A stretch of 64,000 bases of DNA, taken from IMG/VR virus record IMGVR_UViG_2974625098_000001, positions 59,622-123,621 of that record; one strand, given 5' to 3'. Positions 1-64,000 of this stretch are shown piece after piece. This stretch comes from a virus (taxonomy: Duplodnaviria > Heunggongvirae > Uroviricota > Caudoviricetes). The translations under genes and the position numbers were made by a program. Under the pieces are notes generated by a model, which saw only the letters and a program-made list of their open reading frames with translations, made no database searches and was not told the DNA's origin. Within the stretch, counting starts at the first letter, position 1. The number at the start of each line of letters is the position of its first letter.

Positions 1-120
1 AAGCAGCGAACGATGGACTTCTTCAATAAGAAGTGGCCGCAGATGGCTCTGACGGATAATGATGTTGGAGACAGCGCGGGTATCGCATACTTCGCTTACC
101 ACACCTTGACCTCTAGGTAG
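1..120 (+). CDS. 3' end of a CDS truncated by the window edge
   Basis: open frame from base 1 to TAG at 118-120; no start inside window. Confidence 0.3.
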   Translation, partial: KQRTMDFFNKKWPQMALTDNDVGDSAGIAYFAYHTLTSR

Positions 121-180
121 GTCGTGAGGTACCATGAGGGGACCGGGCAACTGGTCCCCTTAAGCTTTTTAGGAGGAGAT

Positions 181-687
181 ATGATTGTTGTTGGCACAGG
201 CCATCGACCAGAAAAGATTACCGACAGAGATTGGCTCCTGGAAAACATCGGCTATGTCTACGACCTGGCTGGAGCCGAGAAGGTAATTCAGGGCTGCGCA
301 GCAGGAGCAGACCTCCTGTTTGCATATGCAGCTCACAGTATGGGTATTCCTTACGTGGCTGCCAAGCCGTGGGAGAACCACAAGTCGAGAATGGGCGGGT
401 CTTCTGGATTCAAGCATGACGATGCTGTCGTTTATGACCTGATGATTAAGCACGCGTCAGAGATTGTAAACGTCACCGGAGCTGTGGAGTATCCTGGACC
501 GTGGGCCTATTTCAAGCGCAACGAATGGATGGTTGACCAGATTACTCCCGAGACGGGAATTGTTCTGGCAGCCTGGGACGGAACCAAGAGCGGTACTCAG
601 GCGACGGTTACTTATGCTCTGGACAAGGGCATTCGTGTATTCCAGCTTGACCCACTGAACAACAAGGTGGTGGGTTGGATTGAGTAA
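181..687 (+). CDS. SLOG/DprA-like Rossmann-fold protein (YpsA/DUF1273-like)
   Basis: track ORF 124-687; RBS AGGAGGAG then ATG 181; motifs VVGTGHRP and GCAAGADLL. Confidence 0.45.
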   Translation: MIVVGTGHRPEKITDRDWLLENIGYVYDLAGAEKVIQGCAAGADLLFAYAAHSMGIPYVAAKPWENHKSRMGGSSGFKHDDAVVYDLMIKHASEIVNVTGAVEYPGPWAYFKRNEWMVDQITPETGIVLAAWDGTKSGTQATVTYALDKGIRVFQLDPLNNKVVGWIE

Positions 688-829
688 ACTGTATAACTCC
701 AAGGCATGGCTGCGTAAGCGCTACCTTGTGGACAAGAAGACTCCGCAGGAAATTGCGGACGAGTGTGGAGTTGCGATGATGACTATTTATCGTAAGCTCC
801 AGGAGCAGGGACTCATCAAAAAGCGATGA
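680..829 (+). CDS. small helix-turn-helix protein (49 aa, TTG start)
   Basis: overlaps previous stop; ...TPQEIADECGVAMMTIYRKL... HTH-like; ATGA overlap with next gene. Confidence 0.3.
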   Translation: MSKLYNSKAWLRKRYLVDKKTPQEIADECGVAMMTIYRKLQEQGLIKKR

Positions 830-1452
830 GATACACAATTTTTAGCGTGGATGATAGGCGCTCCCACTACACCACCAAGATTCGCAATAGCCTGGACTGG
901 GAGCAGGTGGCCACCGAGTGTGTGGACGGCCGGGTTAGAGAGCAGCTTGAGGCTGCACAGCAAAAGCATCCGTACCCAGTTAATTTCGATGCTAAGGTTG
1001 GTCACCTAGGAATTTGGTACACGGTGCTAAATTCTTTTGAGCACGCTCCACTGGTGACCTTCGAAGACGATGCTATGCTCGGTCCTGACTTTGTGATACA
1101 CTTCGGTTGGCGAGTGGCAGAGCTGCCAGAGGACTTCGATTTCTTCTCGCTGTTCCTGCCCAGAGATAGTGACCACATGTATAATCCTTCCCTGTCATCT
1201 GGGAACTTTACATGTCGGACCTATCAGCGCTATGGTGGAGTCTCCATGTTCTACAGCAGGCAAGGCGTGGAGAAAATTCGCCGGTTGCTTGAGCGAGACG
1301 GCTTCACGGGACAGTATGATGACACCCTATACGCATACGCCAAGTCTGGTGAGCTGAACGGATACTGTTCCAAGCCGAATTGCTCCGACCTTGTTTATAT
1401 CAGTGGGGTAGAACCCAGCATCGTTCAGGAGACAGAGAAGTATGACGGTTAG
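826..1452 (+). CDS. hypothetical protein, possibly glycosyltransferase-like (EDD motif)
   Basis: track ORF; coding-like composition; weak GT25-like resemblance only. Confidence 0.45.
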   Translation: MRYTIFSVDDRRSHYTTKIRNSLDWEQVATECVDGRVREQLEAAQQKHPYPVNFDAKVGHLGIWYTVLNSFEHAPLVTFEDDAMLGPDFVIHFGWRVAELPEDFDFFSLFLPRDSDHMYNPSLSSGNFTCRTYQRYGGVSMFYSRQGVEKIRRLLERDGFTGQYDDTLYAYAKSGELNGYCSKPNCSDLVYISGVEPSIVQETEKYDG

Positions 1453-1936
1453 AAATTTTGTATTTATCGACTGCGAGACCACGGGGCTTAACCCCAAGGA
1501 AGACAAGTTGGTCGAGCTGACTTATGCGACCAACGACAGCCATTTCCGGACGCTGTATTTTGGTGTTACCGAGGTTCCTCCGTTTATCGATGAGCTGACT
1601 AAGTTCACCGAGCGCGGGGTTGCTGATGAGCCTCACGCAAGCCTTGCACAGATTAATGACTTCCTGGAGACGCTGGACGACCAGACGATGGTCTCGGCCA
1701 ACCCCGCTTTCGACAAGGCGTTCCTGGAGGAGAATGGTCTGTGGAATGGCCACTACCGTGTGCTTGACATTGAGGCATACGCCATGGCAAAGTTGGGTCT
1801 CGACTTTGTTCCCAGCATGAAGAATATCTACGACATGCTGACGGAGCGCGGCTATAAGCTGACGACTCCGGACCACTCTTCGTACAAGGACACCAAGGCT
1901 CTCCGTGAAGCCTTCAACATTCTGAGGTATATGTAA
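1442..1936 (+). CDS. DnaQ-like DEDD 3'-5' exonuclease
   Basis: FIDCETTGL Exo I motif; later D/H acidic motifs. Confidence 0.7.
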   Translation: MTVRNFVFIDCETTGLNPKEDKLVELTYATNDSHFRTLYFGVTEVPPFIDELTKFTERGVADEPHASLAQINDFLETLDDQTMVSANPAFDKAFLEENGLWNGHYRVLDIEAYAMAKLGLDFVPSMKNIYDMLTERGYKLTTPDHSSYKDTKALREAFNILRYM

Positions 1937-1937
1937 A

Positions 1938-2492
1938 ATGAAGATTCTCGGCCTCGCAGGCTACGCAAGGTCCGGGAAGGATACGGCAGGAAACGCTCTC
2001 GAAGCAGATGGGTGGAAGCGAGTTGCTTTTGCTGATGTGCTTCGAGAGTTTGCCTATACCCTGAACCCGGTTATTCAGAGCGAGCACGGTTTTTACACTC
2101 CTCTCCAGTGGGTCATTGATGAGTACGGCTGGAACGGCTACAAGCGTACTCAGTGGGCAGAAGGCGTCCGCGACCTCCTCCAGCGGCTCGGTACCGAATG
2201 CGGACGTGAGCTTATTTCCCAGAACATCTGGGTGGACGCCACGTTTAATCGCATGGACCCTAATTTCAACTACGTCATCTCAGACATGCGCTTCCCGAAC
2301 GAGGCGTCTGCTATCCTGGCTCGTGGTGGACATCTGCTGCGTATCGAGCGACCGGGTGTTGGGCCAGCCAATGGCCATAAGTCTGAGACTGCCCTGGACG
2401 ACTGGGACCTTGACGTTATCCTCAATGACAGAACGCAGGGACAATTTGAGGTCGAGGTCCGACAGTATGTCGCCAAGTACATTTCTAGTTGA
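1938..2492 (+). CDS. deoxynucleoside monophosphate kinase
   Basis: P-loop GYARSGKDT at N-terminus; dNMP kinase family size and layout. Confidence 0.6.
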   Translation: MKILGLAGYARSGKDTAGNALEADGWKRVAFADVLREFAYTLNPVIQSEHGFYTPLQWVIDEYGWNGYKRTQWAEGVRDLLQRLGTECGRELISQNIWVDATFNRMDPNFNYVISDMRFPNEASAILARGGHLLRIERPGVGPANGHKSETALDDWDLDVILNDRTQGQFEVEVRQYVAKYISS

Positions 2493-2537
2493 CTAGAAAT
2501 AAATGGTGTTGTACAATTAGTTTTAGAAAGGGTTTTA

Positions 2538-2711
2538 ATGCCACTTTACACGTATTACTGCCAGGCTGAGGACAAGGGTCTGGAGAAGAATGCTCCTATC
2601 GCACAGCGGGATAACCAGTGGTGCGAGGAGTGCGGGAATCGCCTCATCCGAGCTATTGACGCTCCGGGCGGGGTCTATGCTCCTACTTCTGGAAAGGGCC
2701 TTGCGGTCTAA
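2538..2711 (+). CDS. small zinc-ribbon-like protein (57 aa)
   Basis: MPLYTYYCQAEDK...CEECGNRLIR; too short for the ORF track. Confidence 0.3.
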   Translation: MPLYTYYCQAEDKGLEKNAPIAQRDNQWCEECGNRLIRAIDAPGGVYAPTSGKGLAV

Positions 2712-3022
2712 TGCCTCCTCGTCAAAAGAATAAGATGGGCTCCAATCCGAATGCCTGGTGGGAGAATGCCTACCAGTCTCATCCGGATATTGTGGCCGAG
2801 TTCGAGTACCAGTTTGGGAATGACACGCTTGTTCCCGGAACCAAGTTTCGAATCAAGTACATGCGCGGTGAATTCAAGTTCCGCTGCTTTGCGAGGAACA
2901 CTCGTACGGGGGCTGAGTGGATTGACTGCCTGGAGGGAGATGCGGCTTTCCGTTCCTTCCGGGTAGACCGCATTCAGCGTGTAGTCAAGCCGAAGCGGCC
3001 ACGCCGAAAGAAGGCTTCTTAA
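2711..3022 (+). CDS. hypothetical protein with basic C-terminus
   Basis: track ORF; KPKRPRRKKAS tail. Confidence 0.5.
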   Translation: MPPRQKNKMGSNPNAWWENAYQSHPDIVAEFEYQFGNDTLVPGTKFRIKYMRGEFKFRCFARNTRTGAEWIDCLEGDAAFRSFRVDRIQRVVKPKRPRRKKAS

Positions 3023-3076
3023 ATTGTGTGGGACCGGCTCAGAAATGGGCCGGTCCTATGCGGGAAGACAAAAGCT

Positions 3077-3613
3077 ATGAGTAAGGATATAGAACTACTC
3101 GACCGAGTAGAGCAGATGAATAAGGTGGTGGAACGCTACCTCAAGGGAGAGAATCCCACAGCAATCGCTCGTGCCACCGGCATGAAGCGAGCAGACGTGC
3201 TTACCTACATTGACGAGTACAAGGAAATTGCTCGCAATGACGATGAGGTCAAGGAACGCGCACGCGAAGCTTTGCACAGTGCTGATAAGCACATGTCCAT
3301 GATTATTGAGCGAGCCTGGGAAACTGTTGAACAGGCTGACGACTCCGGGGACATTAAGACAAAGGCCACGCTTCTCAAGAACCTCGCTGATATCGAGGGC
3401 AAGCGTGTAGACATGCTGCAAAAGGCCGGGTTGTATGACGACGCCTCTCTCGGTGATGAGCTTGCCGAGATGGAAGAAAAGCAGCAGATTCTCATTTCCA
3501 TCCTCAAGGAAGTAACCAGCGATTGTGACCACTGCAAGGTAGAGGTTGCCCGTCGTCTATCCAAGGTTACGAATAAGTCCGAACCAGTTGTCATTACTGG
3601 GGAGGTGAGCTGA
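3077..3613 (+). CDS. terminase small subunit (HTH)
   Basis: ATG 3077 in frame of track ORF 3026; HTH-like NPTAIARATGMKRADVLTYI; immediately upstream of terminase large subunit. Confidence 0.5.
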   Translation: MSKDIELLDRVEQMNKVVERYLKGENPTAIARATGMKRADVLTYIDEYKEIARNDDEVKERAREALHSADKHMSMIIERAWETVEQADDSGDIKTKATLLKNLADIEGKRVDMLQKAGLYDDASLGDELAEMEEKQQILISILKEVTSDCDHCKVEVARRLSKVTNKSEPVVITGEVS

Positions 3614-3645
3614 GCCCTCTCCCTTTTGGGGGAGGGCCATTCGTC

Positions 3646-5454
3646 ATGTCCTTCGACTTTAATGAACTCCTGAATATGCTCGACGGAGAGGACTTCGATG
3701 AGAGACCCGTTTCCATCGAGACGTTCGTGCAGTCCGAAGACTATATGGGTCTTCCTGCGCTTTCAGATAATCAGTACCAGCTCATCAAGGCGTCCAGCCA
3801 GATTTACAAGCGGTCTACTCTCGTTTCCTTGTACGGGGAAGAGGAGGCCGACCGCAGGTTTGCTGAGACGATGAACGAGGTTATCTTCCAGCTAGGCAAG
3901 GGTTCGGGTAAGGGTTACACGTCGTCTATCGCGTGTGCCTACATCGTGTATCTGCTGATGTGCCTAAAGGACCCGGCCAAATATTACGGCAAGCCTCCCG
4001 GCGACCACATCGCAATTCTGAACATCGCCATTAACGCCGCACAGGCTCAGAACGTCTTCTTCAAGTATTTCAAGCAGCGTATTACCTCTAGTCCTTGGTT
4101 CGTGGGTAAGTACACCGAGAAGTCCGGCGAATTCCAGTTCGACAAGAACATTTTCGTTTACTCGGGTCACTCCGAGCGTGAGGCTTGGGAGGGTTACAAC
4201 GTTATTTTCGTAATCCTTGACGAGATTTCCGGTTTTGCTCTTGAGTCCACCTCGGGTAACGAGCAGGCAAAGACAGCTTCCGCTGTGTACAAGATGTACA
4301 AGCAGTCGGTTACGTCGCGATTCCCGGAATTCGGAAAGGTAGTTCTCCTCTCCTTCCCACGATTCAAGAACGACTTCATCCAGCAGCGTTACGCAGATGT
4401 TATTGCAGAGAAGGAAGTGCTAATTCGTAAGCACACCTTCAAGATTGTTGCAGACCTGCCTGACGGTACTGAGGGAAATGAGTTCGATATCGAGTGGGAA
4501 GAGGACCACATCATCTCGTATCGAATTCCTAAAATCTTCGCGCTCAAGCGTCCGACGTGGGAAATTAACCCGCTCATCAAGCTCGATGACCTGATGGCTG
4601 CGTTCTACGACGACCCGATTGACTCGCTCTCTCGTTTCGCGTGTATGCCACCTGACGCCATCGACGCCTTCTTCAAGGACCGCGCCAAGATTGAGACAGC
4701 TTTTTCTAAGCAGTCGTCTTTGAACGAGGACAACTCGTTCCGGGAGTCATTTGTTCCGGACCCAGAAAAGCGTTACTACGTCCACGTTGACCTTGCGCGT
4801 GTCCACGACCATGCGGCGGTTGCCCTGGCCCACGTAGAAAAGTGGGAGCAGCGCAATATCGGTGGCAAGCTCACTGAGCCAGCTCCGGTGGTTGTGGTTG
4901 ACCAGGTTCGCTACTGGACGCCATCGAAGACGAAGAACGTGGACTTTACTGAGATTCGAGAATATATCCTGAGTCTCAAGAGGCGCGGGTTCAATATTCG
5001 TCTCGTTACATTTGACCGCTGGGAGTCTGCTGACACCATGCAGTACCTCAACGAGCGTGGCATGAAGGCCGAACGACTGTCGGTAGCAAAGAAGCATTAC
5101 GAGGACTTTGCAATGGTTATCGCTGAGGAGCGAGTTACCGGCCCTCAGATTGAACTTCTGATTGAGGAGCTTTTGCAGCTTCGCATTATGAAGAACGACC
5201 GAGTTGACCACCCTCGTAAGGGTTCAAAGGACCTTTCCGACGCGGTTTGTGGAGCTATCTATAACGCTATTGCACATACGCCAAGGAATGCTGACGAGGT
5301 TATTGAGGTCAAGACGCTGGAGTCTCTAAAGAGGGAGATTCGTCGCAACGAGCTGGAAGAGGAGCCTGTGAAGAATAACAATGTCATCTCAGCTCCGAAG
5401 CGCTCGATGCCACCAGAGCTAGAGAACTTCCTGGCAAGGTTGAAGGTTCTTTGA
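3646..5454 (+). CDS. terminase large subunit (ATPase plus RNaseH-like nuclease)
   Basis: 602 aa; Walker A LGKGSGKGYT; Walker B VIFVILDE; C-terminal nuclease acidic residues. Confidence 0.9.
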   Translation: MSFDFNELLNMLDGEDFDERPVSIETFVQSEDYMGLPALSDNQYQLIKASSQIYKRSTLVSLYGEEEADRRFAETMNEVIFQLGKGSGKGYTSSIACAYIVYLLMCLKDPAKYYGKPPGDHIAILNIAINAAQAQNVFFKYFKQRITSSPWFVGKYTEKSGEFQFDKNIFVYSGHSEREAWEGYNVIFVILDEISGFALESTSGNEQAKTASAVYKMYKQSVTSRFPEFGKVVLLSFPRFKNDFIQQRYADVIAEKEVLIRKHTFKIVADLPDGTEGNEFDIEWEEDHIISYRIPKIFALKRPTWEINPLIKLDDLMAAFYDDPIDSLSRFACMPPDAIDAFFKDRAKIETAFSKQSSLNEDNSFRESFVPDPEKRYYVHVDLARVHDHAAVALAHVEKWEQRNIGGKLTEPAPVVVVDQVRYWTPSKTKNVDFTEIREYILSLKRRGFNIRLVTFDRWESADTMQYLNERGMKAERLSVAKKHYEDFAMVIAEERVTGPQIELLIEELLQLRIMKNDRVDHPRKGSKDLSDAVCGAIYNAIAHTPRNADEVIEVKTLESLKREIRRNELEEEPVKNNNVISAPKRSMPPELENFLARLKVL

Positions 5455-5524
5455 GACAGGGGGGTTGACAAGCCCCCGTCTCTCTGGTTAGACTATCTTT
5501 TAAGAAAGAAGAAAAAACAAAGAG

Positions 5525-5770
5525 ATGAATATTAACCTTATTAAGAAGGATGAAGGAATATGTGAGTGTGTAGGTAAGCATATTCCTCTACCTCACAAGC
5601 TGTTCAGGGTCGTAGAGGGAGACGTGACGGTGGAAATCTGTCCCAACGCTCTCATGAACCTGCTAAGCTTGATGGAAGAACACCAGAAGCACGGTGGCAA
5701 TCCGCCGGGTTCTGTGCGAAAGCATTACTCAGAGTTTATCCATGATATCTACTCCCTGCTATACTTGTAG
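5525..5770 (+). CDS. hypothetical protein (low-GC islet)
   Basis: track ORF; AT-rich upstream region. Confidence 0.4.
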   Translation: MNINLIKKDEGICECVGKHIPLPHKLFRVVEGDVTVEICPNALMNLLSLMEEHQKHGGNPPGSVRKHYSEFIHDIYSLLYL

Positions 5771-5787
5771 TAAGGAGGTAGTTATAT

Positions 5788-6495
5788 ATGACTCGTGTTC
5801 TAAACCGTCTTGTCCAGTTCGATGAGCGAAGCAAGGCGTATCGTGCCGTTGAAGGCATTGAAACTAAGCCACTCAGGTCTTACTCTTGGCGTTGTAACGC
5901 TTGGAACGACCAGGGCAAGGAAGGCGCTTGTGTAGGATTCGCCTGGTCACATGAGCTAGCCGCAAGGCCATCAGAGTACCCAGCAGATGCTACAGTAGCT
6001 CTAAATATTTATCACCGAGCTAAGCAGCTTGACGAGTTCCCCGGCGAGAGTTACGATGGAACAAGCGTCCTCGCAGGAGCCAAGGCGTGCCAGGAACTAA
6101 TCGGTTCTCACGGCAAGCCACTGATTGGTGAGTACCGCTGGGCCTTCGGCATCGAAGACCTTCTACGTTCTCTTGCCTACAAGGGTCCTGCTGTGCTAGG
6201 AATTAACTGGCACGAAGGAATGTGGAAGCCAGACGCCAACGGCTTTATTCACCCAACGGGTAGCGTTGTTGGTGGTCACGCTATTTTGGCGCGGGCTGTC
6301 CGAATCGTATGGCGTAACGGCCATGGCCCTGCTAACATGGATAACGTAGACGTTCAGAAGTCCTATGTCACTCTAAGGAATTCCTGGGGTAGGGACTGGG
6401 GCCTAGGCGGCGATTGCCGAATCTCGGTTCTAGAGCTTAATGCACTGCTTCGCGAACAGGGTGAAGCTTGCATTCCAGTTGTTCGTTCCACGTAA
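5788..6495 (+). CDS. papain-like (C1 family) cysteine peptidase
   Basis: QGKEGACVGFAW (Cys), VVGGHAI (His), NSWG (Asn-Ser-Trp) in canonical order; strong RBS TAAGGAGG. Confidence 0.7.
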   Translation: MTRVLNRLVQFDERSKAYRAVEGIETKPLRSYSWRCNAWNDQGKEGACVGFAWSHELAARPSEYPADATVALNIYHRAKQLDEFPGESYDGTSVLAGAKACQELIGSHGKPLIGEYRWAFGIEDLLRSLAYKGPAVLGINWHEGMWKPDANGFIHPTGSVVGGHAILARAVRIVWRNGHGPANMDNVDVQKSYVTLRNSWGRDWGLGGDCRISVLELNALLREQGEACIPVVRST

Positions 6496-6504
6496 GGAGA
6501 AGTA

Positions 6505-6765
6505 ATGTCCACTGCTGATGAGCGTTATGAGCTGGCTCGTAGCGCGACCGACAAGATGGTTGACCTGGCTGAGACGTTCAACCAGATTGGCATTTACGGT
6601 GAGGACGAGTTCAAGGCGGCGGCTACGCTGCTGATGTCTCTTTCTCGTGCCATGACCATCCTTGACCCTGATAAGGCCAAGGAGTACCGTGAAAGCGTTC
6701 TTGCTCAGCACGGTCTTGGCAAGGCACCTGGCGGTATTGATTTTGCAGGTGGCCAGTACCTCTGA
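6505..6765 (+). CDS. hypothetical protein
   Basis: track ORF; RBS AAGGAGAAG. Confidence 0.5.
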   Translation: MSTADERYELARSATDKMVDLAETFNQIGIYGEDEFKAAATLLMSLSRAMTILDPDKAKEYRESVLAQHGLGKAPGGIDFAGGQYL

Positions 6766-6831
6766 GTTGACACGGCTCAGAATAATGTGTTAGTATTAAA
6801 GAGTTGGAGCCGCTCTCAATAATGGCTCTAT

Positions 6832-6903
6832 CGGGTACGAGGAAGACGGTAATCCGCTAGTTTTGGGAACTAGAGACACTGGGTTCGACCCCCAGGTACC
6901 CGA
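6832..6903 (+). pseudogene. degenerate tRNA-Pro(TGG)-like copy immediately upstream of intact tRNA-Pro
   Basis: acceptor CGGGTAC/GTACCCG; anticodon arm CTAGT-TTTGGGA-ACTAG; T arm CTGGG-TTCGACC-CCCAG; D stem poor. Confidence 0.3.
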
Positions 6904-6904
6904 C

Positions 6905-6979
6905 CGGGATGTAGCTCAGCTTGGTCAGAGCGCTGCATTTGGGATGCAGAAGTCGAAGGTTCGAATCCTTTCATCCCGA
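6905..6979 (+). tRNA. tRNA-Pro(TGG)
   Basis: acceptor CGGGATG/CATCCCG; D arm GCTC-AGCTTGGTCA-GAGC; anticodon loop TTTGGGA; T loop TTCGAAT. Confidence 0.7.
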
Positions 6980-7025
6980 CTCCAAGGGAGCTGTTATTAA
7001 CTAACAGCTCCCTATTTTTATATCC

Positions 7026-7589
7026 ATGGCAGGGAGAGTGATACCCGTGTCTGTACGGGAAGGAAAACAAGGGAGGGACAGGTCACCATCTCGGCAAGAT
7101 ACAATTAAGAGGCTGAGAGAAATATGGGGGCCAGATTGCTTCCTATGCGGAAATCCGTTCGCAAGCGATTCAGATATCACCATCGAGCACTGGTTTCCAC
7201 AGGCCGAGGGCAAGAGGCGTGGTTGGTCTTATGACAAGATTAACCACATTGACAATTTGAGGCTTGCGCACAAGCCATGCAACTCGGCCAAGGGTGATAT
7301 CGTTCCTAACGAGGACGGAACCCTTCCCGAGCGACAGGTGAAGCAAAGGGTTATCAGGACTCCACGGCCAGACCGTTGTGAGACCTGTGAAAACGGCCGG
7401 TTGCTTCTGATTAACGAGCTGTGCGATGATTGTGGTTCAGGACCACAGCCTAAGTCAGCTCCCAAGGCGACACAAAAGACGCCAAAGGAATGTAGCCACT
7501 CAGGTGTTGACCACTGCTGGATGTGCTTCATTGGTCACGTACCAAGGAAGTCTGCACTAGAAGTGATTATCACAGGAGAAAGTTCCTGA
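7026..7589 (+). CDS. HNH endonuclease
   Basis: IEHWFPQ ... NLRLAHKPCNSAKG HNH motif plus CxxC pairs. Confidence 0.7.
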   Translation: MAGRVIPVSVREGKQGRDRSPSRQDTIKRLREIWGPDCFLCGNPFASDSDITIEHWFPQAEGKRRGWSYDKINHIDNLRLAHKPCNSAKGDIVPNEDGTLPERQVKQRVIRTPRPDRCETCENGRLLLINELCDDCGSGPQPKSAPKATQKTPKECSHSGVDHCWMCFIGHVPRKSALEVIITGESS

Positions 7590-7653
7590 GATTTTTGAGG
7601 GGGTTTCGTAATGTCTACGGAGCCCCTTCAAGCTTTCCTACGATGGAGGTAAC

Positions 7654-8079
7654 ATGGGTTACTACTCTGACTACGAGCTGGAGCTTAGGGGCAAGGGACC
7701 TATCTACAACCGGCTCAAGGATAATGCGCACAACATCGACGCGGCGGGTGTGTATAATCGTTCCCTAGAGGAGCTGATTAACGATGGTCTCTACGAGGTC
7801 AAGTGGTATTCTCATGCCGAGGATATTGCGGCTATCTCGAAGGACTGGCCCAACGTGATGTTTGTTCTCTCTGCTGTTGGCGAGGACAACGAGCGCTGGC
7901 GGGTGTATGCCATGAATGGTAAGCACCAGAAGGTCAACGGTCGCACGGTCTACGATGACCCGGACATGTCTCAGTTCGATTATCTTGACGAGGCAGAGAT
8001 TCAGGCCAAGGAGGAGCGTAAGGCAGAGCTGAAAGCGATGCTCAAGAAGGTACAAGACGAACTTGACAGCCTTGGCTAA
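7654..8079 (+). CDS. hypothetical protein
   Basis: track ORF; coding-like. Confidence 0.5.
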   Translation: MGYYSDYELELRGKGPIYNRLKDNAHNIDAAGVYNRSLEELINDGLYEVKWYSHAEDIAAISKDWPNVMFVLSAVGEDNERWRVYAMNGKHQKVNGRTVYDDPDMSQFDYLDEAEIQAKEERKAELKAMLKKVQDELDSLG

Positions 8080-8122
8080 CTACGATATATTTAATACATA
8101 AGCACACGGGCTTCGGCCCTAT

Positions 8123-8197
8123 TGCCCACTAGCACAATTTGGCAGTTGCGCTCGGCTCTGACCCGAGAGGTTCTAGGTTCGAATCCTAGGTGGGCAG
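8123..8197 (+). tRNA. tRNA-Gln(CTG)
   Basis: acceptor TGCCCAC/GTGGGCA; anticodon arm CTCGG-CTCTGAC-CCGAG; T arm CTAGG-TTCGAAT-CCTAG. Confidence 0.55.
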
Positions 8198-8209
8198 CTC
8201 GTAACACTT

Positions 8210-8280
8210 ATCCGCTTCGTATAATGGTAGTACAAGAGATTCCAAACCTCTTAGCGTGGGTTCGATTCCTACAGCGGGTG
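8210..8280 (+). tRNA. tRNA-Trp(CCA)
   Basis: acceptor ATCCGCT/AGCGGGT; D arm GTAT-AATGGTA-GTAC; anticodon loop TTCCAAA; T arm GTGGG-TTCGATT-CCTAC. Confidence 0.5.
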
Positions 8281-8307
8281 CTCGACTTCCAGTCAAGGAG
8301 GTAATAA

Positions 8308-8391
8308 TATGAAGGCTCTAGTGAAGTGGTTCGTCGCTTCTAAGCTTTTCGAAAAGCTACTTGCCAAGTGGCGCAGCCGCAAGGTAAGATA
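8308..8391 (+). CDS. 27-aa peptide ORF with strong RBS
   Basis: CAAGGAGGTAATAAT then ATG; MKALVKWFVASKLFEKLLAKWRSRKVR. Confidence 0.25.
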
Positions 8392-8422
8392 AGAATATGG
8401 CTGGCAACCTACTGCCAACCAA

Positions 8423-8495
8423 TGGGGTATAGCTCAGGTGGTTAGAGCGCTTCGCTGATAACGAAGAAGTCGGGGGTTCAACTCCCTCTGCCCCA
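8423..8495 (+). tRNA. tRNA-Ile(GAT)
   Basis: acceptor TGGGGTA/TGCCCCA; D arm GCTC-AGGTGGTTA-GAGC; anticodon loop CTGATAA; T loop TTCAACT. Confidence 0.7.
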
Positions 8496-8500
8496 ACTCT

Positions 8501-8587
8501 GGAAGTGTGGCCGAGTCCGGTTTATGGCGCTAGTCTTGAAAACTAGAGTGGGTAACACCACCGGGGGTTCGAATCCCTCCGCTTCCG
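8501..8587 (+). tRNA. tRNA-Ser(TGA), class II long variable arm
   Basis: acceptor GGAAGTG/CGCTTCC; anticodon loop CTTGAAA; variable arm GTGGGTAACACCACC; T loop TTCGAAT. Confidence 0.7.
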
Positions 8588-8597
8588 CTCCAAACAT

Positions 8598-8671
8598 GCT
8601 CGTGTGGTGTAACGGTGTGCACAATTCCCTGTCAAGGAATAGGCAGCGGGTTCAACTCCCGTCACGAGCGC
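8598..8671 (+). tRNA. tRNA-Asp(GTC)
   Basis: acceptor GCTCGTG/CACGAGC; anticodon arm ATTCC-CTGTCAA-GGAAT; T loop TTCAACT. Confidence 0.7.
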
Positions 8672-8704
8672 TTTACGCTGTTGTAGTCTAGACTAAGGAA
8701 TAAC

Positions 8705-8908
8705 ATGGCCCGAGTGAAGAAGTTCGACCTCAAGCCTCTGGACAAGGACAACCATTTTTCGGCGGTTGTGAACGGTAAGTTTCGCGGCCTGGTTGAGAAG
8801 TCTGGACGGTCGAATTACGCTCTGATGCTGGGTAAGAAGAACCTGATTAACTTCACCAGCAAGAAGTCCCTTGAAGACTGGCTGCTTGCTAAGTGGCCTA
8901 ACAAGTAA
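8705..8908 (+). CDS. hypothetical protein
   Basis: track ORF; RBS AAGGAATAACATG. Confidence 0.5.
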   Translation: MARVKKFDLKPLDKDNHFSAVVNGKFRGLVEKSGRSNYALMLGKKNLINFTSKKSLEDWLLAKWPNK

Positions 8909-8943
8909 ATATCGCGATAACTGAATAATAAGAGAATAACCTA

Positions 8944-8971
8944 AGCCCCTAAGAAATTAGGGGCTTTTCTT
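8944..8971 (+). terminator. rho-independent terminator
   Basis: AGCCCCT-AAGAAAT-TAGGGGCT followed by TTTTCTT. Confidence 0.6.
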
Positions 8972-9235
8972 ATGGACCAAATCGTGAAAGGGATAAGCCG
9001 TGGAGCGCGAGCGCAAGCCTGAGATTGCTGTGAACCTCGTTCGCAAGAGCAACGAGGAGTATTACCGGATTGTCGATGACCAGGAGATGTTCCTGCTCAA
9101 GGCTCGTGGCAACGTCCACTTCGAGAAGGCACGCTTCGACAAGGGCCGTGTGGGCTCTTTCTACGTCGAGATGTAATTTCTCGGCCGGGTTTCGGCCCGG
9201 CAAGCTTTATTGTCCCCACTCATAAGGAGCCAGAC

Positions 9236-9472
9236 ATGGCTGAGGGTTGGAAGAAGAGGATGTATGAGTCCCTGGCAGAGATGCTGAGGGAGGAGCACAA
9301 CCTTGACGCGGTGGAAGTCACCGAATTTGAGGACTACACCGAATATGGCGGGTACTGTGAGACCTGCTACTATGAGGACACGAGGTGCAAGATTTCCTAC
9401 GTGGACTCCCAGGGGGAGACTCAGACCTACAATTATTACGGGTCGTTTGCGGAGCTGGTCGGCTCCATGTAG
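9236..9472 (+). CDS. hypothetical acidic protein
   Basis: track ORF; RBS ATAAGGAGCC; preceded by hairpin-AAGCTT element. Confidence 0.55.
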   Translation: MAEGWKKRMYESLAEMLREEHNLDAVEVTEFEDYTEYGGYCETCYYEDTRCKISYVDSQGETQTYNYYGSFAELVGSM

Positions 9473-10025
9473 CATGGAGAAAGCGGGGACGGCAGGCTGT
9501 ATCCCCCGACACCTGTCGTCCCCGCCTCCTATTCCCCCGTCGGGCCTCTCATGGACCCGCACCCCCTGTGGGCTCCCCCCGGAGCCCGTCCCCCTGAATA
9601 TCCCCCAGGTGCTACGCTGTGGGGGTGACAGGCCGCACAGGCGGAAGCAGCGACTTGACCTCCCCACAGCGCGGACAAACCTTCAGCTTGCCGCCTGGCA
9701 CCACGCGCCAGAGGTGGTACCCGACTGGTAAACACTGGTTGGTTCGTCTCATGTGACACAGTTCATCATGGTTTGACATCCCCCGGCAATGGCTAGTATG
9801 GACTACTAGATGGGGGTTGACAACTGGTCGGATGTGTGGTTGTCAAGCCCCATCTCACAAGACGGACAAGTGGCTCGTGTGGTACCGTCTGGGGCATGTC
9901 AGACACCCCCGTGTTCGACGCTCTGAGGGCCGAACGGCCAGACGTGAAGCTCGAACCTCCCCCGCCCCGTCCACGGCTCCTCACGGGCTACGAGTGGCCC
10001 AGACCAAGGCCCTGGAGCATCCACA

Positions 10026-10313
10026 GTGGACACTAAGCTCTGCGACTTCTGCAACGCTCCCAATCCGACCTGGATGGTGCCTGTGGCCCCGTTCAATTTC
10101 TTGGGCGGTCGGAGCGTAGACGAATGGCTCGCGTGTACGCCCTGTGCGGACCTCGTTCGTGCTGGGTTGTGGAACCGTCTGCTGGCTCGTGTCATCGAAG
10201 CTTGGGACCGTCAACACGACACGCCCATGAACGCTGAGATGATTGAGATTATGCGGACCACCTACAAGAAGCTCAAGAAGAACGTAGACGGTCCTCCGGT
10301 CAGACTTCTCTGA
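10026..10313 (+). CDS. hypothetical Cys-containing protein (CxxC..CxxC)
   Basis: track ORF in high-GC segment; start uncertain. Confidence 0.35.
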   Translation: MDTKLCDFCNAPNPTWMVPVAPFNFLGGRSVDEWLACTPCADLVRAGLWNRLLARVIEAWDRQHDTPMNAEMIEIMRTTYKKLKKNVDGPPVRLL

Positions 10314-10381
10314 GGCACCCACAGGAAAAGCGAACACCCCCGGTTATACCTCTACCGGGGGTGTTCCTGTGAGCCTGTGTC

Positions 10382-10702
10382 TCAGCGACCGTGGGCCATC
10401 TCGTAGGCTTCCATGACGGGCTGTGGGATGCGGCCCTTGGCAGCAATCTTGAAGCCGTGCTTGGCTGCCCACTTGCGGATGTCCTTGAGCTGTTCGCGAC
10501 GGGTGCCAAGGTCCGTCGTGGTGGCTGTGACAGTGGCTCGTGACCGAGAGCGGCCGGTTGTGCCAGTGGCAGGAAGCTCCTCCGTCTCTTGCTTCGGCTG
10601 CCGGATGTTGGCTGCCCACTTGAGGTAGCGAGTAGCGTCCTCATCGGTCAAGGTGATTTGAAGGCCCACAGTGTGTCCTTTCGTGGTGGATGTTGGCCCC
10701 AC
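10382..10702 (-). CDS. Lsr2-like nucleoid-associated DNA-binding protein
   Basis: C-terminus IRKWAAKHGFKIAAKGRIPQPVMEAY matches the Lsr2 DNA-binding domain (RGR-IP motif); track ORF N-terminal part is antisense of tRNA-Arg so true start likely GTG near 10702. Confidence 0.5.
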   Translation of the reverse strand: MGPTSTTKGHTVGLQITLTDEDATRYLKWAANIRQPKQETEELPATGTTGRSRSRATVTATTTDLGTRREQLKDIRKWAAKHGFKIAAKGRIPQPVMEAYEMAHGR

Positions 10703-10830
10703 AATAGCATAGACGTTCGCTTGTGCAAAGTGCCTAAGCCTTCTCCACAGGTGATTCAGCTCATAGTTTGAGACGGTTCGTCCGGGTTTGACACGGGTAG
10801 AAATATCGGCTATTATTTTTTCATCAGCAA

Positions 10831-10904
10831 GTCGCCGTAGCTCAATCGGATAGAGCACTTCGCTACGAACGAAGAGGTTGGGGGTTCGAATCCCTCCGGT
10901 GACA
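10831..10904 (+). tRNA. tRNA-Arg(ACG)
   Basis: acceptor GTCGCCG/CGGTGAC; D arm GCTC-AATCGGATA-GAGC; anticodon arm CTTCG-CTACGAA-CGAAG; T loop TTCGAAT. Confidence 0.7.
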
Positions 10905-10969
10905 CGCAAAGCACAATCAGAGGCTCGTGAAATTTTTCGCGGGCCTCTTTCCAACCAAGGAGAAAAACG

Positions 10970-11224
10970 GTGGAGCTAGAAACCCTCATTGAGATGGGTG
11001 TCTACGAGGTCTCGGGTGTCGATGAGACAGGCGAGCCACTGTATTCGCTCAACGTCCCGATGGCCAAGGAGCTTGCTCCGGAGGTATACTGGGCTGACAG
11101 GAACGCCTGCGAGACTGCGATTTTCGACGCGGTGGAGCAGGGCTATCTGGAGTGGGACGTTGACCCGGAGACTCTGGAGATGACGTTCTCGGTGACCGAG
11201 CTGGGAGAGAAGTTCATCGACTAG
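10970..11224 (+). CDS. hypothetical acidic protein (GTG start)
   Basis: track ORF; RBS AAGGAGAAAAAC. Confidence 0.5.
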   Translation: MELETLIEMGVYEVSGVDETGEPLYSLNVPMAKELAPEVYWADRNACETAIFDAVEQGYLEWDVDPETLEMTFSVTELGEKFID

Positions 11225-11230
11225 CGGTTT

Positions 11231-11303
11231 GCCCCTATAGCTCAGTGGATAGAGCAGGTGCCTTCTAAGCATCTGGCCGCTGGTTCGAGTCCAGCTAGGG
11301 GCG
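11231..11303 (+). tRNA. tRNA-Arg(TCT)
   Basis: acceptor GCCCCTA/TAGGGGC; D arm GCTC-AGTGGATA-GAGC; anticodon loop CTTCTAA; T loop TTCGAGT. Confidence 0.7.
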
Positions 11304-11360
11304 CAATTTTCGGCGGGTTGCCCGCAAGCTCGTTTGTTCGTCCTAACACAGGGAGAAGAG

Positions 11361-11555
11361 ATGGGCGAGATTTGGCACCACTATGCTGAGATGATTACGG
11401 ACCCGGCTCACACCCTCGTGGAGCTGACGTTTATCCTCTTGGTTGATGTACTGTTCCTTGGTCTTCTGTGGCCTCTTGCCAAGCGTTCCGTGAATAAGCG
11501 GGTTAACGCTGAGCACAAGGTTCTGGACAAGGAGCACGGCGTTACGCACGATTAG
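11361..11555 (+). CDS. small membrane protein
   Basis: RBS GGGAGAAGAG then ATG 11361; one TM segment LVELTFILLVDVLFLGLLWPL. Confidence 0.4.
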   Translation: MGEIWHHYAEMITDPAHTLVELTFILLVDVLFLGLLWPLAKRSVNKRVNAEHKVLDKEHGVTHD

Positions 11556-11599
11556 AATAATGTGGTAAACTAGTTACGCAGAGTGACTAGGAGGCCACA

Positions 11600-12280
11600 A
11601 TGAAGGTAGTAACCGCGAATATTCGCAATAACCCCGACATGCTCAGAAAGAAGGTCAAGGCTGATGCTGCGACAGTCTCCGGGCTAGGCGGGGTTTTGCT
11701 GTTCCAGGAAATCGGAGAGCCAGAGGACCACACGGACGTGAAGGCGGCTATCGGGACCGCCTTCACCTACGTCCACGATAATGTGGAAATTCCCATCGCC
11801 TTCCGCAAGAGTTCCTGGAACCTGCTCGACAGCGACGTAGTTCTCATGCACAAGGGGAAGAGGATGACCTCCCCGAACAGATATCTGTCATGGGTTCTGC
11901 TGGAGCGTCGGAGCAACAAGCAGCTCGTCTGCATCATGAACACCCATTTTGTCTCGGGAGCCTGGAACGGGACTCCCAAGCTGAACAAGGCGTGGCGCAG
12001 GGAGCGCTGGCTGGAGCACTGGAAGAAAATGTCATCCGTGGTCAATTACTTCCACAGCCAAGGAGTCACCGTGATTTTCGGTGGCGACTTCAATAGGCTG
12101 AGGGTTGGCAGGTTCCACCAGGACCAGCGTTGGGCCGTCAACCGGGGTATCGACAAGATTGGTGTGCTGGAGGGGCACGGCGGGGTTCGTGTTAAGCTTC
12201 TAGGACAGTCCCATCATCCGCTGAATAGCGACCACGACGCCCATGTAGCCAGCATTGAATTGCATGGCGTGGTAAAATAA
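11600..12280 (+). CDS. endonuclease/exonuclease/phosphatase (EEP) family protein
   Basis: LLFQEI, NTHF, GGDFN, NSDHDAH catalytic motifs in EEP order. Confidence 0.6.
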   Translation: MKVVTANIRNNPDMLRKKVKADAATVSGLGGVLLFQEIGEPEDHTDVKAAIGTAFTYVHDNVEIPIAFRKSSWNLLDSDVVLMHKGKRMTSPNRYLSWVLLERRSNKQLVCIMNTHFVSGAWNGTPKLNKAWRRERWLEHWKKMSSVVNYFHSQGVTVIFGGDFNRLRVGRFHQDQRWAVNRGIDKIGVLEGHGGVRVKLLGQSHHPLNSDHDAHVASIELHGVVK

Positions 12281-12284
12281 TGCT

Positions 12285-12800
12285 ATGACTAATAAGCCAT
12301 TGCCCGGAGATTTCGGGCTGACACGAATTCGCGGGTTTGTGGGGTGGTGGATTGGGCTGGGCCAGCTAATCACGGGAGATGCTTCCCGGTACACCCATGC
12401 ATTCATCGTGCTAGATGATGAAACAGTTGTTGAGGCAATGCCTGGTGGAGCTATCATTACTCCAATTTCCGAATATGTTGGAAGGGCTGTGTACTCACGA
12501 CTGGAGCTGACTGATGACCAGCGTGCAGCAATCGTGCGTGAGGCAAGGTCGCTCAAGGGAATCCCATATTCCTTCCTTGACTACCTTGCCCTTGCTCTGG
12601 CACACTTCGGCATCAAGCCAAAGAAGCTCCGCAAGTACATCACGACTAAGGGGCATATGATTTGCTCCCAGCTTGTTGATGAGGTATATAGGCGGGCGGG
12701 TATCCACATGTTCAATGACGGCAGGCTTCCACAGGACGTAACTCCTGGAGACCTTGCCAATTATCTCATTGAGCGTGAATGGGAACTTGAAACCCTTTAG
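12285..12800 (+). CDS. putative permuted papain-like / NlpC-P60 superfamily hydrolase
   Basis: His (YTHAFIV) precedes Cys (GHMICSQLV), a pattern of permuted papain-fold enzymes. Confidence 0.35.
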   Translation: MTNKPLPGDFGLTRIRGFVGWWIGLGQLITGDASRYTHAFIVLDDETVVEAMPGGAIITPISEYVGRAVYSRLELTDDQRAAIVREARSLKGIPYSFLDYLALALAHFGIKPKKLRKYITTKGHMICSQLVDEVYRRAGIHMFNDGRLPQDVTPGDLANYLIEREWELETL

Positions 12801-12815
12801 TGATATACTGATGTC

Positions 12816-12971
12816 ATGAAGAGATACGTTTATTCAGTGCTTCTACAGGTTGAGGTAGAGGCGTTCAGTGAAGCTGATGCCCAAGAGGCGGTCCAGGACT
12901 GCTTTGGTGAGGGCAGCAATTGTGGATTGAATGTCCTTGACTTCGAGGTTGTAGATAGCGATGAGTTCTGA
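12816..12971 (+). CDS. small acidic protein (52 aa)
   Basis: ATG 12816; overlaps next start; below track length cutoff. Confidence 0.3.
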   Translation: MKRYVYSVLLQVEVEAFSEADAQEAVQDCFGEGSNCGLNVLDFEVVDSDEF

Positions 12972-13185
12972 GTTCCAAGAGATGCTTGACCTGATGGGCA
13001 AGCCTGGGGTTACGGTTATGCAATTCTGCGGGATTTCCGTGGATGACGATAACTTCTGTGACCAAGAGGCCGTAGGAGAAGTCCTGGCCGAGCTGGAGGA
13101 CGGGGTTACCCTTCCTATCCCAATCTGTGAGGGCCACCTGCGTGCCGTGCAAGCCCAGTACACAGTAGAAGAACTGAATACGTAA
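12961..13185 (+). CDS. hypothetical protein
   Basis: track ORF. Confidence 0.45.
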   Translation: MSSEFQEMLDLMGKPGVTVMQFCGISVDDDNFCDQEAVGEVLAELEDGVTLPIPICEGHLRAVQAQYTVEELNT

Positions 13186-13233
13186 TTATTTGACAAGCAG
13201 TTGGAACTCTTGCTATGATAGAGGAGTTCCGTT

Positions 13234-13306
13234 GGGGATGTGGCGCAATTGGAAGCGCAGGTGCTTTGCAAGCACAAGGTTGTGGGTTCGAGTCCCATCT
13301 TCTCCA
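13234..13306 (+). tRNA. tRNA-Ala(TGC)
   Basis: acceptor GGGGATG with G3:U70; D arm GCGC-AATTGGAA-GCGC; anticodon loop TTTGCAA; T arm GTGGG-TTCGAGT-CCCAT; discriminator A then CC. Confidence 0.6.
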
Positions 13307-13416
13307 CCTATTCCCAAATCCAATGGGAGGTGATAGCATGTCTATTGAACGTGCTCTCGTAATTGCAATTCTCGTAATTCTGTTTATTGCAGTGCTAATG
13401 TGGGTATTCTAAAAGC

Positions 13417-13445
13417 TTGACAGCCTGTTCCTCGGCTGTTACAAT
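13417..13445 (+). promoter_or_regulatory. sigma70-type promoter TTGACA-N17-TACAAT driving the tRNA cluster
   Basis: exact consensus hexamers; AAGCTT immediately 5' of -35; spacer contains hairpin ACAGCC/GGCTGT. Confidence 0.6.
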
Positions 13446-13458
13446 AGAGGAACAACAT

Positions 13459-13531
13459 GCGCCGGTAGCTCAGTTGGTAGAGCAATAGACTCTTAATCTA
13501 TGGGTCCTCGGTTCGAGTCCGAGTCGGCGTA
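13459..13531 (+). tRNA. tRNA-Lys(CTT)
   Basis: D arm GCTC-AGTTGGTA-GAGC; anticodon arm ATAGA-CTCTTAA-TCTAT; T arm CTCGG-TTCGAGT-CCGAG. Confidence 0.65.
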
Positions 13532-13554
13532 CTTCGGAAGCATTAGCTTCCCAT

Positions 13555-13626
13555 GGCGGCTTAGTTCAGGGGTAGAACGCTCCCCTCATAAGGGAGAAGT
13601 CATTGGTTCAAATCCAATAGCCGCTA
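13555..13626 (+). tRNA. tRNA-Met(CAT), elongator or Ile2-like
   Basis: acceptor GGCGGCT/AGCCGCT; anticodon arm CTCCC-CTCATAA-GGGAG; T loop TTCAAAT. Confidence 0.65.
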
Positions 13627-13628
13627 CT

Positions 13629-13704
13629 TGCGCGGTAGTGGAGTTAGGTTCCACGCAGGGCTCATAACCCTGAAACATCGGTTCGAATCCGGTCTGCGCC
13701 ACCA
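13629..13704 (+). tRNA. initiator-type tRNA-fMet(CAT)
   Basis: anticodon stem with three consecutive G:C pairs (CAGGG/CCCTG); position 1:72 mismatch (T:C); A73 and CCA encoded. Confidence 0.6.
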
Positions 13705-13732
13705 CGTAAATCCTGTGACGAAAGTCACACCT

Positions 13733-13808
13733 GGGGCCGTAGCTCAGTTCGGTCAGAGCGCTCGGTTGAAACCCGAGAGGTTCGTTGGTTCGATTCCAAC
13801 CGGTCCCA
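13733..13808 (+). tRNA. tRNA-Phe(GAA)
   Basis: acceptor GGGGCCG/CGGTCCC; anticodon arm CTCGG-TTGAAAC-CCGAG; T loop TTCGATT; CCA encoded. Confidence 0.7.
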
Positions 13809-13815
13809 CCATGAA

Positions 13816-13846
13816 ACCCCCGTGACACGCTCGCGGGGGTTTCTGC
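13816..13846 (+). terminator. rho-independent terminator closing the tRNA cluster
   Basis: ACCCCCG-loop-CGGGGGT followed by TTTCTGCTAT. Confidence 0.6.
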
Positions 13847-13859
13847 TATCCTGTGAGGC

Positions 13860-14147
13860 ATGGCGAAGTTCCAGGAGCATGTCTCATTACATGAAACTGC
13901 TGTGCAAGCTGCGGCGGATGGGGTTGACATTCCGAAGCCCCGTCGTCGTCGGTCCAAGCCCGAGGAGCACCCCGTAGACGTGTCTGTGCAGACGCGCAGG
14001 AAAAGCTCCAAGGTGGCGGATAAACTCTTCAAGGATGTCCACGAAGAGGTTTACGACACAGCGATGAATCTAGCGGGCCAGAACTGGCGACGGCTGGAAG
14101 TCATTGACAGCACAACGGTTGTAGTCCATAATAATGAGGTACACTGA
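13860..14147 (+). CDS. hypothetical protein
   Basis: track ORF. Confidence 0.5.
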   Translation: MAKFQEHVSLHETAVQAAADGVDIPKPRRRRSKPEEHPVDVSVQTRRKSSKVADKLFKDVHEEVYDTAMNLAGQNWRRLEVIDSTTVVVHNNEVH

Positions 14148-14332
14148 TGGCAACGGCAGAACCTCCGATTGAAAGTCCTACGGAGACTGACAAGCGCGCT
14201 GCGGCTGAGCTTGGCATTACTCCCGAGGAGATGGTTCGCATCCTTGACGTGTGGTCCAAGCACGCAAGGGATGTAGCCCTTGAGCGTCGAAAGGCGCGGG
14301 TTGCGAACGTTCAGCGGATTGTGGTAGAATAA
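14147..14332 (+). CDS. hypothetical protein
   Basis: track ORF; ATGA overlap with previous. Confidence 0.5.
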   Translation: MATAEPPIESPTETDKRAAAELGITPEEMVRILDVWSKHARDVALERRKARVANVQRIVVE

Positions 14333-14356
14333 TTCAAATGAGCCCGAAAGGGCCTA

Positions 14357-14440
14357 GTGTCGGTAACCCGTAATTGGTAGCGGTCCTGACTGTAAATCAG
14401 GTGTCTTCGGATTCTGGGGGTTCAAGTCCCTCCCGGCGCA
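14357..14440 (+). tRNA. tRNA-Tyr(GTA), class II
   Basis: acceptor GTGTCGG/CCGGCGC; anticodon arm CCTGA-CTGTAAA-TCAGG; long variable arm TGTCTTCGGATTCT; T arm GGGGG-TTCAAGT-CCCTC. Confidence 0.6.
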
Positions 14441-14441
14441 C

Positions 14442-14540
14442 ATGTCAACTCCCGGTCCAGTATATTGTGCAGAGTGCGGTGGAGCTAATCCACCAGGGTC
14501 AACCTATTGTCAAGGTTGCGGAAAGATGTTGAATCCATAA
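14442..14540 (+). CDS. 32-aa double CxxC zinc-ribbon peptide between tRNAs
   Basis: MSTPGPVYCAECGGANPPGSTYCQGCGKMLNP. Confidence 0.3.
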   Translation: MSTPGPVYCAECGGANPPGSTYCQGCGKMLNP

Positions 14541-14548
14541 AGTAATTC

Positions 14549-14621
14549 GCCCCCTTAGCTCAGTTGGTAGAGCAGGAGACTTTTAATCTTCGGGTCGTCC
14601 GTTCGAGTCGGACAGGGGGCA
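14549..14621 (+). tRNA. tRNA-Lys(TTT)
   Basis: acceptor GCCCCCT/AGGGGGC; anticodon loop CTTTTAA; T arm GTCCG-TTCGAGT-CGGAC. Confidence 0.7.
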
Positions 14622-14623
14622 CT

Positions 14624-14696
14624 GTGACGTAAGCCGAGCGGTTAAGGCACTTGGTTGTGGCCCAAGGTTTGGCGGGTTCGACTCCCGTACGTCACC
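14624..14696 (+). tRNA. tRNA-His(GTG)
   Basis: acceptor GTGACGT/ACGTCAC; discriminator C73; anticodon arm CTTGG-TTGTGGC-CCAAG; position -1 is T, not the usual encoded G. Confidence 0.6.
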
Positions 14697-14698
14697 CC

Positions 14699-14769
14699 GG
14701 TCCTATGTGCGAGTGGTTAGCAACTAGTCTGCAAAACTAGGAACGTCGGTTCGAATCCGACTAGGACCT
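14699..14769 (+). tRNA. tRNA-Cys(GCA)
   Basis: acceptor GGTCCTA/TAGGACC; anticodon arm CTAGT-CTGCAAA-ACTAG; T loop TTCGAAT. Confidence 0.7.
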
Positions 14770-15007
14770 CAATCTCGGCAGGCTGTCTGGTCGAGCCGAT
14801 ATCGTGGCGCTGGCTGCGGTATCCTGTGTGACAGTACGGGACAGCTCTAGCAGGCTGATTAATCCAAGGGTAGAGCCCGTGAACACCTTGGCGTCAGAAC
14901 GACTAAGTATGTGCTAGCATACTCTGACGAACTTATCATGCGGTACGGCGGCTAGTCACCTCCAGATTCCGCCCCGTGGTACCCCATCACACGTTAAACT
15001 GGGGCAC

Positions 15008-15080
15008 GCCTCCTTAGCTCAGGGGACAGAGCAGCGGTCTTCGGAACCGCGTGGCGGGAGTTCGAATCTCTCAGGGGGCA
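15008..15080 (+). tRNA. tRNA-Arg(TCG)
   Basis: acceptor GCCTCCT/AGGGGGC; D arm GCTC-AGGGGACA-GAGC; anticodon arm GCGGT-CTTCGGA-ACCGC; T loop TTCGAAT. Confidence 0.65.
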
Positions 15081-15101
15081 CTTCCGATTTAAGGAATAAA
15101 A

Positions 15102-15533
15102 ATGATTAACGTTGTCTGGGGTGAATACAGCTACCAGTCAGAGCCAGGTGAGGACACGGATGAGCCGTACTCCTGGCGAGGCGTAGAGACGACCGAGATT
15201 AGCGATGTAGAGGCCGTTTATTCGAAGGGCGAGGGAAACCCTCACCGAGGAATGATTCGGCCGGGTGCTTTTTCGTGTGAGGCTGAGCCGGGTGATACTG
15301 TGTATGCAGTCATCGTCAGGTACTCCACGGGAGACACCTTCGGACGTGAAGAGGGATTGGCTATCTGCCTTGACGTTTTCACTGATGCTGACAAGGCTGA
15401 GGAGCTTGCGAAGGCAGCTCGTGAGGTCGATGAGTTCCGGATGACCGTCAACGGTGTAGAATATTACGTCAGTTGGGTCGGCTACTTCGAGCATCTTGAG
15501 GATGTTGTCGTAGAGGAACTTGTGGTACGATAA
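15102..15533 (+). CDS. hypothetical acidic protein
   Basis: track ORF; RBS TTAAGGAATAAAA. Confidence 0.5.
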   Translation: MINVVWGEYSYQSEPGEDTDEPYSWRGVETTEISDVEAVYSKGEGNPHRGMIRPGAFSCEAEPGDTVYAVIVRYSTGDTFGREEGLAICLDVFTDADKAEELAKAAREVDEFRMTVNGVEYYVSWVGYFEHLEDVVVEELVVR

Positions 15534-15641
15534 GTTTGTGGCTGCGGTTGCCAGCCAGTATAGAATAATCCGTAAATCCTGGTTATCGCGCCTACGCGGC
15601 GGGTTGTTCGAATACAAAGGGGTCACGCCCAAGCAACCAAT

Positions 15642-15714
15642 GCTCGTATAGTTCAGTGGATAGAATACTCGCCTCCTAAGCGAGGGGTCGCTGGTTCGAA
15701 TCCAGCTACGAGCA
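15642..15714 (+). tRNA. tRNA-Arg(CCT)
   Basis: acceptor GCTCGTA/TACGAGC; D arm GTTC-AGTGGATA-GAAT; anticodon arm CTCGC-CTCCTAA-GCGAG; T loop TTCGAAT. Confidence 0.7.
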
Positions 15715-15725
15715 CGCACGAACTC

Positions 15726-16018
15726 GGGGTAGCCTGGTTTCGACGTTGATGAATGGTATATAAGCGCAGCCAGTCTTTGAGCAAGAGACTTAAAACAGGT
15801 TCAAAACAATAAATGCTGACAACATTGATGCAGAGTACGAGGCGCTTTGCGCTGAGTACGCACTCGTGACCGTTTGAGTCACCGGGCTTGCGGATGGCCT
15901 AGGAACAGAACAATCCGCTTGTGTAGAACATGCAAAACCCTGTAGTAAATGATGGACATGGCTGTACATCGACTGTATGCTTGAAATGAACGGACAGGGG
16001 TTCGACTCCCCTCTACTC
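15726..16018 (+). ncRNA. ssrA: tmRNA (ssrA)
   Basis: 5' end GGGGTAGCCTGGTTTCGACG matches the tmRNA 5' consensus; 3' tRNA-Ala-like T arm AGGGG-TTCGACT-CCCCT and acceptor CTACTCC pairing GGGGTAG with G3:U70; internal tag reading frame present. Confidence 0.7.
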
Positions 16019-16029
16019 CACGCAATGAG

Positions 16030-16202
16030 GAATGATGAAGGCAAGTAATCAGTACGTCTACAGTGACGACGAAGGTTATCTAGATAGACTCGCGGAAGAG
16101 TATGCTATGCTTGGGCGTAGCGTGAAGCGAGAAAAGGGCAGGCTTATCGTCTTTGCCCTGGCTCGCAAGAGTCGTAAGTCGTCTCCTCGCAGGAAGCGTT
16201 GA
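16030..16202 (+). CDS. small basic protein (about 56 aa)
   Basis: RBS GAGGAATG; MMKASNQYVYSDDEGYLDRLAEEY...RKSRKSSPRRKR. Confidence 0.3.
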
Positions 16203-16228
16203 CAACTTCCTACGGGGGATGCTACAAT
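16199..16228 (+). promoter_or_regulatory. sigma70-type promoter TTGACA-N18-TACAAT upstream of tRNA-Asn
   Basis: exact consensus hexamers. Confidence 0.55.
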
Positions 16229-16319
16229 AAATATACAGCACACGGACAAGGCTTAGGCGCATGAGGGCATAGGGTGCCCAACAAGGCGGTGGGATGCGAG
16301 TGGTGATGCTGTATTCTTT

Positions 16320-16393
16320 CCCCGTTAGCTCAATTTGGCAGAGCGGTGAGCTGTTAACTCATTGGTTGTTGGTTCGAGTCCAGCACGGGGAGC
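16320..16393 (+). tRNA. tRNA-Asn(GTT)
   Basis: acceptor TCCCCGT/ACGGGGA; D arm GCTC-AATTTGGCA-GAGC; anticodon arm GTGAG-CTGTTAA-CTCAT; T arm GTTGG-TTCGAGT-CCAGC. Confidence 0.65.
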
Positions 16394-16501
16394 AATTGCG
16401 TGGTAGCCCAACTAGAGGCGGCACGGATATGTGAGAGTCCTTCCTGTAGTCCGGTAAAAGGTGGAAGGTAGTGCGGGTGAAAATCCCGCCCACGCAATAA
16501 G

Positions 16502-16531
16502 TTGACAGACGACAATAAAGTCTGTTAACAT
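16502..16531 (+). promoter_or_regulatory. candidate promoter TTGACA-N18-TAACAT
   Basis: consensus -35; acceptable -10. Confidence 0.35.
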
Positions 16532-16556
16532 AGAAGTACAAAGCAAGCCGGTGTGG

Positions 16557-16637
16557 TGGAATTAGGCAGACACGCTAGTCTTAGGAACTAGTTCTTCGGA
16601 GTGCAGGTTCGAGTCCTGTCACCGGTACGTTACACTG
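16557..16637 (+). tRNA. tRNA-Leu(TAG), class II
   Basis: acceptor GCCGGTG/CACCGGT; anticodon arm CTAGT-CTTAGGA-ACTAG; long variable arm; T arm GCAGG-TTCGAGT-CCTGT. Confidence 0.6.
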
Positions 16638-16679
16638 AAAGTATGATAACAAGTCCCTTCTCCGGAAGGGCACTATGCG

Positions 16680-16751
16680 CGGTTAGCTCAGCGGGAGAGC
16701 GTTTCGTTTACACCGAAAGGGCCGGGGGTTCGAATCCCTCACTGCGCACTG
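16680..16751 (+). tRNA. tRNA-Val(TAC)
   Basis: acceptor GCGCGGT/ACTGCGC; D arm GCTC-AGCGGGA-GAGC; anticodon arm TTTCG-TTTACAC-CGAAA; T loop TTCGAAT. Confidence 0.7.
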
Positions 16752-16755
16752 GTCC

Positions 16756-16797
16756 CAGCATTCATCTCACGACAATGCTGGGGCCTTTTATTATGCG
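16756..16797 (+). terminator. rho-independent terminator
   Basis: CCCAGCATT-loop-AATGCTGGG followed by CCTTTTATT. Confidence 0.6.
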
Positions 16798-16866
16798 AAG
16801 AGAGCCAGACTGGGGATTGTATCTGCTGATTATCATGGCAGTGCTAATCCTGATAAAGACACACAT

Positions 16867-16947
16867 GCCCGCGTAGGAGAATGGTATATCCGGGGGTCTC
16901 AAAAACCCTGCCCTAGTGGCGTGTCGGTTCGAGTCCGACCGTGGGTA
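16867..16947 (+). tRNA. tRNA-Leu(CAA), class II
   Basis: acceptor GCCCGCG/CGTGGGT; anticodon arm GGGGT-CTCAAAA-ACCCT; variable arm GCCCTAGTGGCGT; T arm GTCGG-TTCGAGT-CCGAC. Confidence 0.6.
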
Positions 16948-16989
16948 CGTACAATAATAAGAGATTATCCCTTTCGAAAGAAGGAGCAC

Positions 16990-17235
16990 ATGGTGAAGTT
17001 CGTTAAGGTCGATGAGGACGTTGTTTCGGTCGAGCTGAGCCTGGACACGGTTGGGCGAATTGCTCGTGCACTGTCCCTGGTTGAGTCTGAGTACGACGGC
17101 ACTGACCTGCTGGACGAGCGCGACAAGTCTCTGAGCAAGGTCTTCACGACTGCTTCTCAGCGTTTTGCTGAGAGCGAAGAGGAGCCGCTGGCTGAGTGGG
17201 AGCGTCTGCTCCTTGAGGGTCCGGCCTCCGAGTGA
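16990..17235 (+). CDS. hypothetical acidic protein
   Basis: RBS GAAAGAAGGAGCAC then ATG 16990; in frame of track ORF 16921. Confidence 0.5.
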   Translation: MVKFVKVDEDVVSVELSLDTVGRIARALSLVESEYDGTDLLDERDKSLSKVFTTASQRFAESEEEPLAEWERLLLEGPASE

Positions 17236-17294
17236 TTTATGAGCCCCGCTGGAAACGGCGGGGTTCAAGCTATAATAGAATAAGGTGATACAAT

Positions 17295-17513
17295 ATGACT
17301 CAGTACATTAAGCCCAATAAGAGGGTGATGGACCTAGCGTATCTTCGAGATGGCGATGTGGTTCATACGGGTGAGGCATTGCTACTGGCTCTCTTGATAG
17401 CTGCGAAGGGTAAGACCAAGCGTGGCGCAGAAGAGGTTAAGCAGGTGGCTAAGATGCTCGATGACCCGAATATTGAAGAGAAGCCAAAGAGGAAGCCCCG
17501 CAGGAAGAAGTAA
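17295..17513 (+). CDS. hypothetical protein with lysine-rich tail
   Basis: track ORF; preceded by hairpin then TTCAAGCTATAAT. Confidence 0.5.
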   Translation: MTQYIKPNKRVMDLAYLRDGDVVHTGEALLLALLIAAKGKTKRGAEEVKQVAKMLDDPNIEEKPKRKPRRKK

Positions 17514-17527
17514 TCCTGGCGGGGCTT

Positions 17528-17548
17528 TCCCCGTTTTACAAGGAGAAT
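17528..17548 (+). terminator. rho-independent terminator
   Basis: CGGGG-CTTT-CCCCG then TTTT. Confidence 0.5.
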
Positions 17549-17554
17549 TTAATA

Positions 17555-18093
17555 TGGGTTGGTGTTCAGGGACCGAGTTCTTTGATGACGGTCTCAGCAC
17601 GTTTCTCAAGTACGTCCCCGAGGACAAGAAGTTCGAGGTGGTCAAGGAGTGGTACGACAGCTTTGCATATTCCGATTGGGATTGTCAGAGCGAGTCCATC
17701 TACTACCAGGACTACATTGTCCACTTCATGATGCAGGAAGATGGTGCGCAAGATGACGACACCATCCTGTATATTGGTCGAAGCAACTCCCGGTGTAGCT
17801 GTGGGGTTGATGCCTTTCCTGGCGAGAACGGCCATTACACAGCGGCGGGTTGGGATGACACCAAGGCCGCCTGTGGTTTTGAGTGGGACGCTGTCTCCTC
17901 CGATTACATCAACATGCCAGAGCTGTTCTTGAAGAACACGTTCGGCTATGATAATCTCATTGGGTTGCCGGTGGTGACCTACAGTGGCGAGTATCTAGGG
18001 ATGTATGGTGGCAAGACAAGAGAGAATGCGGCGATGCCCGAGGTGTCAGAGGAAAGTGATGACGCCATTTATGAAGCAGAAGATTTGTCCTGA
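17555..18093 (+). CDS. hypothetical protein
   Basis: RBS CAAGGAGAATTTAAT then ATG 17555; in frame of track ORF 17422. Confidence 0.55.
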
Positions 18094-18128
18094 CTGTAGG
18101 GCAGACGAGATTATCGCGGAGGTCAAGC

Positions 18129-18362
18129 ATGGCAGGACTGCCTAAGAAGTTGTACTACGTCCTCTTGAAGCCCGGAGGAAAGCCGCTGGGCTATCGTCAA
18201 AAAGGTGGTGGCACCTATACTGACAAGAAATATGCTGAGTCCCAGTACAAAAACCTCAAGGCGTACGGCTCGAACGTAGAGCTGCACGAGGGCGTGATAG
18301 ACTGGACGAAGATTGCATCCTCCGAGCAAGACGAGAACGAAGGGCAGCCAACACTGTGGTAA
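18129..18362 (+). CDS. hypothetical protein
   Basis: track ORF; RBS GGAGGTCAAGC. Confidence 0.5.
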   Translation: MAGLPKKLYYVLLKPGGKPLGYRQKGGGTYTDKKYAESQYKNLKAYGSNVELHEGVIDWTKIASSEQDENEGQPTLW

Positions 18363-18832
18363 CCTATGTCAAGGGCGATGCGACGAAGCCCCAGGGCGAT
18401 GGCAAGAAGATTATTGCTCACGTCTGCAACGATGAGGGCCTGTGGGGCTCGGGATTCGTCCTTGCGGTGAACAAGTTGTCTCCGTTGCCGAGGATGCTTT
18501 ATCTCCAGGAGCACAAGTTCTGGACCGAGGAGGCCGGGTTTACGTTTACTCCGTTGGGAGTCACCCAGCTCGTAACCGTTGCCGAAAACCTCATGGTCTG
18601 TAATATGGTGGCTCAGCACCGAACGATTCGGCACGTCGAGAAGCCGATTTGCTACAAGTCCCTTGAGGCCGCTCTTAATGAGCTGGCTGGACGGGCAAGG
18701 GATGAAGAGGCTACAGTTCATATGCCTCGCATCGGGGCGGGTTTGGCCCGAGGCAACTGGGAAGTTATTGAGTCGATTGTCAATCGTACTCTAACGTTGC
18801 AGGATGTTGACGTTACAGTCTACGACCTGTAA
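18356..18832 (+). CDS. macro domain protein (ADP-ribose binding or hydrolase)
   Basis: YVKGDATKP, IAHVCNDEGLWGSGFVLAV, HMPRIGAGLARGNW correspond to macro domain GDIT, NAAN and GGGV-type motifs. Confidence 0.6.
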   Translation: MVTYVKGDATKPQGDGKKIIAHVCNDEGLWGSGFVLAVNKLSPLPRMLYLQEHKFWTEEAGFTFTPLGVTQLVTVAENLMVCNMVAQHRTIRHVEKPICYKSLEAALNELAGRARDEEATVHMPRIGAGLARGNWEVIESIVNRTLTLQDVDVTVYDL

Positions 18833-18894
18833 ACTATAGGGGTTCCAGAAAATAACTGGAGCCCCTAAGCTCCAGAAGAAAAGAGGGAAGTAGA

Positions 18895-19089
18895 ATGGCA
18901 GAGTGGATTGCCGAGCAGTTGATGAAGTTTGCATTCGGAACTGCTGTTGCGGGCATCGCCTGGGTGCTCCTGGTTGGTGTCCTGGCCTGGACGGTTCCTT
19001 TCTGGGTTATCTGGCTCGTCTGTGAGCTGCTGGTATTTGGAATTATCTTCGGCCTTGAGCACAGCGATGGACACTGGGACTTCTTCTGA
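18895..19089 (+). CDS. small 2-TM membrane protein
   Basis: two hydrophobic stretches; RBS AGAGGGAAGTAGA. Confidence 0.5.
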   Translation: MAEWIAEQLMKFAFGTAVAGIAWVLLVGVLAWTVPFWVIWLVCELLVFGIIFGLEHSDGHWDFF

Positions 19090-19153
19090 GGTACCATGGG
19101 GCTAACGCCCCAAGCTGACACATTGGTTCCAACCAAAGGGAGAATAAAAACCA

Positions 19154-21076
19154 ATGCGACCGAACACGATTGTTGCTCAGCGCGAAGGTAACCTCGGCGG
19201 CAACGAGCACAAGATGATGTTCGATGAGAACAGCGTTGCGCATCTGATGTCTGTTCTTACGGACCTGTATTCCGACCCCGAGCTGGCTGTAATTCGAGAG
19301 TACAGCACAAACGCTCTCGACTCGCATATTGCGGCGGGTACTGTTCGACCGATTGAGGTCACTACGCCGAATGCGCTCTCTCCATTCTTCAAGGTCAAGG
19401 ATTACGGCCTTGGTATGGATGAGGAAGACATCAAGAATATCTACTCCAAGTACGGTGCTTCTACGAAGCGCGATTCCGACTCGGTTGTGGGTATGCTTGG
19501 CCTCGGCTGCAAGTCGGCACTGACGTACACTCAGCAGTTTACGCTTAACACCGTCAAGAATGGCGTTAAGTACATGGTGGCGGTTTCTCGCACCGAGGAC
19601 GGCTCTGGTGTTATGGAGGTTATCGACTCCTCTCCGACCGACGAGCTGAACAGTGTTGAGGTCGTTGTTCCCGTTAAGCGGGGTAACGAGTTCGAGCGCA
19701 AGTCTCGGGATTTCTTCCGGTTCTGGAAGCCTGGCACGGTCCTGCTTAATGGTGCACAGCCCCAGGGAATCGGTGGCAAGGAAATCGCTCCGGGTGTTTT
19801 TATGGTCCGTGACATTTCCTCTGACTACCTGGTGATGGGCAACGTGGCCTACCCGCTGGACATCGAGCACGCGCTGTCCGACAGTCAGTCGTACTACAAG
19901 CGCTGGGCAATTGTGGCCTACGTCGAAATTGGTTCGGTGAACTTCACGCCTTCGCGTGAGTCGCTGCATTACACCCGACGCACCGAGGCGACTATCCGTG
20001 AGTTCAAGAAGATTGTGGACGAGCGGATTACCAAGGTGGTCCAGGAGGACATTGACTCCAAGGATAGTGAGTGGGACGCTTTCCAGGCGTACTACGAGTG
20101 GAGTGAATTCTTCGGCGGTAATTACGGTGGCAGTCGCTACATGCCGCGCAACGTGGTCTACAAGGGCACCGAGCTGCCGACCGTCTTCCGGGCGGATGGT
20201 ATGCTTTACAACACGAGCGCTTCTCGGTACGCTGTAAGCGATGTCCACAAGATGGACGCTCGCAACGCAGCCAAGACGCCGGTTATCTACGATTACCCGA
20301 GCGAGAAGGTTGCACCTACTCACCGAGAGAAGATGCGAGCCTGGCGCAAGGATAATGCTTCCGACGCCTACCACATCTTTGTCTGTAAGGAGCTGCCGGA
20401 ATTCCCGGACTGGCTTCCCATTCAGACGGTAAAGTGGGAAGACGTTAAGTCCATCAAGATTGTTCGGGAGAAGACTGGCGCTACTCGGTCCAAGCCTCGT
20501 TTCGAGATTTTCTACGACGGCAAGGACCACTACCTGACCAAGGACGAAATCAAGAAGACTGAAATTGTTCTGGTGAAGCCGAAGAACTACATGAGCAATG
20601 CTTCGAAGAAGCAGCTTGAGGCACTTCGGCCGGGTATTGGTATCGTCACTCTGACCGAGAGTCGTTGGGACGCCTTTAAGAAGACGTTCCCGAATGCCAA
20701 GTCCCTTGAGGAAATTCTTCGAGAGCTGGTGGTGGAAGTCAAGGATGCACTGACGAAGGAGGACTTGCTTTTCCTGTCGGTGCGGTGGTACTCTCGTAAC
20801 GTTCTCATCCAGCTTGACCCCAAGCGGATTGACGACCCGACGCTTTCGAATATCGTGACGTTCGTCAAGAGCAGCACGGCATCCGATAATGTCAAGCGTT
20901 ACAACACCTGGCATTCGATTTACAACGACATCACGATTGGCACTATCCTGGACAGGAACGCCACCGTTGACACGGACGTGATGGATAATTACCCTCTGAT
21001 TCGGAACCTCCAGTCCGATTCTCTTGAGGATGCCTACTGTTACATCAATGCGAAGTATGCTACGATGAATAAGTAA
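19154..21076 (+). CDS. rIIA-like protein with N-terminal GHKL (HATPase_c) ATPase domain
   Basis: N box EYSTNALDS, G1 box DYGLGMD, G2 box GMLGLGCKS; 640 aa; a longer antisense ORF overlaps it but lacks motifs. Confidence 0.55.
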   Translation: MRPNTIVAQREGNLGGNEHKMMFDENSVAHLMSVLTDLYSDPELAVIREYSTNALDSHIAAGTVRPIEVTTPNALSPFFKVKDYGLGMDEEDIKNIYSKYGASTKRDSDSVVGMLGLGCKSALTYTQQFTLNTVKNGVKYMVAVSRTEDGSGVMEVIDSSPTDELNSVEVVVPVKRGNEFERKSRDFFRFWKPGTVLLNGAQPQGIGGKEIAPGVFMVRDISSDYLVMGNVAYPLDIEHALSDSQSYYKRWAIVAYVEIGSVNFTPSRESLHYTRRTEATIREFKKIVDERITKVVQEDIDSKDSEWDAFQAYYEWSEFFGGNYGGSRYMPRNVVYKGTELPTVFRADGMLYNTSASRYAVSDVHKMDARNAAKTPVIYDYPSEKVAPTHREKMRAWRKDNASDAYHIFVCKELPEFPDWLPIQTVKWEDVKSIKIVREKTGATRSKPRFEIFYDGKDHYLTKDEIKKTEIVLVKPKNYMSNASKKQLEALRPGIGIVTLTESRWDAFKKTFPNAKSLEEILRELVVEVKDALTKEDLLFLSVRWYSRNVLIQLDPKRIDDPTLSNIVTFVKSSTASDNVKRYNTWHSIYNDITIGTILDRNATVDTDVMDNYPLIRNLQSDSLEDAYCYINAKYATMNK

Positions 21077-21125
21077 GCGATTGGCCCTTCGGGGCCAAGC
21101 TTCCCAACAAGTTCCAATATTTGGA

Positions 21126-22214
21126 GTGGTTAAAATTAAGTACAATCTGGTTAAGTTCCAGGACTCCGACGAGGCGAACCTGACGGTTTTCGTCAACGGG
21201 GAAATGTACGTTGCCACCGACTCGCACCCGAATTTCAAGGCGATTCTCGTTAAGGTCGCTGAGGAGGACGAGAGTGTCGTGGACCTGTTCGATGTAAGCA
21301 AGACCGCTGAGAAGCGATTCGACCGGCTTTCCGAGCGGGTTACCGTTTCGAACGGCCGGATTTACTTCGACGGTGAAGAGGTGGATAACGCGCTGACCTC
21401 TCAGGTGCTCCGTTTTATCGACGGTGGCGTTGAGGACTTCAACCCTCTGGTTAAGTTCTTCGAGAAGGTCATGACCAACCCCAACGAGCACAGCAGGGAA
21501 CAGCTTTACCGCTGGCTGGCTCGTTACGACTTCACCATTACCGATGAGGGTGACTTCATCGCGTACAAGGGTGTTGCTACTGACGCTGAGGGTAACTACG
21601 TCAGTGTTAATCACGGTCGAGCGATTTCGAATGGCGTCGAGTACAATGGTGCTATTCCTAACCCGCTCGGTGCAGTTGTTGAGATGCCTCGTGGCGATGT
21701 TCAGCACGACCCTTCGGTTGGCTGTCACGTCGGTCTGCACGCCGGTACTTACGAGTACGCTAGGCAGTGGGCTAAGGGTGGTCTTCTCACCGTTGTGATT
21801 AATCCTCGCGACGTTGTTTCTGTTCCGACTGACTGTCAGGACCAGAAGTTGCGGGTTTGCCGTTACACGGTTCAGGAGGTCACCGAGGTCAAGTATTCCG
21901 CGCCGGTTATCAGCTTCGATGAAGAGGATGACGAGGACGAGGATGCTTGCTACAATTGTGGTTACGTCGAGTGTGAGTGCTGCGGCGAGTGCGGTTCTGC
22001 GTACTGCTACGACGAAGAGTGCATGGACTGTCCTGACTGTGGCGAGCGTGACTGTGAATGCTGCGAGGCTTGTGAGGCTTTCCCTTGCGAGTGCCCGGAG
22101 CCGCAGACTCCTGCTGCTGACCTTGACGCTTTCGTGAAGGGCATTAACACGGTGGAGGGCTTTAAGCGCGGTTACCTCGGTAACGACTGGCCTGACGCTC
22201 CTTGGAATAAGTAA
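21126..22214 (+). CDS. protein with extreme Cys-rich C-terminal tail; possible rIIB-like partner
   Basis: track ORF 21081-22214; true start likely GTG near 21126 after the hairpin-AAGCTT element; tail CYNCGYVECECCGECGSAYCYDEECMDCPDCGERDCECCEACEAFPCECPEP. Confidence 0.4.
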   Translation: MVKIKYNLVKFQDSDEANLTVFVNGEMYVATDSHPNFKAILVKVAEEDESVVDLFDVSKTAEKRFDRLSERVTVSNGRIYFDGEEVDNALTSQVLRFIDGGVEDFNPLVKFFEKVMTNPNEHSREQLYRWLARYDFTITDEGDFIAYKGVATDAEGNYVSVNHGRAISNGVEYNGAIPNPLGAVVEMPRGDVQHDPSVGCHVGLHAGTYEYARQWAKGGLLTVVINPRDVVSVPTDCQDQKLRVCRYTVQEVTEVKYSAPVISFDEEDDEDEDACYNCGYVECECCGECGSAYCYDEECMDCPDCGERDCECCEACEAFPCECPEPQTPAADLDAFVKGINTVEGFKRGYLGNDWPDAPWNK

Positions 22215-22275
22215 TTCCCATGGCCCCCTGGAAAACAGGGGGCCAAGCTTTTTATCCGCCCCGGAAAGGAAAACA

Positions 22276-23037
22276 ATGAAGATTATGGTTCTGGGCGACA
22301 CCCATGGTGAGGGCAAGTTCCTCCGCAACATGGTCAATAAGGCCAAGCGTGAGGGAGCCGAGAAGATTGTCCAGGTTGGGGATTTCGGTCTGTGGGACCA
22401 TGAAGAGGATGGCGTTCGATTTCTTGACTGGGTGAACGAGGCCCTGCGAGAGACTGGGATTAAGCTGTACTTTGTGGGAGGCAACCACGAGAATTGGGAC
22501 AGGCTCGACTGGTACGAGAAGAATAACCCAAAGACTTATCGTGGTCTGACCTTTATTCGCAGCCACATCCTTTACACAGGCCGCGTGAAGCGCTGGCAGT
22601 GGGACGACAAGTGGTTCCAGGCGGTTGGTGGAGCTGTCTCCATCGACAAGCAGTGGCGTACTCAGGGCAAGAGCTTCTGGGCACAGGAGCAAATTCCTGA
22701 GCGTGTCGTTTATGGTCTGGAGCAGGCTGGCCGCAGGTCGGATTATCTATTTACTCACGACGCGCCTAGCTGCGTTCCGATGGGGAATCTCAAGCCAGAT
22801 GCCGACTCCGCTGCCCACCGTCAGCTCATGGACCGAATCGGGCGGGTTGTTCGCCCGAATCTCTGGTTCCACGGTCATTACCACAAGTGGATGGAATACA
22901 GCTTTATGCACCAGGATGGTTACTCCTTTGTGTATGGGCTTGACCGGGATTACCAGTTCTACAACTACGTTATTCTCGACACCGAGACTGACAACGTGAA
23001 GACGGCAACTGGTAAGATTATTGAGCACGGAAACTGA
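22276..23037 (+). CDS. calcineurin-like metallophosphoesterase
   Basis: GDTHG, GDFG, GNHE, HGHYH motifs in canonical order. Confidence 0.7.
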   Translation: MKIMVLGDTHGEGKFLRNMVNKAKREGAEKIVQVGDFGLWDHEEDGVRFLDWVNEALRETGIKLYFVGGNHENWDRLDWYEKNNPKTYRGLTFIRSHILYTGRVKRWQWDDKWFQAVGGAVSIDKQWRTQGKSFWAQEQIPERVVYGLEQAGRRSDYLFTHDAPSCVPMGNLKPDADSAAHRQLMDRIGRVVRPNLWFHGHYHKWMEYSFMHQDGYSFVYGLDRDYQFYNYVILDTETDNVKTATGKIIEHGN

Positions 23038-23042
23038 GCGTT

Positions 23043-23072
23043 TTGCCTTAGAATTTAATCCCGTGCTATAAT
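23043..23072 (+). promoter_or_regulatory. promoter TTGCCT-N18-TATAAT
   Basis: consensus -10; good -35. Confidence 0.5.
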
Positions 23073-23082
23073 TTAATATACC

Positions 23083-23103
23083 GTTGACTACCTAGGAGTC
23101 AAC
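23083..23103 (+). promoter_or_regulatory. palindromic operator-like site GTTGACT-ACCTAGG-AGTCAAC just downstream of the -10
   Basis: 7-bp perfect inverted arms around a CCTAGG core, overlapping the predicted transcription start. Confidence 0.4.
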
Positions 23104-23125
23104 AATTCAAGGAGGTGCAAAACAC

Positions 23126-23572
23126 ATGGCAGAAGAGAAGAAGGACGAGTTCAAGGTTCTTTCCGCCGACGAGCGTCGTGAGGCTGTAAAGCGTTCCGAC
23201 GAAGAGGCTGCAAAGGCCGAGTACAAGCCACGCACAGCGCACAACGTTGTTGCCGAGGTTGGTCCTGTTGACGTTGAGGACGCTAACGAGCGTGCCAAGA
23301 AGGCTGGAGTTACCGACTCAGCTTTCGTTGACTACGAGGAGGCTCTTAAGAACTACGAGGGCCGTTCCGACATCGAGCCTCTAAAGGAGCGTCGTGCCCG
23401 TGAGGGTGGTCGTGACTTTAGCGATGCGGCTTTCCGTCGTCAGATTGGCGGTACGGATAATCCTGGCGTCGTATCAACTGACACGGCTGTAAAGACCGAC
23501 GAGGACAAGAAGGCTGTTGCTGAGGATAAGACCGAGGCAAAGCCAGCGACTCGCAGGGCTGCACAGAAGTAA
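23126..23572 (+). CDS. hypothetical highly charged protein
   Basis: track ORF; RBS CAAGGAGGTG. Confidence 0.55.
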   Translation: MAEEKKDEFKVLSADERREAVKRSDEEAAKAEYKPRTAHNVVAEVGPVDVEDANERAKKAGVTDSAFVDYEEALKNYEGRSDIEPLKERRAREGGRDFSDAAFRRQIGGTDNPGVVSTDTAVKTDEDKKAVAEDKTEAKPATRRAAQK

Positions 23573-23591
23573 GCAACCCTCTTAAGCAGTA

Positions 23592-23634
23592 GGGCCGAAG
23601 ATTTCGAAAGATTTCTTCGGCCCTAAGCTTTTTG
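23592..23634 (+). terminator. terminator hairpin followed by TAAGCTTTTT
   Basis: GGGCCGAAGA...TCTTCGGCCC then AAGCTTTTTGG. Confidence 0.6.
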
Positions 23635-23710
23635 GTGTTGACATTCGCTTATGCAAAATGTTAACATAGTTGTACAAAGCACGATTAAGCAACTAGAAGG
23701 GTTTATTTTT

Positions 23711-23950
23711 ATGTCTCGACTCACTCTCGACTTCAAGGCCGCTCACAAGTTTGTGAATGACCAGCGTCGAATGGGCTCTGACATCCGTTGGGATGGCTAC
23801 GATATCGTTATCTGGAAGCCGACCCACTACGGTTTCACGAACAAGCGTGGGGCTTTCCGCAACGGTCGTTGGGGAATGGAAACCCGCGTGGTCGTCGGTA
23901 ACGACGGTACATGGAAGGTCCCATTCAAGAGTGTCAAGTCTTCTCGATGA
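23711..23950 (+). CDS. hypothetical protein
   Basis: protein-like part of track ORF 23651; ATG 23711. Confidence 0.45.
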   Translation: MSRLTLDFKAAHKFVNDQRRMGSDIRWDGYDIVIWKPTHYGFTNKRGAFRNGRWGMETRVVVGNDGTWKVPFKSVKSSR

Positions 23951-24239
23951 ACTAGGAATTGACCCGGAGAATTTCGAATGGCAAGACCTGGCTCTGTGCG
24001 CTAACATGCCAACCGAGCTGTTCTATGACAAATATGAGTCAGACAGCGAGACAGCAAAGGCCACCGACCAGGCTTGCCTTCGGTGCCCGGTCATGAGACA
24101 ATGTTTTTTCGCCGGGTCCGATGGTGAATATGGAACCTGGGGTGGGGTATACTGGAACGGTGCTGGCAAGCCAGACAAGAACCGTAACTCCCACAAGACC
24201 GAAGAGGTCTGGGTAGAAATTCGTCAGAGGGTGCTATGA
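23931..24239 (+). CDS. WhiB-like (Wbl) Fe-S transcription factor
   Basis: four Cys in C-X29-C-X2-C-X5-C spacing and GTWGGVYW (G[VI]WGG) motif; N-terminal 58 codons of track ORF 23757 are an alternate frame of the previous gene, so start placed at in-frame GTG 23931. Confidence 0.55.
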   Translation: MSSLLDELGIDPENFEWQDLALCANMPTELFYDKYESDSETAKATDQACLRCPVMRQCFFAGSDGEYGTWGGVYWNGAGKPDKNRNSHKTEEVWVEIRQRVL

Positions 24240-24487
24240 GTAAGTACACTCCGACAGTCCAGAAAATCTTCAAGTCGATGAAGTGCCCAGTACAGGGCTT
24301 CATCGTGGATATCGTAGAATATCCAGACTACCTTGCACTGCGTGTTTACAAGGACAACATCGAGTCTTTCAGCGAGCCGAAGAAACTGGCGGCTGCTGAA
24401 TATCTCTATAAACTTAGAGATGCAATTAGGTCCGAAGTCAACTGCCATATTCAGGGAGTCACCGATGCACCGCCTGGAAGACGATAG
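24236..24487 (+). CDS. hypothetical protein
   Basis: track ORF; ATGA overlap. Confidence 0.5.
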   Translation: MSKYTPTVQKIFKSMKCPVQGFIVDIVEYPDYLALRVYKDNIESFSEPKKLAAAEYLYKLRDAIRSEVNCHIQGVTDAPPGRR

Positions 24488-24665
24488 GGAAATCTACCAG
24501 CTCATCTACATCATCGATGATGGTGTGTATGGCGTACTGCTTAGCGAGGGAGCTTTTGCCTCGAAGGTGCGGTACACGGCCGGTGGAATTGAATACGATG
24601 GTGTTTACGTCGGGAACGATGAATTCCTTACGCTGGACACTCTGACGGAATACGAGGAAGTTTGA
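24465..24665 (+). CDS. hypothetical protein
   Basis: C-terminal protein-like part of track ORF 24333; ATG 24465. Confidence 0.4.
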   Translation: MHRLEDDREIYQLIYIIDDGVYGVLLSEGAFASKVRYTAGGIEYDGVYVGNDEFLTLDTLTEYEEV

Positions 24666-24904
24666 TGGTTTGTAGTTCCTGCGGCAAGCAGCGAAATGAA
24701 CTCAGCGCTCGCAAGTCCAAGTTGATGGCGAATGTGCCTCTATTTCTCTGCACCGATTGCATTAAGGGAAAGATGGAGCCACGCTACCTCATCATCCTGG
24801 TCGGACGGGCTCAAGGACCTGAGAAGGTCGCGGAGTATATCCGCAATAATCGGTATCACAATGCCGAGAGCAAGCCGATTCTGGCAAGCGAACTGATTGC
24901 CTGA
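24662..24904 (+). CDS. zinc-ribbon protein
   Basis: CSSCGK...CTDC; track ORF. Confidence 0.5.
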   Translation: MMVCSSCGKQRNELSARKSKLMANVPLFLCTDCIKGKMEPRYLIILVGRAQGPEKVAEYIRNNRYHNAESKPILASELIA

Positions 24905-24913
24905 ATTACCATA

Positions 24914-24946
24914 GGGAGGTCTTCGGACCTCCCTAAAGCTTTTTGC
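24914..24946 (+). terminator. terminator with UUCG tetraloop then AAAGCTTTTT
   Basis: GGGAGGTC-TTCG-GACCTCCC then TAAAGCTTTTTGC. Confidence 0.6.
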
Positions 24947-25008
24947 ATCTTCACAATTGGTGACTGTGGCAGATGGACTTTTAAGTGACTGCAAGTTATA
25001 CTTAAGGC

Positions 25009-25434
25009 ATGTTCAGAGTTGGATTTGTAAGAAGGACTGCTATTCGTCCGATGGATGTAGTTGAAGGTATCCTTACCACGACTATGTTCCTGCACGGTGT
25101 ATGGCTCGTGTCGCCCTTCTTCAAGCCAAGCTCCTCAGCAAGTGCCCTAATCTTGCAGGGCGAATCTGGTCTCCCCCAGATAATTGGTCTTACTCAGGTC
25201 GCGGTAGCGGGAGTCCATCTTTACAGCCTTCTTCGAAAGCCCGTGAAGCAGGAGGTGATTCGTCGGGGGGCCATGTTCTTCATGTTTACCCTCTATCTGT
25301 TCTACGGAACGTCGTCTCTAATCCTGTTTGGTCTAGGGAAGGTAAACTGGGTAACCACATTCGCGCTGGCTTTCATTGCAGCGGTGGTTTACCTAAGACT
25401 AAAGTGGGAGGTGAGCCACGATGCCAGAAATTAA
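25009..25434 (+). CDS. membrane protein (multi-TM)
   Basis: track ORF; 3-4 hydrophobic helices. Confidence 0.5.
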   Translation: MFRVGFVRRTAIRPMDVVEGILTTTMFLHGVWLVSPFFKPSSSASALILQGESGLPQIIGLTQVAVAGVHLYSLLRKPVKQEVIRRGAMFFMFTLYLFYGTSSLILFGLGKVNWVTTFALAFIAAVVYLRLKWEVSHDARN

Positions 25435-25732
25435 CCAGGCGTGGCTCGCTTTGTTCGCAGCGCTTCTTGGAGGTTCTGGTCTTAAAGTCATCGAGTATTG
25501 GCTGAATAGGTCCAAGACCCAGGATGACTCGGCGGCGGCTATGCGCACAGAGTTGCGGGAAGAAGTTCGGAGCCTGCGCGAAGAATTGCGAACCGTAGAG
25601 GAGCAGCTTGACCTGTGGCGGGGCAAGTATTACGAACTCATGGATGAGTTTATGAAGGCCAAGGGAGACCTTGCCGAAGCTGTTCGCCAGCAGCAGCGGA
25701 TTCTAGAACGTCCGCCTAACACTGGTGACTAA
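25421..25732 (+). CDS. membrane-anchored coiled-coil protein
   Basis: N-terminal TM then charged heptad-like region. Confidence 0.5.
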   Translation: MPEINQAWLALFAALLGGSGLKVIEYWLNRSKTQDDSAAAMRTELREEVRSLREELRTVEEQLDLWRGKYYELMDEFMKAKGDLAEAVRQQQRILERPPNTGD

Positions 25733-25746
25733 TAAAAAAGAATATA

Positions 25747-26043
25747 ATGGGGGTGCCACTTTTGGCATTTTATGAAATTGCAAATTTCTGGTACGATGAG
25801 GAAACCGGCAACGTGTTCCTCAACATCAGCAAGAGCGTCGATGTCTCCTACCCAGTTGACCCTGAGTACGGAGAAGCCTCGGATTACTACGAGGCTCAGA
25901 TTTATCTTGATGGTGGTCTTTCCCTAATCGGAAAGAAGCGTCCAAGGAGCCTTGACGGTACTGTCTCTGGCGGTACCTACGGAAAGATTTCCAGCTCTCC
26001 GGATGCATCTGATTTTCTGCCTCTAGCAGACGCTCCCGAGTGA
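25747..26043 (+). CDS. hypothetical acidic protein
   Basis: track ORF. Confidence 0.5.
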   Translation: MGVPLLAFYEIANFWYDEETGNVFLNISKSVDVSYPVDPEYGEASDYYEAQIYLDGGLSLIGKKRPRSLDGTVSGGTYGKISSSPDASDFLPLADAPE

Positions 26044-26119
26044 TGTTGACAGGCCCAACCCGGTCTGCTACCATATAATCAGAAAGGGAAAGCCAATCGC
26101 CCTAAAGGGTTGGCGACTT

Positions 26120-26193
26120 GCCCCAGTGGTCTAGCGGTCTAGGATACTTGACTCTCAATCAAGAGGTCGCCGGTTCGAATCCGGTCTGGGGTA
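26120..26193 (+). tRNA. tRNA-Glu(CTC)
   Basis: acceptor GCCCCAG/CTGGGGT; anticodon arm CTTGA-CTCTCAA-TCAAG; T arm GCCGG-TTCGAAT-CCGGT. Confidence 0.65.
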
Positions 26194-26306
26194 CAAACGG
26201 AAATAGTAGGTCGGCGGGTGGCCACCCAACAAAGAGATTGCCGAGCTGCTATTATCGTCAGGGTAAGTAGGGATAAAACGCGAGACACCCTCGGAGACCC
26301 GCCCAT

Positions 26307-26379
26307 GCCCCGGTGTACGATGGAATGCAGTTAGGGTTTTCACCCCTAATTTTCGCGGGTTCGATTCCCGTCCGGGGTA
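26307..26379 (+). tRNA. tRNA-Glu(TTC), D arm atypical
   Basis: acceptor GCCCCGG/CCGGGGT; anticodon arm TAGGG-TTTTCAC-CCCTA; T arm GCGGG-TTCGATT-CCCGT. Confidence 0.5.
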
Positions 26380-26383
26380 CGCA

Positions 26384-26611
26384 ATGGCAGCACGACAGGT
26401 AACACAGAAGTCAGCTCTAATTGAAGCCCGCTGGGTCATCAAGATTCTTCTTGGTATGTTCGGCGGGATTATTGTTGCGTTCTTGCTCATAGGTTGGATA
26501 TCAGAAAGCAATGACACAGAGAAGATGAAAGCCTGTGTAAGCAAAAGTGACAGGGAATGGGTCAAGAACGATTGCGTCTTCCCGCCCCAACCAATTCCAT
26601 CAAGCTCTTGA
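26384..26611 (+). CDS. small membrane protein
   Basis: track ORF; one TM; start uncertain. Confidence 0.4.
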   Translation: MAARQVTQKSALIEARWVIKILLGMFGGIIVAFLLIGWISESNDTEKMKACVSKSDREWVKNDCVFPPQPIPSSS

Positions 26612-26629
26612 ACAGTCGCTCCGGGTAAT

Positions 26630-26654
26630 GCCGCACCGGCTGTTTCTTTTTTAT
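26630..26654 (+). terminator. terminator
   Basis: GCCG-CAC-CGGC then TGTTTCTTTTTTAT. Confidence 0.5.
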
Positions 26655-26676
26655 CCCCTAGAATAAGGAAAAAGAG

Positions 26677-27240
26677 ATGTCTCTCGTTGGTACGCGAGTT
26701 CGCGTCAAGGATAACTACGCCGGTGGCCTGGATGGCGTTATCGGTAAGACCGCTAAGGTTGTCGCGTTCGACCCGAACCACGACCCGGCCACGGAGGGGC
26801 GGCTTTACGCTCTGGATATTCAGGGCAGCCGCACCAAGACCTACTACGACTCTTGGCGCAAGGAGGATGTCAGCTACACCTACGATTACACCGTACTCGT
26901 GACGGGCGAGGAAATCGAGCCGGTTGTCTTTGATGTCACGGACTCCAAGGGTCAGAAGATTGAGATTGGCGACACTGTTGCCTATGGCCCTCTCGGCGGT
27001 GGCGTCAACGTCGGCAAGGTGGTTGACCTCAAGGAGGCCAATGACCGCTATTACAAGGTCGCGGTAAAGGTTGAGCTGGACGAGACCACTTCGCACATTG
27101 ATGGTGGCGACAGGCGAATTGATGGCCTGCCTTCCAAGCGTTACCAGACCTACACCCACACTGACCGGATGCTGGTTATTCAGAAGGGCTCGTTTAACTA
27201 CGTGCAGCAGTTCGGCAAGATTACTCTTGGCTCGCTCTGA
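26677..27240 (+). CDS. hypothetical protein with two KOW/SH3-like repeats
   Basis: track ORF; repeated GxxVxVxxxxxGGxxGxxGKxxKVV segments. Confidence 0.55.
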   Translation: MSLVGTRVRVKDNYAGGLDGVIGKTAKVVAFDPNHDPATEGRLYALDIQGSRTKTYYDSWRKEDVSYTYDYTVLVTGEEIEPVVFDVTDSKGQKIEIGDTVAYGPLGGGVNVGKVVDLKEANDRYYKVAVKVELDETTSHIDGGDRRIDGLPSKRYQTYTHTDRMLVIQKGSFNYVQQFGKITLGSL

Positions 27241-27443
27241 TGGATTTCGTTGACTGCATCGGACGCCCGGTTGCCGTTGGTGACCGGGTTGGTGTAGCAT
27301 TCTCTTATTCCCGAGCTTCGGTCGGGTATATCAGAATCGGTCGCGTGAAGACTCTGGAGCCTGAGTTCCGGATGCGCTGGGAGGCTGACGACAAGGTCAG
27401 TCCTCCGATGGTCTACGACGCCAGGCGAATGGTCATACTCTAA
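27240..27443 (+). CDS. hypothetical protein
   Basis: track ORF; ATGA overlap. Confidence 0.5.
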   Translation: MDFVDCIGRPVAVGDRVGVAFSYSRASVGYIRIGRVKTLEPEFRMRWEADDKVSPPMVYDARRMVIL

Positions 27444-27529
27444 TGTGTTGCAACCGTCCTTGTATGGTTTCCACCTGGGAGAACGGCAAGTACGTTCTCA
27501 AATGCATTAACTGCAACAAGTGTAGTTGA
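27443..27529 (+). CDS. 28-aa Cys-rich peptide
   Basis: MCCNRPCMVSTWENGKYVLKCINCNKCS; TAATG overlap. Confidence 0.25.
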   Translation: MCCNRPCMVSTWENGKYVLKCINCNKCS

Positions 27530-27555
27530 CACGGCTGAATAATCCGTGCTACTAT
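27526..27555 (+). promoter_or_regulatory. promoter TTGACA-N18-TACTAT
   Basis: consensus -35; good -10; followed by 8-bp hairpin CATCAGGT-CAAC-ACCTGATG. Confidence 0.5.
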
Positions 27556-27585
27556 AGATACATCAGGTCAACACCTGATGCATCT

Positions 27586-27656
27586 GCGCTATTAGCTCAA
27601 CAGTAGAGCACTAGTCTTCCAAACTAGGGACGCCGGGGCGGCACCGGCATAGCGCT
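27586..27656 (+). tRNA. tRNA-Gly(TCC)-like with non-canonical T loop (possible pseudo-tRNA)
   Basis: perfect acceptor GCGCTAT/ATAGCGC; D arm GCTC-AACAGTA-GAGC; anticodon arm CTAGT-CTTCCAA-ACTAG; T arm GCCGG-GGCGGCA-CCGGC lacks the TTC motif. Confidence 0.35.
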
Positions 27657-27670
27657 CTCTAAACAAAACA

Positions 27671-27703
27671 CCCCGGAGGATTTTCCTCCGGGGTTTCTTA
27701 TTT
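27671..27703 (+). terminator. rho-independent terminator
   Basis: CCCCGGAGG-ATTTT-CCTCCGGGG then TTTCTTATTT. Confidence 0.65.
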
Positions 27704-27712
27704 AGGAGAGTA

Positions 27713-28084
27713 ATGAAGAGGGTATTCTTTCGGCTGGCGAACACTACCCACATGCTGGTCCTGACGATTATCGGTACAATCCTGGTTAGCTCGGTGGTGT
27801 TTTCGCTGACCGAGGGCGTTAGCCTCTTCGATGGTGTATACTGGTCTGTAGTGACCATGAGTACGACGGGTTATGGGGACCTGAGCCCAGAATCTATCGT
27901 CGGCAAGGCGTACACCATGCTTCTCATGCTCTGGTCCGTGTTCTTCCTGGTTCCCAGTGCGGTTGCTCAAATCATTATGAAGTTCATCCATAACCGAAAT
28001 GAGTTCACCCACGAGGAGCAGGAGAAGATTATGCAGCAGCAGAAGCGCATCATTGAGCTGCTAGAAGGAGGAAAGAGTGAATGA
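27713..28084 (+). CDS. minimal potassium channel (2TM plus pore; Kcv-like)
   Basis: K+ selectivity filter VVTMSTTGYGDLSP between two TM helices; 123 aa. Confidence 0.7.
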   Translation: MKRVFFRLANTTHMLVLTIIGTILVSSVVFSLTEGVSLFDGVYWSVVTMSTTGYGDLSPESIVGKAYTMLLMLWSVFFLVPSAVAQIIMKFIHNRNEFTHEEQEKIMQQQKRIIELLEGGKSE

Positions 28085-28274
28085 GATTGAGGCGTACTGC
28101 TTCGACGTTCAGATTTATGTGAACGAGTTCGGGAAGTACGAGTACGGCGTGTCTCAGGAATTTGAAATTGATGGTGAAGAACAGTGGGAGTTGCTTGAAT
28201 CTGGCTCGGCAGATACTTTGGCTGAGGCCGCGCAGATGGCTAGTAACAGCATTCGCACACTGTTCCCGGCGTAA
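28077..28274 (+). CDS. hypothetical acidic protein
   Basis: track ORF. Confidence 0.45.
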   Translation: MNEIEAYCFDVQIYVNEFGKYEYGVSQEFEIDGEEQWELLESGSADTLAEAAQMASNSIRTLFPA

Positions 28275-28310
28275 ATAATTCGTGAGATTTTAGAGCCCTT
28301 TCGTAAAGGG
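28272..28310 (+). promoter_or_regulatory. copy 1 of bipartite motif TTCGTGAGATTTT-N16-TTCGTAAAGGG, directly upstream of tRNA-Gln
   Basis: see finding on the CGTGAGA/CGTAAAGG motif family. Confidence 0.45.
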
Positions 28311-28313
28311 CGG

Positions 28314-28386
28314 TCCCCTGTGCTCTGTCGGTTGGGCAACCGGACTTTGAATCCGGCCTACGCAGGTTCGAGCCCTGCCAGGGGAG
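28314..28386 (+). tRNA. tRNA-Gln(TTG)
   Basis: acceptor TCCCCTG/CAGGGGA (U1:A72 as in bacterial tRNA-Gln); anticodon arm CCGGA-CTTTGAA-TCCGG; T arm GCAGG-TTCGAGC-CCTGC. Confidence 0.55.
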
Positions 28387-28387
28387 C

Positions 28388-28750
28388 GTGCTAACTGATA
28401 ATCTATACTGGTACCGAATCAAGGAGTTCCTTTACAACCACGATGGTGATACACTCAAGGTGGTTGTGGACATGGGTATGCGTGTCTGTCGTGAGGTGAC
28501 GTTGCGAGCCGAGGGAATTAACTCCCCCGAGCTTCGTGGCGACACGCTCGAAAAGGCGCGGGTTTCCCGTGATGCCGCTAAGGAATGGTTCACTAAGCCT
28601 GGCAGAAAGCTGGTCGTCAAGACATACCTTGACCCCGGCAGCTATGACAGGTACACGGCCGAAATCTTTGACGCCGAAACCGAAGAGTGCTTTAATAAGT
28701 TCATGGTGGATAGCGGTTTCGCTGACACCTACGTCTATAAGTGGGGCTAA
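28388..28750 (+). CDS. thermonuclease (SNase-like)
   Basis: NHDGDTL ... RAEGINSPELRGDT ... SNase-like calcium-site and catalytic motifs; GTG start abuts tRNA-Gln. Confidence 0.55.
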   Translation: MLTDNLYWYRIKEFLYNHDGDTLKVVVDMGMRVCREVTLRAEGINSPELRGDTLEKARVSRDAAKEWFTKPGRKLVVKTYLDPGSYDRYTAEIFDAETEECFNKFMVDSGFADTYVYKWG

Positions 28751-28987
28751 ATGCTGTTCTGGATTTGGATTATTCCGGCCGGAATCGTGTTCTGTCTGCT
28801 GGGCCTGATGGTTCTGTGGGCAGCTCTGGCTAACGCACAGAGTGGTGAGCCTTTCTATGGCTTCCTGACTTTTGTTCTTGGAATTCCCACGGTTGCAGTG
28901 CTAGCTGCGGTCTGGCCGATTTGGTTCCCGTTCACGTTTACGTCTGACATCAAGAAGGACCTTCGAAAGAAGGCTGGCAAGGCTTAG
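28751..28987 (+). CDS. membrane protein
   Basis: track ORF; 2-3 TM. Confidence 0.5.
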   Translation: MLFWIWIIPAGIVFCLLGLMVLWAALANAQSGEPFYGFLTFVLGIPTVAVLAAVWPIWFPFTFTSDIKKDLRKKAGKA

Positions 28988-29031
28988 CCTTGTGGGGCGC
29001 AAGCCCCAAGCTTCCTACTATGGAGAACAAA

Positions 29032-29328
29032 ATGTTCTGGCTATCCCTCGCAGGACTGGCTCTAATTATTCTTCTTCTCGGATATTTCGGTCGCAAGTCC
29101 TCAGAGAAGCAGGAGCAAGAGCTAGCACGGCTCAGGTCACTTCCCAACTTCAACCGCTTCTGTGTGGTTGTGGACAAGCGGGGGCGTGAGCTAAGATGTC
29201 GGGTACGGGAATGGAACATCGAGCCGGGTTATTCTCGGCTGTGGTGCATCGACCCGATTCAACACCCGAACGGCTGGACGCAGAGCTTTGTCTGGCCGAA
29301 TGAAGATATCGAGTTCCTGGAGAATTAA
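29032..29328 (+). CDS. membrane-anchored hypothetical protein
   Basis: GGAG then ATG 29032 in frame of track ORF 28990; N-terminal TM. Confidence 0.5.
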   Translation: MFWLSLAGLALIILLLGYFGRKSSEKQEQELARLRSLPNFNRFCVVVDKRGRELRCRVREWNIEPGYSRLWCIDPIQHPNGWTQSFVWPNEDIEFLEN

Positions 29329-29525
29329 TGAGCATCTTGCTCGCTATTTATCTCATTGGCATCGGTGCATTCCTTGGCATTGGAGTGTTCCTGGTGCTCC
29401 TTGGTGGCCTTATTGGCATCGAGCCGAAGGACAGCATCGTTCTTAAGTATCTCGCGTTTACTGCGGGATGGCCGATTACTTATCCTGCCTGGGCTCTCTG
29501 GGTTACATACCAGGATAACAAGTAA
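29328..29525 (+). CDS. small 2-TM membrane protein
   Basis: track ORF; ATGA overlap. Confidence 0.5.
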   Translation: MSILLAIYLIGIGAFLGIGVFLVLLGGLIGIEPKDSIVLKYLAFTAGWPITYPAWALWVTYQDNK

Positions 29526-29555
29526 CACCTCGCCCCTTCGGGGGCAAGCTTAAGT

Positions 29556-29578
29556 CCCGGTCCGCCGGGGCTTTTTTA
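29556..29578 (+). terminator. terminator
   Basis: CCCGG-TCCG-CCGGG then GCTTTTTTATT. Confidence 0.6.
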
Positions 29579-29599
29579 TTGCCCGAACGAGAGAATAAT

Positions 29600-30196
29600 A
29601 TGAAATTCGAGAAACTACACGACCTAATTCCGTATGCGACAGGCGGAAAGAATCACGCTGTCACGATGACTCCCTACAATGCGATTACCCTCGCCATGCC
29701 GGGAAGACACCAGCACGATACGGTTCCGGCCGGTGGAGATTTCGTCGTTATGGTTTCCGACGATAATCTCGGATGGGTTAATCACCAGTTCACGCATGAC
29801 GATATCTTCCTGGACATGGAGCGCAAGATGGCCCTTGACTCCAAGTCTGCGGAGGAGCTGATGGCGGATTACGCAGAGGTTGTAATTAATGGCTCCGACC
29901 CGGAAAAATATGACTGGGAGCGTGGAGACTGGGAAGATACTCTGCACCCTCAGACGTTTCTGTATGCCGTTCAGTGCCTAGCTGTGGCTGAGCACAGGCG
30001 GTATCATCAGTTCGAGAAGCGAGGTGGGGGCAGGTACTTGCCTCTGCGCTTTACTTTCGGTATCGTTAGTGAGGCGTGGACGGCAGCCGACTGCAAGAAT
30101 TTTCAGCGGCGTGGTCGTCCTGGCCTGGAACACCTTGAGAAGGAGAAGGAGTTTAAGACGACTCTGACCGCTATCAAGGATTTTATGGCTGCATAA
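29600..30196 (+). CDS. hypothetical protein
   Basis: RBS GAGAGAATAAT then ATG 29600; in frame of track ORF 29579. Confidence 0.55.
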   Translation: MKFEKLHDLIPYATGGKNHAVTMTPYNAITLAMPGRHQHDTVPAGGDFVVMVSDDNLGWVNHQFTHDDIFLDMERKMALDSKSAEELMADYAEVVINGSDPEKYDWERGDWEDTLHPQTFLYAVQCLAVAEHRRYHQFEKRGGGRYLPLRFTFGIVSEAWTAADCKNFQRRGRPGLEHLEKEKEFKTTLTAIKDFMAA

Positions 30197-30248
30197 TTTC
30201 GCCGGGGTTGAGATACCCCGGCAAGCTGGTATACTAAGGAGGTAGAAA

Positions 30249-30467
30249 ATGGCTAAGGACTTCGAGGCCAAGAATTCCAAGGCGACGAGCAAGACTGTCG
30301 TGTTGACTCTCAAGGTTGACGCTGATAACATGGCAGAGCTATACGCACGGGTCGCGAATATTGTCGCGGCTGTCGAGAATAGTGCAGACGTGGAGAGCGT
30401 TGATGTTCGAGACAAGAAGGCCACTGCCAACTTCGGCGGACACGGATACAACACCCGCGCGCTCTGA
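30249..30467 (+). CDS. hypothetical protein
   Basis: RBS CTAAGGAGGTAG. Confidence 0.55.
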   Translation: MAKDFEAKNSKATSKTVVLTLKVDADNMAELYARVANIVAAVENSADVESVDVRDKKATANFGGHGYNTRAL

Positions 30468-30502
30468 ACCCTTGACGTGGGAAGAAATGGAGATGAGAAT
30501 AA

Positions 30503-30742
30503 TTGAAGGAGCTAGTAGAAAATCTAGCGACGACCTTCCTAATCAACGGGTGGGAGTGGAAGTTCGACTACGGCATGGCCGTTCCGAACGAGGATGACCT
30601 AGAGCGGGCTATTAATTATGCCAAGCAGGTGCTAGACTCTGAGGAAGCAACAAACGCCCAGCTAGAACTCGGGCGGCTCGTCTTCAAGAAGCGCGAAGGC
30701 GTCATCGACATCTTCGTTTATTCCGGAACCCTGGAGGATTAA
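30503..30742 (+). CDS. hypothetical protein (TTG start)
   Basis: track ORF; GGAG 12 nt upstream. Confidence 0.45.
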   Translation: MKELVENLATTFLINGWEWKFDYGMAVPNEDDLERAINYAKQVLDSEEATNAQLELGRLVFKKREGVIDIFVYSGTLED

Positions 30743-31177
30743 ATGCTGTTCGAGTACACTGATTTCAGTGAGGTTGCTAGCTCGCTGGTGAAGCGGGCCT
30801 ACTTCAACGCGAAGAACGGCGAGATGGCGGTCGTCCTGGCTGGTGGGACTTATGTCTACCAGGACGTTTCGTACCGCACCTTCTCTGACCTGATTGAGGA
30901 TATCTCTCCGGGCAGTTATTACAACCGAAACGTCAAGGGTGCGTACAAGAATAAGTACAACGGCGGGCTTTACGCTGTTGACTTCCAGCCCCTTGAGGAG
31001 GATGATGAGCCTGTGACGGCAAGCAATACGAAGGTTTATACGGTGCGAGCTTTCGTGCCGTTCGAAGCCCAGGTTGAGGCTTCTAGCCTGGACGAGGCTG
31101 TGCGACTCTTTGCCGAGTCCCACAACGACGTGCCGGGTGTTACTATCAAGGAGGTTGTGGTACCCTTTGGCGAGTGA
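30743..31177 (+). CDS. hypothetical protein
   Basis: track ORF; TAAATG overlap. Confidence 0.5.
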   Translation: MLFEYTDFSEVASSLVKRAYFNAKNGEMAVVLAGGTYVYQDVSYRTFSDLIEDISPGSYYNRNVKGAYKNKYNGGLYAVDFQPLEEDDEPVTASNTKVYTVRAFVPFEAQVEASSLDEAVRLFAESHNDVPGVTIKEVVVPFGE

Positions 31178-31490
31178 TAAGGTCGTAGAAGCAACCACGC
31201 TTGACCAGTTGCATGAGATTTTCAACAACCACGAGAAGGTCGTTGTTGATTTTCACGCCCCTAGTTGGTGTATCCCATGCCGTAGACTGGCTCCGCACAT
31301 TGACCTTGCGGCAAACAAGCGTGAGGATGTACGATTCGTGAAGGTCGATATTGACCGAGCGGACGAGGGCATCCGAAACACGTTCGAGATTATGTCGGTT
31401 CCGACCGTGCTATACTTCGAGAACGGTGAGCAGACGCGAGAGATTAAGGGTCGTACCGGCCCGGTTATCCTCCAGGAGCTTGACTCCTGA
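31167..31490 (+). CDS. thioredoxin
   Basis: WCIPC active site (FHAPSWCIPCRRLAP); N-terminus ASDKVVEATT resembles Trx; TTG start 12 nt after AAGGAGG. Confidence 0.65.
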   Translation: MASDKVVEATTLDQLHEIFNNHEKVVVDFHAPSWCIPCRRLAPHIDLAANKREDVRFVKVDIDRADEGIRNTFEIMSVPTVLYFENGEQTREIKGRTGPVILQELDS

Positions 31491-31567
31491 GTCTGCGGGT
31501 GGTTCAATTAGAACCACCCAAGCTTCCGGGAAACGCCCGGTTAATTGAATAACCAACAAGGAAAACT

Positions 31568-32452
31568 ATGCTGTTCATTGTTCTCGCAATTGTGTTCCTC
31601 CTGATTATTCTCGGTGGTGTGGGATTCTCCCTCGCTACTAAGGATAAGTTGGGATTCGGAGTGGCGGGAGGTGCGCTGGTTATCTTCCTGATAATCACTG
31701 GCTTCATGTCGTTCACGAAGGTCGATGCCCGAGCGGTCGGTATTCAGACTGGCTTCGGCAAGTACCAGGACACTTTGGGTAACGGTCCGCATTTCCTGGC
31801 CCCGTGGTCGGAGACGGAGCAGTTTTCCACGCAGGTTCAGTACCTTGACCTTGACGACACCGATGGTGACGGCAATGACTCGGTAAGCGTTACCTTTAAG
31901 GGTGGCGGCGGTGGCCAGGTTTCTCTCACTCCTCGCTGGAGGATTGACGAGAACAAGGCTGAGAACCTGTGGAAGAAGTACCGCACCTTCGACAAGGTTC
32001 GGGACCAGTTGGTGAACTCGTCTTCTAAGGATTCGGTCCGCGTGGTTGTTTCCAAGTACACGCCTAACGAGGCGCGTGATGGTGAGAACCTGCGTCCGAT
32101 TGCTGAGCAGATTCAGGCTGACCTTGCTAACTCGCTTAAGGATGACGGTGTTATCATCGACTCCGTAAGCATTAAGAAGATTCAGCTTGACGCTCGTAGT
32201 CAGAACTCGCTCGACAAGATTGTTGAGGCTAACAACAACATCGAGCGTGCCAAGGCCGAGCGTGAGCGTGCAAAGATTGACGCTGAGACTGCCAAGATTC
32301 GTGAGCAGTCTGGTCAGCTCTCTGAGAAGGCCAACCAGCGTTACTGCCTTGAGATGATGAACAACTGGGACGTGAAGAAGAACGGTCCTCTCCAGGACGG
32401 CTTCGTCTGCCCCGGTACCACTTCTCAGGGTTACACGACCACCAACAAGTAA
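31568..32452 (+). CDS. SPFH/band-7 (stomatin-prohibitin-like) membrane protein
   Basis: N-terminal TM pair then GIQTGFGKY and a coiled-coil, typical of SPFH domain proteins. Confidence 0.6.
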   Translation: MLFIVLAIVFLLIILGGVGFSLATKDKLGFGVAGGALVIFLIITGFMSFTKVDARAVGIQTGFGKYQDTLGNGPHFLAPWSETEQFSTQVQYLDLDDTDGDGNDSVSVTFKGGGGGQVSLTPRWRIDENKAENLWKKYRTFDKVRDQLVNSSSKDSVRVVVSKYTPNEARDGENLRPIAEQIQADLANSLKDDGVIIDSVSIKKIQLDARSQNSLDKIVEANNNIERAKAERERAKIDAETAKIREQSGQLSEKANQRYCLEMMNNWDVKKNGPLQDGFVCPGTTSQGYTTTNK

Positions 32453-32492
32453 TACTTCGCGGGGCTCTTTGTTAAGAGCCCCGCAAGCTTTT

Positions 32493-32530
32493 AAAAATCC
32501 GTGAGATTTTCACGTACGTTCGTAAAGGGG
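32493..32530 (+). promoter_or_regulatory. copy 2 of bipartite motif AAAAATCCGTGAGATTTT-N16-CGTAAAGGGG
   Basis: ends 4 nt before ATG 32535. Confidence 0.45.
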
Positions 32531-32534
32531 CATC

Positions 32535-32783
32535 ATGACTTCACGGCGTAAGTTCCTCTGCCTGGACTGCCGAGTGGACACCGGGAAAATCGGTGAGCAC
32601 TACATGCTTATTGATGAGACCTGGCACTTGACCGGGCTCCAGAAAATCGGTATGCTCTGTATCGAAGACGTTGAGCGCCGGATTGGTCGTAAGCTTGTTC
32701 CGTCCGACTTCAACAACAGCTACCTAAACCAGCCGAGGACTGGTATTATTAGTCAGCGACTCCAGGACAGGATGGGAATATGA
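32535..32783 (+). CDS. hypothetical protein (CxxC)
   Basis: track ORF. Confidence 0.5.
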   Translation: MTSRRKFLCLDCRVDTGKIGEHYMLIDETWHLTGLQKIGMLCIEDVERRIGRKLVPSDFNNSYLNQPRTGIISQRLQDRMGI

Positions 32784-32983
32784 GTCTCTTCCGAATGGCT
32801 GAGGGTAACGGCCTTATTTACATTGTTCCGATGGACGTGTATGATTTCGTCACCAAGATGCATCCCGACTGCTTTAAGAACGGTGAGATGCGGGCGATGG
32901 CGAATGCGTACCTTGTAATTGACAAGAAGTCCGCGAAGGTAATTAAGGCAAGGAGTTTCAACCCTAATGGAAATGACCACTAA
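32780..32983 (+). CDS. hypothetical protein
   Basis: track ORF; ATGA overlap. Confidence 0.5.
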   Translation: MSLFRMAEGNGLIYIVPMDVYDFVTKMHPDCFKNGEMRAMANAYLVIDKKSAKVIKARSFNPNGNDH

Positions 32984-33335
32984 CGAGCTGGTTAACGAAT
33001 TTCTCTTCGAGAAGTTCAAGGAGCAGGCGCGAGAGCAGTACCGCGTTTGGAATTTTGACAAGGACGATATTCTTCCAGGCTACGAGAAGCACAAGCATCT
33101 GGTAGACTGTGAGACCACGGCCATCAAGAATGCCGAATGTGACCTGGAGTGCGGCTGCTACTCGTGCTACACTCGTGATGACTCGTTCGCAATGACAGCT
33201 CACATCGGCTGTGACTGCGGAGTAGAGCTTCGCTTTGTGTACGGCTACATGTGGAATCTCCCGGATTTCATTACGGAGCTGGACGAGTACAAGGAAGCGA
33301 TGGCTAAGTGCTATCATGATGGAGACTGCTGTTGA
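32967..33335 (+). CDS. hypothetical Cys-rich protein
   Basis: track ORF. Confidence 0.5.
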   Translation: MEMTTNELVNEFLFEKFKEQAREQYRVWNFDKDDILPGYEKHKHLVDCETTAIKNAECDLECGCYSCYTRDDSFAMTAHIGCDCGVELRFVYGYMWNLPDFITELDEYKEAMAKCYHDGDCC

Positions 33336-33568
33336 GTTTCATTCCGCACAGAGACGTATTCGACCTACCTCAAGATGTACTAGACCAGCTCGACCGGTTG
33401 TACGATGAGATGGAAGCGGAGTTTACAAAGGATTATGTCAAAGACGAATTTCGGCCGGATGCCACGGTGGAAGACTGGATTGAGCACTACGGTTCTCACC
33501 CTTGTCCTTCTATGGGGGCCTGGTCGCTCCTCGTCTACCTCTACGGCCAAGGCAAGTTGAAGATGTAG
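33332..33568 (+). CDS. hypothetical protein
   Basis: track ORF. Confidence 0.5.
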   Translation: MSFIPHRDVFDLPQDVLDQLDRLYDEMEAEFTKDYVKDEFRPDATVEDWIEHYGSHPCPSMGAWSLLVYLYGQGKLKM

Positions 33569-33612
33569 ATTGACAGCCCTTCTCCCAGGCTGTAAAATAA
33601 TGGGAGAAGCTT

Positions 33613-33697
33613 GGAGATATGTCCGAGAGGCCGAAGGGACTCGACTGCTAATCGAGTAAGTGTAAAAGCTTCGTGGGTTCGAATCCCACTATCTCCG
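33613..33697 (+). tRNA. tRNA-Ser(GCT), class II
   Basis: acceptor GGAGATA/TATCTCC; anticodon arm CTCGA-CTGCTAA-TCGAG; long variable arm; T arm GTGGG-TTCGAAT-CCCAC. Confidence 0.7.
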
Positions 33698-33700
33698 CTT

Positions 33701-33736
33701 AAGCCCGTGGCAATAAGGTCACGGGCTTATTTTTAT
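33701..33736 (+). terminator. rho-independent terminator
   Basis: AAGCCCGTG-loop-CACGGGCTT then ATTTTTAT. Confidence 0.65.
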
Positions 33737-33756
33737 GGATTTAAGGAGTGAGTCTA

Positions 33757-34812
33757 ATGGTTCACGTTTCTGAAATCTTCTCGACGGACGAGCTTGAGAA
33801 GGCAATTGAGAACGGCTATGTCCGAGTGAACCCGCACCCGGACGCACCGCTGGTAATCCTCGGGTACACGGAAAAGGCTCAGTTTGACCGGATGTGGAAC
33901 GACGTTACGCTGAACTGCCGTGGTCTGATTATCGACTACGACGGTTTTGTTGTAGCTCGGCCGTGGAAGAAGTTCTTCAATTTCGGAGAGCGCCCGCTTC
34001 TTTTCGACACCGACGCTCCGGTTGAGGTGACTGACAAGAAGGATGGTTCGCTGGGTATTCTTTATCGGCACCCGGTGACTGGCGACTGGGCGATTTCCAC
34101 TCGTGGCTCTTTCACCTCGGACCAGGCGATTCACGCGACGAAGTTGTTCAACGACAAGTACAGTCACATCGTGAAGCCGCTCAAGGACACCACGTTCCTC
34201 TTTGAGATTGTTTATCCGAAGAACCGAATCGTTCTGAACTACGGTGACATGGACGACCTGATTCTTCTGGGTGCTGTCGATAACGAGCGGGGTTACTACT
34301 GGGGTCCGACTCAGGCTGCGGGTATTCTCAACTGGCCTGGCCCGGTGACGGAGGTATTCAAGTACCGCACCCTGAACGACTGCTTCTCGGTCCACAGGGA
34401 AAATGCTGAGGGCCTGGTAATTCGTTCGGGTAGCAACATGGTCAAGTTGAAGCAGGTCGATTATGTCGAGCTGCACCGCATCGTGACCAACCTGAACGAG
34501 CGCTCTGTCTGGTCTCAGCTCAAGGAGGGTAAGTCTGCGCGGGATATTTGCGAGATGATTCCCGACGAGTGGCACGACTGGGTTGTGGATGTGGCCGAGG
34601 TGCTGTACTCTAAGTACCACGAGCTGGAGAACGAGGTCACCGGCGCTTATGCAGACGTGATTCACTCTCTGCCGGGCGGATTTTCTCGTAAGGACTTTGC
34701 CCTTGAGGCGAAGAAGACTCCTTACATGTCTTACCTGTTTGCTCTGCTTGACTGCAAGTCCATCAGTGATATGCTGTGGGACGCGGTAAAGCCTGCGGTT
34801 AACAACAAGTAA
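33757..34812 (+). CDS. ATP-dependent RNA ligase (T4 Rnl-like nucleotidyltransferase)
   Basis: motif I TDKKDGSLG (KxDG), motif IV AEGLVIR, motif V NMVKLK; 352 aa; AAGGAG 8 nt before ATG 33757. Confidence 0.65.
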   Translation: MVHVSEIFSTDELEKAIENGYVRVNPHPDAPLVILGYTEKAQFDRMWNDVTLNCRGLIIDYDGFVVARPWKKFFNFGERPLLFDTDAPVEVTDKKDGSLGILYRHPVTGDWAISTRGSFTSDQAIHATKLFNDKYSHIVKPLKDTTFLFEIVYPKNRIVLNYGDMDDLILLGAVDNERGYYWGPTQAAGILNWPGPVTEVFKYRTLNDCFSVHRENAEGLVIRSGSNMVKLKQVDYVELHRIVTNLNERSVWSQLKEGKSARDICEMIPDEWHDWVVDVAEVLYSKYHELENEVTGAYADVIHSLPGGFSRKDFALEAKKTPYMSYLFALLDCKSISDMLWDAVKPAVNNK

Positions 34813-34860
34813 GACGGCGGGGCTTCGGCCCCGCAAGCTTCCTCTGACTTAGGAGATATT

Positions 34861-35046
34861 ATGGTGCCCGAGGGCAACTGGCTGACTGTTGGTAAGCTCA
34901 AGGAGCTGCTGAACGGCGTGCCAGATGATATGCTGGTGGTCGGTTGGTCGGACTACTACCCTGGCCTGGCAGACAGTGCAGGCGTCGAAGATTGGGGCGA
35001 CAACGGCAAGTTCTTCGTGGTTAACGGAAACGGCGGGGAGTTTTAA
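34861..35046 (+). CDS. hypothetical protein
   Basis: track ORF; RBS TTAGGAGATATT. Confidence 0.5.
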   Translation: MVPEGNWLTVGKLKELLNGVPDDMLVVGWSDYYPGLADSAGVEDWGDNGKFFVVNGNGGEF

Positions 35047-35291
35047 TGGACCTAGAACAGATAATCGACTGGTATAATGACCTCCGAGAGAAGTGCTTGG
35101 AGGTCGCTAAGAAGAAGCCCGAGCTTTTTGGTGACTCTGTCTGGCTCCAGTACGCTATACAAGAGTCCGACATCACGCTATACTTCATCGCAGGGGTTGG
35201 CGTTGAATGTTCGGGCATGGCATACACAAGCCAGACCATGGACAATGAGCCGTTCGACTTCATCATTCCGTTCTCTGAGCTGGAGGATTAA
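35046..35291 (+). CDS. hypothetical protein
   Basis: track ORF. Confidence 0.5.
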   Translation: MDLEQIIDWYNDLREKCLEVAKKKPELFGDSVWLQYAIQESDITLYFIAGVGVECSGMAYTSQTMDNEPFDFIIPFSELED

Positions 35292-35543
35292 ATGGACTTC
35301 GATGGTTACGTCATCAAGGTCAAGTTGGTTCCGGGATATGCACACTTTCCACAGGAGCTTTACGAGGCTTACGTCGATAAGCCTGATGGCACTCCACTGA
35401 TGGGCAAGGGAATGTTCCCCTCACCCAAGCGATTCACCACCTTTGGTTGGTCGGTGGACCAGGCGAAGCGCAAGTTCCGCCGAGAGATTCGCCATTATCT
35501 CGAAACAGTGGACAGGGACCCGGTTCGCTACTTCTCGCTCTAG
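35292..35543 (+). CDS. hypothetical protein
   Basis: track ORF. Confidence 0.5.
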   Translation: MDFDGYVIKVKLVPGYAHFPQELYEAYVDKPDGTPLMGKGMFPSPKRFTTFGWSVDQAKRKFRREIRHYLETVDRDPVRYFSL

Positions 35544-35598
35544 ACAAGCACAACGGCCAGTGATAAACTGGCCAAGCTTCCCTACTAAGGAGAATAAA

Positions 35599-35856
35599 AT
35601 GGCAAAGGCCATGAGCAAGGGCGAGCGCGCTGTTTCCGGTCTCGTTGTCGGAGTTATCGGGTTCTTCCTTGAGGGCTGGATGCTCATGCTGTTCCTCGGC
35701 GGGGTTCATCACGAAGTTCTCGGGTCGGTTCGTCCCATCGGTTACTGGACTGCTTGTATGCTGTCGGTTCCGCTGGACATTCTCTTCATGTCGTACTTCG
35801 CGATGACTGCCAACAAGGTGGATGAGCTGCACCAGCGCGTTATTGACGGTCGCTGA
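35599..35856 (+). CDS. small membrane protein
   Basis: RBS CTAAGGAGAATAAA then ATG 35599; in frame of track ORF 35443. Confidence 0.5.
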   Translation: MAKAMSKGERAVSGLVVGVIGFFLEGWMLMLFLGGVHHEVLGSVRPIGYWTACMLSVPLDILFMSYFAMTANKVDELHQRVIDGR

Positions 35857-35906
35857 CCGACTGCCGGGTGAAAATCCCGGCAAGCTTCCCAACGAGAGGG
35901 TGTAAA

Positions 35907-36197
35907 ATGCAGCGTCGGATTATTCGCGTTGTTTGTTGGGTTATCGGTATGGTAGGCTTTGGTCTCATGCGGGGGAACCTGCTTGACCAGAACTACCTGG
36001 CCTTTATCGGTGGCGTGGTTATTGCTGGTGTGGTCTACATCAGCTATGCTCCCGAGAAGAAGGTTGTTGAGGCTAAGCCTCTAAACCGAGAGGCCCGTCG
36101 CCACCCGAACGGCAAGGCTCCTGCTCAGAAGTTCAAGACTGTAAATGCTCGCGGTCGTCAGAAGCAGGGGAACAATAAGGCCGTTAAGGGTTGGTGA
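35907..36197 (+). CDS. membrane protein with basic tail
   Basis: RBS GAGAGGGTGTAAA then ATG 35907. Confidence 0.5.
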   Translation: MQRRIIRVVCWVIGMVGFGLMRGNLLDQNYLAFIGGVVIAGVVYISYAPEKKVVEAKPLNREARRHPNGKAPAQKFKTVNARGRQKQGNNKAVKGW

Positions 36198-36249
36198 CAC
36201 TCGGCCGGGTTATCCCGGCCAAGCTTCCATTGTCTAAGAAGGGAAAATA

Positions 36250-37122
36250 ATGCTGGAGCTAGTTCTTACTCGCGGCATTCCCGCTTCTGGTAAGTCAACC
36301 TGGGCTAAGGCTTGGGTCCTTTCCGGAAAGAACCGAGTCCGAATTAACCGTGACGATATTCGAATGCAGCTTTTCAACAAGGAGTTCGGCGTTGACGAAG
36401 ACGCTGTGACTGCCGTTGAGGATGCCATGGTTGCGGCGGCTCTTAAGGCTGGCAATTCCGTTGTGGTCGATGACTGCAACATTCAGAAGCGTTACATCAA
36501 CCGGCTGGCTGCAATTGGTCATCGGTACGGTGCAAACGTTCGGGTTGCCCAGTTCGATATTCGTCTGAGCGAGGCTCTGGAGCGGAACGCCAAGCGGGAC
36601 CGGGTTGTTCCTGAGAACGTCATCCGGGACATGTTCAAGCGTACTGGAGCGAACCTCCACGGCCCCGTAGAAAATCCGCTGGTCATCGAAAAATATGTTG
36701 CCCCAGAAGATGCCCCCGAGGCTATTCTGGTGGACATTGATGGAACCCTGGCCAAGATGGTCAACCGTGGTCCGTTCGAGTGGCACCGGGTTGAGGAAGA
36801 CGAGCCGGTTGACACGATTATCGATATCGTGGATACTGAGTGCTCAAGCGGTACTCAGATTATCGTGATGTCGGGTCGGGACGGTTCCTGCCGAGCAGAG
36901 ACCGAGCGGTGGCTTGACAAGCACGAGATTTTCCACGATGCTCTACACATGCGGGCTCCGGGGGATATGCGTAAGGACAGCATCGTGAAGTTGGAGCTGT
37001 TCAATAAGCACATCCGCCACGACTATCGAGTCAAGTACGTCCTTGACGACAGGGACCAGGTGGTTGACATGTGGCGCTCGCTTGGGCTAACCTGTCTACA
37101 GGTCGCACCGGGAGATTTTTAA
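36250..37122 (+). CDS. polynucleotide 5'-kinase / 3'-phosphatase (Pnkp, T4 Pnk-like)
   Basis: N-terminal P-loop TRGIPASGKST; C-terminal HAD phosphatase motif I ILVDIDGTLA and later DD motif. Confidence 0.7.
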   Translation: MLELVLTRGIPASGKSTWAKAWVLSGKNRVRINRDDIRMQLFNKEFGVDEDAVTAVEDAMVAAALKAGNSVVVDDCNIQKRYINRLAAIGHRYGANVRVAQFDIRLSEALERNAKRDRVVPENVIRDMFKRTGANLHGPVENPLVIEKYVAPEDAPEAILVDIDGTLAKMVNRGPFEWHRVEEDEPVDTIIDIVDTECSSGTQIIVMSGRDGSCRAETERWLDKHEIFHDALHMRAPGDMRKDSIVKLELFNKHIRHDYRVKYVLDDRDQVVDMWRSLGLTCLQVAPGDF

Positions 37123-37329
37123 ATGGCTCTTATCGGAGCGTTGTTTATCACGCTGATTGTTGGTGTGGTAGTTTTCATGTGCCTCGGCCTTCCCTATATT
37201 GCTATAGGGTTCGGCGGGCCGACCAGAAGCAATGTGTCATGCCTGATTATCGGCTTGATACTCTCTGCCTTCATGGTGTATGGTTGGTGGCACTACGTCG
37301 GAAGTAATATCCACTTTAGCTTCGGCTAA
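37123..37329 (+). CDS. small 2-TM membrane protein
   Basis: track ORF. Confidence 0.5.
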   Translation: MALIGALFITLIVGVVVFMCLGLPYIAIGFGGPTRSNVSCLIIGLILSAFMVYGWWHYVGSNIHFSFG

Positions 37330-37379
37330 ACCCGGCGGGTCTTCGGACCCGCCAAGCTTAATCTACTACGGAGGTAAAT

Positions 37380-37736
37380 ATGTCCTGGAGCGACAACCCG
37401 TACTACGACCCGTCGAAGTTCGGTCTGGAGCTGGTGGATTCCATTGAGTGGGACGGTGAGTCTTACGAGTTCAACATGACTGCCGTTTGGAAGGCGAAGC
37501 GCGGAGAGTATTACATCGGGGATGACTCGGGCTGCTCGTGCCCTGCGCCTTTCGAGAACGTCGAGAAGTTGGAGGAGCTTGACGGGCCTCACAACAAGCG
37601 TGGTCTTGAGTCGGCACTGCGGTACCGTCTTAAGCAGAACGCGCGGGATGAGAGCGAGACTTCGGGCTACCGATACGGTCGTTCTTATGCCGAGCTGGAG
37701 AAGGAAGTTCGCGAGCTGTTGGCGAAGTTGACCTAA
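37380..37736 (+). CDS. hypothetical protein
   Basis: track ORF; RBS ACGGAGGTAAAT. Confidence 0.55.
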   Translation: MSWSDNPYYDPSKFGLELVDSIEWDGESYEFNMTAVWKAKRGEYYIGDDSGCSCPAPFENVEKLEELDGPHNKRGLESALRYRLKQNARDESETSGYRYGRSYAELEKEVRELLAKLT

Positions 37737-37782
37737 TCCAGTGGGGCTTCGGCCCCAAGCTTCCCAATCTAAGGAGAGGGTA

Positions 37783-37944
37783 TGTTCAAGAAAGGCGATA
37801 AGGTTGCCTTGAAGGAGAACCCGCTTATCACTGGAACTATCCTCTACGTTAAGATGGGGATGGCTTACCATGAATATCGAGTTCTGTGGATGAATGGTCA
37901 AGAGCTTGACCACCGCGCACAGAGCATTGAACACGCGGAGTGAA
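37783..37944 (+). CDS. small protein (53 aa)
   Basis: RBS CTAAGGAGAGGGT then ATG; MFKKGDKVALKENPLITGTILYV. Confidence 0.4.
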
Positions 37945-38122
37945 ATTGAGTTCTTACGACCTGGCCCTGGGTAAGGGTGTTGTTGCAATTCAGGACACCG
38001 CTCCGGATGCAATCCGAGAGCTGGCAGACATAATCGAAACCCGTGACGGTGTTCTTCTTGCCGTGGGTATTCAGTACAACCAAGACGAGGGCGATTACAC
38101 CGCATACGCTCTCTTCGAGTAG
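37940..38122 (+). CDS. hypothetical protein
   Basis: track ORF. Confidence 0.4.
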   Translation: MKLSSYDLALGKGVVAIQDTAPDAIRELADIIETRDGVLLAVGIQYNQDEGDYTAYALFE

Positions 38123-38181
38123 TTCCGGATGGCCGGGGGAGAAATCCCCCGGCCTTTTTGGCGTTTCAAGGAGTAAATAAA

Positions 38182-38694
38182 TTGGCTAATGTTATTGGCA
38201 AGTTCGACGGAGAGAACTACTTCCTCAGTAATTTCTCTCCGTCTGAGATTATGTTCGACTACGAGGACGAGAAGTTGGTCTTCAAGAACGGCGAGGCGGC
38301 TTTTCAGGCGGCCAAGGTTAGGTCGATGGCCTCCAAGGACCCGGCAGAAAAAAGCGCCTACGTCAAAAGGCTGGAGGCTGCTTCTAGCCCCAACGATGCC
38401 AAGTACGCGGGTCGCTCCGTCAAGATTGACCTTGAGCACTGGGAAACGATTAAGGTCAAGTGCATGAGGGAGGTTGTCTTTCAGAAGTTCCAGCAGAACC
38501 CCGAGCTTCGGGTACAGCTCATGCAGACTGGCCATGCCCTGCTCGTAGAAGGAAATACCTGGGGCGATAAATTCTGGGGCCGATGCGAGGGCAAGGGCTT
38601 TAATATCCTCGGCGGGATTTTGATGGAGGTGCGTGGTTACTACCTCTGGACTGCCGAGTACAACCGTCGAGCGTTTCAAAGGGACATGGGCTAG
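38182..38694 (+). CDS. NADAR (YbiA-like) domain protein
   Basis: FLSNFSP, EAAFQAAK, GNTWGD..FWG motifs of the YbiA/NADAR fold; TTG start 8 nt after AAGGAG, in frame of track ORF 38158. Confidence 0.5.
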   Translation: MANVIGKFDGENYFLSNFSPSEIMFDYEDEKLVFKNGEAAFQAAKVRSMASKDPAEKSAYVKRLEAASSPNDAKYAGRSVKIDLEHWETIKVKCMREVVFQKFQQNPELRVQLMQTGHALLVEGNTWGDKFWGRCEGKGFNILGGILMEVRGYYLWTAEYNRRAFQRDMG

Positions 38695-38715
38695 GTAACA
38701 ATTTGGCTGGGGGAC

Positions 38716-38745
38716 TTGACAGTCCCTCAGCAAGCTCTCTACAAT
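38716..38745 (+). promoter_or_regulatory. promoter TTGACA-N18-TACAAT in an AT-rich islet
   Basis: consensus hexamers; -35 sits in the loop of hairpin GGGACT/AGTCCC. Confidence 0.5.
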
Positions 38746-38794
38746 AGTCTTTAAGAAAGAAAATAATAACAAGGAGAAGAGGTATATAAAATAT

Positions 38795-39070
38795 ATGCCT
38801 AGTGTAATGCTTGGTGAAGATGAAGTAGTAGAGATAGTAGAGCTGCTTCGAGGTATCAACCGGGATATCGGAGACCCAGAGGACTGGGGCATTCCGGATT
38901 ATCTGCTGGAGGCGATGCCAGAGAAGATGCGCAAGCACAGCTTCACCCTCGTCATCGAGTCAAACAAGGACGACCTAGACCTTGACATCGACTCTCTGCG
39001 GGCTGTAGTCTTTGGAGAAGTGAACGACGCAGAGGCCAGGGTCTCCCTGACCTTCGACGGGGTTTCGTAA
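38795..39070 (+). CDS. hypothetical acidic protein
   Basis: track ORF. Confidence 0.5.
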   Translation: MPSVMLGEDEVVEIVELLRGINRDIGDPEDWGIPDYLLEAMPEKMRKHSFTLVIESNKDDLDLDIDSLRAVVFGEVNDAEARVSLTFDGVS

Positions 39071-39083
39071 AGGAGCGAAATAA

Positions 39084-39263
39084 ATGAGCACCACTAGCCT
39101 TATCCTTTTCGTTATCGCGGGTTTGTTCCTGACGTGGCAGGTGGTGCTTGCTATTCTTGCCCACGCCATGGTCAGAAGTGGTAGATTTAACCAGGTGAAG
39201 ATTGGTATGCTTCCTCTGGTCCTTGCTACTATCTTCTGCATCATAGGAATTTTCACGCGGTAA
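39084..39263 (+). CDS. 59-aa 2-TM membrane protein
   Basis: RBS AAAGGAGCGAAATAA then ATG; below track cutoff. Confidence 0.4.
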   Translation: MSTTSLILFVIAGLFLTWQVVLAILAHAMVRSGRFNQVKIGMLPLVLATIFCIIGIFTR

Positions 39264-39315
39264 CTGCTGCCCGGTTCCCCACAACCGGGCAAAGCTTCCC
39301 TGACTAAGGAGAAAT

Positions 39316-40062
39316 ATGAAGACTCTTGTTGGCTCATTGGCAGCCCACCAATACTTTTCGGATTTCCGTGACGTAAAGGATGTTGACTTCTTCTCCGAGG
39401 AGAAAATCGACGGGGCTGAGACCTTTCACCATCCGGCTCTGGAGCAGTGGAACTGGGGTCCGGTCGCCACGGTGAATGAGCTGTACACCATTAAGGTTTC
39501 TCATGCATTCTGGAATCTACATGGAACCTGGAACAAGCACATGGGTGATATCGTCTTCTATCAGAAGAAGGATGCGCGATTCATTCAGCCTCTCTTTGAT
39601 ATTCTTTATCCCATCTGGGAGGAGAGGTATGGCAAGAAGAAGGCCAACCTGAACGCTAAGCCCGAGGATTTCTTCAACAAGAATGTCCACCGGGTATATG
39701 ACCATGACAGTATCCACCGGTCGATTGCATATTACGACCGGCCGCTTTTCGAGCGGATTCTTCGGGATGGTCATGAAGTAGCGGTTGACAGGGCCAAGTT
39801 CGAAGCGCTACCATATGTAGACAAGCTCAAGCTTGTCCGCGAGGAAGTCTACGCTACCGCTCTGGAGCGTCAGATTATCCCTAGCGAGTACCGGGCAAGT
39901 CCCCGTGCTGCATATGCCTGGGCTATGATGAAGACGGTTACGTCCTTCTCGAAGGGCTGGTTCCCTCTGTTCATCGTCCAGAATTATCAGGACCTCTTTA
40001 AGCCTGATGTGGATTATGTTAAGGTCCACCGGGAAAATACAGACAGGCTGGTGCTTCTGTGA
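39316..40062 (+). CDS. hypothetical protein (248 aa)
   Basis: track ORF; no family recognised. Confidence 0.55.
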   Translation: MKTLVGSLAAHQYFSDFRDVKDVDFFSEEKIDGAETFHHPALEQWNWGPVATVNELYTIKVSHAFWNLHGTWNKHMGDIVFYQKKDARFIQPLFDILYPIWEERYGKKKANLNAKPEDFFNKNVHRVYDHDSIHRSIAYYDRPLFERILRDGHEVAVDRAKFEALPYVDKLKLVREEVYATALERQIIPSEYRASPRAAYAWAMMKTVTSFSKGWFPLFIVQNYQDLFKPDVDYVKVHRENTDRLVLL

Positions 40063-40210
40063 AGGTCTCATGTAAACTGGGACTGCATGACTGGACCGAC
40101 TGGATTCCGCAAGTCCTACCGGCTGGGTGGGGCGGGTATCTTTGGAGGATGTCTTGCCGGAAATGCGGCAAGGCAAGATTCCTTGACGGCAAGAATAGGG
40201 AATGGTCTGA

Positions 40211-40546
40211 ATGAGTTTTACAGTCCAAGAGCTGGAAGACTGGCTCAACGACGAGGATGGCATCTCGGGATTTTACTGGGATGACCTGGACGGCGGGTAT
40301 ACCGAGTACGATTCTCCGTTTGGTAGAATCACCTGGGTAGAGACCGAGAGCAATTACGATGAAGTCAACCACTTGAAGCTGGTCTTCAAGGTTGGCGACA
40401 GGTTTTTCCTCAAGCATGGCTATTATGAGTCGTGGGCTGGAGGAGCCTGGGACGGTAACCTGTACGAGGTACGGCCTCGTGAGGTAATGGTCACAAAGTA
40501 CGAGGCGCTGAATCCTTGTGCTGAGGTTGCTGCTCCGGGTTACTGA
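40211..40546 (+). CDS. paralog family member 1 (GYYxSW...WDG..YEV.P.EV.V.KY)
   Basis: shares C-terminal motif block with ORFs at 41003, 41840 and 42228. Confidence 0.55.
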   Translation: MSFTVQELEDWLNDEDGISGFYWDDLDGGYTEYDSPFGRITWVETESNYDEVNHLKLVFKVGDRFFLKHGYYESWAGGAWDGNLYEVRPREVMVTKYEALNPCAEVAAPGY

Positions 40547-40589
40547 TTTACTGCCCCGCAAGGGGCAAGCTCGCCTTTAGGAGGTTATC

Positions 40590-40781
40590 ATGTACAAGTT
40601 CCAGATTACCGTTTTCGAGCACGAGCGCGGCTGGGGTCAGGATTATTGGTACGAGAAGTTCGATACTCCCGAAGAGGCCCAGAAGCGTATCGATGAAATC
40701 AATGGCCAGAATAAGCCCGGTCCTGCGCCGGATTACTACTTGCAGGCTTCTACCGACATCCGGGCGGTTCTGGTAGACTGA
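40590..40781 (+). CDS. hypothetical protein
   Basis: track ORF; RBS TTTAGGAGGTTATC. Confidence 0.5.
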   Translation: MYKFQITVFEHERGWGQDYWYEKFDTPEEAQKRIDEINGQNKPGPAPDYYLQASTDIRAVLVD

Positions 40782-40847
40782 AAACCTAGCCCTTCGGGGC
40801 AAGCTGCTCCTGGTATTCGAAAGGGTTCGAAACCACTAGGAGGAATT

Positions 40848-41002
40848 ATGAACGTCTGGGTTATTACTGCTGGAAACTGCACCTGCTGCAACTGGTACGT
40901 CATCGGCGTATTCACGACCGAAGAAAAGGCCAACGAAGCGGCAGAGGCAAGCGACTATCAGTACACCGAGATTGAAGAATGTGTAATTGACGAGAGGTAC
41001 TA
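40848..41002 (+). CDS. 51-aa Cys-containing protein
   Basis: RBS CTAGGAGGAATT then ATG; coordinates within 2 nt. Confidence 0.35.
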
Positions 41003-41314
41003 ATGTACACTGTCGAGCAGGTTGAATCCGCGATTACTGCAAAGTACAGCGCGTATTCCTCGGAATTCTACGACTGCATGGAGGGTCGTCCCAATCGGGA
41101 ATACTACCTTCCGGCTCTCGATGAGTTCGCTGAGTTCGTGAAGTCTTATCAGCCCGAGGACAGTGGCGAGCAGTGGCTTCTGTTCAAGGTTGGGGAGCAG
41201 TATTTCCGCAAGTACGGCTACTACAACTCTTGGGATTCTCCCGAGTGGGACGGTAGGCTTGTTGCGGTAATCCCCCGCGAGGTGACCGTCGTTAAGTTCA
41301 TCGACCAGGAGTAA
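41003..41314 (+). CDS. paralog family member 2
   Basis: FKVGEQYFRKYGYYNSWDSPEWDGRLVAVIPREVTVVKF. Confidence 0.55.
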   Translation: MYTVEQVESAITAKYSAYSSEFYDCMEGRPNREYYLPALDEFAEFVKSYQPEDSGEQWLLFKVGEQYFRKYGYYNSWDSPEWDGRLVAVIPREVTVVKFIDQE

Positions 41315-41349
41315 TCCTGGTGGGGCGCAAGCCCCAAGCTGGAGGTACA

Positions 41350-41601
41350 ATGTCTCATGTAGAAATCCGCCTGACCAAAGATATGGCGATGCGGGTCCGA
41401 AACCTATTCGATTGCCTGAATGAAGATATGCGTGCAATTGCGGCGGATATCGACAAGCAGCTCAAGCGAATGTGGGACGAGGGCCACGACCAAGAGGCAC
41501 TGTGCCTTTGTGGTCATTCTTACTACCGACACTTTGACTCCTGGGAAGGTATGGAGCCAATCGGCTGTAAGTATTGTGAGTGCGACACTTTCGAGGAGTG
41601 A
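41350..41601 (+). CDS. hypothetical Cys/His-rich protein
   Basis: RBS GGAGGTACA then ATG 41350 in frame of track ORF 41320. Confidence 0.5.
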   Translation: MSHVEIRLTKDMAMRVRNLFDCLNEDMRAIAADIDKQLKRMWDEGHDQEALCLCGHSYYRHFDSWEGMEPIGCKYCECDTFEE

Positions 41602-41602
41602 A

Positions 41603-41839
41603 ATGAATCTCTGGCAAGAACTGAGCAGAAGTCTCAAGGGCATCTTTATGAAGAAGTGCGACATGTCTGACGGTTCTGCCGAGATTTGTTTGCGCAGCCT
41701 TCGTAAGGCAGCTACTCTGGATGTTATTCTGGAGTTCAATGACCAGCTAGAACCGCCAAGCACCAACCGGCATTACAACGCCGGGTATTATGATGCTCTG
41801 GCAGACCTTGCACGATACGCTAGGACTAAGGGGAATTAA
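41603..41839 (+). CDS. hypothetical protein
   Basis: ATG 41603 in frame of track ORF 41420. Confidence 0.4.
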   Translation: MNLWQELSRSLKGIFMKKCDMSDGSAEICLRSLRKAATLDVILEFNDQLEPPSTNRHYNAGYYDALADLARYARTKGN

Positions 41840-42178
41840 ATGAGTTACACCGTTGAGCAGATTCAGGATGCCGTCCGCGCCTTCGACAGTGCGGGTGACT
41901 GGCACAGCGATGGCGAGTTCTACGACGAGATTATGTGGGCTCGCAAGGACAAGGCGGTACACCTGGACAGCCTTGGCGTGGATGCTTTCCACGTTGACCG
42001 TGTGGGTGGCTCGGAGGGTGATGGCGACCACATGGAGGTTATCTTCCGTGTTGGGGACCAGCTTTTCCGTAAGGCCGGTTACCACAACTCGTGGGACTCG
42101 AATGACTGGGACACCGATTACGGCCTTGACGAGGTTGAGGCTTTCGAGAAGACCGTAACGGACTACCGCGCCATCTGA
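41840..42178 (+). CDS. paralog family member 3
   Basis: FRVGDQLFRKAGYHNSWDSNDWDTDYGLDEV. Confidence 0.55.
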   Translation: MSYTVEQIQDAVRAFDSAGDWHSDGEFYDEIMWARKDKAVHLDSLGVDAFHVDRVGGSEGDGDHMEVIFRVGDQLFRKAGYHNSWDSNDWDTDYGLDEVEAFEKTVTDYRAI

Positions 42179-42227
42179 TTTACTGCCCCGGATTTATTCT
42201 GGGGCAAGCTCTCGACTAGGAGGAAGT

Positions 42228-42530
42228 ATGTTTACCGCTCAGCAAATCAAGGACGCCATCGAGAAGGACTGGGAGGGTGACGAGTCCGAGTTCTTTTACT
42301 GCGTTGAGGACAGCGCAGAGCTGGAGTCTCTGGGCGTTGTTGCCAAGGGCGTTGACTCTTACGGTGGTGAGGGCCAGGGTGACTCTCTCTGGGTTGTTTT
42401 CCAGATTGGTGACCAGTTCTTCGAGAAGACTGGTTATTGGCAATCCTGGGAGGGTGGCACTTGGGATGGCGACCTTTATGAGGTCGAGCCTTACGAGGTA
42501 ACCGTTACCAAGTACCGAGCCAAGCGCTAA
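42228..42530 (+). CDS. paralog family member 4
   Basis: FQIGDQFFEKTGYWQSWEGGTWDGDLYEVEPYEVTVTKY. Confidence 0.55.
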   Translation: MFTAQQIKDAIEKDWEGDESEFFYCVEDSAELESLGVVAKGVDSYGGEGQGDSLWVVFQIGDQFFEKTGYWQSWEGGTWDGDLYEVEPYEVTVTKYRAKR

Positions 42531-42563
42531 AAATCCGTGAGATTTTTGGGGATGTTCGTAAAG
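42526..42563 (+). promoter_or_regulatory. copy 3 of bipartite motif AAAAATCCGTGAGATTTTT-N-TTCGTAAAGGG
   Basis: second half embedded in hairpin GGGGATG/CATCCCC. Confidence 0.45.
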
Positions 42564-42577
42564 GGCATCCCCAAAGC

Positions 42578-42607
42578 TATTGACATCAGCTATTGCCGCC
42601 TGGTACT
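42578..42607 (+). promoter_or_regulatory. promoter TTGACA-N18-TACTAT
   Basis: consensus -35; good -10. Confidence 0.5.
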
Positions 42608-42613
42608 ATTAAA

Positions 42614-42712
42614 GTATGTTCTGGCGGACAAACAACAAATAGCTTCGAAATATCTCGTATTTCGCGATAAGCCCCGAAAGACTTCCGCCAGAGTCTTTCG
42701 GGGCTTTTTTCG
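42614..42712 (+). ncRNA. candidate small RNA (about 95 nt) ending at a strong terminator
   Basis: promoter at 42578-42607, then no ORF longer than 8 codons, then terminator GCCCCGAAAGACT-loop-AGTCTTTCGGGGC plus T6 at 42671-42712; internal complementarity TCTGGCGGA/TCCGCCAGA. Confidence 0.4.
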
Positions 42713-42759
42713 TTGCTTAGCTAATGTCAAACCCACAATTAAAAGGAAAATAAGTAAAA

Positions 42760-43689
42760 GTGAATAAGATTGATGTTCGAAAGGGCCTGGGTATTGCGTA
42801 TGCATCGTCATTCGTAATTGCCCTGGCGGCGGCTCTGGCGGTTTCAACGTGGTCTCTGCACCACCTGGGAGCGAAGTTCTTCGACCTCCCGGAATTGCTA
42901 AGCTGGGTAGTTAGTGGAATTTTTGATGTCGGTGCTCTCGGTGCTGCGATTCTCGCAACGCTTTATGCACTCGATGGTGAGTCGGGTGGCAAGGGTAAGT
43001 TCATTGCCTTCCTGATGATTGGAACGTCTGCGTTCCTGAACGCAGAACACGCGCTCATGCTGGGCCATGGATATATTGCAGCTCTGCTGTATGCGGCTCC
43101 AAGCATCGCGGCGGGTTTTCTGCTGGACCTCTTCCTTGACTGGCTCAAGTCTGGTAGCTTGAGGTCACGAGGACGAGTCCACAAGGAATTTCCTCTGGTA
43201 CGACACGCAACACTGTTCTACAACCCACGCAAGTGGATTGGCTTCTACCGCAAGGGTCTGGCTATTGACCTCCAGGTTGCCGAGAGGCAGCTAGAGGATA
43301 GGCTGACTGCCCTTGTGGAGGTCACAGAAAAGGTTGAGCCGAAGGCAATTAAGGCCACGGTCACTCGACTGGACACCGCAAAGAAGAAGCCTGTAGAAAA
43401 GAAGCCAGCCGCTAAGGCTATTGAGGCTAAGAAGCCTCGCCCCAAGAAGGTTCAGGACCCTGAGTCTGGTGCTATTCTCGGTCTCAGCGCGTTCCAGAAT
43501 ATTCCTCAGAACACGTCACACGCCAAGCTGGTGAATATTGCTATGCAGGCTGGCGTCAAGGACCGTGACGTTATCGAACAGGCTATCTTGCTGCACACTG
43601 GCAAGGCTCCAGCTCGTTCAACGCTCAACGCTTACGTTTCTCGTTGGAACCGTGAGCACAAGGACTTGCCAACCGGCATGTACCTCTGA
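42760..43689 (+). CDS. integral membrane protein (4 TM N-terminal domain, DUF2637-like) with lysine/proline-rich linker
   Basis: track ORF; GTG start. Confidence 0.5.
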   Translation: MNKIDVRKGLGIAYASSFVIALAAALAVSTWSLHHLGAKFFDLPELLSWVVSGIFDVGALGAAILATLYALDGESGGKGKFIAFLMIGTSAFLNAEHALMLGHGYIAALLYAAPSIAAGFLLDLFLDWLKSGSLRSRGRVHKEFPLVRHATLFYNPRKWIGFYRKGLAIDLQVAERQLEDRLTALVEVTEKVEPKAIKATVTRLDTAKKKPVEKKPAAKAIEAKKPRPKKVQDPESGAILGLSAFQNIPQNTSHAKLVNIAMQAGVKDRDVIEQAILLHTGKAPARSTLNAYVSRWNREHKDLPTGMYL

Positions 43690-43747
43690 TAGATTATCTG
43701 TGTCGGGCCAAGAGGCCCGGCACAAGCTACTCATCTCGGGAGTAGGC

Positions 43748-44104
43748 ATGACTGAGGTTCTGTACCACAGCGACATTTTTCTGCCCGGCTGGTTTACGGC
43801 TCCTACCCGACGTGTTAAGGTTGACTACGGTCACCACGCCAAGCGTGAGGCCCTGGCTGACCGTTATGGTGAGATTGCCCTTCCGGCATACGTAAACCTC
43901 AAGCGCTTCCGTGTTATTGAGGTTGGTGTTATCAACGGCCGGGTTTCTAAGATTCTGTTCCGTGGTAAGCTCGACAACGAGCGAGACCTCTGCATCGTCC
44001 TTATTCCTCGGGGAGACAACCCCTGGCGCTGCAAGACGGTATGGGTTAACCTGAACAGTGACAAGCACAAGACGCTTGACCGCAGCCGGTACGCTGCTGC
44101 ATAA
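43748..44104 (+). CDS. hypothetical protein
   Basis: RBS CTCGGGAGTAGGC then ATG 43748 in frame of track ORF 43538. Confidence 0.5.
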   Translation: MTEVLYHSDIFLPGWFTAPTRRVKVDYGHHAKREALADRYGEIALPAYVNLKRFRVIEVGVINGRVSKILFRGKLDNERDLCIVLIPRGDNPWRCKTVWVNLNSDKHKTLDRSRYAAA

Positions 44105-44117
44105 TTAGGGGGCAACG

Positions 44118-44288
44118 ATGAAGGACTATTCGCACCTGACTGATGCAGAGTGGGAGAAGGTTTACGCTAACATGTCCACCTGGGAGAAGACGAAAGTCAA
44201 TCTTGCGGTGGTTTTCTTCTTCATCTGCTTGACCTCTTTCTTCTGGGTTCCTGCTGGTCTTATGACTTATGTGGCGCTCAACCACTAG
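44118..44288 (+). CDS. 56-aa membrane protein
   Basis: RBS TTAGGGGGCAACG then ATG; below track cutoff. Confidence 0.35.
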   Translation: MKDYSHLTDAEWEKVYANMSTWEKTKVNLAVVFFFICLTSFFWVPAGLMTYVALNH

Positions 44289-44316
44289 CACAACCGCCCG
44301 GTTCATCCGGGCAAGC

Positions 44317-44346
44317 TTGACAGCATAAGCTGTCGCAAGGTTTAAT
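44317..44346 (+). promoter_or_regulatory. promoter TTGACA-N18-TTTAAT fused to hairpin-AAGCTT element
   Basis: AAGCTTGACA; spacer contains palindrome GACAGC-ATAA-GCTGTC. Confidence 0.45.
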
Positions 44347-44360
44347 CTCGGGAGAACGTT

Positions 44361-44651
44361 ATGGCGCAGCTTCGTCGCTCCAATCGTCGTGCTACCTTTG
44401 AGAACTGCCAGGGTCACGAGATTCCCACCATTCCGGTATCGCGCAAGCCTACCGAGGATTTCTGCCCGGTTCATCAGCGAATGATGGTCAAGTTGGCTGA
44501 CGCCAAGGCGCGCGTTCGTCATGCTGGTAAGATTGTTGTCAGCCGTGCCTCTGAGGAGAATATCGCTACGCTGACGACGGCCAAGGCGGGGGTCAAGGAG
44601 ATGAATTCTCGCATCATGGAGCACCTGCTTTCCTGCGAGACCTGCAAGTAG
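44361..44651 (+). CDS. hypothetical protein
   Basis: track ORF; RBS TCGGGAGAACGTT. Confidence 0.55.
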   Translation: MAQLRRSNRRATFENCQGHEIPTIPVSRKPTEDFCPVHQRMMVKLADAKARVRHAGKIVVSRASEENIATLTTAKAGVKEMNSRIMEHLLSCETCK

Positions 44652-44705
44652 TTTTATCGCCCGGTTGTCCGGGCAAGCTACCTCTAACGACAAGAAAGAG
44701 GGAAT

Positions 44706-44891
44706 ATGGATATTCGTACGGTTCGAATCGCGGGCTATGCACTTCTTCTGTGCTGTGCAGCTCTGCTCTCGGCTGGTAATACTGCTCTTGAGACAGACCA
44801 GACGGTTCTTGCCAACTTCGAATTCTTTATCGCTATGCTGTGCTTCACCAATGGTGGTATGGCTATTGCGATGACTAACGGCATCAAGTAA
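44706..44891 (+). CDS. small membrane protein
   Basis: track ORF. Confidence 0.5.
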   Translation: MDIRTVRIAGYALLLCCAALLSAGNTALETDQTVLANFEFFIAMLCFTNGGMAIAMTNGIK

Positions 44892-44931
44892 TGTCGTAGC
44901 CCGAAAGGGCAAGCTTCCCGCCAACAGGAGG

Positions 44932-45585
44932 ATGGATATGATTGAGTACCCCAAGACCGAGAACCTGTACAAGCGGAACCCCAAGAAGAAGTCTGAACTG
45001 ATTATCGGTGAGTTCACCCGGCCGGAATTTGCGCTTATCAATAAGTGGCATGTAACCGAGAAGGTGGACGGCACGAACGTTCAGCTCAAGTTCTTCAAGG
45101 ACGGCCTTTGGGAGTGGTACGGTCGGACTGCGAACGCGCAGTTTACCATTGGCCAGAACGATTATCTCGATGACCTTGGCTTTGCGATTCACCAGGACGT
45201 AGCGCGGGGAATGGAACAGTTCAACCTGGACACCATGACCCTGTACGGTGAGCTGTACGGCCCGAAGATTCAGGCGGGCGGGAATTATTCCGATGTCCTC
45301 GGATTCCGCATGTTTGACATCATGGTCAACGATAAGACCTGGCTGGGTGCGGACCAGGTAAAGGCGAATGCGGATGTGTTCGGCCTGGATTATGTTCCGT
45401 ACTTTGGTCACCTGACCACGGATGAGATTTTCGAGATGGTCAGCACTGGCTTTGTCTCGACGTTCTCTCAGAACCGTGAGTATCAGGCAGAGGGAATCGT
45501 GGCGGTTACGCCGGTTCCGATGTACGACCAGCGGGGAGCGCGAATCAAGTTCAAGTTGAAGACGAAGGACTTGAAGTATGTGTGA
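44932..45585 (+). CDS. second ATP-dependent RNA ligase (Rnl2-like nucleotidyltransferase-only type)
   Basis: motif I TEKVDGTNV (KxDG), motif IV AEGIVAV, motif V RIKFKLK; 217 aa. Confidence 0.6.
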   Translation: MDMIEYPKTENLYKRNPKKKSELIIGEFTRPEFALINKWHVTEKVDGTNVQLKFFKDGLWEWYGRTANAQFTIGQNDYLDDLGFAIHQDVARGMEQFNLDTMTLYGELYGPKIQAGGNYSDVLGFRMFDIMVNDKTWLGADQVKANADVFGLDYVPYFGHLTTDEIFEMVSTGFVSTFSQNREYQAEGIVAVTPVPMYDQRGARIKFKLKTKDLKYV

Positions 45586-45778
45586 GCCTGTTCAGAAAGA
45601 AATCGACCCGGCTGTTGGTCCGTGTGTTTGCGGCGATTCAGTTTGGTCTGCTGTTGGACATTGTCCTGGTAAGGACGGGGACCTGAGAGCTTATTACTCT
45701 TGTCCTCGCCGCGAGGGTCTGTTCAAAATTGGTGAGCTGTTGCCCGAGAGTTCTTATCTCAAGCGCCACGGCTTTTAA
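45578..45778 (+). CDS. Cys-rich small protein
   Basis: track ORF; overlap ATGTGTGA. Confidence 0.45.
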   Translation: MCEPVQKEIDPAVGPCVCGDSVWSAVGHCPGKDGDLRAYYSCPRREGLFKIGELLPESSYLKRHGF

Positions 45779-45807
45779 TCACCAGCCCCCGAAAGGGGGC
45801 AAGCTCG

Positions 45808-45845
45808 CAAAATCCGTGAGATTTTCCTACCCTTTCGTAAAGGAG
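45808..45845 (+). promoter_or_regulatory. copy 4 of bipartite motif AAAATCCGTGAGATTTT-N16-CGTAAAGGAG
   Basis: directly after a hairpin-AAGCTC element; ends 7 nt before ATG 45852. Confidence 0.45.
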
Positions 45846-45851
45846 AGACGC

Positions 45852-46130
45852 ATGTCTCAGCCCTGGAGCATCACCGGCTGGTCTACTGAGTTCCGGCAGG
45901 TTGGTCCCGAGGAATATCGATACAAGGTCAAGGACCCAGAGGGAAAGACCTGGCACCGTAACGGGGTTTCTGAGTTCACCGCTCAGGGCACCCAGCAAGA
46001 GGCTCTGGCCGAGATGAAGGACAAGGTTAGGTCTTTCGTCAGCACCTATGCCGCAGCGAAGGCACCGGTACAGGTCTACACCTTCTTTGATGAGAACGAC
46101 GACCCTCGTGAGGTTGACACAACGAGCTAG
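45852..46130 (+). CDS. hypothetical protein
   Basis: ATG 45852 in frame of track ORF 45729. Confidence 0.5.
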   Translation: MSQPWSITGWSTEFRQVGPEEYRYKVKDPEGKTWHRNGVSEFTAQGTQQEALAEMKDKVRSFVSTYAAAKAPVQVYTFFDENDDPREVDTTS

Positions 46131-46175
46131 GGTCTGTATATTCTTTCTTGTCAGCACGACAACGAAGGGAAGCAC

Positions 46176-46436
46176 ATGAACGACATGGTTACTTTTGAGG
46201 CAAGCGCTGATGGTGGCTGGCACTACTTCACGGTTCGTTTTCTCGGAGGCAACCTGGACGCTCGTGCGGCCAACTACGTGAAGCGTAACGTTCACCTTGT
46301 GTTTCTGATTGATGATGACCAGCTCGATGGCCACCCGCTTTTGCAGGAAGCTCTTTATCCTTCCTGTGAGCACGGTCTGTCTCTTAGCCTCTGCGCTGGC
46401 CCTGGTCACTACCCGATGGATAATCAGTTCGTCTAA
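46176..46436 (+). CDS. hypothetical protein
   Basis: track ORF. Confidence 0.5.
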   Translation: MNDMVTFEASADGGWHYFTVRFLGGNLDARAANYVKRNVHLVFLIDDDQLDGHPLLQEALYPSCEHGLSLSLCAGPGHYPMDNQFV

Positions 46437-46463
46437 AAAATCGGGCGGGTTCGCCCGCCAAGC

Positions 46464-46492
46464 TTGACGCTACAAGCGTCGCCATGTACGAT
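46464..46492 (+). promoter_or_regulatory. promoter TTGACG-N17-TACGAT fused to hairpin-AAGCTT element
   Basis: AAGCTTGACG; near-consensus hexamers. Confidence 0.4.
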
Positions 46493-46520
46493 GGTTACAC
46501 CTTCTCGGGAAAGAGGACAT

Positions 46521-46970
46521 GTGAACCTGATGCTTGCTGAGCGTATGGCCCGTAAGCTGATGCTGGACCACGGTCTGTACGGCTGGAATTTCAAGTGGGA
46601 CAATGCAGCTCGCCGGTTCGGGCAGACCGATTATTCCAAGGCCACCATTTCGCTGTCTCGTAAGCTGACTGTTCAGCGAACCGAGGACGCCGTTCGTAAC
46701 ACGATTCTCCACGAGATTGCCCACGCTCTTACTCCGGGAGCTGGCCACGGTCCTAAGTGGCGAGCCAAGGCCCTGTCTATCGGATGTAACGGAAAGCGTT
46801 GTTCGGATGACCCGGTTGAGGTTAAGCCGAATTGGATTGGCAAGTGCCCGAATGGGCACACGGCCGGTACTCGTCTCCGTCGTCCTTCTGCCAAGGCCCG
46901 CCCGATGTCGTGTGGTAAGTGCTCTCCGGTTTACAACGACAAGTACGTTATCCGCTGGGTTGCGGCATAA
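46521..46970 (+). CDS. SprT-like zinc metalloprotease domain protein
   Basis: YGWNFKWDNAARRFG ... ILHEIAHAL (HExxH) plus C-terminal CxxC zinc ribbon; GTG start after GAAAGAGGA. Confidence 0.55.
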   Translation: MNLMLAERMARKLMLDHGLYGWNFKWDNAARRFGQTDYSKATISLSRKLTVQRTEDAVRNTILHEIAHALTPGAGHGPKWRAKALSIGCNGKRCSDDPVEVKPNWIGKCPNGHTAGTRLRRPSAKARPMSCGKCSPVYNDKYVIRWVAA

Positions 46971-47016
46971 TCTACTGGGGTCGAAAGACCCCAAGCTTCC
47001 CCAATTAGGAGATATA

Positions 47017-47238
47017 ATGAACAAGTGGCTTGCCAAGCACGCGTCCACAATCAGCCTTTTCCTGGCTGGGTGGTTCTTGGTGAATGCTGTTCTGGATGCC
47101 GTGAGCGGTAAGTGGAGCGAGTTCTGGCTCGACCTGATTATCGTTGTTAGCAACCTGAACCTTGCTGTGTATGAGCACGAAATTAAGCACGGGCTTCTTG
47201 TGCGGCCGAAGCGGGACAGCTTCGACTATTCCAAGTAA
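47017..47238 (+). CDS. small membrane protein
   Basis: RBS TTAGGAGATATA then ATG 47017; in frame of track ORF 46717. Confidence 0.5.
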   Translation: MNKWLAKHASTISLFLAGWFLVNAVLDAVSGKWSEFWLDLIIVVSNLNLAVYEHEIKHGLLVRPKRDSFDYSK

Positions 47239-47286
47239 TACTCGCGGGCCGAAAGGCCCGCAAGCTTCCCTACCAAGGAGAATGAA

Positions 47287-47523
47287 ATGCGTAAGCGCAG
47301 CGACGGTTATATGTTCGCGTTCCTGGTTAACCTGGCGGGGTTCTTCATTAACCTGGCCCTGTTCATTATCTGGGCACACCAGGACTTTGTTCCGGGAATG
47401 GCTATCAACGGATGCGCTGGGGCGTTTTCCTTCACGCTGGCGATGGTCAACCTGTCTCGTTACCTCAAGGCTTCTTTCGATGAGGACATGGACGAGATTT
47501 ACCGCCGGATTTACGGCAAGTAG
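47287..47523 (+). CDS. small 2-TM membrane protein
   Basis: track ORF; RBS CCAAGGAGAATG. Confidence 0.55.
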   Translation: MRKRSDGYMFAFLVNLAGFFINLALFIIWAHQDFVPGMAINGCAGAFSFTLAMVNLSRYLKASFDEDMDEIYRRIYGK

Positions 47524-47569
47524 CAACACCTGGCCCGCAAGGGCCAAGCTTTCCAACGAAGGGAATAAA

Positions 47570-47785
47570 ATGGCCGGGTATGACTCAAAGTCTGAGAACC
47601 GGATGGTGGTCTCTATTGCGGCCATCGTCGCAACGGTTATTCTCGGTGGGATTGGTGCTGGAGCCTTTACAGCTCACGAGAACAACATCAAGTCTCGCAA
47701 GGTTGCAACGGTGTGTGCTGAGCATGGTGGCACTTTCCGTCAGGGTGGCCAAGGCGAGATGACTTGCGACGGCATTAAGAAGTAA
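47570..47785 (+). CDS. small membrane-anchored protein
   Basis: RBS GAAGGGAATAAA then ATG 47570. Confidence 0.5.
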   Translation: MAGYDSKSENRMVVSIAAIVATVILGGIGAGAFTAHENNIKSRKVATVCAEHGGTFRQGGQGEMTCDGIKK

Positions 47786-47859
47786 CCAACCTGCCCGGCA
47801 ACGGGCAAGCTACATATGGTGGTACAAAAAACCGCTGTATGGCTTTCTAAGGAGGAAAA

Positions 47860-48150
47860 ATGCGGGTGTGGCTCGATGACCTTCGGGAAGCTCCGAGCGG
47901 CTGGCTATGGCTCACCAGTAGCCGTACAGCCATCACCTGGCTTGAGTGGGCCAAGATGCTCAACGCTAGGCCAGAAGTTATGTCGTTTGACCATGACCTA
48001 GGGGGTAGCGACACCTCGCGGGCTGTGGTACTTTGGATGTGTGAGAACGAGTTCTGGCCTGACCAGTGCTTTATCCACAGTGCCAACCCAGTAGGCCGCG
48101 AGTGGCTGGCTGGTATGATTAACCGCTACGGACCTGGAGTGTCGCGATGA
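47860..48150 (+). CDS. hypothetical protein
   Basis: track ORF; RBS CTAAGGAGGAAAA. Confidence 0.55.
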   Translation: MRVWLDDLREAPSGWLWLTSSRTAITWLEWAKMLNARPEVMSFDHDLGGSDTSRAVVLWMCENEFWPDQCFIHSANPVGREWLAGMINRYGPGVSR

Positions 48151-48431
48151 GTTGGCAGGCAGGCTTGGAAGAGGCTCTTGACGAGCTGGAAATTCCGTGC
48201 TTTATTTCTAACATCAACGGTCGTAAGGTCGTTCGTGTTGAGATGGGCAGTAAGGCCATCGAGATTGAGCGTTGGGGCAGCAAGATTTTCTTCTCCGTCA
48301 TGGAGTGGGACGAGACTGGTGGCCTGACTGACGAAATCTCGCACACCGAAGTGTCTCTTACGGACGAGACCCCCGTAACAGCTTCCCGTCTGGCAGAAAT
48401 CGCTCTCAGCATTTACTCGGAATACGAGTAA
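48147..48431 (+). CDS. hypothetical protein
   Basis: track ORF; ATGA overlap. Confidence 0.5.
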   Translation: MSWQAGLEEALDELEIPCFISNINGRKVVRVEMGSKAIEIERWGSKIFFSVMEWDETGGLTDEISHTEVSLTDETPVTASRLAEIALSIYSEYE

Positions 48432-48535
48432 GGTATAATTGAATATAAGGCCCGGCTGTTCGCGGTCGGGCCTTTAGCTTGCCCCAAGCAAAACCAATCA
48501 ACCCAATCCGGCGTGGTTTACCGGAGTAAGGAGAA

Positions 48536-48997
48536 ATGCTAATGCGTAAGGTGATTTCGGTCGTAGCTATTGCGGCTGGTTTTACTCTTGCTATGTCGCA
48601 GAATGCTAACGCGACCACTGTTCAGTCCAAGGCATATAGTGTTGCCAAGGCGCAGCTCGGAGACCCCTATGTTTACGGGGCCGTTGGGCCTAACTCGTTT
48701 GACTGTTCGGGTCTCACCCAGTATTCGTATAAAAAGGCCGGGAAGTATATTCCCCATTACACAGGTTCACAGTTCAAGTACACCAATGACATCACTGTGA
48801 ATCAGCGTGTGCCGGGGGATTTGATTTTCTGGTCTCATAAGGGAACACATGACCGGTTCCATGTGAGCATGTATGCTGGCAACGGCTATATGATTCACGC
48901 CAACGCCGGTTCGTACCTTGGCTACAAGGTGGTCAAGGAAAAGGTTGGCTCCTACTGGTCCAAGCACTACAATGGCGATTATCGCCGGGTCAAGTAA
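48536..48997 (+). CDS. secreted NlpC/P60 family cell-wall peptidase
   Basis: signal peptide; DPYVYGAVGPNSFDCSGLTQYSY (Cys), HVSMY/MIHA (His) NlpC/P60 motifs. Confidence 0.65.
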   Translation: MLMRKVISVVAIAAGFTLAMSQNANATTVQSKAYSVAKAQLGDPYVYGAVGPNSFDCSGLTQYSYKKAGKYIPHYTGSQFKYTNDITVNQRVPGDLIFWSHKGTHDRFHVSMYAGNGYMIHANAGSYLGYKVVKEKVGSYWSKHYNGDYRRVK

Positions 48998-49049
48998 GGT
49001 ACTTGACAGCCAGGCTTCGGTCTGGCAAGCTTCCTACCAGGAGGTAAAA

Positions 49050-49226
49050 ATGAAGTCGGTTCTTGCGTCCCTCGGGTACTTCCTTATGGTACTCTGGTTC
49101 TGCATCGGCCTGGTAAATATGGCGTCCGACAAGCCCCTGTGGCTGGTCGCTATCAACTTCGGTACCGCTTGCATCTGGGGTGTCACTGCTACCTTGTGGA
49201 TGGTTGCGGCAGCGAACGAGAGATAA
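49050..49226 (+). CDS. 58-aa 2-TM membrane protein (holin-like candidate)
   Basis: RBS CCAGGAGGTAAAA then ATG 49050; directly downstream of the peptidase. Confidence 0.45.
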   Translation: MKSVLASLGYFLMVLWFCIGLVNMASDKPLWLVAINFGTACIWGVTATLWMVAAANER

Positions 49227-49319
49227 TGCTTGACAGCCAGACGAAAGTCTGGCAAGCTTATTACATCACCACGAAGGGAGGCGGAATGAATGTGTTAGTA
49301 CCTTAAGGAGGTATTAATA

Positions 49320-49469
49320 TGGCCAAGATGATTGGCAAGTTCTGCCCCGATGGCCCTGGTGGTCGTGACTGCTACTGCTGCGGTCAGGCTCCGGGAAAGA
49401 GCCGTAAGCTGGCTCGACGCGCTAAGAAGCGTGGCAAGAAGAATAACGCCTGGCGACGGGAGGTCTGAT
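49320..49469 (+). CDS. 49-aa basic Cys-containing protein
   Basis: RBS TTAAGGAGGTATTAAT then ATG. Confidence 0.4.
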
Positions 49470-49472
49470 AAG

Positions 49473-49613
49473 ATGGCTCGTATGATGGCTAAGAGCCGCC
49501 GCTACAAGGTGGGCTGGCGGTTCTGCTGCAAGGGTCACGACCCCAACTGGTACGTGAAGACCGGGCAGCGCCAGAAGGAAAAGCGTCAGTGGCGCAAGGA
49601 CCTGGTTGACTAA
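49473..49613 (+). CDS. 46-aa basic Cys-containing protein (paralog of previous)
   Basis: RBS GGGAGGTCTGATAAG then ATG. Confidence 0.4.
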   Translation: MARMMAKSRRYKVGWRFCCKGHDPNWYVKTGQRQKEKRQWRKDLVD

Positions 49614-49867
49614 GAACCCGCCAGGGTGTATATTCCAGTTAAGCAAGACGGCGGCGGGTGGTGACTCAGACTCCCACCCGCACGCCAAGCTAGCCTACTG
49701 GTGTATAGGCGTCCCGCTAACGGACGAAAGCACGCCGAGACTATAATCTCGGAGGACCAGAATTAACTGGGTGGGTCGATTCTTCCCGTTGATACCCGGA
49801 TTGCGGCCTCATAGTCGCGAATATGAGTGACCGTAACATCGGTTGCAAACGATAAAGGGTGGAGGGG

Positions 49868-49941
49868 TGCGCTGATAGCATTATTGGTTTAATGCGCCGA
49901 ACGCAATTCGGAGATTCCAGGTTCGAATCCTGGTAGCGTAC
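49868..49941 (+). tRNA. tRNA-like element with aberrant anticodon arm
   Basis: acceptor TGCGCTG/TAGCGTA with G:U pairs; perfect D stem GCAT/ATGC; T arm CCAGG-TTCGAAT-CCTGG; anticodon stem only 4 bp with loop ACGCAAT. Confidence 0.35.
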
Positions 49942-49944
49942 TAG

Positions 49945-49987
49945 GCCCCGGATAATTCTTATGTTAGAGTTATCCGGGGCTTCTGTC
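49945..49987 (+). terminator. long hairpin, possible terminator
   Basis: GCCCCGGATAA-loop-TTATCCGGGGC then TTCTGTCTATT. Confidence 0.4.
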
Positions 49988-50005
49988 TATTCAAAGGGGA
50001 ATGTA

Positions 50006-50296
50006 ATGACAGGGAAAGTATCGGTACGACACCTGATGCAAGCTAGTGTGTTCGCGGATGTTGACACACGGAGAATATCCAAGGAAGAGTTCGTCGCTCG
50101 TCACTTTGACATGACGGACATCGAGTTCATAAAGTATGTTGAGGTAAACGGAATCCCCGGCTGTATCTGCTATGACCCGGACGAGGATTGCGTGTATGAT
50201 GGACACAAGCGTATTATCCTCGCATGGTTGCTTGATGTAGAGGAAGTAGAGTACGCTTACGGAGAATCACAGTTCCTTCTCGACCTGGAGTTTTAA
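50006..50296 (+). CDS. hypothetical protein
   Basis: ATG 50006 after GGGGAATGTA; in frame of track ORF 49961. Confidence 0.45.
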   Translation: MTGKVSVRHLMQASVFADVDTRRISKEEFVARHFDMTDIEFIKYVEVNGIPGCICYDPDEDCVYDGHKRIILAWLLDVEEVEYAYGESQFLLDLEF

Positions 50297-50562
50297 TGCC
50301 TAAGAAGCCTGTTGACCTGACCGGTTGGAAGTACGAGATTGAGCTTTCCCCCGGTTACAAGGTAGGGTTTGCCAATCAGTACCGGGCCAGGATTACTACG
50401 CCCGAGGGTGAGTCGCTGACCACCTTCCCGTTTGGTGGAGACACCATCGGCGTGTACGCCTGGACAGACAAGCGCGCAGAGCGTAAGGTAATCAAGGTAA
50501 TCGAGAAGTTCGTTCGTAACGAGCAGGCTCGCGAGGACAGCAAGCGTTCCGCTACTCTCTAA
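50296..50562 (+). CDS. hypothetical protein
   Basis: track ORF; TAATG overlap. Confidence 0.5.
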   Translation: MPKKPVDLTGWKYEIELSPGYKVGFANQYRARITTPEGESLTTFPFGGDTIGVYAWTDKRAERKVIKVIEKFVRNEQAREDSKRSATL

Positions 50563-50635
50563 GGGGTACGAATATGTTCGACATTTTCGATGAGGACGAC
50601 GACATGCACACCGAGGGTCAGCTCCGGGAGTTCTG

Positions 50636-50830
50636 ATGACCAGTCGGGAAAAGCGACTCTACTGGGGTTGCGCCATCGTGGTCGGGCTTATGCTGGTGGC
50701 CACCTGGTTTATCCTGAAAGCCCCGACCCCGCAAGACAGCCCGCAGGAATGCCAAAAGGCAGGCGGGGTATGGGTGGACAGCAAGACCAACGCTTTTGAT
50801 GGGTGCATGTTCACTCACATAAAGCGTTGA
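50636..50830 (+). CDS. small membrane-anchored protein
   Basis: track ORF. Confidence 0.45.
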   Translation: MTSREKRLYWGCAIVVGLMLVATWFILKAPTPQDSPQECQKAGGVWVDSKTNAFDGCMFTHIKR

Positions 50831-50835
50831 GTTAC

Positions 50836-50872
50836 GGCCGGTTCTATGATTAGAACCGGCCAAGCTTTTTAT
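50836..50872 (+). terminator. terminator hairpin followed by AAGCTTTTTAT
   Basis: GGCCGGTTCTA-TGAT-TAGAACCGGCC then AAGCTTTTTATC. Confidence 0.6.
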
Positions 50873-51040
50873 CTCGGGAGGTAGTCATGTGTACCGATGG
50901 TAAGGACCACGAGTGGGTCATCTGGTCCGGAAAGTTTCGTTGCCGCAAGTGTGGCACTACAGGCTAGGACCGTGTAAGATAATCAGTACAGGGCGGGGGA
51001 GACCCCGCCAAGCTCTCCAATCTAATCTCGGGAGGATTTA

Positions 51041-51583
51041 ATGATTGGGTGCGTCACCGAGGCCATCGAGATTGCCTCGTGGGAGATTGAGTACGACGAC
51101 GAGCACGACGAATATGTTTTCATCCCCGAGGGTTGGACGTACCTTGGTGAGGGTGAGTCGAGAATTGCTTTCCTCTCTCCGTCTGGTGTGGTATACAAGC
51201 GCGAGGTCAACGATGGCGAGTGGTTCGGTGCCAACTCGATAGAATATCGCTACCTTCGTAAGGCGGCGGGTATTCCGGTTCAGGGCTGGCGTGTCCCCGA
51301 GCACCAACTGTACGATATTCCGGTTGGCTACAAGATGGTTAGCGTCATGGCCATGGAATTCGTCGGTGGAGAGTTTGACGCTTGGTGCGACATGAGCCAG
51401 GGTAAGTGCAACTGCGAGAAGCCTGGTGGAATATGTTCCCGAGCTGCTGCGCTTGCTGCTGCGGCGGCCTGGGGAGTGACTGACATCCACCGTGGCAACG
51501 TCCGCGTGCAATGGGACGGGACTCGGGTTATCATTGATGCTGCTGGTGACCTTGAAGAGGAAGAATATGAGGAGGTAGCATAA
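51041..51583 (+). CDS. protein kinase-like domain protein (paralog A)
   Basis: GEGESRIAFLSPSGVVYKRE (Gly-rich loop plus VYK lysine), DIHRGNV, VIIDAAG; similar to ORF 63047. Confidence 0.45.
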   Translation: MIGCVTEAIEIASWEIEYDDEHDEYVFIPEGWTYLGEGESRIAFLSPSGVVYKREVNDGEWFGANSIEYRYLRKAAGIPVQGWRVPEHQLYDIPVGYKMVSVMAMEFVGGEFDAWCDMSQGKCNCEKPGGICSRAAALAAAAAWGVTDIHRGNVRVQWDGTRVIIDAAGDLEEEEYEEVA

Positions 51584-51704
51584 TGACCAAGCAGGATGAA
51601 CGAACGCAAGCTATACTGGAACTGCGGCGGGGTTCTAGGGCTCAGCCGATTCCCAGCAAGAAAAAGTATCGTCGCAAGAAAAAACATCGTAACAAGGAGG
51701 ACTG
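51582..51704 (+). CDS. 40-aa highly basic protein
   Basis: TAATG overlap; KKKYRRKKKHRNKED. Confidence 0.25.
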
Positions 51705-51862
51705 AGATGGTTTGTCCGTTCTGTAAGCGAATGATTTGCATTTGTCGCCGCATCCTGGGGCGATAAAAAATCTTGGGTGGGTGCTTGCGCCCACCAAGCT
51801 CGGTAGGATACAGTAGTCCTACCAACAAGGGGAACGAACCCCTAATAATCTCGGGAGAATAC

Positions 51863-52537
51863 ATGAACAAGCGTACTGCTCTTGTCTCTCTGGTCGCCGG
51901 TGGCGCGATGGTCCTGACCGGTTGTTCCGGTTACGACTGGGACTCCGCTCCGGATTACTACAAGCCCCGCGCTTTCGGAGAGAAGAACAAGTGCTACTAC
52001 GCCAAGTACCGTTCCGAGGCTGAGAAGTTGAAGAAGGAAGGCTTCTGCAAGGACGGTTGGGTTCCGACCGTTATGCCGACGTACTGGCTGAACATGTACG
52101 CGCCTTACTACTTCTCTTCCGAGTACCGCAACTACTACGTGCCGAAGTCGAAGCGCGGTCTGTACAAGTCCTACGGTACGAGCTACACGATTAAGCACAA
52201 CGAGGCTATTCGTAAGGCTCAGGCCAAGGCTGTCTACACCGACAACAACGGCAAGAAGGTCAACGGAAATAAGGTTGACCTGAATAAGTTCGGTGGTGGT
52301 TCGAAGTCCAAGGGTGGCAGCGGCGTTCGTATCTGCGCGGCTGGTGAGCCTGGGCAGGTTGTGGTTGCCCTCGGCGGAGGCCGTGGCGGCTCGTCTGGCG
52401 GCTTTGGTGGCTCGCGTGGTGGTTCTTCTCGGAGCGGCGGTTTCGGTGGCTCTAAGGGCGGCTCTAGCGGCTCCTCGGGCGGCTGGGGCGGTGGCTCTGG
52501 CAAGGCCAAGAGCGGTGTCACTCGCGGTGGCTGCTAA
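51863..52537 (+). CDS. lipoprotein with Gly/Ser-rich C-terminal repeats
   Basis: signal peptide with lipobox LTGC; C-terminal GGSxGG repeats; ATG 51863 in frame of track ORF 51773. Confidence 0.55.
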   Translation: MNKRTALVSLVAGGAMVLTGCSGYDWDSAPDYYKPRAFGEKNKCYYAKYRSEAEKLKKEGFCKDGWVPTVMPTYWLNMYAPYYFSSEYRNYYVPKSKRGLYKSYGTSYTIKHNEAIRKAQAKAVYTDNNGKKVNGNKVDLNKFGGGSKSKGGSGVRICAAGEPGQVVVALGGGRGGSSGGFGGSRGGSSRSGGFGGSKGGSSGSSGGWGGGSGKAKSGVTRGGC

Positions 52538-52596
52538 GTAGTACCGAGGGGCTGGGAAACCAGCCCCTCAAGCTTTTTATACCAAGGAGGGAAATA

Positions 52597-52827
52597 ATGC
52601 TGACTCGTCGTGAGGCTGCTATTATTACCGCGTACACCGGAATTACTCTGGGAGACTTCAACGCCTTCTCTGACTATGCGGAAGAGAAGCTTGGGACTCC
52701 GCCCGGTAGTGCTGAGTTGGGCAGCAAGCATTGGTGGGATAGACTGCACGAGGCTTCCAAGGCTGACTTCCTGGCTCTTGAGATTGAGCCTCGGCGGGAG
52801 CGTCCTCCATTTCCGGGTAACAAGTAG
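52597..52827 (+). CDS. hypothetical protein
   Basis: track ORF; RBS CCAAGGAGGGAAATA. Confidence 0.55.
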   Translation: MLTRREAAIITAYTGITLGDFNAFSDYAEEKLGTPPGSAELGSKHWWDRLHEASKADFLALEIEPRRERPPFPGNK

Positions 52828-52849
52828 GGTTTCGTAAAAGGGGAGATTA

Positions 52850-52948
52850 TGTTTACTAAGTGGTTCTGGTTCGTCGGCATCCTGGCCCTCGGCTGGGCGG
52901 GCTTCATCATCTGGGCAATTACTCGGGTGGTTCTGCACTTCACCTGAG
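52850..52948 (+). CDS. 32-aa hydrophobic peptide
   Basis: RBS AAAGGGGAGATT then ATG. Confidence 0.3.
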
Positions 52949-53223
52949 AAAACGGCGGGGTTTCGTAAACAAGACCCCGCAAGCTTCCCTGATTGACAGG
53001 GATAATTTGGATATGTTAGGCTTCCGGTATGAGATTCGAAATTAAGGAAGAAACATACAAGCACGGTCGTAAGACCGAAAAGCAGTTCGCAATCTTTGAT
53101 AAGTTCAAGGGCGAGGTTGTCGTCCGATACGCTGAGCGCAAGAAGTGCCAGGAACTTATCGATAAGTACGAAGCTGCTCAGGCTGCTGCGGAAAAGTAGC
53201 AGATAAATTCTCGGGAGAGTCCA

Positions 53224-53598
53224 ATGATTAACCTCAAGACGGTTGGTTACGCTAACGGTGTCCCTATCCCCACCGAGATGATTTTCGAGGGGCAGGACCC
53301 GTACACCATTGAGTTTGTTTTCCACCACGGCGGTGACACTCGATGGACCTTCTCCAAGGAACTGCTTGACGACCTGGAGAATAACGACCACACCGGAGAC
53401 GGTGACGTTCAGTTTGAGCTGGACGAGGGTACTCACACCCTGTCTATGGCCATCTGTTCGCCCGAAGGCTTTCTTGTTATCGAGTTCGACCCGTGCTCCG
53501 TGGACGAATTCCTGGAGGAGGTTAATTACTCCCCCGAGTTCGCTCATGCCACCGTTGAAATTACCGACGACGAGATTTACGGCTGGCTGGGTGCCTAG
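53224..53598 (+). CDS. hypothetical acidic protein
   Basis: track ORF; RBS TCGGGAGAGTCCA. Confidence 0.55.
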   Translation: MINLKTVGYANGVPIPTEMIFEGQDPYTIEFVFHHGGDTRWTFSKELLDDLENNDHTGDGDVQFELDEGTHTLSMAICSPEGFLVIEFDPCSVDEFLEEVNYSPEFAHATVEITDDEIYGWLGA

Positions 53599-53750
53599 TG
53601 TACGAAGTACAGCTCCGAACCTGGAATGTAGTGTGGTTCGGAATCAGAGAGCCAGATTGGGAAGACGAAGAGTGGGAAGAGGAAGAGGAAGAATTTTCTC
53701 TCCGAAACTCTAAGAAAAAGAATTCCCTCAAGGGTGGAATGCGAATCCGA

Positions 53751-53790
53751 AAAAATCCGTGAGATTTTTCGGGGGGTTTCGTAAAGGGGG
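53751..53790 (+). promoter_or_regulatory. copy 5 of bipartite motif AAAAAATCCGTGAGATTTTT-N-TTTCGTAAAGGGGG
   Basis: second half embedded in hairpin CGGGG..CCCCG. Confidence 0.45.
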
Positions 53791-54043
53791 AACCCCGTTC
53801 ATATTCAACTGCCCCGGACCGGACATCCGGGGCAAAGCTCGCACAAGGTGCAAATCGGACATACCGGACAGAGTAAAAAATCTTGAAGTTTGGGCTTGCC
53901 AAGTAAAGACAGGCCGCGTAGTCTTATGGATGTCGGCAGGGGAGAGCGACAGGGAACCAAGGCCCAACAGTCCCCCAGCTAGACAAAGTAAAGAAAATCC
54001 ACTAAGCTCTTACTCACAAGGGCACTCGGTCTCGGGAGTAAAA

Positions 54044-54394
54044 ATGAAGGTTTCCGCTCGCATCGTTCGCAAGTCCGTCTCCGTCAAGGGTCAGAAGAAG
54101 GTCGTTAGCGGCATCTCCGTCAAGAAGCTGGGCCGCAACGCTGCAAAGCACGAGGGTGACGCGGGTACGGTCATCATGACCAACGTCAAGTTCGGTAAGA
54201 CGGTCTGCGGTGACCTGGTGGAGGAGAGCGAGAAGCGGGTTATGCCGCGCTCCGCTAAGTTCGGCGCGGTGAGCTACTGGCCGAAGGCGCGTTACATCGG
54301 TTCTCTTGGCTACTACGTTGACGCTGAGACGGGCCAGAAGGTGACCAGCGCGACGGCTGTGTACATGGTCGGCAGCACCATCTACTACATGTGA
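54044..54394 (+). CDS. hypothetical protein
   Basis: RBS TCGGGAGTAAAA then ATG 54044; about 240 nt untranslated region upstream. Confidence 0.5.
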   Translation: MKVSARIVRKSVSVKGQKKVVSGISVKKLGRNAAKHEGDAGTVIMTNVKFGKTVCGDLVEESEKRVMPRSAKFGAVSYWPKARYIGSLGYYVDAETGQKVTSATAVYMVGSTIYYM

Positions 54395-54459
54395 GATAAG
54401 GTAAAACCGCAGGTCAGAGGCCCTGTCAGAACTTTTTCGAGAAAAGTTCGAGAAAAGTG

Positions 54460-54488
54460 TTGACAGGGCCAGGCGGGACCACTAGATT
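54460..54488 (+). promoter_or_regulatory. candidate promoter TTGACA-N17-TAGATT inside a 10-bp hairpin with tandem TCGAGAAAAG repeats
   Basis: GGCCCTGTCA ... TGACAGGGCC. Confidence 0.35.
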
Positions 54489-54542
54489 TTCTGTCATGGC
54501 CCGGAGGAAAAGCCACCGGGGGAATGACACAAGGAGCTAGTC

Positions 54543-54821
54543 ATGGCCCGCACCACCACCCGTAAGTCCGTCAGCATCGACGTTCGCTCGCTGAGCGGCG
54601 AGGTCCGCGAGTTCTGCCGCGAGAACGGCATCGCCATCGGCAGCCGGGGCCGCGTCTCGGCCGAGCTGTTCGTGGAGTACCTGATGACCCAGCCGAAGAA
54701 GACGCGTGAGCTGGCCAAGGCCCTCTCCGTCCCGGTCAACGACCGTGGCCGCGTGGCCTTCGAGACCACCGCTGCGGTCGGTGTGGCTCTGGCCACCAAC
54801 AAGGCCATCCGCGAGGCGTGA
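54543..54821 (+). CDS. Lsr2-like DNA-binding domain protein
   Basis: VREFCRENGIAIGSRGRVSAELFVEY resembles the Lsr2 C-terminal domain; second RGRV repeat follows; GC-rich. Confidence 0.45.
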   Translation: MARTTTRKSVSIDVRSLSGEVREFCRENGIAIGSRGRVSAELFVEYLMTQPKKTRELAKALSVPVNDRGRVAFETTAAVGVALATNKAIREA

Positions 54822-54950
54822 CCGCTAGTCCTGGGGTATGACTATCAAAACTGCCCCAATAATCTCTTCCCTCGGCTGGACAACCCGGCCGAGGATGCTG
54901 TATCTTTAGAGAGTCAGCAGGACAGGGCAACACAATCTCGGGAGTAGAAA

Positions 54951-55502
54951 ATGAACAAGCGTCAGTACCTCATTCAGCTCGGACTCGCCAAGCCTGGTAA
55001 GGGCCGGTTCTCCGCAGAGGGTAAGGCCGCGATTGAGCTGGCCATCTCGCAGGGCATTAAGTTTGACGAGCCCGTAGCTAAGCCGGTTTCCGCCCCCAAG
55101 CCGAAGGCCCCGAAGGTCGTCAAGGAGAAGGCCCCAAACAAGGGCTCTTACGACGCCAAGGCGATTCGTGCATGGGCCGAGCGTACCGGAGCTATCGAGA
55201 AGGGTAAGCGGGGCCGGATTCCGACCGACGTTATCAACGCTTACCTTGCTTCGCAGGGTACGGTTACCGCCCCGGTAAAGCGTGTGGTTACCGCTAAGCC
55301 GAAGGTTCGTGAGGTGACCGTGGGTTGGACCTACGCCCGTCGCGGTAAGAACGACAAGCCGTTTATCTCTGAGCCGCTTGTCGCGGTAAGCACCTGCGGC
55401 GGTTGTGCTAAGGGTGTTGCCTACTGCGGTTGCTCGAATGGGCCGGTTGCCCCGAAGTACCTCGGTGGCGAGCCGCTTATCATGGAGAAGCCCGCCGCAT
55501 AG
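54951..55502 (+). CDS. Lsr2-like protein with Cys-rich C-terminus
   Basis: IRAWAERTGAIEKGKRGRIPTDVINAY is a close match to the Lsr2 DNA-binding motif; PK-rich linker. Confidence 0.55.
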   Translation: MNKRQYLIQLGLAKPGKGRFSAEGKAAIELAISQGIKFDEPVAKPVSAPKPKAPKVVKEKAPNKGSYDAKAIRAWAERTGAIEKGKRGRIPTDVINAYLASQGTVTAPVKRVVTAKPKVREVTVGWTYARRGKNDKPFISEPLVAVSTCGGCAKGVAYCGCSNGPVAPKYLGGEPLIMEKPAA

Positions 55503-55572
55503 ACAGACTCTCTTAAAGCCTGTACCATAAGGGAAAGGGGAGGACCGTCCTCCCCTTAGCTAGGGAGAGTCT

Positions 55573-55830
55573 ATGGCAGCTCAAAGTTCAGAGGGTCGTG
55601 CGGCTCAGTCCGTTCTCAAGGGAATAGATGGATTGGGCTTCGACTCGGAAATCTTCGCTTACATTCTGGTCAGTCACGGCGGAAAGGCTCTCCGAAAGAG
55701 AATCATGAAGGTGGTCTTTTCAATCATTCGGACCCTGGCAGAAACGTACGACGCGGGGGATATGGATGACGAGACCTGCAACGCAAAGCGACTGACAGAC
55801 ACAATGGAACTCTTCCGAATGGAAGGGTAA
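55573..55830 (+). CDS. hypothetical protein
   Basis: track ORF. Confidence 0.5.
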   Translation: MAAQSSEGRAAQSVLKGIDGLGFDSEIFAYILVSHGGKALRKRIMKVVFSIIRTLAETYDAGDMDDETCNAKRLTDTMELFRMEG

Positions 55831-55892
55831 CCATTCCGCTAAGGGGCCGGGGTTTATCTCCTCGGCCCCTTTAGCTTGTTGGAAAGGAAACG

Positions 55893-56171
55893 ATGAAACC
55901 GCTTAATCTAACCGCACAGCTAAACCCCAAGGTGGTTGACGGCAAGGTTTACTTTGACCTTGACGCCTTGTGCGAAGTCCTCTTCTCGCACTGCACCGAA
56001 ATGTCTCAGCTTGCCAATGACCTACGTGACCCCATGCTAGGTCTGATGGTGATGGGTCAGACTGTGCTCGCACAGGCTCTAGATGACGTTCTGGGAGCCG
56101 AACAGGCTAAGCATGGCCTAGAAGTTACCGGGACTCCTCAGAGGCCCGCAGACGGGCACACAGAGGCTTAG
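55893..56171 (+). CDS. hypothetical protein
   Basis: track ORF; RBS GGAAAGGAAACG. Confidence 0.5.
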   Translation: MKPLNLTAQLNPKVVDGKVYFDLDALCEVLFSHCTEMSQLANDLRDPMLGLMVMGQTVLAQALDDVLGAEQAKHGLEVTGTPQRPADGHTEA

Positions 56172-56176
56172 AGGCC

Positions 56177-56206
56177 CGTTGACAATAATTCGCCAACGAT
56201 GCTACA
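56177..56206 (+). promoter_or_regulatory. promoter TTGACA-N18-TACAAT flanked by 9-bp inverted repeat TCGCCAACG/CGTTGGCGA
   Basis: exact consensus hexamers. Confidence 0.55.
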
Positions 56207-56358
56207 ATAAATTATACGTTGGCGAGGAAGCAGCAACGTTCTGAATTTCGGTACCCCTAGTCTAGTCGCGGGTCACGGCAAGGGGCTAAGCACAACATAA
56301 GCAGGCCGAAATTCATTTCCCAATCTGAATACCTGAATCTAACTCGGAGGATTTGTCA

Positions 56359-56463
56359 ATGCCGAACTTTATCGACTACGATGATGAGACCAACGACGTT
56401 GAGGTTGAGCGGGATAACCCGAGCGACGTGACTTACATTCTTGATGGTCTTCTTACTTTCTAA
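56359..56463 (+). CDS. 34-aa acidic peptide
   Basis: RBS CTCGGAGGATTTGTCA then ATG. Confidence 0.3.
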   Translation: MPNFIDYDDETNDVEVERDNPSDVTYILDGLLTF

Positions 56464-56477
56464 GGAAATACTCTTTC

Positions 56478-56687
56478 ATGGCTGTTGTTCGTCTTAGCAC
56501 TGCCCTTCGTAACGCCCCGGCTGTCAATGTTCAGTCCTGTGTCTATGGGATTGAGTGTGAGGTCAAGGAAAAGACTGACCCCGCCAACATTGTCTTTGAG
56601 CTGATTGGCAGTGTGGAAAAGATTCGTCTCATTGCTGCGAAGACGAATTCGCAGGTTGTGTCGCACCTGGATAAGGTAGCGATGTGA
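56478..56687 (+). CDS. hypothetical protein
   Basis: track ORF. Confidence 0.45.
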   Translation: MAVVRLSTALRNAPAVNVQSCVYGIECEVKEKTDPANIVFELIGSVEKIRLIAAKTNSQVVSHLDKVAM

Positions 56688-56761
56688 CACTAGCCCCGGT
56701 CTAAAAAGCCGGGGCTAAGCTTTGCCAGGAGGCTGGCAATATCGGAAACACTGGAGAATGA

Positions 56762-56998
56762 ATGTCTGACCGGTCTGTTCTTGACACCGTAGACGCTTAC
56801 GCTGTTGAGCCCGAGGACTACGTTCGCTTTGTCGATAGCGAAGGTGTTCATGAGGGCATTGTTCTGGCCATTGAGGACCACGGAGACGCCATTACGCTGG
56901 TGCTCTCGGATGACCTGGAGGGGGACACCATCGACTATCAGATAGAGGCCCTGTCACAGGTTGAGATTCTTGGCTTCGATGTTCTCGAAGTTGCTTGA
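56762..56998 (+). CDS. hypothetical acidic protein
   Basis: track ORF. Confidence 0.5.
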   Translation: MSDRSVLDTVDAYAVEPEDYVRFVDSEGVHEGIVLAIEDHGDAITLVLSDDLEGDTIDYQIEALSQVEILGFDVLEVA

Positions 56999-57153
56999 CA
57001 CCTAATGCTGGTGGAGCTACGCTCATAGCATGACTGTGACTGGATGGGCGGGGAAGGCTTTCGTCAGACTGGCGATGGAACTGCCCTTGCTTCCGCCCAT
57101 CCCGCGCAGACGGCTTTACGAATTCCTGATGTCCGCTCCGGAATCGGTCAAGC

Positions 57154-57582
57154 GTGAAGCTGCGAAACATCTACTGGATTCGGAGTGAACAAGTGGAAGC
57201 AAAGAGAAGGAGGCTTTGGCTTATCATTTCGGCGGGTCTTTCCGTCGTGATTCTTGTGTTGGTTATCGCACTGAGAGAAAATAGGCCATCGACCCAGTAC
57301 CAGGATTACCAATCCTGGGCAAGTACATTTGGTGTAGGCGATTGGACGCTTACCGAAGATACCACCAAGGATTTCGCTGAAAGCAATTGTCAGCACATCA
57401 TCAATGGTGGTGACCCTGGATGGTTGATTCGGAGTGCCGACCATCTAAAGGCCACGTCTGCGGTTTTCATGGCCTACTGCCCAACGGCTATTGAGAGCTA
57501 CCTGAAATACGTTGACAATGACGACAGGTACGACGAATATGCCAGCACCACCGCGCGTATCCGCAGGGACCTAGCTCGGTAG
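57154..57582 (+). CDS. signal-anchor membrane protein
   Basis: track ORF; N-terminal TM LWLIISAGLSVVILVLVIAL; start uncertain (GTG 57154 or 57190). Confidence 0.45.
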   Translation: MKLRNIYWIRSEQVEAKRRRLWLIISAGLSVVILVLVIALRENRPSTQYQDYQSWASTFGVGDWTLTEDTTKDFAESNCQHIINGGDPGWLIRSADHLKATSAVFMAYCPTAIESYLKYVDNDDRYDEYASTTARIRRDLAR

Positions 57583-57705
57583 GTTGCAAGGCGAGCAAGA
57601 TTATTCTCTCGCCAAGCTAGGGAGGGGTTGACTAGACCCCTCCCTTCTTGTTATTGTAGGTATCACAAGAGAGGGACAGGCCCTCTCCAGCTAGGAGGTA
57701 AGAAA

Positions 57706-58086
57706 ATGGACTCCACTCGGGGACTCCGACTGCACGCTACTGACCACGCGCTCAAGCAGATTCTCCAGAAGGGTTTCGCTGTTGAGAAGATTCGCGAGAC
57801 GTTCGAAAACCCGGTTAAGCTTTACAAGAATGGCAAGTACGAGGGACAGTACCGCGTGACGGGTAACGGAATTTGCCTGGTTGGTAAGCCGAAGGGCAAC
57901 ACATTCACCCTGATTACCGTTTACGAGGATGGCGTAATGACCCCGCCTCGGCCCGACCAGCTTGAGACCGAAGAGGGTAGGGCATACGCTGAGCGGTACG
58001 CTGAGGGGCTGGCGCGGGATAACGAGTACATGCCTCGCGCAATCGCTCGTGAGAGGGCACAGCGTAAGGCTCAGCGAGCCGCTTGA
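57706..58086 (+). CDS. hypothetical protein
   Basis: RBS CTAGGAGGTAAGAAA then ATG 57706 in frame of track ORF 57628. Confidence 0.55.
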   Translation: MDSTRGLRLHATDHALKQILQKGFAVEKIRETFENPVKLYKNGKYEGQYRVTGNGICLVGKPKGNTFTLITVYEDGVMTPPRPDQLETEEGRAYAERYAEGLARDNEYMPRAIARERAQRKAQRAA

Positions 58087-58153
58087 TTATCCGGCGGGGT
58101 GTGCTAGAATCGTAAGCACACCCGGTAAGCTCGTCCAGTGAGAGGCAGAGATA

Positions 58154-58585
58154 ATGCGTAAGACTGCTTGTGTCGTTGGCCTGATGGTTGCGAGTGTCGT
58201 TCTCACGGGATGCGGTGAGGACAAGCCCAAGACCCCTGAATTCCACGTCAAGCCCCCGAGCAAGGCCACTCTAACAAAGCTCCACAAGCAAGAGTGGGAG
58301 CGCGACTGGTTTGAGCCTCGCATCGTTGACGTGTGGCCCATGGGATACTGGAATGACCTTTCCGACGAGACTCAGGAAAAGATTTCCGACACGGCTTTTA
58401 AGGTTTGCCGACACATTCGTAACGATGATGACTGGGATGAGGACAGGGCGGAAGCGTACACCCTGGACGTTCTGAATTCCATGGAATCGCTGGACGAATA
58501 CCCCGGCAGCAGGGAAGACGCTGCTCAGCGAATTGTTTACCAGGCGGCTACTTGGGCGGACTACCTTTCAGAGCTGACCTGCTAA
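58154..58585 (+). CDS. lipoprotein
   Basis: signal peptide with lipobox LTGC. Confidence 0.55.
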   Translation: MRKTACVVGLMVASVVLTGCGEDKPKTPEFHVKPPSKATLTKLHKQEWERDWFEPRIVDVWPMGYWNDLSDETQEKISDTAFKVCRHIRNDDDWDEDRAEAYTLDVLNSMESLDEYPGSREDAAQRIVYQAATWADYLSELTC

Positions 58586-58650
58586 GCAATACTGGCCCCG
58601 AAAGGGGCCAAGCTTTTACCCACAATGTCTAGTATCTCGGGAGACATAGT

Positions 58651-58968
58651 ATGTGCTACAAGTGCGACGAGGACCGTTACAGCTACTCCGACGAGCCGAA
58701 GACGGTTGACGTTGTTATGCCCGATGCTGAGGGAATGCAGTACCGCACGGGCGGTGTTCTCGGTTACTGGAAGGATGTTCAGAAGGGGCAGACCTCTTTC
58801 GAGGTTCCTTATTCTCGAATCGAATTCCGTAAGAAGCCGAAGATGGTTGCCACGATTACCTACCCGACTAACACGGCGGTTTTCTACGACGAGGAATCGC
58901 TTAAGCGGGCTATCGAAATCAATCTCCAGAACGGTGCAAAGTTCGACCTTAAGGTTGAATGGAAGTAA
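58651..58968 (+). CDS. hypothetical protein
   Basis: track ORF; RBS TCGGGAGACATAGT. Confidence 0.55.
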   Translation: MCYKCDEDRYSYSDEPKTVDVVMPDAEGMQYRTGGVLGYWKDVQKGQTSFEVPYSRIEFRKKPKMVATITYPTNTAVFYDEESLKRAIEINLQNGAKFDLKVEWK

Positions 58969-59030
58969 TACCAGCCGGGCGAAAGCCCGGCAAGCTTTTC
59001 CCTATTCGTAACGACGAAAGAGTCTCGGGA

Positions 59031-59234
59031 ATGTCTAAGCCTCTCAGCATGGCCGTGTCAGAGCTGACCATCCGTGACGGATACGGGCGGGTTTCCAAGC
59101 GCTACCGGATGGTTCGAAGCAACGACATAATCAAGTGCCTGATGACTGTCTCTGAGTCATCTAATGAGAAGCACACGCAAGAGAACATCCGTAAGGTCAT
59201 AGACATGATTCTTGACCTCAACCCAAACGTCTGA
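59031..59234 (+). CDS. hypothetical protein
   Basis: RBS TCTCGGGA then ATG 59031 in frame of track ORF 58959. Confidence 0.5.
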   Translation: MSKPLSMAVSELTIRDGYGRVSKRYRMVRSNDIIKCLMTVSESSNEKHTQENIRKVIDMILDLNPNV

Positions 59235-59253
59235 AAGGCTTGCCCTACATCCC

Positions 59254-59284
59254 TTGCGGGGTGTAGGGTTTTGTCGTTGGCACC
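59254..59284 (+). terminator. rho-independent terminator
   Basis: CCCTACA-loop-TGTAGGG then TTTTGT. Confidence 0.55.
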
Positions 59285-59303
59285 CATAGGAAGGGCACAG
59301 AAA

Positions 59304-59549
59304 ATGGCTCAGGGCATTTGGATTAACGGGGAGCGCCCCAAGTCCAAGAAGGCAATTCGAGAGGCTGTGGAAACTAACCCAGCCATGGTGGACGTGGAAG
59401 CCACCAGCTTGCACGGGGGAGAGTACGGCGGTCCTCTCCACCAGGCTCCGGAAGGCACGATGATTGTCTTTGTCGGGCCAGACCCGTACAAGTCTCGGAA
59501 GTTCTACGGCACCATTACCAAGTTCAACGGAGAGCTTCACATTTCCTGA
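59304..59549 (+). CDS. hypothetical protein
   Basis: ATG 59304 after GGAAGGGCACAGAAA; in frame of track ORF 59271. Confidence 0.5.
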   Translation: MAQGIWINGERPKSKKAIREAVETNPAMVDVEATSLHGGEYGGPLHQAPEGTMIVFVGPDPYKSRKFYGTITKFNGELHIS

Positions 59550-59605
59550 GAGCGACAAGAATATCCCTCGGCCCGGAAAGGGTCGGGGGATTTTTCTTTT
59601 CCCGG

Positions 59606-59690
59606 AAAAAATTCGTGAGAAAATTTGGAGACTTTCGTAAGCTTCGTAAAGCCTAAAACTTGGAGATTTTTGCGAGCTTCGTAAAGGGGG
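59606..59690 (+). promoter_or_regulatory. copy 6 (internally duplicated) of bipartite CGTGAGA / TTCGTAAAG motif
   Basis: AAAAAATTCGTGAGAAAATTTGGAGACTTTCGTAAGCTTCGTAAAG ... TTGGAGATTTTTGCGAGCTTCGTAAAGGGGG. Confidence 0.4.
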
Positions 59691-59699
59691 TTTCCCAAA

Positions 59700-60560
59700 A
59701 CCAGGGCAAACCGGACATGGCGGGCATATCGGTAAAAATTAGGTAAAGGCCGGCATTTCCGGCAAATCGGACATTCGGGACATGCCGGGCGAAACGGACA
59801 TAGCGGTTATCCACAGGGTTTATCCACAACTGTGGATAACGTCTGGTTACGCTCCGGATAAGTTACTCGACAGTCCGTAGCAAAAGCTCTGTACGCCGTT
59901 CTAAGAGCCTTTCAGCGGGTGACCGGTACCCCAGGTCATTTTTCGTCTGTTCGGCCGTTAGACGCGATTTTCACGCTCCGTAGTATCTGATGAGCTGTCA
60001 GGGAAACGACGTTCCCGCACGTCACGGCCGGTTTTCCAATCTGATGAGCCGTTAGGTTACTCGCGAGTGTGCGCAGCCTGTTAGCTGTGGATAACTTCTT
60101 TTACCTACTCGTTACCGAAAGCCTATGGACATGAGCTAGACCGATGCTGTATCACGCGCGCTTTCCTCTAGCCAAAGAAGGGCAGGACTGTTTGGTTAGC
60201 TAACGAAATAATTCGCGTGCCTAAGCTTTCTCGCGTCAGCGCGAACGAGGTCATTTCATTAGCTAAGGAAATGGTTTCGTTAGGTAATGAAATAATTTCT
60301 TTACCTAAGCTAAATATATTTGCCGGCCTTTTTTCTTTAGTTAGGCTAACGAATAATCGAATTCGGACATTTTCGCGTTTCCGCAGGTCATGCAGGGTTT
60401 TCCAAGCAATTTCAAGATTTTTTAGGGAGCTGCACCCCCTCTGACCTGCGGTTTTGTGTTCGTTACCAATCCGTGATGAAAAGAAGCGCGCTTCAAGGTC
60501 AACAACGCACCCCATCTGACCTGCGGTTTTCTACAAAAGCCCAGGTCAGAGACTCGCGTA
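59700..60560. repeat. gene-free repeat block: DnaA boxes, CGGACAT iterons, AT-rich 21-nt direct repeats, CTGACCTGCGGTTTT repeats (candidate replication origin)
   Basis: TTATCCACA at 59807-59815 and 59820-59828, TGTGGATAA at 59831-59839 and 60086-60094; CGGACAT x4 at 59712-59800; TTAGCTAACGAAATAATTCG-like x4 at 60196-60365; CTGACCTGCGGTTTT x2 at 60441-60530. Confidence 0.5.
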
Positions 60561-60885
60561 GTGTTTACCTCAGAACGAAGCAAGCAAACGAAACGGAGAC
60601 AGACAGGAAAACGCGAAACACGCGGGACGCGAAACCCCCGCAGACGGTATGGGATGCCTGGCGGCCCACTTGGACATACGGCCAGAGAGTGACCAAACAT
60701 TACCGGTCGCGTTTCGCAAAAAGCTAGACCGTTCGGGTGAGTCGGAAAACAGTTCCGTGACCACGAATAAGGATGTGATGCCTGCCTATAAGCTGCGCTG
60801 CGCTCCGAACGGAAAACCGCTCCAATCGATTGAATGTCTCTAGGAATTCTTCCTAGCGGCATTCCGGGATTGGAAAGGAAAAGCT

Positions 60886-61182
60886 TTGAAGAAAAAGGGT
60901 GTTGTTCGGGTGGCTGGTGACGCTGAATACCGGGTGAAAATCCGGTACGTCAAGGCGCACACGAATTGTGGAATGTGCACCATCATGCACGACCACGAAG
61001 CGGCCCCGGTTTCCGGAATTGTGGAAATGGGTAAGGCGGTGGCTGAAATTCTCGAATATTTCAGTCACGACATTGTCCATTCCGAGCTGTATTCGCACTG
61101 CGAGCGTATCGGCGTAGAAGTCGAAAGGCAGCACAAGGGCGAATGGCTTTGTGACGCGCAGTACGAAATTACGAGGGACTGA
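60886..61182 (+). CDS. hypothetical Cys/His-rich protein
   Basis: track ORF; TTG start. Confidence 0.45.
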   Translation: MKKKGVVRVAGDAEYRVKIRYVKAHTNCGMCTIMHDHEAAPVSGIVEMGKAVAEILEYFSHDIVHSELYSHCERIGVEVERQHKGEWLCDAQYEITRD

Positions 61183-61184
61183 CA

Positions 61185-61466
61185 ATGGAAATTCAGTTGT
61201 TCGGAAAGCTCCCCGGCTGTTACGACAATGACGCGAAATGGCGTAGGGCATGGCGGATATTCGGTTACCGCAATTCGATGGGTGACCGGTATTACCTTTG
61301 CCTTACGCGGTGCGTCAAGTCGGATAGCGCGTGTGGCTGGTCCTATGACCAAAAGCGTGTGCGCCTGCCTTTCATGACTTTCAGGCAGGCAATGAAACTC
61401 CGCCGGATTGGCGGATTCACTCTCTACCGGTGGCAACTCGCGATAATGCGACACGTCGCTAAGTGA
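61185..61466 (+). CDS. hypothetical basic protein
   Basis: track ORF. Confidence 0.5.
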   Translation: MEIQLFGKLPGCYDNDAKWRRAWRIFGYRNSMGDRYYLCLTRCVKSDSACGWSYDQKRVRLPFMTFRQAMKLRRIGGFTLYRWQLAIMRHVAK

Positions 61467-61469
61467 CCC

Positions 61470-61558
61470 GCTGCAAAGCCTATGCGGGCCGGTTATCCGG
61501 CCCGTGTGGAATGCGCAGTAAGTCAAGCGCAGACAGAAAAGCTCGAAAGGGAAAAGCT
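61470..61558 (+). repeat. structured intergenic repeat, copy 1 of 3
   Basis: AAAGCCTATGCG, then hairpin GGCCGGTTATCCGGCC, then GTGTGGAATGCGC...AAGCGCAGA...AAAGCT. Confidence 0.5.
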
Positions 61559-61957
61559 ATGGACAAGCTCACTCGCCGAATTGCTCTCGCCGAATTGAAA
61601 GAACTCAAGGCGCGGGAAGCGGAATACCGCGCGGAGCGTGAGGAATGGTACCGGTCGGGCGACGGTCGGCGTCCGCATTACTGGACCGACCCGGAAACGG
61701 GCCGGACGCACAATTACGGCGGGAAGGGATACACGTTCCCTTACTGCGAGCATGGTTCGTCGCGTTGGACGGACTATGACAACATCTGCGGCCCGTGTGA
61801 GGACGGATACAGCGTCTATCAGTTGGCCATCTGGAATGCGGAAGAAAAGGTGTCCGCGTACCGTGAGCGCTGCGACTGGGTTTTGAGCGCTCCGAAGCAT
61901 CTTGACCCGGACACCAAAAGCGAATTGGTCAAGTGGGCAATTTCGGCACTGGATTAG
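61559..61957 (+). CDS. hypothetical Cys-rich protein
   Basis: RBS AAGGGAAAAGCT then ATG 61559; in frame of track ORF 61463. Confidence 0.5.
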   Translation: MDKLTRRIALAELKELKAREAEYRAEREEWYRSGDGRRPHYWTDPETGRTHNYGGKGYTFPYCEHGSSRWTDYDNICGPCEDGYSVYQLAIWNAEEKVSAYRERCDWVLSAPKHLDPDTKSELVKWAISALD

Positions 61958-62053
61958 GCTTTAGGCAAAGCCTATGGGTGTCGGGTAGCAATATCCGACA
62001 CCCGTGGAATGCGCCTAACGTCAAGCGCAGAGAAAAGCTAGAAAGGCTAGACC
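61958..62053 (+). repeat. structured intergenic repeat, copy 2 of 3
   Basis: same flanks as copy 1; hairpin replaced by TGTCGGGTAGCAATATCCGACA (compensatory changes). Confidence 0.5.
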
Positions 62054-62293
62054 GTGAGTGAAATTCAGGCAATGGACCCTATGGCTTACCGGTTGCTCGC
62101 AATTCGGCGCGGGCTCATTCTCAAGATTGACACGGGAATGGAACTCACCCGTACGGCAACGTCCCTGTCTGTCGCACGGCGCGACGGATTGACAGACAAG
62201 CGAACCAATCGGGGAGCGCTAAAGGACGTGAACGCGTTTCTTGAGACGCACGGCGTACCGGCCGCATGGTCGCGTACTTACCCGAACGGCTGA
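62054..62293 (+). CDS. hypothetical protein
   Basis: track ORF (GTG); alternative ATG at 62072. Confidence 0.45.
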   Translation: MSEIQAMDPMAYRLLAIRRGLILKIDTGMELTRTATSLSVARRDGLTDKRTNRGALKDVNAFLETHGVPAAWSRTYPNG

Positions 62294-62294
62294 C

Positions 62295-62390
62295 AGGCTT
62301 TAGGCAAAGCCTATGCGGCCCGGATATTCCGGGCCGTGTGGAATGCGCCTAACACCTAAGCGCAGACACATAGCTGAAAGGCAAAACCCA
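62295..62390 (+). repeat. structured intergenic repeat, copy 3 of 3
   Basis: same flanks; hairpin GGCCCGGATATTCCGGGCC. Confidence 0.5.
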
Positions 62391-62558
62391 TGAACATTCG
62401 CACCGTTTCCGTCAACGGCCGTACCGGTATCGTCGTTGGCACGCGTACCAACAAGGCGGGCGACGTGACGCGCGGCATTCTGTGGGATGACGCGGACGTT
62501 ATCGGCTGGATTCCGGCCGGTTCGATTGACTCCGCCGTTTCGCTTGCCAAGCGCTGAA
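62391..62558 (+). CDS. 55-aa protein
   Basis: RBS TGAAAGGCAAAACCC then ATG; MNIRTVSVNGRTGIVVGTRTNKAGDVTRGILWDD; antisense track ORFs here look spurious. Confidence 0.4.
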
Positions 62559-62685
62559 ACAAAGCGCGCTACAAAAAATCGCTGTGTGGCCGCTAGGGAC
62601 ACTCTCTAGCGGCCCATGGGCAATGAGTCCAACCAACTAGCCAAACGCGCTCACACGGGCGCACAGACACTCTCTAGGGGAAGCT

Positions 62686-62958
62686 ATGCAGCGCATCACG
62701 GTTGACAACGTTCGGAACGCGTTCGCCCGGTACGTGCGAGCGTGTGAGGCATGGGGGTATGACGTGACCGGATGGCAGATGAGTGAAGGGGAGTACGGCG
62801 CAGCGTGGCGCGTAGGCGTCAAGGGGAACGGTTCCGCTCGAAAGCTTCCGGGCGTGGACGATTACGGGATTGTCGGTTACTCCCGTAGGGAGGTTTACGA
62901 AATGCTGCACACCATTTCGCGCACGCTGGAAGATGTGCCGATTGGTGGCGTTAAGTAA
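62686..62958 (+). CDS. hypothetical protein
   Basis: track ORF; RBS CTAGGGGAAGCT. Confidence 0.5.
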   Translation: MQRITVDNVRNAFARYVRACEAWGYDVTGWQMSEGEYGAAWRVGVKGNGSARKLPGVDDYGIVGYSRREVYEMLHTISRTLEDVPIGGVK

Positions 62959-62971
62959 ATCCGGCTGAGTT

Positions 62972-63013
62972 TAGGGATAGCCATTCTCTCGAAAAAGGGA
63001 ATGGCTATCCCTA
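62972..63013 (+). terminator. 15-bp perfect hairpin (possible terminator or processing site)
   Basis: TAGGGATAGCCATTC-loop-GAATGGCTATCCCTA; no U tract. Confidence 0.4.
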
Positions 63014-63046
63014 TGTCCAATCGGGTTAGGCGAGAAAGGCACAAAA

Positions 63047-63526
63047 GTGATTGGCAACAAAACCGAAGCTTCCGAAATTCTCGCCGCTCACAAGAAAGGC
63101 GATATTCCGGCCGGTTGGGAACTTATCGGTAAGGGTGGTTACCGGTACGCGTACCTTTCCCCTACGGGAGTTGTGTACAAAATCGAAAGGGGAAGGAAGG
63201 GACAGAGCAACCGGGGTGAATTCGAGCGCGCGTCAGAATTGCGTATCTCGGATGCGGCGAAAGCTGCCAACGTCTACATTCCGCGTGTGTGGCTTTACAC
63301 CATTCGGAAGACTGACGTTATCGCAATGGAATACGTCAAGGGTGAGTATTCGTCTCCGCTCCATTGCCTTGACGATTGCGACTGTGGGGAGCGTTTCAAC
63401 GGAACGTGCGCTAGCTCGCAATTTCTGAATCTCGAAAGCAAGTTGGGAATGCGTGATATCACGTCACGCAATGCGGTTTTCATTCCCGCGCAAAAGCGTT
63501 GGGCACTGATTGATTTGGGGGCCTGA
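63047..63526 (+). CDS. protein kinase-like domain protein (paralog B)
   Basis: GKGGYRYAYLSPTGVVYKIE, DITSRNAVF, ALIDLGA; similar to ORF 51041. Confidence 0.45.
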   Translation: MIGNKTEASEILAAHKKGDIPAGWELIGKGGYRYAYLSPTGVVYKIERGRKGQSNRGEFERASELRISDAAKAANVYIPRVWLYTIRKTDVIAMEYVKGEYSSPLHCLDDCDCGERFNGTCASSQFLNLESKLGMRDITSRNAVFIPAQKRWALIDLGA

Positions 63527-63527
63527 A

Positions 63528-63686
63528 ATGGAAAAGCTCGAAGAATTCGCCGCGCGACTGGAAATGGAACAAGCGCGACGGGATTACCGGGGTACGTGGT
63601 CAAGCTTCGACCGACACGCGGAATCGTCGGCATGGGATTACACGAATGCCTGTTACCGCGTATGGGCATACGAAACGAACCGATAA
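63528..63686 (+). CDS. 52-aa protein
   Basis: ATGA overlap with previous stop; below track cutoff. Confidence 0.3.
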   Translation: MEKLEEFAARLEMEQARRDYRGTWSSFDRHAESSAWDYTNACYRVWAYETNR

Positions 63687-63795
63687 TGCCCTAGCGCATT
63701 TAGGGGCGGGCACGTTGTGCCCGTTCCCTATGTCCGCTAGGACAACGGAAAAGCGGCCGGATATCCGCTTAAGCTCTCGGGAAAGAAGAAACACA

Positions 63796-64000
63796 ATGTT
63801 GGTTGCGTCTAACGACCGTAAGGTTACGAATGCCGTTTCTCCGAACGGCAAGACTCCGAAAATCGCTAACGCGTTTGGCCTGCCCGCTGGAAAGGGTTAT
63901 TCCTGCCCCGGTGCCACTAGCTTTTGTGAGCGTATCTGTTACGCCGGAAAGCTGGAAAAGGTCTATAAGGGTGTCAAGGCTGTATTGGTCCGCAACTTTC
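63796..64000 (+). CDS. 5' part of a CDS running off the window end
   Basis: RBS CGGGAAAGAAGAAACACA then ATG; open to window end. Confidence 0.45.
   Translation, partial: MLVASNDRKVTNAVSPNGKTPKIANAFGLPAGKGYSCPGATSFCERICYAGKLEKVYKGVKAVLVRNF

Follow-up and report, generated by a model that had tools for sequence, protein, structure and literature searches.

The 64-kb window analysed here, the whole stretch of 64,000 nucleotides, corresponds to bases 59622-123621 of Streptomyces phage BillNye (NC_042105.1), and contains many copies of an element in which a hairpin is followed directly by AAGCT. Under a strict definition, which requires AAGCT with gap 0 behind a mismatch-free stem (≥5 bp, ≥4 of them G-C) and a loop of 3-8 nt, there are 48 copies on the plus strand and five on the minus strand, compared to a mean of 0.5 and a maximum of 3 in 200 dinucleotide shuffles, and 48 of BillNye's 49 genomic copies fall inside the window. 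The preliminary description had put the number at about 48, and the strict scan of both strands with its shuffle control returns this same figure on the plus strand. A covariance model trained on 15 copies concurs, with 45 plus-strand matches and four weak minus-strand matches at E<=1, and with all 28 matches with E<0.01 on the plus strand. AAGCTY is present 162 times in the window versus 74.7 +/- 9.9 in shuffles, and AAGCT is by far the most frequent post-hairpin 5-mer; the runners-up are the same motif offset by 1-2 bases, followed by TTTTT (n=7). The association of hairpin and AAGCT is real and strand-specific.

Coordinates listed previously are essentially right, apart from some offsets (1 nt at 19113, 39291, 44676, 47263, and 50863; 10 nt at 51806 and 56727), six omitted strict copies (162, 7630, 38732, 42574, 52570, and 53835), and one false entry at 13413, which has no hairpin and is simply a promoter-like AAGCTTGACA. 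Four other entries (23625, 40801, 44911, and 58127) do correspond to copies, but with imperfect or 4-bp stems. These are among the approximately seven looser copies beyond the strict set, and are located at 23591..23630 (a long hairpin with an internal loop and AAGCTTTTT; fold -23.8 kcal/mol), 40789..40806 (4-bp GCCC/GGGC stem, UUCG loop, AAGCTG), 44899..44916 (4-bp stem, GAAA loop, AAGCTT), and 58094..58132 (a mismatch in the stem, AAGCTC; fold -18.6 kcal/mol), all on the plus strand.

The strict copies described here and below are likewise all on the plus strand. UUCG loops with AAGCTT are present at 9184..9207 (7-bp stem; covariance E 3.5e-08), 21083..21102 (5 bp, within the annotated 5' end of RIIB), 29532..29551 (5 bp), 34817..34840 (7 bp; E 7e-09), 37334..37359 (8 bp), and 37743..37762 (5 bp). 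GAAA loops are found at 17241..17272 (11 bp, AAGCTA), 45785..45806 (6 bp, AAGCTC), and, with AAGCTT, at 46977..46998 (6 bp), 47244..47267 (7 bp), 58594..58615 (6 bp), and 58974..58997 (7 bp; the top covariance match, E 2e-09). GCAA loops occur at 136..167 (11 bp, AAGCTT, then a T-run; identified in the strict scan), 28994..29013 (5 bp, AAGCTT), 40553..40572 (5 bp, AAGCTC), 41322..41341 (5 bp, AAGCTG), 47532..47551 (5 bp, AAGCTT), and 47793..47812 (5 bp, AAGCTA), and a GAGA loop at 50992..51015 (7 bp, AAGCTC). Further copies with AAGCTT are at 7597..7635 (14 bp, with a Wakanda orthologue), 31497..31525 (9 bp), 35555..35579 (7 bp), 35863..35887 (6 bp), 36203..36226 (7 bp), 39268..39297 (9 bp), 52955..52986 (9 bp), and 56692..56722 (9 bp); those with AAGCTC are at 11313..11331 (5 bp, 8 nt 3' of tRNA-Arg and thus behind a tRNA, not a coding gene), 18838..18872 (11 bp), 42185..42211 (8 bp), 51776..51801 (8 bp), 53810..53840 (9 bp), and 63751..63776 (6 bp). 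AAGCTA follows the stems at 43700..43729 (10 bp) and 44659..44680 (6 bp), AAGCTG that at 19098..19117 (5 bp; the Wakanda and Byblos stems differ), and AAGCTTTT that at 32459..32490 (11 bp).

The AAGCT core is invariant, with every one-mismatch variant at background level, and carries ~10 bits of information; intergenic AAGCT lacking a hairpin is at chance level. The core abuts the stem with a gap of 0, not the 0-2 nt proposed previously, and is followed at the sixth position by T (31 copies), C (10), A (five), or G (three). The claimed preference for particular tetraloops is borne out, as the 33 tetraloops include 10 UUCG, eight GAAA, six GCAA, and one GAGA, such that 25/33 are UUCG or GNRA, versus 30/190 (3 UUCG and 27 GNRA) in the other BillNye hairpins, which points to action at the RNA level. 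The hairpins have a median energy of -14.7 kcal/mol, pairing probability exceeds 0.95 in the 3' arm, AAGCU is roughly half unpaired, and the sequence at +7 to +9 3' of the core is C-rich.

Placement is tied to the stop codon of the preceding gene, with the hairpin beginning 4-11 nt 3' of it in most copies (median 7), whereas the spacing between the core and the following start codon is most often 19-21 nt but reaches 60 nt and more; additional sequence, promoters included, is always 3' of the element. The suggestion that a copy precedes nearly all genes from 29 to 59 kb is too strong, with the element at 40 of 80 same-strand junctions, although it is present at 38 of the 53 whose spacer measures ≥30 nt. 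Every junction in the runs at 34.8-37.8 kb and 46.9-47.6 kb has an element, and the core-to-start spacing there is only 19-24 nt, so that a promoter cannot fit and these runs must be read through.

Phages Wakanda, Byblos, and TunaTartare also carry the element, at copy numbers comparable to that of BillNye, and many of their copies are at orthologous junctions but have other stems. It is present at 16/17 orthologous junctions in Wakanda and 18/19 in Byblos, with AAGCT unchanged and stems that are often wholly different, and TunaTartare has 36 copies in 50 kb despite sharing almost no nucleotide identity. These comparisons indicate that structure is kept as stem sequence turns over, and that the element is conserved within the subfamily. 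Neither Karimac, a member of the other subfamily, nor the Rhodococcus phage Francesca has the element. Across 185,579 bacterial genomes a version of it is no more frequent than chance predicts, with only one match in Streptomyces; the host itself does not use this signal.

Several copies are closely associated with promoter-like hexamers. TTGACA is immediately upstream at 49009..49032 (7 bp, UUCG loop, AAGCTT) and 49236..49259 (7 bp, GAAA loop, AAGCTT), and a TTGACA -35 is fused to the copies at 42547..42579 (11 bp, AAGCTA) and 44296..44318 (6 bp, AAGCTT); the copy at 46444..46465 (6 bp, UUCG loop, AAGCTT) is fused with TTGACG-17-TACGAT. At 38706..38737 (11 bp, AAGCTC) a TTGACA -35 spans the loop and TACAAT is 3' of the core, and at 30201..30228 (8 bp, AAGCTG) the loop holds a -35-like TTGAGA with TATACT 3' of the core. 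A promoter role nonetheless fails, because the position of AAGCT relative to the -35 and -10 hexamers is not fixed, AAGCT without a hairpin is no commoner between genes than expected, and there is no phage RNA polymerase among the proteins searched. Of the roles offered in the preliminary description, the promoter is thus unsupported, and the evidence favours a 3'-stabilising hairpin with an RNA-processing site.

Intrinsic termination is plausible only for the six copies with AAGCUUUUU and long stems; the earlier remark that some copies behave like terminators is thus partly right. The terminator-like subset includes 22222..22250 (9 bp), 24912..24941 (10 bp, UUCG loop), 50836..50867 (11 bp), and 52546..52575 (10 bp, GAAA loop), each with AAGCTTTTT. 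Against a standard terminator for the element at large, just 6/49 copies pass the U-tail rule, and canonical terminators stand separately (at 29552, 33700, 38131, and 42669), one of them (29552-29580) directly behind the element at 29532..29551. In Streptomyces phage phiC31, early-region terminators lacking poly-U tails have reportedly been described (Ingham et al. 1995, cited in PMC2602773), a counter-precedent to processing. Recombinant mycobacterial RNA polymerase requires a U-tract and is not halted by a hairpin alone, even when NusA or NusG is present (PMC3993855). Term-seq data from Streptomyces include a recognised class of transcripts whose 3' ends have a hairpin but no U-tract, a precedent in the host genus for ends of this type (PMC8269248).

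On the likeliest reading, the element is a site at which long messages are cleaved and capped, and not one at which transcription ends; this is favoured by the RNA-type loops, the stop-codon anchoring, the lack of room for promoters, the general absence of a U-tail, and the match to RNase E preference. In mycobacteria, RNase E cuts RN↓CNU, 5' of cytidine, at 88-90% of mapped sites, which are single-stranded, C-rich, and enriched between operon genes (PMC10641625; PMC6448022). AAG↓CUU in the element fits this actinobacterial preference, which was measured in mycobacteria and not Streptomyces; the fit is weak evidence, since RN↓CNU holds only ~5 bits and an estimated ~1 in 8 random C-containing hexamers would match. 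The core is stricter than this preference needs, which suggests that the element is read by something more specific than RNase E, and the absence of the element from Karimac, which shares a host species with some carrier phages, counts against the processing reading, as does the host's own lack of the signal. In the structural and replication genes AAGCT is avoided on the sense strand (49 observed versus 70 expected, z -4.7; 16th of 957 in the ranking of depleted 5-mers) with no depletion of its reverse complement, and depletion is absent from right arm coding sequence (z -1.4). The strand-specific avoidance speaks for processing, and its being only partial speaks against. A 5'-monophosphate on the downstream fragment should also hasten its decay, an awkward point that the cleavage model leaves unexplained.

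We infer RNA-level action, cleavage, the cut position, and the enzyme, and propose only tentatively, as somewhat short of an even chance, an intercistronic RNA element in which the hairpin protects a 3' end and AAG↓CUU is an endonuclease site. It would act in the long multi-gene RNAs that host RNA polymerase transcribes rightward, with each copy at the end of one cistron or a small block of overlapping cistrons. Its first part is a highly stable hairpin, closed by a G-C pair and often bearing a UUCG or GNRA tetraloop, ~7 nt 3' of the stop codon, and its second is the single-stranded AAGCU(U/C) that abuts the 3' side of the stem and leads into a pyrimidine-rich stretch. Polymerase would read through most copies, with the minority that have long stems and AAGCUUUUU probably also giving partial termination. 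An endoribonuclease, likeliest host RNase E, would then cut inside AAGCU, with the G↓C bond as the likeliest site; hairpin-AAGCUUCCC is a predicted Streptomyces RNase E substrate, cut at the core. The upstream message would end in hairpin-AAG-3'OH, resistant to 3' exonucleases, and the downstream message would begin with CUU, ~22 nt 5' of the start codon and with its Shine-Dalgarno sequence intact.

No hairpin-AAGCU element is described in the literature searched, in agreement with the preliminary description, and the signal is conserved in its subfamily and lineage-restricted. If the proposal is correct, these phages would convert one transcript into separately stabilised single-gene or few-gene messages.

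The sequence is identical to bases 59622–123621 of Streptomyces phage BillNye (NC_042105.1; 127,084 bp), a member of the genus Wilnyevirus, subfamily Loccivirinae, family Stanwilliamsviridae. The window comprises the last part of the replication module and a long right arm whose genes, almost without exception on the + strand, number about 145 that are mostly small and functionally unassigned, together with 31 for tRNAs and one for tmRNA. The majority of the right-arm genes are lineage-specific, and about 80% of genes are without a known function (10.1101/2024.02.16.580700). Between these genes lies a repeated element, a hairpin positioned directly 5′ of AAGCT (the core). Defined strictly, with a perfect stem of at least 5 bp, at least four G-C pairs, a loop of 3–8 nt and no gap before AAGCT, there are 49 copies in the whole genome, 48 in the window and one in the structural and replication half. 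The strict scan of the window returns 48 matches on the + strand and five on the − strand, compared with a mean of 0.5 and a maximum of 3 in 200 dinucleotide shuffles. A covariance model built from 15 copies of a single geometry concurs, with 45 matches on the + strand and four weak ones on the − strand at E≤1, and with all 28 matches below E=0.01 on the + strand, so the element is real beyond chance, as the preliminary description supposed. Its list of copies is accurate overall, but has small coordinate slips, includes a position (13413) without a hairpin, and omits six copies. About seven further copies are looser, their stems being 4 bp long, mismatched or interrupted by an internal loop. 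The five to seven − strand matches of the simple scan are artefacts in which the AAGCTT palindrome adjoins small hairpins in promoter spacers, and the few − strand genes have ordinary terminators at their ends.

The core is strict. Among the 5-mers that follow any such hairpin, AAGCT ranks first (48 occurrences), followed by shifted forms of the same motif and then by TTTTT (7), and since none of the one-mismatch variants of AAGCT occurs more than four times after hairpins there is little tolerance of change. The core contains about 10 bits of information, every copy has AAGC immediately 3′ of the stem, and the stem is closed by a G-C pair in 41 of 49. The base after AAGCT is T in 31/49 copies and C in 10/49, the following three positions are pyrimidine-rich, and there is C enrichment at positions +7 to +9 after the core. 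In the window as a whole AAGCTY is present 162 times, against 74.7 ± 9.9 in shuffles.

In most copies the hairpin starts 4–11 nt (median 7) after a stop codon, although one has a tRNA gene rather than a coding gene upstream. Core and following start codon are most often 19–21 nt apart, which just fits a Shine-Dalgarno sequence, with a long tail of greater distances; in the longer spacers the added sequence is always 3′ of the element and never 5′. Half (40) of the 80 same-strand junctions from 29 to 59.3 kb have an element, and among the 53 whose spacer is at least 30 nt long the figure is 38; the remainder of the junctions are those of overlapping or abutting genes. Its placement after the stop codon, the spare spacer only downstream, and its absence where genes overlap or abut show that the element is a feature of cistron ends, whether of single cistrons or of small coupled blocks. 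The annotated starts of gp125 (RIIB, TTG; 21081), gp107 (TTG; 28990) and gp076 (GTG; 41320) cross hairpin-AAGCT and are without a Shine-Dalgarno sequence, and in-frame alternative starts are located after GGAG at 21126, 29032 and 41350, respectively; the three annotated starts are probably mis-called.

The stems are 5–14 bp long, with 7 bp or fewer in 27 of 49 copies, and the hairpin is G+C-rich in every copy (median energy −14.7 kcal/mol). Tetraloops account for 33 of the 49 loops, 10 of these being UUCG and 15 GNRA, compared with three UUCG and 27 GNRA among the phage's 190 other hairpins with four-base loops. UUCG and GNRA loops stabilise RNA hairpins, suggesting that the hairpin is selected in the transcript. 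When folded in context, the 3′ arm is predicted to pair with a probability above 0.95 and AAGCU to be about half unpaired; the mean unpaired probability of 0.52 for AAGCU versus 0.41 for its surroundings is a modest effect and mildly informative. An alignment of 15 sequences has changes on both sides in six of seven pairs, a count that is illustrative as the alignment was selected for pairing. A search of the window with Rfam 15 at the gathering score identified the tRNAs and the tmRNA only and left the element unmatched, and we rejected a known RNA family on this result.

The element is shared with other Loccivirinae phages. Wakanda has 48 strict copies in its right arm, and Byblos has 49 in the whole genome with the same right-arm distribution as in BillNye. 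In TunaTartare, a phage of another genus with 47% G+C and almost no nucleotide similarity to BillNye, 50 kb contain 36 copies. At orthologous junctions, defined by a match for both flanking genes, Wakanda has the element in 16 of 17 cases and Byblos in 18 of 19; AAGCT is unchanged there and the stem sequences are often entirely different. All four of the Loccivirinae lineages that were examined carry the element. There are no copies in Karimac, a phage of the sister subfamily Boydwoodruffvirinae, even though it infects S. griseus as several of the carriers do, and none in the Rhodococcus phage Francesca, a distant relative. Karimac does contain another arrangement in its terminal block of leftward genes (MH590599.1, approximately 40900–49100, − strand), in which a UUCG hairpin is followed by (A)GCCGCCCCGG, 2–4 nt, and AAAAGATCTT. 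Scanning 185,579 bacterial and archaeal species genomes with GCSSSSTTCGSSSSGCAAGCTT, which represents one geometry only, gave 60 scattered matches, a single one of them in Streptomyces, and scanning IMG/VR with the same single geometry gave four matches, all on contigs of about 100–130 kb. Since it is present in the Loccivirinae, absent from Karimac and Francesca, and matched only sporadically in bacteria, the element is a trait of one phage subfamily and not of the hosts. No description of it was found in the literature searched on the phage, the family and Streptomyces phage intergenic motifs, including the only paper on close relatives, which agrees with the earlier view that it is not a described element. 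A hairpin of free sequence joined at zero distance to an invariant pentamer, in about 50 copies within one lineage, is a new variant.

On these sequence features we tentatively favour a combined stabiliser and processing site, in which the hairpin would protect the 3′ end of the upstream message and an endonuclease would cut at AAG|CUU; this is the likeliest mechanism, at somewhat less than an even chance. Four features fit it, namely the stable hairpin at the cistron end, the fixed pentamer at its 3′ base, predicted to be about half unpaired, the modestly C-enriched stretch that follows, and then the ribosome-binding site. Mycobacterial RNase E prefers RN|CNU and cuts 5′ of a cytidine at 88–90% of mapped sites, in single-stranded, C-rich RNA and with an enrichment between operon genes (PMC10641625; PMC6448022). 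AAG|CUU fits, having A at −2, C at +1 and U at +3 (U in 31/49 copies, C in 10/49), but this fit alone is weak evidence, as the preference was measured in mycobacteria and not in Streptomyces, and the phage core is far stricter. A cut at this position would leave an upstream message that ends in hairpin-AAG and a downstream message that begins about 22 nt before its start codon. Term-seq studies of Streptomyces have already recorded numerous 3′ ends formed by a hairpin that has no U-tract (PMC8269248). On the sense strand, the structural and replication genes (BillNye 1–59621) contain AAGCT 49 times versus 70 expected from synonymous-codon shuffles (z −4.7), and it is the 16th most depleted of 957 5-mers, the words ahead of it including GATC-containing ones and GGAGG. 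Its reverse complement, AGCTT, is not depleted in these genes and is slightly enriched. The depletion is thus specific to the sense strand, a hint that AAGCU is costly inside messages, and it is absent from the right-arm genes.

Next in plausibility, though unlikely, is a partial terminator (attenuator) for the host RNA polymerase, in which the hairpin would pause or release the polymerase and AAGCU would take the place of the U-tract or supplement it, perhaps by inducing pausing or release and perhaps assisted by NusG or Rho; each copy would lower transcription of the next gene to give an expression gradient. The element has the classic placement of a terminator, just 3′ of a stop codon and 5′ of any promoter, and, going by the title of Ingham et al. 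1995, terminators without poly-U tails are reportedly present in phage phiC31. Many hairpin 3′ ends in Streptomyces are without a U-tract (PMC8269248), and several of the BillNye copies overlap promoters in the manner of promoter-coupled terminators (10.64898/2026.08.19.745784). Six copies carry AAGCUUUUU and have the longest stems, with a mean of 10.2 bp. However, canonical intrinsic terminators have a U-rich tract of 7–9 nt directly behind the stem, and a U-tail, scored as at least five T in an 8-nt window beginning 0–2 nt after the stem, is present in just these 6/49 and missing from 43/49, so that the intrinsic-terminator behaviour previously suggested is plausible only for the U-tailed, long-stem copies. 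Recombinant mycobacterial polymerase in a clean in-vitro system needed a U-tract, and bare hairpins did not stop it even with NusA or NusG (PMC3993855). Canonical terminators also exist separately from the element, at 29552, 33700, 38131 and 42669, the first of them directly behind an element, and no known mechanism of termination accounts for five specific bases after the stem. Moreover, there are up to six consecutive elements with no promoter between them, where stopping at 50% at each would reduce expression to less than 2% at the end of the run. From 34.8 to 37.8 kb the element is at every junction with only about 20 nt to the next start codon, and polymerase must therefore read through these copies if the downstream genes are expressed. 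The runs of elements without room for promoters argue against efficient transcription stops at most copies, and the element is mostly not a standard terminator; partial termination is possible, especially in the U-tailed subset. Rather unlikely, yet a serious rival to the processing and stabilising site, is a phage-encoded reader of the motif, given that the core is stricter than RN|CNU, that this preference does not come from Streptomyces, that the host is without the signal, and that the right-arm genes show no depletion. A Loccivirinae-specific protein would bind or cut at the hairpin base and AAGCU and act on about 50 cistrons simultaneously, whether by way of translation, stability, anti-termination or cleavage, comparable to T4 RegA, RegB or a Cas6-type hairpin nuclease. 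The strict core and the prevalent G-C closing pair favour such a reader, as do the restriction of the element to the four Loccivirinae lineages, the different fixed sequence on the Karimac hairpins, as if there were one reader per lineage, and the large proportion of genes of unknown function. Against it, fifty sites are many for one regulator, no candidate protein emerged, and no endoribonuclease, KH, S1 or RRM-type domain is among the 25 listed of the 39 Pfam families matched by the 145 window proteins. The listed families do include an RNA-repair set, consisting of a polynucleotide kinase-phosphatase, two RNA ligases and a cyclic-phosphate-processing receiver domain, which with other listed domains is located at 33757–34812, 36250–37122, 44938–45585 and elsewhere; more remotely, the uniform 5′-P-CUU and AAG-3′OH ends that cutting would leave could be substrates of the two ligases and the kinase. 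The phage also carries an SsgA-like protein, a NADAR domain and three Lsr2-like proteins.

It is very unlikely that AAGCT(T) is part of a promoter, either a weak −10-like element or the site of a phage-modified polymerase, with the hairpin serving as the terminator of the previous gene. AAGCTT and CAAGCT each have A at position 2 and T at position 6, promoters with a −10 element alone are common in actinobacteria, and in two copies (49003 and 49230) TTGACA lies 5′ of the hairpin and 17–18 bp upstream of AAGCT. The register of this hexamer varies, however, with TTGACA-like sequences also found in the hairpin loop (38716, 30208) and directly after the core (about 42574–42580, 44313, and about 46460–46464), and a proper −10 follows elsewhere. 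AAGCTT matches TATAAT at two of six positions, and its invariant central G and C are atypical of a sigma-70-type −10 element. Two independent parts would not need a zero gap to the stem, and AAGCT occurs without a hairpin in intergenic sequence about 20 times, which is near chance for 15 kb of spacer. Downstream of the core no position exceeds 0.6 bit and nothing is conserved at a fixed distance, and the Shine-Dalgarno sequences of downstream genes would be just 7–10 nt from such a transcript start. No phage RNA polymerase family is among those listed for the window proteins, and two large unassigned proteins considered as polymerase candidates are lectin- or glucanase-like instead. We therefore reject the promoter alternative of the preliminary description, chiefly on the variable register and the chance-level number of hairpin-less AAGCT. 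The least probable reading, with hardly any weight, is a role at the DNA level, as a small mobile repeat, a recombination or nicking site, or a HindIII-type AAGCTT site for restriction or methylation. In its favour are the palindromic AAGCTT, itself a restriction site, the DNA methylases and HNH nucleases encoded by the phage, and the strong avoidance of restriction sites elsewhere in the genome, which has no GATC; but one third of the cores are non-palindromic (AAGCTC, AAGCTA, AAGCTG), the tetraloops are of the RNA-stabilising kind, and the element occurs only between genes at a fixed position relative to stop codons. The stems also differ among copies and orthologues, indicating that copies were not transposed, and with only AAGCT and the closing G-C pair in common a mobile repeat of the REP or MITE type is rejected.

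Several other sequence features are present in the genome. GATC is absent from all 127,084 bp of BillNye, compared with about 491 expected from base composition, and all eight GATC-containing 5-mers top the list of depleted words in coding sequence, which suggests that a GATC-specific restriction or methyl-dependent system is being strongly avoided. TCTCGGGA is present 15 times on the + strand, against about three expected on both strands, with 12 copies directly upstream of start codons at 43.7–63.8 kb (43734–63782); it looks like a second type of ribosome-binding site, distinct from the TACTAAGGAG type further left. There are seven exact + strand copies of TTCGTAAAGG (28300, 32519, 39064, 42555, 45834, 53778 and 59678), and 15 when one mismatch is allowed, versus 3.3 expected; these lie in leaders or hairpin loops, and at 32485 and 45801 TTCGTAAAGG is preceded by a shared AAAATCCGTGAGATTTTC unit. 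Finally, successive spacers between 61467 and 62400 contain three near-identical units composed of CTATG(C/G)G, a hairpin and AATGCGC, a repeat family separate from the element that may represent early-region signals.

The nearest known systems in lytic phages are the RNase III sites of the T7 early genes and the RNase E sites of T4 genes 32 and 59, likewise repeated intercistronic RNA structures, where a host endonuclease cuts long transcripts and the upstream product retains a protective 3′ hairpin. The T7 sites are long imperfect duplexes, about ten per genome, that are cut by RNase III inside the stem, whereas the BillNye element has stems of 5–14 bp and a conserved 5-mer outside the stem that is predicted to be partly single-stranded, and is present in about 55 copies as a putative cleavage site. 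With RNase III sites of the T7 type needing a duplex of about 20 bp or more, the stems are too short and this assignment is rejected. REP/BIME sequences and intercistronic stabilisers such as that of E. coli malE-malF, which act as barriers to 3′ exonucleases and set the stability of operon segments, are also intergenic hairpins in many copies, but REP has a conserved stem and is found in bacterial chromosomes, whereas the element is a phage feature with a free stem and a fixed flank. Among the actinobacterial phages, the start-associated sequences of Cluster K and the stoperators of Cluster A mycobacteriophages are similarly short, repeated, lineage-specific intergenic motifs in one orientation. 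These are plain motifs, anchored to start codons or acting as repressor-bound DNA, without a variable hairpin, unlike the element, which combines a structure with a sequence and takes its position from the stop codon upstream. Actinobacterial RNase E sites, which are single-stranded, C-rich, close to structure and enriched between co-transcribed genes, resemble it in having a purine at −2, C at +1 and U at +3 (PMC10641625; PMC6448022), but the mycobacterial preference is loose and involves no hairpin at zero distance, whereas the phage core is invariant over five bases. Intrinsic terminators, including the U-less ‘I-shaped’ types of GC-rich bacteria and the poly-U-less ones reported for phage phiC31, are G+C-rich hairpins after a stop codon like the element, a subset of which shares their U-run, and U-less hairpin 3′ ends are common in Streptomyces (PMC8269248); however, no class of terminator is known to have a fixed non-U pentamer at the stem base, most copies of the element must be read through, and canonical terminators coexist with it. 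Several copies (38706, 30201, 42547, 44296 and 46444) resemble promoter-coupled terminators in having a hairpin that carries or abuts a −35, with a −10 within 20 bp. Those described by Fletcher et al. (2026 preprint) have a T-tract spacer, a fixed geometry and termination about 10 bp before the start site, whereas most copies of the element are without a promoter and the register varies.

Hairpin ends without a U-tract are common in high-GC actinobacteria, and whether they arise by termination or by processing is disputed. In this phage lineage some 50 such hairpins follow one another, all with a fixed pentamer that fits the RNase E preference of the actinobacteria; they provide a testable case for actinobacterial 3′ ends, and one infected culture would offer fifty natural replicates for distinguishing cleavage from termination. 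The element also improves gene calls in this phage family, flagging the three probably mis-called starts in BillNye. If it is a processing and stabilising module, it could serve as a portable part for balancing operon expression in Streptomyces. It is also conceivable, if doubtful, that the Loccivirinae have their own RNA-binding or RNA-cutting protein that places about 50 cistrons in one post-transcriptional regulon, with the sister subfamily using another code; if so, this would be a new phage system for controlling messages after transcription.

What the first reader, a model, noticed from the sequence alone, without database searches (positions are those of the whole stretch)
18356..38694. 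Macro domain and NADAR domain proteins: candidate ADP-ribosylation reversal (anti-toxin / anti-defence) pair
ORF 18356-18832 carries macro domain motifs. ORF 38182-38694 carries the YbiA/NADAR FxSNF ... EAxFQAxK ... NxWG motifs. Both domain families remove ADP-ribose from protein or nucleic acid targets (macrodomain DarG, NADAR against DarT-type guanine ADP-ribosylation). A phage carrying both suggests counter-defence against ADP-ribosyltransferase-based immunity.
Basis: partly seen in the sequence, partly recalled or inferred. Interest (0 to 1): 0.6.

Follow-up and report, generated by a model that had tools for sequence, protein, structure and literature searches.

The report
Phage macrodomain and NADAR ADP-ribose removers
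Streptomyces phage BillNye carries two separate, unlinked enzymes (a macrodomain and a NADAR protein) that most likely strip ADP-ribose off DNA bases; both resemble phage proteins recently shown to defeat the bacterial DarTG defence, so this is a real but expected find.

Summary
The window is Streptomyces phage BillNye (NC_042105.1, record 59622-123621). Both ORFs are real.

**Macrodomain, gp128 (18356-18832).** It falls below Pfam's Macro cut-off, but the assignment is secure. It is 44% identical to S. coelicolor SCO6735 (PDB E 3e-34), and its AlphaFold model matches BT1257, SCO6735, ALC1, TARG1 and DarG. It keeps SCO6735's His, Val, Asn, Gln and Gly-x-Gly residues. It is homologous to T-even phage Tk.4, the T4 anti-DarTG2 factor AdfM.

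It scores 90.6 bits on Pfam NADAR and keeps the Glu/Lys/Glu/Asp/Trp active-site set. It is 40% identical to the NADAR of phage Bas32, which is almost certainly the tested anti-DarTG1 factor AdfN-Bas32.

**Not a linked pair.** The genes lie 19 kb apart. The NADAR occurs in 125 Streptomyces-phage records and the macrodomain in 38.

**Other observations.** Thirteen of the 38 macro-bearing records have a sirtuin gene abutting the macro gene; BillNye has none. No ADP-ribosyltransferase was found in BillNye.

**Verdict.** These are new members of a known kind, of modest interest.

The parts
18356..18832 (+). gp128: a stand-alone 158-aa macrodomain of the ALC1/TARG1-like class, SCO6735/BT1257 subclass. 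Predicted ADP-ribosyl hydrolase.
   Evidence: PDB phmmer gives BT1257 8.7e-35 and SCO6735 3.2e-34. It is 44% identical to SCO6735. The AlphaFold model has pLDDT 93.9, and the Foldseek top hits are 2fg1, 5e3b, ALC1, TARG1, Poa1p and DarG. H22, N25, Q87, G127 and G129 are invariant in homologues. hhalign to T2 Tk.4 gives 98.5% probability.
38182..38694 (+). gp084: a stand-alone 170-aa NADAR protein of the Glu (YbiA) type (GenBank annotates the start at 38158, 178 aa). Predicted guanine ADP-ribosyl hydrolase.
   Evidence: Pfam PF08719 scores 90.6 bits against GA 35.1. PHROG 1017 gives 1.2e-43. The AlphaFold model has pLDDT 94.1. Foldseek gives YbiA 3e-8 and Phytophthora NADAR 5e-8. E46, K53, R86, W95, E131, D137 and W140 (178-aa numbering) match the Phytophthora ADP-ribose-contact and catalytic residues. 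It is 40% identical to Bas32 bas32_0066.
38131..38159 (+). GC-rich hairpin (10 pairs) followed by a T-run. It lies directly upstream of the NADAR gene and overlaps the GenBank start codon.
   Evidence: Terminator-like site and sequence. GGAG at 38170-38173 lies 8 nt before TTG 38182. Whether the hairpin actually terminates transcription is not shown.
18129..18362 (+). gp129: a 77-aa ORF of unknown function whose stop overlaps the macro start codon. In 13 of the macro-bearing phage records a sirtuin gene sits between this gene's homologue and the macro gene.
   Evidence: for BillNye. Patelgo gene order 165-166(Sir2)-167(macro). No Pfam family above threshold.

Best explanation
BillNye encodes two independent, single-domain ADP-ribosyl hydrolases. 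Each most likely acts as an 'orphan antitoxin' that repairs phage nucleic acid after attack by host ADP-ribosyltransferases.

gp128 is a SCO6735-type macrodomain. It is predicted to bind the ADP-ribose attached to thymine N3 in single-stranded DNA (and possibly to uracil in RNA) and to release it. The proposed mechanism is the Gln-assisted, water-mediated one described for SCO6735, which would reverse DarT2-type modification.

gp084 is a Glu-type NADAR. It is predicted to cleave ADP-ribose from guanine N2, which would reverse modification of the DarT1 type or the pierisin/ScARP type.

Together they would let the phage's own replication machinery copy DNA that would otherwise be blocked.

What is shown: fold, family placement, conservation of functional residues, homology to experimentally tested proteins, and distribution among phages.

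What is inferred: the substrates, the counter-defence role in Streptomyces, and the identity of the host enzyme that is countered.
For: Macrodomain:
- It is 44% identical to SCO6735. SCO6735 removes thymidine-linked ADP-ribose and rescues cells from DarT (PMC9411070).
- The SCO6735 residues His24, Val25, Asn27, Gln85, Gly126 and Gly128 correspond to H22, V23, N25, Q87, G127 and G129 here. These are conserved in 120 homologues.
- It is homologous to T2 Tk.4 (BLASTP 31%, E 7e-15; hhalign 98.5%). Tk.4 also has Gln at that position. T4 tk.4 is the anti-DarTG2 gene adfM (bioRxiv 10.1101/2025.11.20.689424). A chimallivirus macrodomain AdfM has also been demonstrated (PMC13309987).

NADAR:
- All Phytophthora NADAR contact and catalytic residues are conserved (residues listed in PMC11543638).
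- It is 40% identical (E 1e-28) to the only NADAR ORF found in Bas32. AdfN-Bas32 neutralises DarT1 and restores phage growth (PMC11825919).
- All NADARs tested so far, including YbiA, remove guanine-linked ADP-ribose in vitro (PMC11125620, PMC11833690).

Context:
- Some Streptomyces carry DarTG, and S. coelicolor carries the guanine ADP-ribosyltransferase ScARP (PMC9411070).
- The macro gene lies immediately upstream of rIIA/rIIB, in the non-structural part of the genome.
- No phage ADP-ribosyltransferase, Tpt1 or sirtuin was found in BillNye.
Against: - No experiment exists for these proteins.
- Two SCO6735 lysines that contact DNA (K34, K89) are Ser32 and Ile91 here, although Arg89 and Arg92 flank the second site.
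- SCO6735 also acts on protein-linked ADP-ribose, so the substrate need not be DNA.
- In 13 of the 38 macro-bearing phage records a CobB-like sirtuin abuts the macro gene. That points to O-acyl-ADP-ribose or sirtuin-linked chemistry.
- gp084 just passes the NCBIfam model named for riboflavin-intermediate N-glycosidase (74.8 against 73.7 bits).
- E. coli YbiA and T4 NADAR alone did not rescue cells from DarT1 (PMC11125620).
- Whether the isolation host has any DarT was not tested.
Confidence: 0.6

Rival explanations
1. The macrodomain handles sirtuin products. It would deacylate O-acyl-ADP-ribose (as TARG1/OARD1 does) or reverse sirtuin-linked or protein-linked ADP-ribosylation, not DNA modification. 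In BillNye it would act on products of host sirtuins.
For: Thirteen of the 38 macro-bearing Streptomyces-phage records carry a 226-aa Sir2 gene whose end abuts or overlaps the macro start. That gene scores PF02146 at 2.4e-34. It resembles deacylases of the CobB/Sir2Af/SIRT5 type (4twi 1.9e-32). TARG1 is a match for gp128. SCO6735 hydrolyses protein-linked ADP-ribose (PMC9411070).
Against: BillNye has no Sir2. About two thirds of macro-bearing relatives also lack it, and Mandalore has Sir2 but no macro hit, so the macro gene persists independently. The TARG1 Lys84/Asp125 dyad is absent (Gln87, Ala131). The nearest characterised relatives act on thymine-linked ADP-ribose.
Confidence: 0.17
2. The NADAR is a metabolic enzyme of the YbiA type. 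It would be an N-glycosidase that destroys reactive riboflavin-pathway intermediates or other damaged nucleotides, unrelated to defence.
For: Glu131 sits at the position that defines the YbiA subfamily (criterion quoted in PMC11543638). TIGR02464 scores 74.8 bits, just above its 73.7 cut-off. The nearest solved structures are YbiA and the YbiA-type Phytophthora NADAR.
Against: gp084 is closer to the Bas32 NADAR (40% identity, 90.9 bits) than to YbiA (49 bits over part of its length). The Bas32 protein scores almost the same on TIGR02464 (66.3 bits), so that model does not separate the two functions. BillNye carries no annotated riboflavin genes. YbiA-type enzymes also remove guanine-linked ADP-ribose (PMC11125620).
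Confidence: 0.1
3. Both enzymes belong to the phage's RNA-repair toolkit. They would remove ADP-ribose from RNA (guanosine or uridine bases) so that tRNA or mRNA remains usable.
For: The window holds about 30 tRNA genes, a tmRNA, an Rnl1-type ligase, a kinase-phosphatase (PNK) 1 kb upstream of the NADAR, and a second ligase. [quoted passage not shown] SCO6735 reverses uracil ADP-ribosylation in RNA (PMC13036486).
Against: The PNK-NADAR proximity is not conserved: in Patelgo they are about 18 kb apart. The Rnl1/PNK pathway leaves no 2'-phosphate, so it needs no ADP-ribose chemistry, and no Tpt1 was found. No RNA-targeting ADP-ribosyltransferase is known to act against these phages.
Confidence: 0.08
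4. The two hydrolases regulate or reverse ADP-ribosylation carried out by a transferase that the phage itself encodes, as might be imagined for T4 Alt/ModA/ModB.
For: T-even phages that carry Tk.4 and gp30.3 also carry Alt-like transferases.
Against: No ADP-ribosyltransferase is annotated anywhere in BillNye. None was found by Pfam in 27 of its proteins, including the large unannotated ones. Many small ORFs remain unscanned.
Confidence: 0.04

Closest known systems
SCO6735 of Streptomyces coelicolor (PDB 5E3B) and BT1257 (2FG1): bacterial ALC1-like macrodomain subclass
   Same: 44% identity over the full length. Same fold. Same His-Val-x-Asn, Gln-His and Gly-x-Gly residues, with Gln in place of the catalytic Lys of TARG1 and DarG. 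Also has an extended loop between the second helix and the third strand.
   Different: It is phage-encoded. The DNA-contact lysines K34 and K89 are Ser32 and Ile91. The loop is 4-6 residues longer. SCO6735's DNA-damage (RecA-NDp) promoter context is absent.
AdfM: T4 Tk.4 (anti-DarTG2, bioRxiv 10.1101/2025.11.20.689424) and chimallivirus AdfM (PMC13309987)
   Same: A stand-alone phage macrodomain of about 155 aa. Homologous to T2 Tk.4 (31% identity; hhalign 98.5%). Tk.4 also carries Gln at the Lys position and Ser at the K34 position.
   Different: Only distantly related in sequence. PhiKZ AdfM is a Lys-type DarG2-like protein (N23/K78 per PMC13309987). The host is an actinobacterium, and no anti-DarTG2 test has been done.
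AdfN-Bas32 (NADAR of the T5-like phage IrisVonRoten; PMC11825919)
   Same: 40% identity, E 1e-28, with the same EGNTWGD-x-WG and E-x-AFQA-x-K motifs. Stand-alone phage NADAR. Similar score on TIGR02464.
   Different: gp084 is 20 aa longer at the C-terminus (a long terminal helix). That bas32_0066 is the published AdfN-Bas32 is inferred from its being the only NADAR hit in that genome. The accession could not be checked because the supplement is not held.
AdfN-T4 (gp30.3) and DarG1 (DarT1-associated NADAR, BC4488 subfamily)
   Same: Same superfamily. The SNF motif and the Glu and Lys equivalent to E43 and K50 are shared.
   Different: T2 gp30.3 has His, and DarG1 has Asp, where gp084 has Glu131 (PMC11543638). 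gp084 has no PF08010 hit. The Geobacter DarT1-linked NADAR is only a weak structural match (E 0.12). No toxin gene lies nearby.
E. coli YbiA (PDB 2B3W) / TIGR02464 riboflavin-intermediate N-glycosidase
   Same: Glu-type active site. Best structural match. Score just above the model cut-off.
   Different: Lower sequence similarity than to phage NADARs. No riboflavin or SOS-operon context.

Membership tests
Macrodomain superfamily | Three-layer alpha/beta/alpha macro fold with an ADP-ribose binding cleft | tested here: met
   AlphaFold pLDDT 93.9. Foldseek gives 163 PDB macrodomain-type hits at E<=1e-3, the top ones at TM 0.85-0.88.
Macrodomain superfamily | Pfam PF01661 score at or above the gathering cut-off | tested here: not met
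   15.9 bits against 22. Most close homologues also lack a precomputed PF01661 hit. This reflects a limitation of the model for this subclass and is not evidence against the fold.
SCO6735/BT1257 subclass of ALC1-like macrodomains | Close sequence similarity, and Gln in place of the catalytic Lys, together with His24, Val25, Asn27, Gly126 and Gly128 | tested here: met
   E 3e-34 and 44% identity. H22, V23, N25, Q87, G127 and G129 are conserved across 120 homologues.
SCO6735/BT1257 subclass of ALC1-like macrodomains | DNA-positioning lysines Lys34 and Lys89 | tested here: not met
   Ser32 and Ile91 in gp128. Most phage homologues have Ala or Ser at the first site. Arg89 and Arg92 lie next to the second site.
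SCO6735/BT1257 subclass of ALC1-like macrodomains | Hydrolysis of thymidine-linked ADP-ribose on ssDNA | not testable with these tools
   Needs a biochemical assay.
DarG (DarTG2 antitoxin) | Catalytic Lys80, a C-terminal DarT-binding domain, and an adjacent darT gene | tested here: not met
   Gln87 at the Lys position. The protein is a 158-aa single domain. The neighbours are gp129, gp127 and rIIA. NCBIfam DarG scores 17.2 bits against 250. PADLOC DarG gives E 0.001.
AdfM (phage anti-DarT2 macrodomain) | Phage-encoded stand-alone macrodomain homologous to T4 Tk.4 | tested here: met
   tblastn hits to tk.4 of T-even phages. BLASTP 31% identity, E 7e-15. hhalign 98.5%.
AdfM (phage anti-DarT2 macrodomain) | Protects the phage from DarTG2 | not testable with these tools
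   Needs plaque assays.
NADAR superfamily (PF08719) | Profile score above the cut-off, the fold, and the ADP-ribose-contact residues (E43, K50, R79, W89, R93, D130, W133 of Phytophthora NADAR) | tested here: met
   90.6 bits against 35.1. Foldseek 2b3w and 8bau at about 1e-8. The equivalents are E46, K53, R86, W95, K99, D137 and W140.
YbiA (Glu-type) NADAR subfamily | Glutamate at the position of Phytophthora E125 (Asp in the BC4488 subfamily, His in T4-type) | tested here: met
   Glu131, invariant in 120 homologues. T2 gp30.3 has His there. TIGR02464 scores 74.8 against 73.7.
AdfN (phage anti-DarT1 NADAR) | Homology to an experimentally validated AdfN | tested here: met
   40% identity and E 1e-28 to the single NADAR of Bas32. 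It is not of the T4 gp30.3 type (no PF08010 hit).
AdfN (phage anti-DarT1 NADAR) | Removes guanine ADP-ribose and protects the phage from DarTG1 | not testable with these tools
   Needs biochemical and plaque assays.
Sirtuin-macrodomain gene cassette | Sir2 gene immediately adjacent to the macro gene | tested here: not met
   Present in Patelgo and 12 other macro-bearing records. Absent from BillNye by tblastn and by phmmer of all window ORFs.

The most novel reading that the evidence does not exclude
The NADAR was found in all 125 matching large Streptomyces-phage records, and the macrodomain in one subfamily. This may reflect pressure from Streptomyces-specific nucleic-acid ADP-ribosyltransferases and not from classical DarTG. 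One candidate is the pierisin-like guanine transferases ScARP and Scabin, which are currently viewed only as secreted toxins. That reading would give those enzymes an unrecognised antiphage role. Alternatively, the sirtuin-macrodomain cassette in related phages may mark a phage NAD+/acyl-ADP-ribose pathway of unknown purpose, of which BillNye keeps only the hydrolase.
Probability: 0.12. Interest if true: 0.6.

Novelty: new member of a known kind. Interest (0 to 1): 0.3.

Why it matters
The result extends the recently established 'orphan antitoxin' counter-defence from E. coli and Pseudomonas phages to large actinobacteriophages. That counter-defence consists of AdfN NADARs against DarTG1 and AdfM macrodomains against DarTG2.

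It gives specific names to two genes now annotated 'hypothetical protein' and 'glycosylase'. It also gives clear mutational targets: Q87, N25 and G129 in gp128, and E46, K53 and E131 in gp084.

The Gln-type macrodomain and the Glu-type NADAR seen here show that the phage versions come from enzyme subclasses other than the toxin-linked DarG and DarG1. This is relevant to how broadly such enzymes can be recognised in phage genomes.

If the counter-defence reading is wrong, the sirtuin linkage in relatives would be the lead to follow.

Tried and rejected
1. Pfam Macro as the deciding test. It falls below threshold, so I replaced it with PDB sequence search, PHROGs, structure prediction and fold search.
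2. gp128 as a DarG family member. Rejected: Gln in place of Lys, no second domain, no toxin neighbour, and 17 bits against a cut-off of 250.
3. A tRNA-splicing ADP-ribose-1''-phosphate route (Poa1p-like). Poa1p is only a partial or weak match. The ligase is Rnl1-type with a T4-type kinase-phosphatase, and no Tpt1 was found.
4. A phage-encoded ADP-ribosyltransferase partner. None is annotated, and none was found in the 27 proteins scanned.
5. A Sir2 partner in BillNye. Absent.
6. Further macro or NADAR copies in the window. None.
7. Recent capture from the host, judged by base composition. Gene GC is 54-55% against 53% for the window, so there is no signal.
8. The neighbourhood of a 'bacterial' Streptomyces homologue, as a clue to a toxin partner. 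It lies among small ORFs and phage-type DUFs (prophage-like), with no transferase.
9. Whether Forrest and Jada lack the NADAR. They are not in the top 60 of 125 hits. One 6-kb stretch of Forrest has no NADAR, but gene order differs there, so this stays unresolved.
10. Confirming the AdfN-Bas32 accession. The paper's supplement is not held.
11. One repeated PDB search added only the ALC1 alignment.

Full report
**Identity of the window.** The window is 100% identical to Streptomyces phage BillNye (NC_042105.1; Stanwilliamsviridae, Loccivirinae, Wilnyevirus; 127 kb; host S. viridochromogenes). Window position 1 corresponds to record position 59622. The two ORFs are gp128, annotated 'hypothetical protein', and gp084, annotated 'glycosylase'.

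**Observation: the macrodomain.** ORF 18356-18832 (+) encodes 158 aa. Its GTG start overlaps the stop of the upstream 77-aa gene (GTGGTAA). The other evidence is unambiguous:
- PHROG 335, E 1.7e-28.
- PDB sequence search: BT1257 8.7e-35, S. coelicolor SCO6735 3.2e-34, the ALC1 macrodomain 2e-13, and TARG1 4e-6.
- 44% identity to SCO6735 over the whole length.
- An AlphaFold model built from a 57-sequence alignment has pLDDT 93.9.
- Foldseek returns BT1257, SCO6735, ALC1, TARG1, Poa1p and DarG at E 1e-17 to 1e-9.

**Observation: the NADAR.**
- Pfam NADAR scores 90.6 bits against 35.1.
- PHROG 1017, E 1.2e-43.
- PDB sequence hits are YbiA (4e-12) and the Phytophthora NADAR 8BAU (8e-7).
- The AlphaFold model (pLDDT 94.1) matches YbiA and 8BAU at about 1e-8. 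The DarT1-associated Geobacter NADAR matches only at E 0.12.

GGAG lies 8 nt upstream of 38182. A 10-pair GC hairpin plus a T-run at 38131-38159 overlaps the GenBank start. The closest homologues are 170 aa. The first ten residues of the long form are modelled poorly.

A local HMM scan of all 862 six-frame ORFs finds exactly one macro ORF and one NADAR ORF in the window.

**Anatomy of the macrodomain.** The SCO6735 paper (PMC9411070) identifies these residues as important: His24, Val25, Asn27, Gln85 (in place of the catalytic Lys of TARG1 and DarG), Gly126, Gly128, and the DNA-positioning Lys34 and Lys89.
- In gp128 the equivalents H22, V23, N25, Q87, G127 and G129 are present. They are invariant or nearly so across 120 homologues.
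- Lys34 is Ser32. This position is Ala in most phage homologues.
- Lys89 is Ile91, flanked by Arg89 and Arg92.
- The TARG1 Lys84/Asp125 dyad is absent (Gln87, Ala131). My recalled TARG1 sequence has Lys and Asp at exactly positions 84 and 125, which supports the alignment.

gp128 is therefore a member of the SCO6735/BT1257 subclass and not of DarG proper. It has no second domain, no toxin neighbour, and scores 17 bits against DarG's cut-off of 250.

**Anatomy of the NADAR.** Schuller et al. (PMC11543638) list E43, K50, R79, W89, R93, E125, D130 and W133 of the Phytophthora enzyme as ADP-ribose-contact or catalytic residues. They state that the E125 position separates the subfamilies: Glu in YbiA-type, Asp in DarT1-associated BC4488-type, and His in T4-type phage NADARs.
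- gp084 has E46, K53, R86, W95, K99, E131, D137 and W140 (178-aa numbering).
- Glu131 is invariant in 120 homologues, whereas T2 gp30.3 has His there.
- gp084 is therefore Glu-type. It just passes NCBIfam TIGR02464 (74.8 against 73.7 bits).

**Link to tested phage proteins.**
- Macrodomain. tblastn finds gp128 homologues in 415 phage records. These include tk.4 of T-even phages. Against T2 Tk.4, BLASTP gives 31% identity with E 7e-15, and hhalign gives 98.5% probability. T4 tk.4 was identified as the anti-DarTG2 gene adfM (bioRxiv 10.1101/2025.11.20.689424). A chimallivirus AdfM has also been demonstrated (PMC13309987).
- NADAR. gp084 has homologues in 481 phage records. One of them is the T5-like phage IrisVonRoten (MZ501075.1), which is Bas32 (bioRxiv 10.1101/2021.03.08.434280). 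Its single NADAR ORF, bas32_0066, is 40% identical to gp084 (E 1e-28) and has the same Glu-type motif.
- AdfN-Bas32 neutralises DarT1 on its own and restores growth of DarTG1-sensitive phages (PMC11825919). The identification of bas32_0066 as AdfN-Bas32 rests on its being the only NADAR hit in that genome; the supplement is not held.
- The Bas32 protein scores 66.3 bits on TIGR02464. The 'riboflavin N-glycosidase' label therefore does not separate housekeeping enzymes from counter-defence enzymes.

**Is it a pair?** The genes are 19.3 kb apart.
- The macro gene occurs in 38 Streptomyces-phage records, all genomes of 121-131 kb. Those whose taxonomy I read (BillNye, Patelgo, Forrest) are Loccivirinae.
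- The NADAR occurs in 125 Streptomyces-phage records.
- At least 36 of the 38 macro-bearing records also carry the NADAR. Forrest and Jada were not among the 60 rows listed, and this could not be resolved.
- The co-occurrence is what is expected if one gene is family-wide and the other subfamily-wide. It is not evidence of a coupled module.
- T4 shows the same arrangement, with an unlinked macrodomain and NADAR, each aimed at a different DarT type.

**Surroundings.**
- The macro gene lies directly upstream of a small membrane-protein ORF and rIIA/rIIB. It is downstream of a large tRNA/tmRNA block.
- The NADAR lies 1 kb downstream of a T4-type polynucleotide kinase-phosphatase and 3.4 kb downstream of an Rnl1-type RNA ligase. 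This proximity is not conserved in Patelgo.
- The immediate neighbours have no informative families: DUF7574, DUF7275, or nothing.
- No ADP-ribosyltransferase, Tpt1 or sirtuin is annotated in BillNye or was found in the 27 proteins scanned.
- Gene GC (54-55%) equals the window's (53%), so there is no sign of recent capture.

**An unexpected lead.** In Patelgo and 12 other macro-bearing records, a 226-aa sirtuin sits immediately upstream of the macro gene, its end abutting or overlapping the macro start. It scores PF02146 at 2.4e-34 and resembles the Sir2Af/CobB/SIRT5 deacylases (4twi 1.9e-32). BillNye and about two thirds of macro-bearing relatives lack it. A fourteenth record, Mandalore, has the sirtuin without a macro hit. 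This keeps an O-acyl-ADP-ribose or sirtuin-linked role for the macrodomain possible, but shows that the macro gene persists without the sirtuin.

**Mechanism proposed.**
- Shown: folds, subclass placement, conserved functional residues, homology to tested proteins, and distribution.
- Inferred: gp128 removes ADP-ribose from thymine in ssDNA, reversing DarT2-type modification. gp084 removes ADP-ribose from guanine N2, reversing DarT1-type or ScARP-type modification. Together they would free the phage's own DnaE polymerase, primase and helicase machinery to replicate.
- The host side rests on the literature only. Some Streptomyces carry DarTG, and S. coelicolor carries the guanine transferase ScARP (PMC9411070).
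- My confidence is about 0.97 for the family assignments, about 0.7 for nucleic-acid de-ADP-ribosylation activity, and about 0.6 for the counter-defence role.

**Comparison and novelty.** Both proteins are new members of known kinds. The concept of phage orphan NADAR and macrodomain antitoxins, and of one phage carrying both, was published in 2025-2026. What is modestly new:
- the actinophage setting;
- the use of the Gln-type (SCO6735-like) macrodomain and the Glu-type NADAR, as opposed to the toxin-linked subtypes;
- the sirtuin-macro cassette in relatives;
- a corrected start for gp084.

Interest is modest (0.3).

Noticed in passing
window 38131-38184: A 10-pair GC-rich hairpin with a T-run (GGCCGGGGGA-GAAA-TCCCCCGGCC-TTTTT) overlaps the GenBank TTG start (38158) of the NADAR gene. 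GGAG at 38170-38173 precedes an in-frame TTG at 38182. The annotated start is probably 8 codons too early.
   Followed up: partly
window 38716-38745: A near-consensus sigma-70-like promoter match (TTGACA, 18 nt, TACAAT; 11 of 12) lies just after the NADAR stop and ahead of gp083. The 2.4-kb region has 7 promoter-like sites against 1.6 expected.
   Followed up: no
L003 (Patelgo OQ995431.1) 3321-4477: A CobB/Sir2Af-like sirtuin gene ends where the macro gene starts. Sir2 hits occur in 14 Streptomyces-phage records, 13 of which also carry the macro gene (Mandalore does not). BillNye has none. A possible sirtuin-macrodomain cassette in phages.
   Followed up: partly
window 6832-16948, 26120-28387, 33613-33698: About 30 tRNA genes and a tmRNA (15726-16021) are annotated in the window. 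They are interleaved with small ORFs, which is an unusually rich translation-related load.
   Followed up: no
window 33757-34812, 36250-37122, 44938-45585: An RNA-repair set: an Rnl1-type RNA ligase, a T4-type polynucleotide kinase with a HAD phosphatase domain, and a second ligase (PF09414). This suggests defence against host anticodon nucleases.
   Followed up: partly
window 31568-32452: A 294-aa 'hypothetical protein' is an SPFH/Band 7 family protein (PF01145, 6e-25), which is unusual in a phage.
   Followed up: no
window 39316-40062 and 37380-37736: The NADAR's neighbours belong to recently defined families of unknown function: DUF7275 (1.6e-66) and DUF7574 (8e-24).
   Followed up: no
L009 (Streptomyces sp. 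NPDC007100, JBEYFQ010000006.1) 5001-5486: A 'bacterial' macro homologue with 50% identity sits among many small ORFs together with DUF5047 and DUF6221 genes. This looks like a prophage, so some chromosomal SCO6735-like genes may themselves be phage-borne.
   Followed up: no
window 10382-10669 (- strand): An Lsr2-like nucleoid-associated gene is one of the very few minus-strand genes in the window. Two further Lsr2-like genes lie at window positions 54543-54821 and 54951-55502.
   Followed up: no
L005 (phage T2) 6707-7165 and 11528-15304: In T2 the NADAR gene 30.3 also lies within a few kb of DNA ligase, polynucleotide kinase (pseT) and RNA ligase (rnlA), as in BillNye. This is probably coincidence, because the linkage is not kept in Patelgo.
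   Followed up: partly
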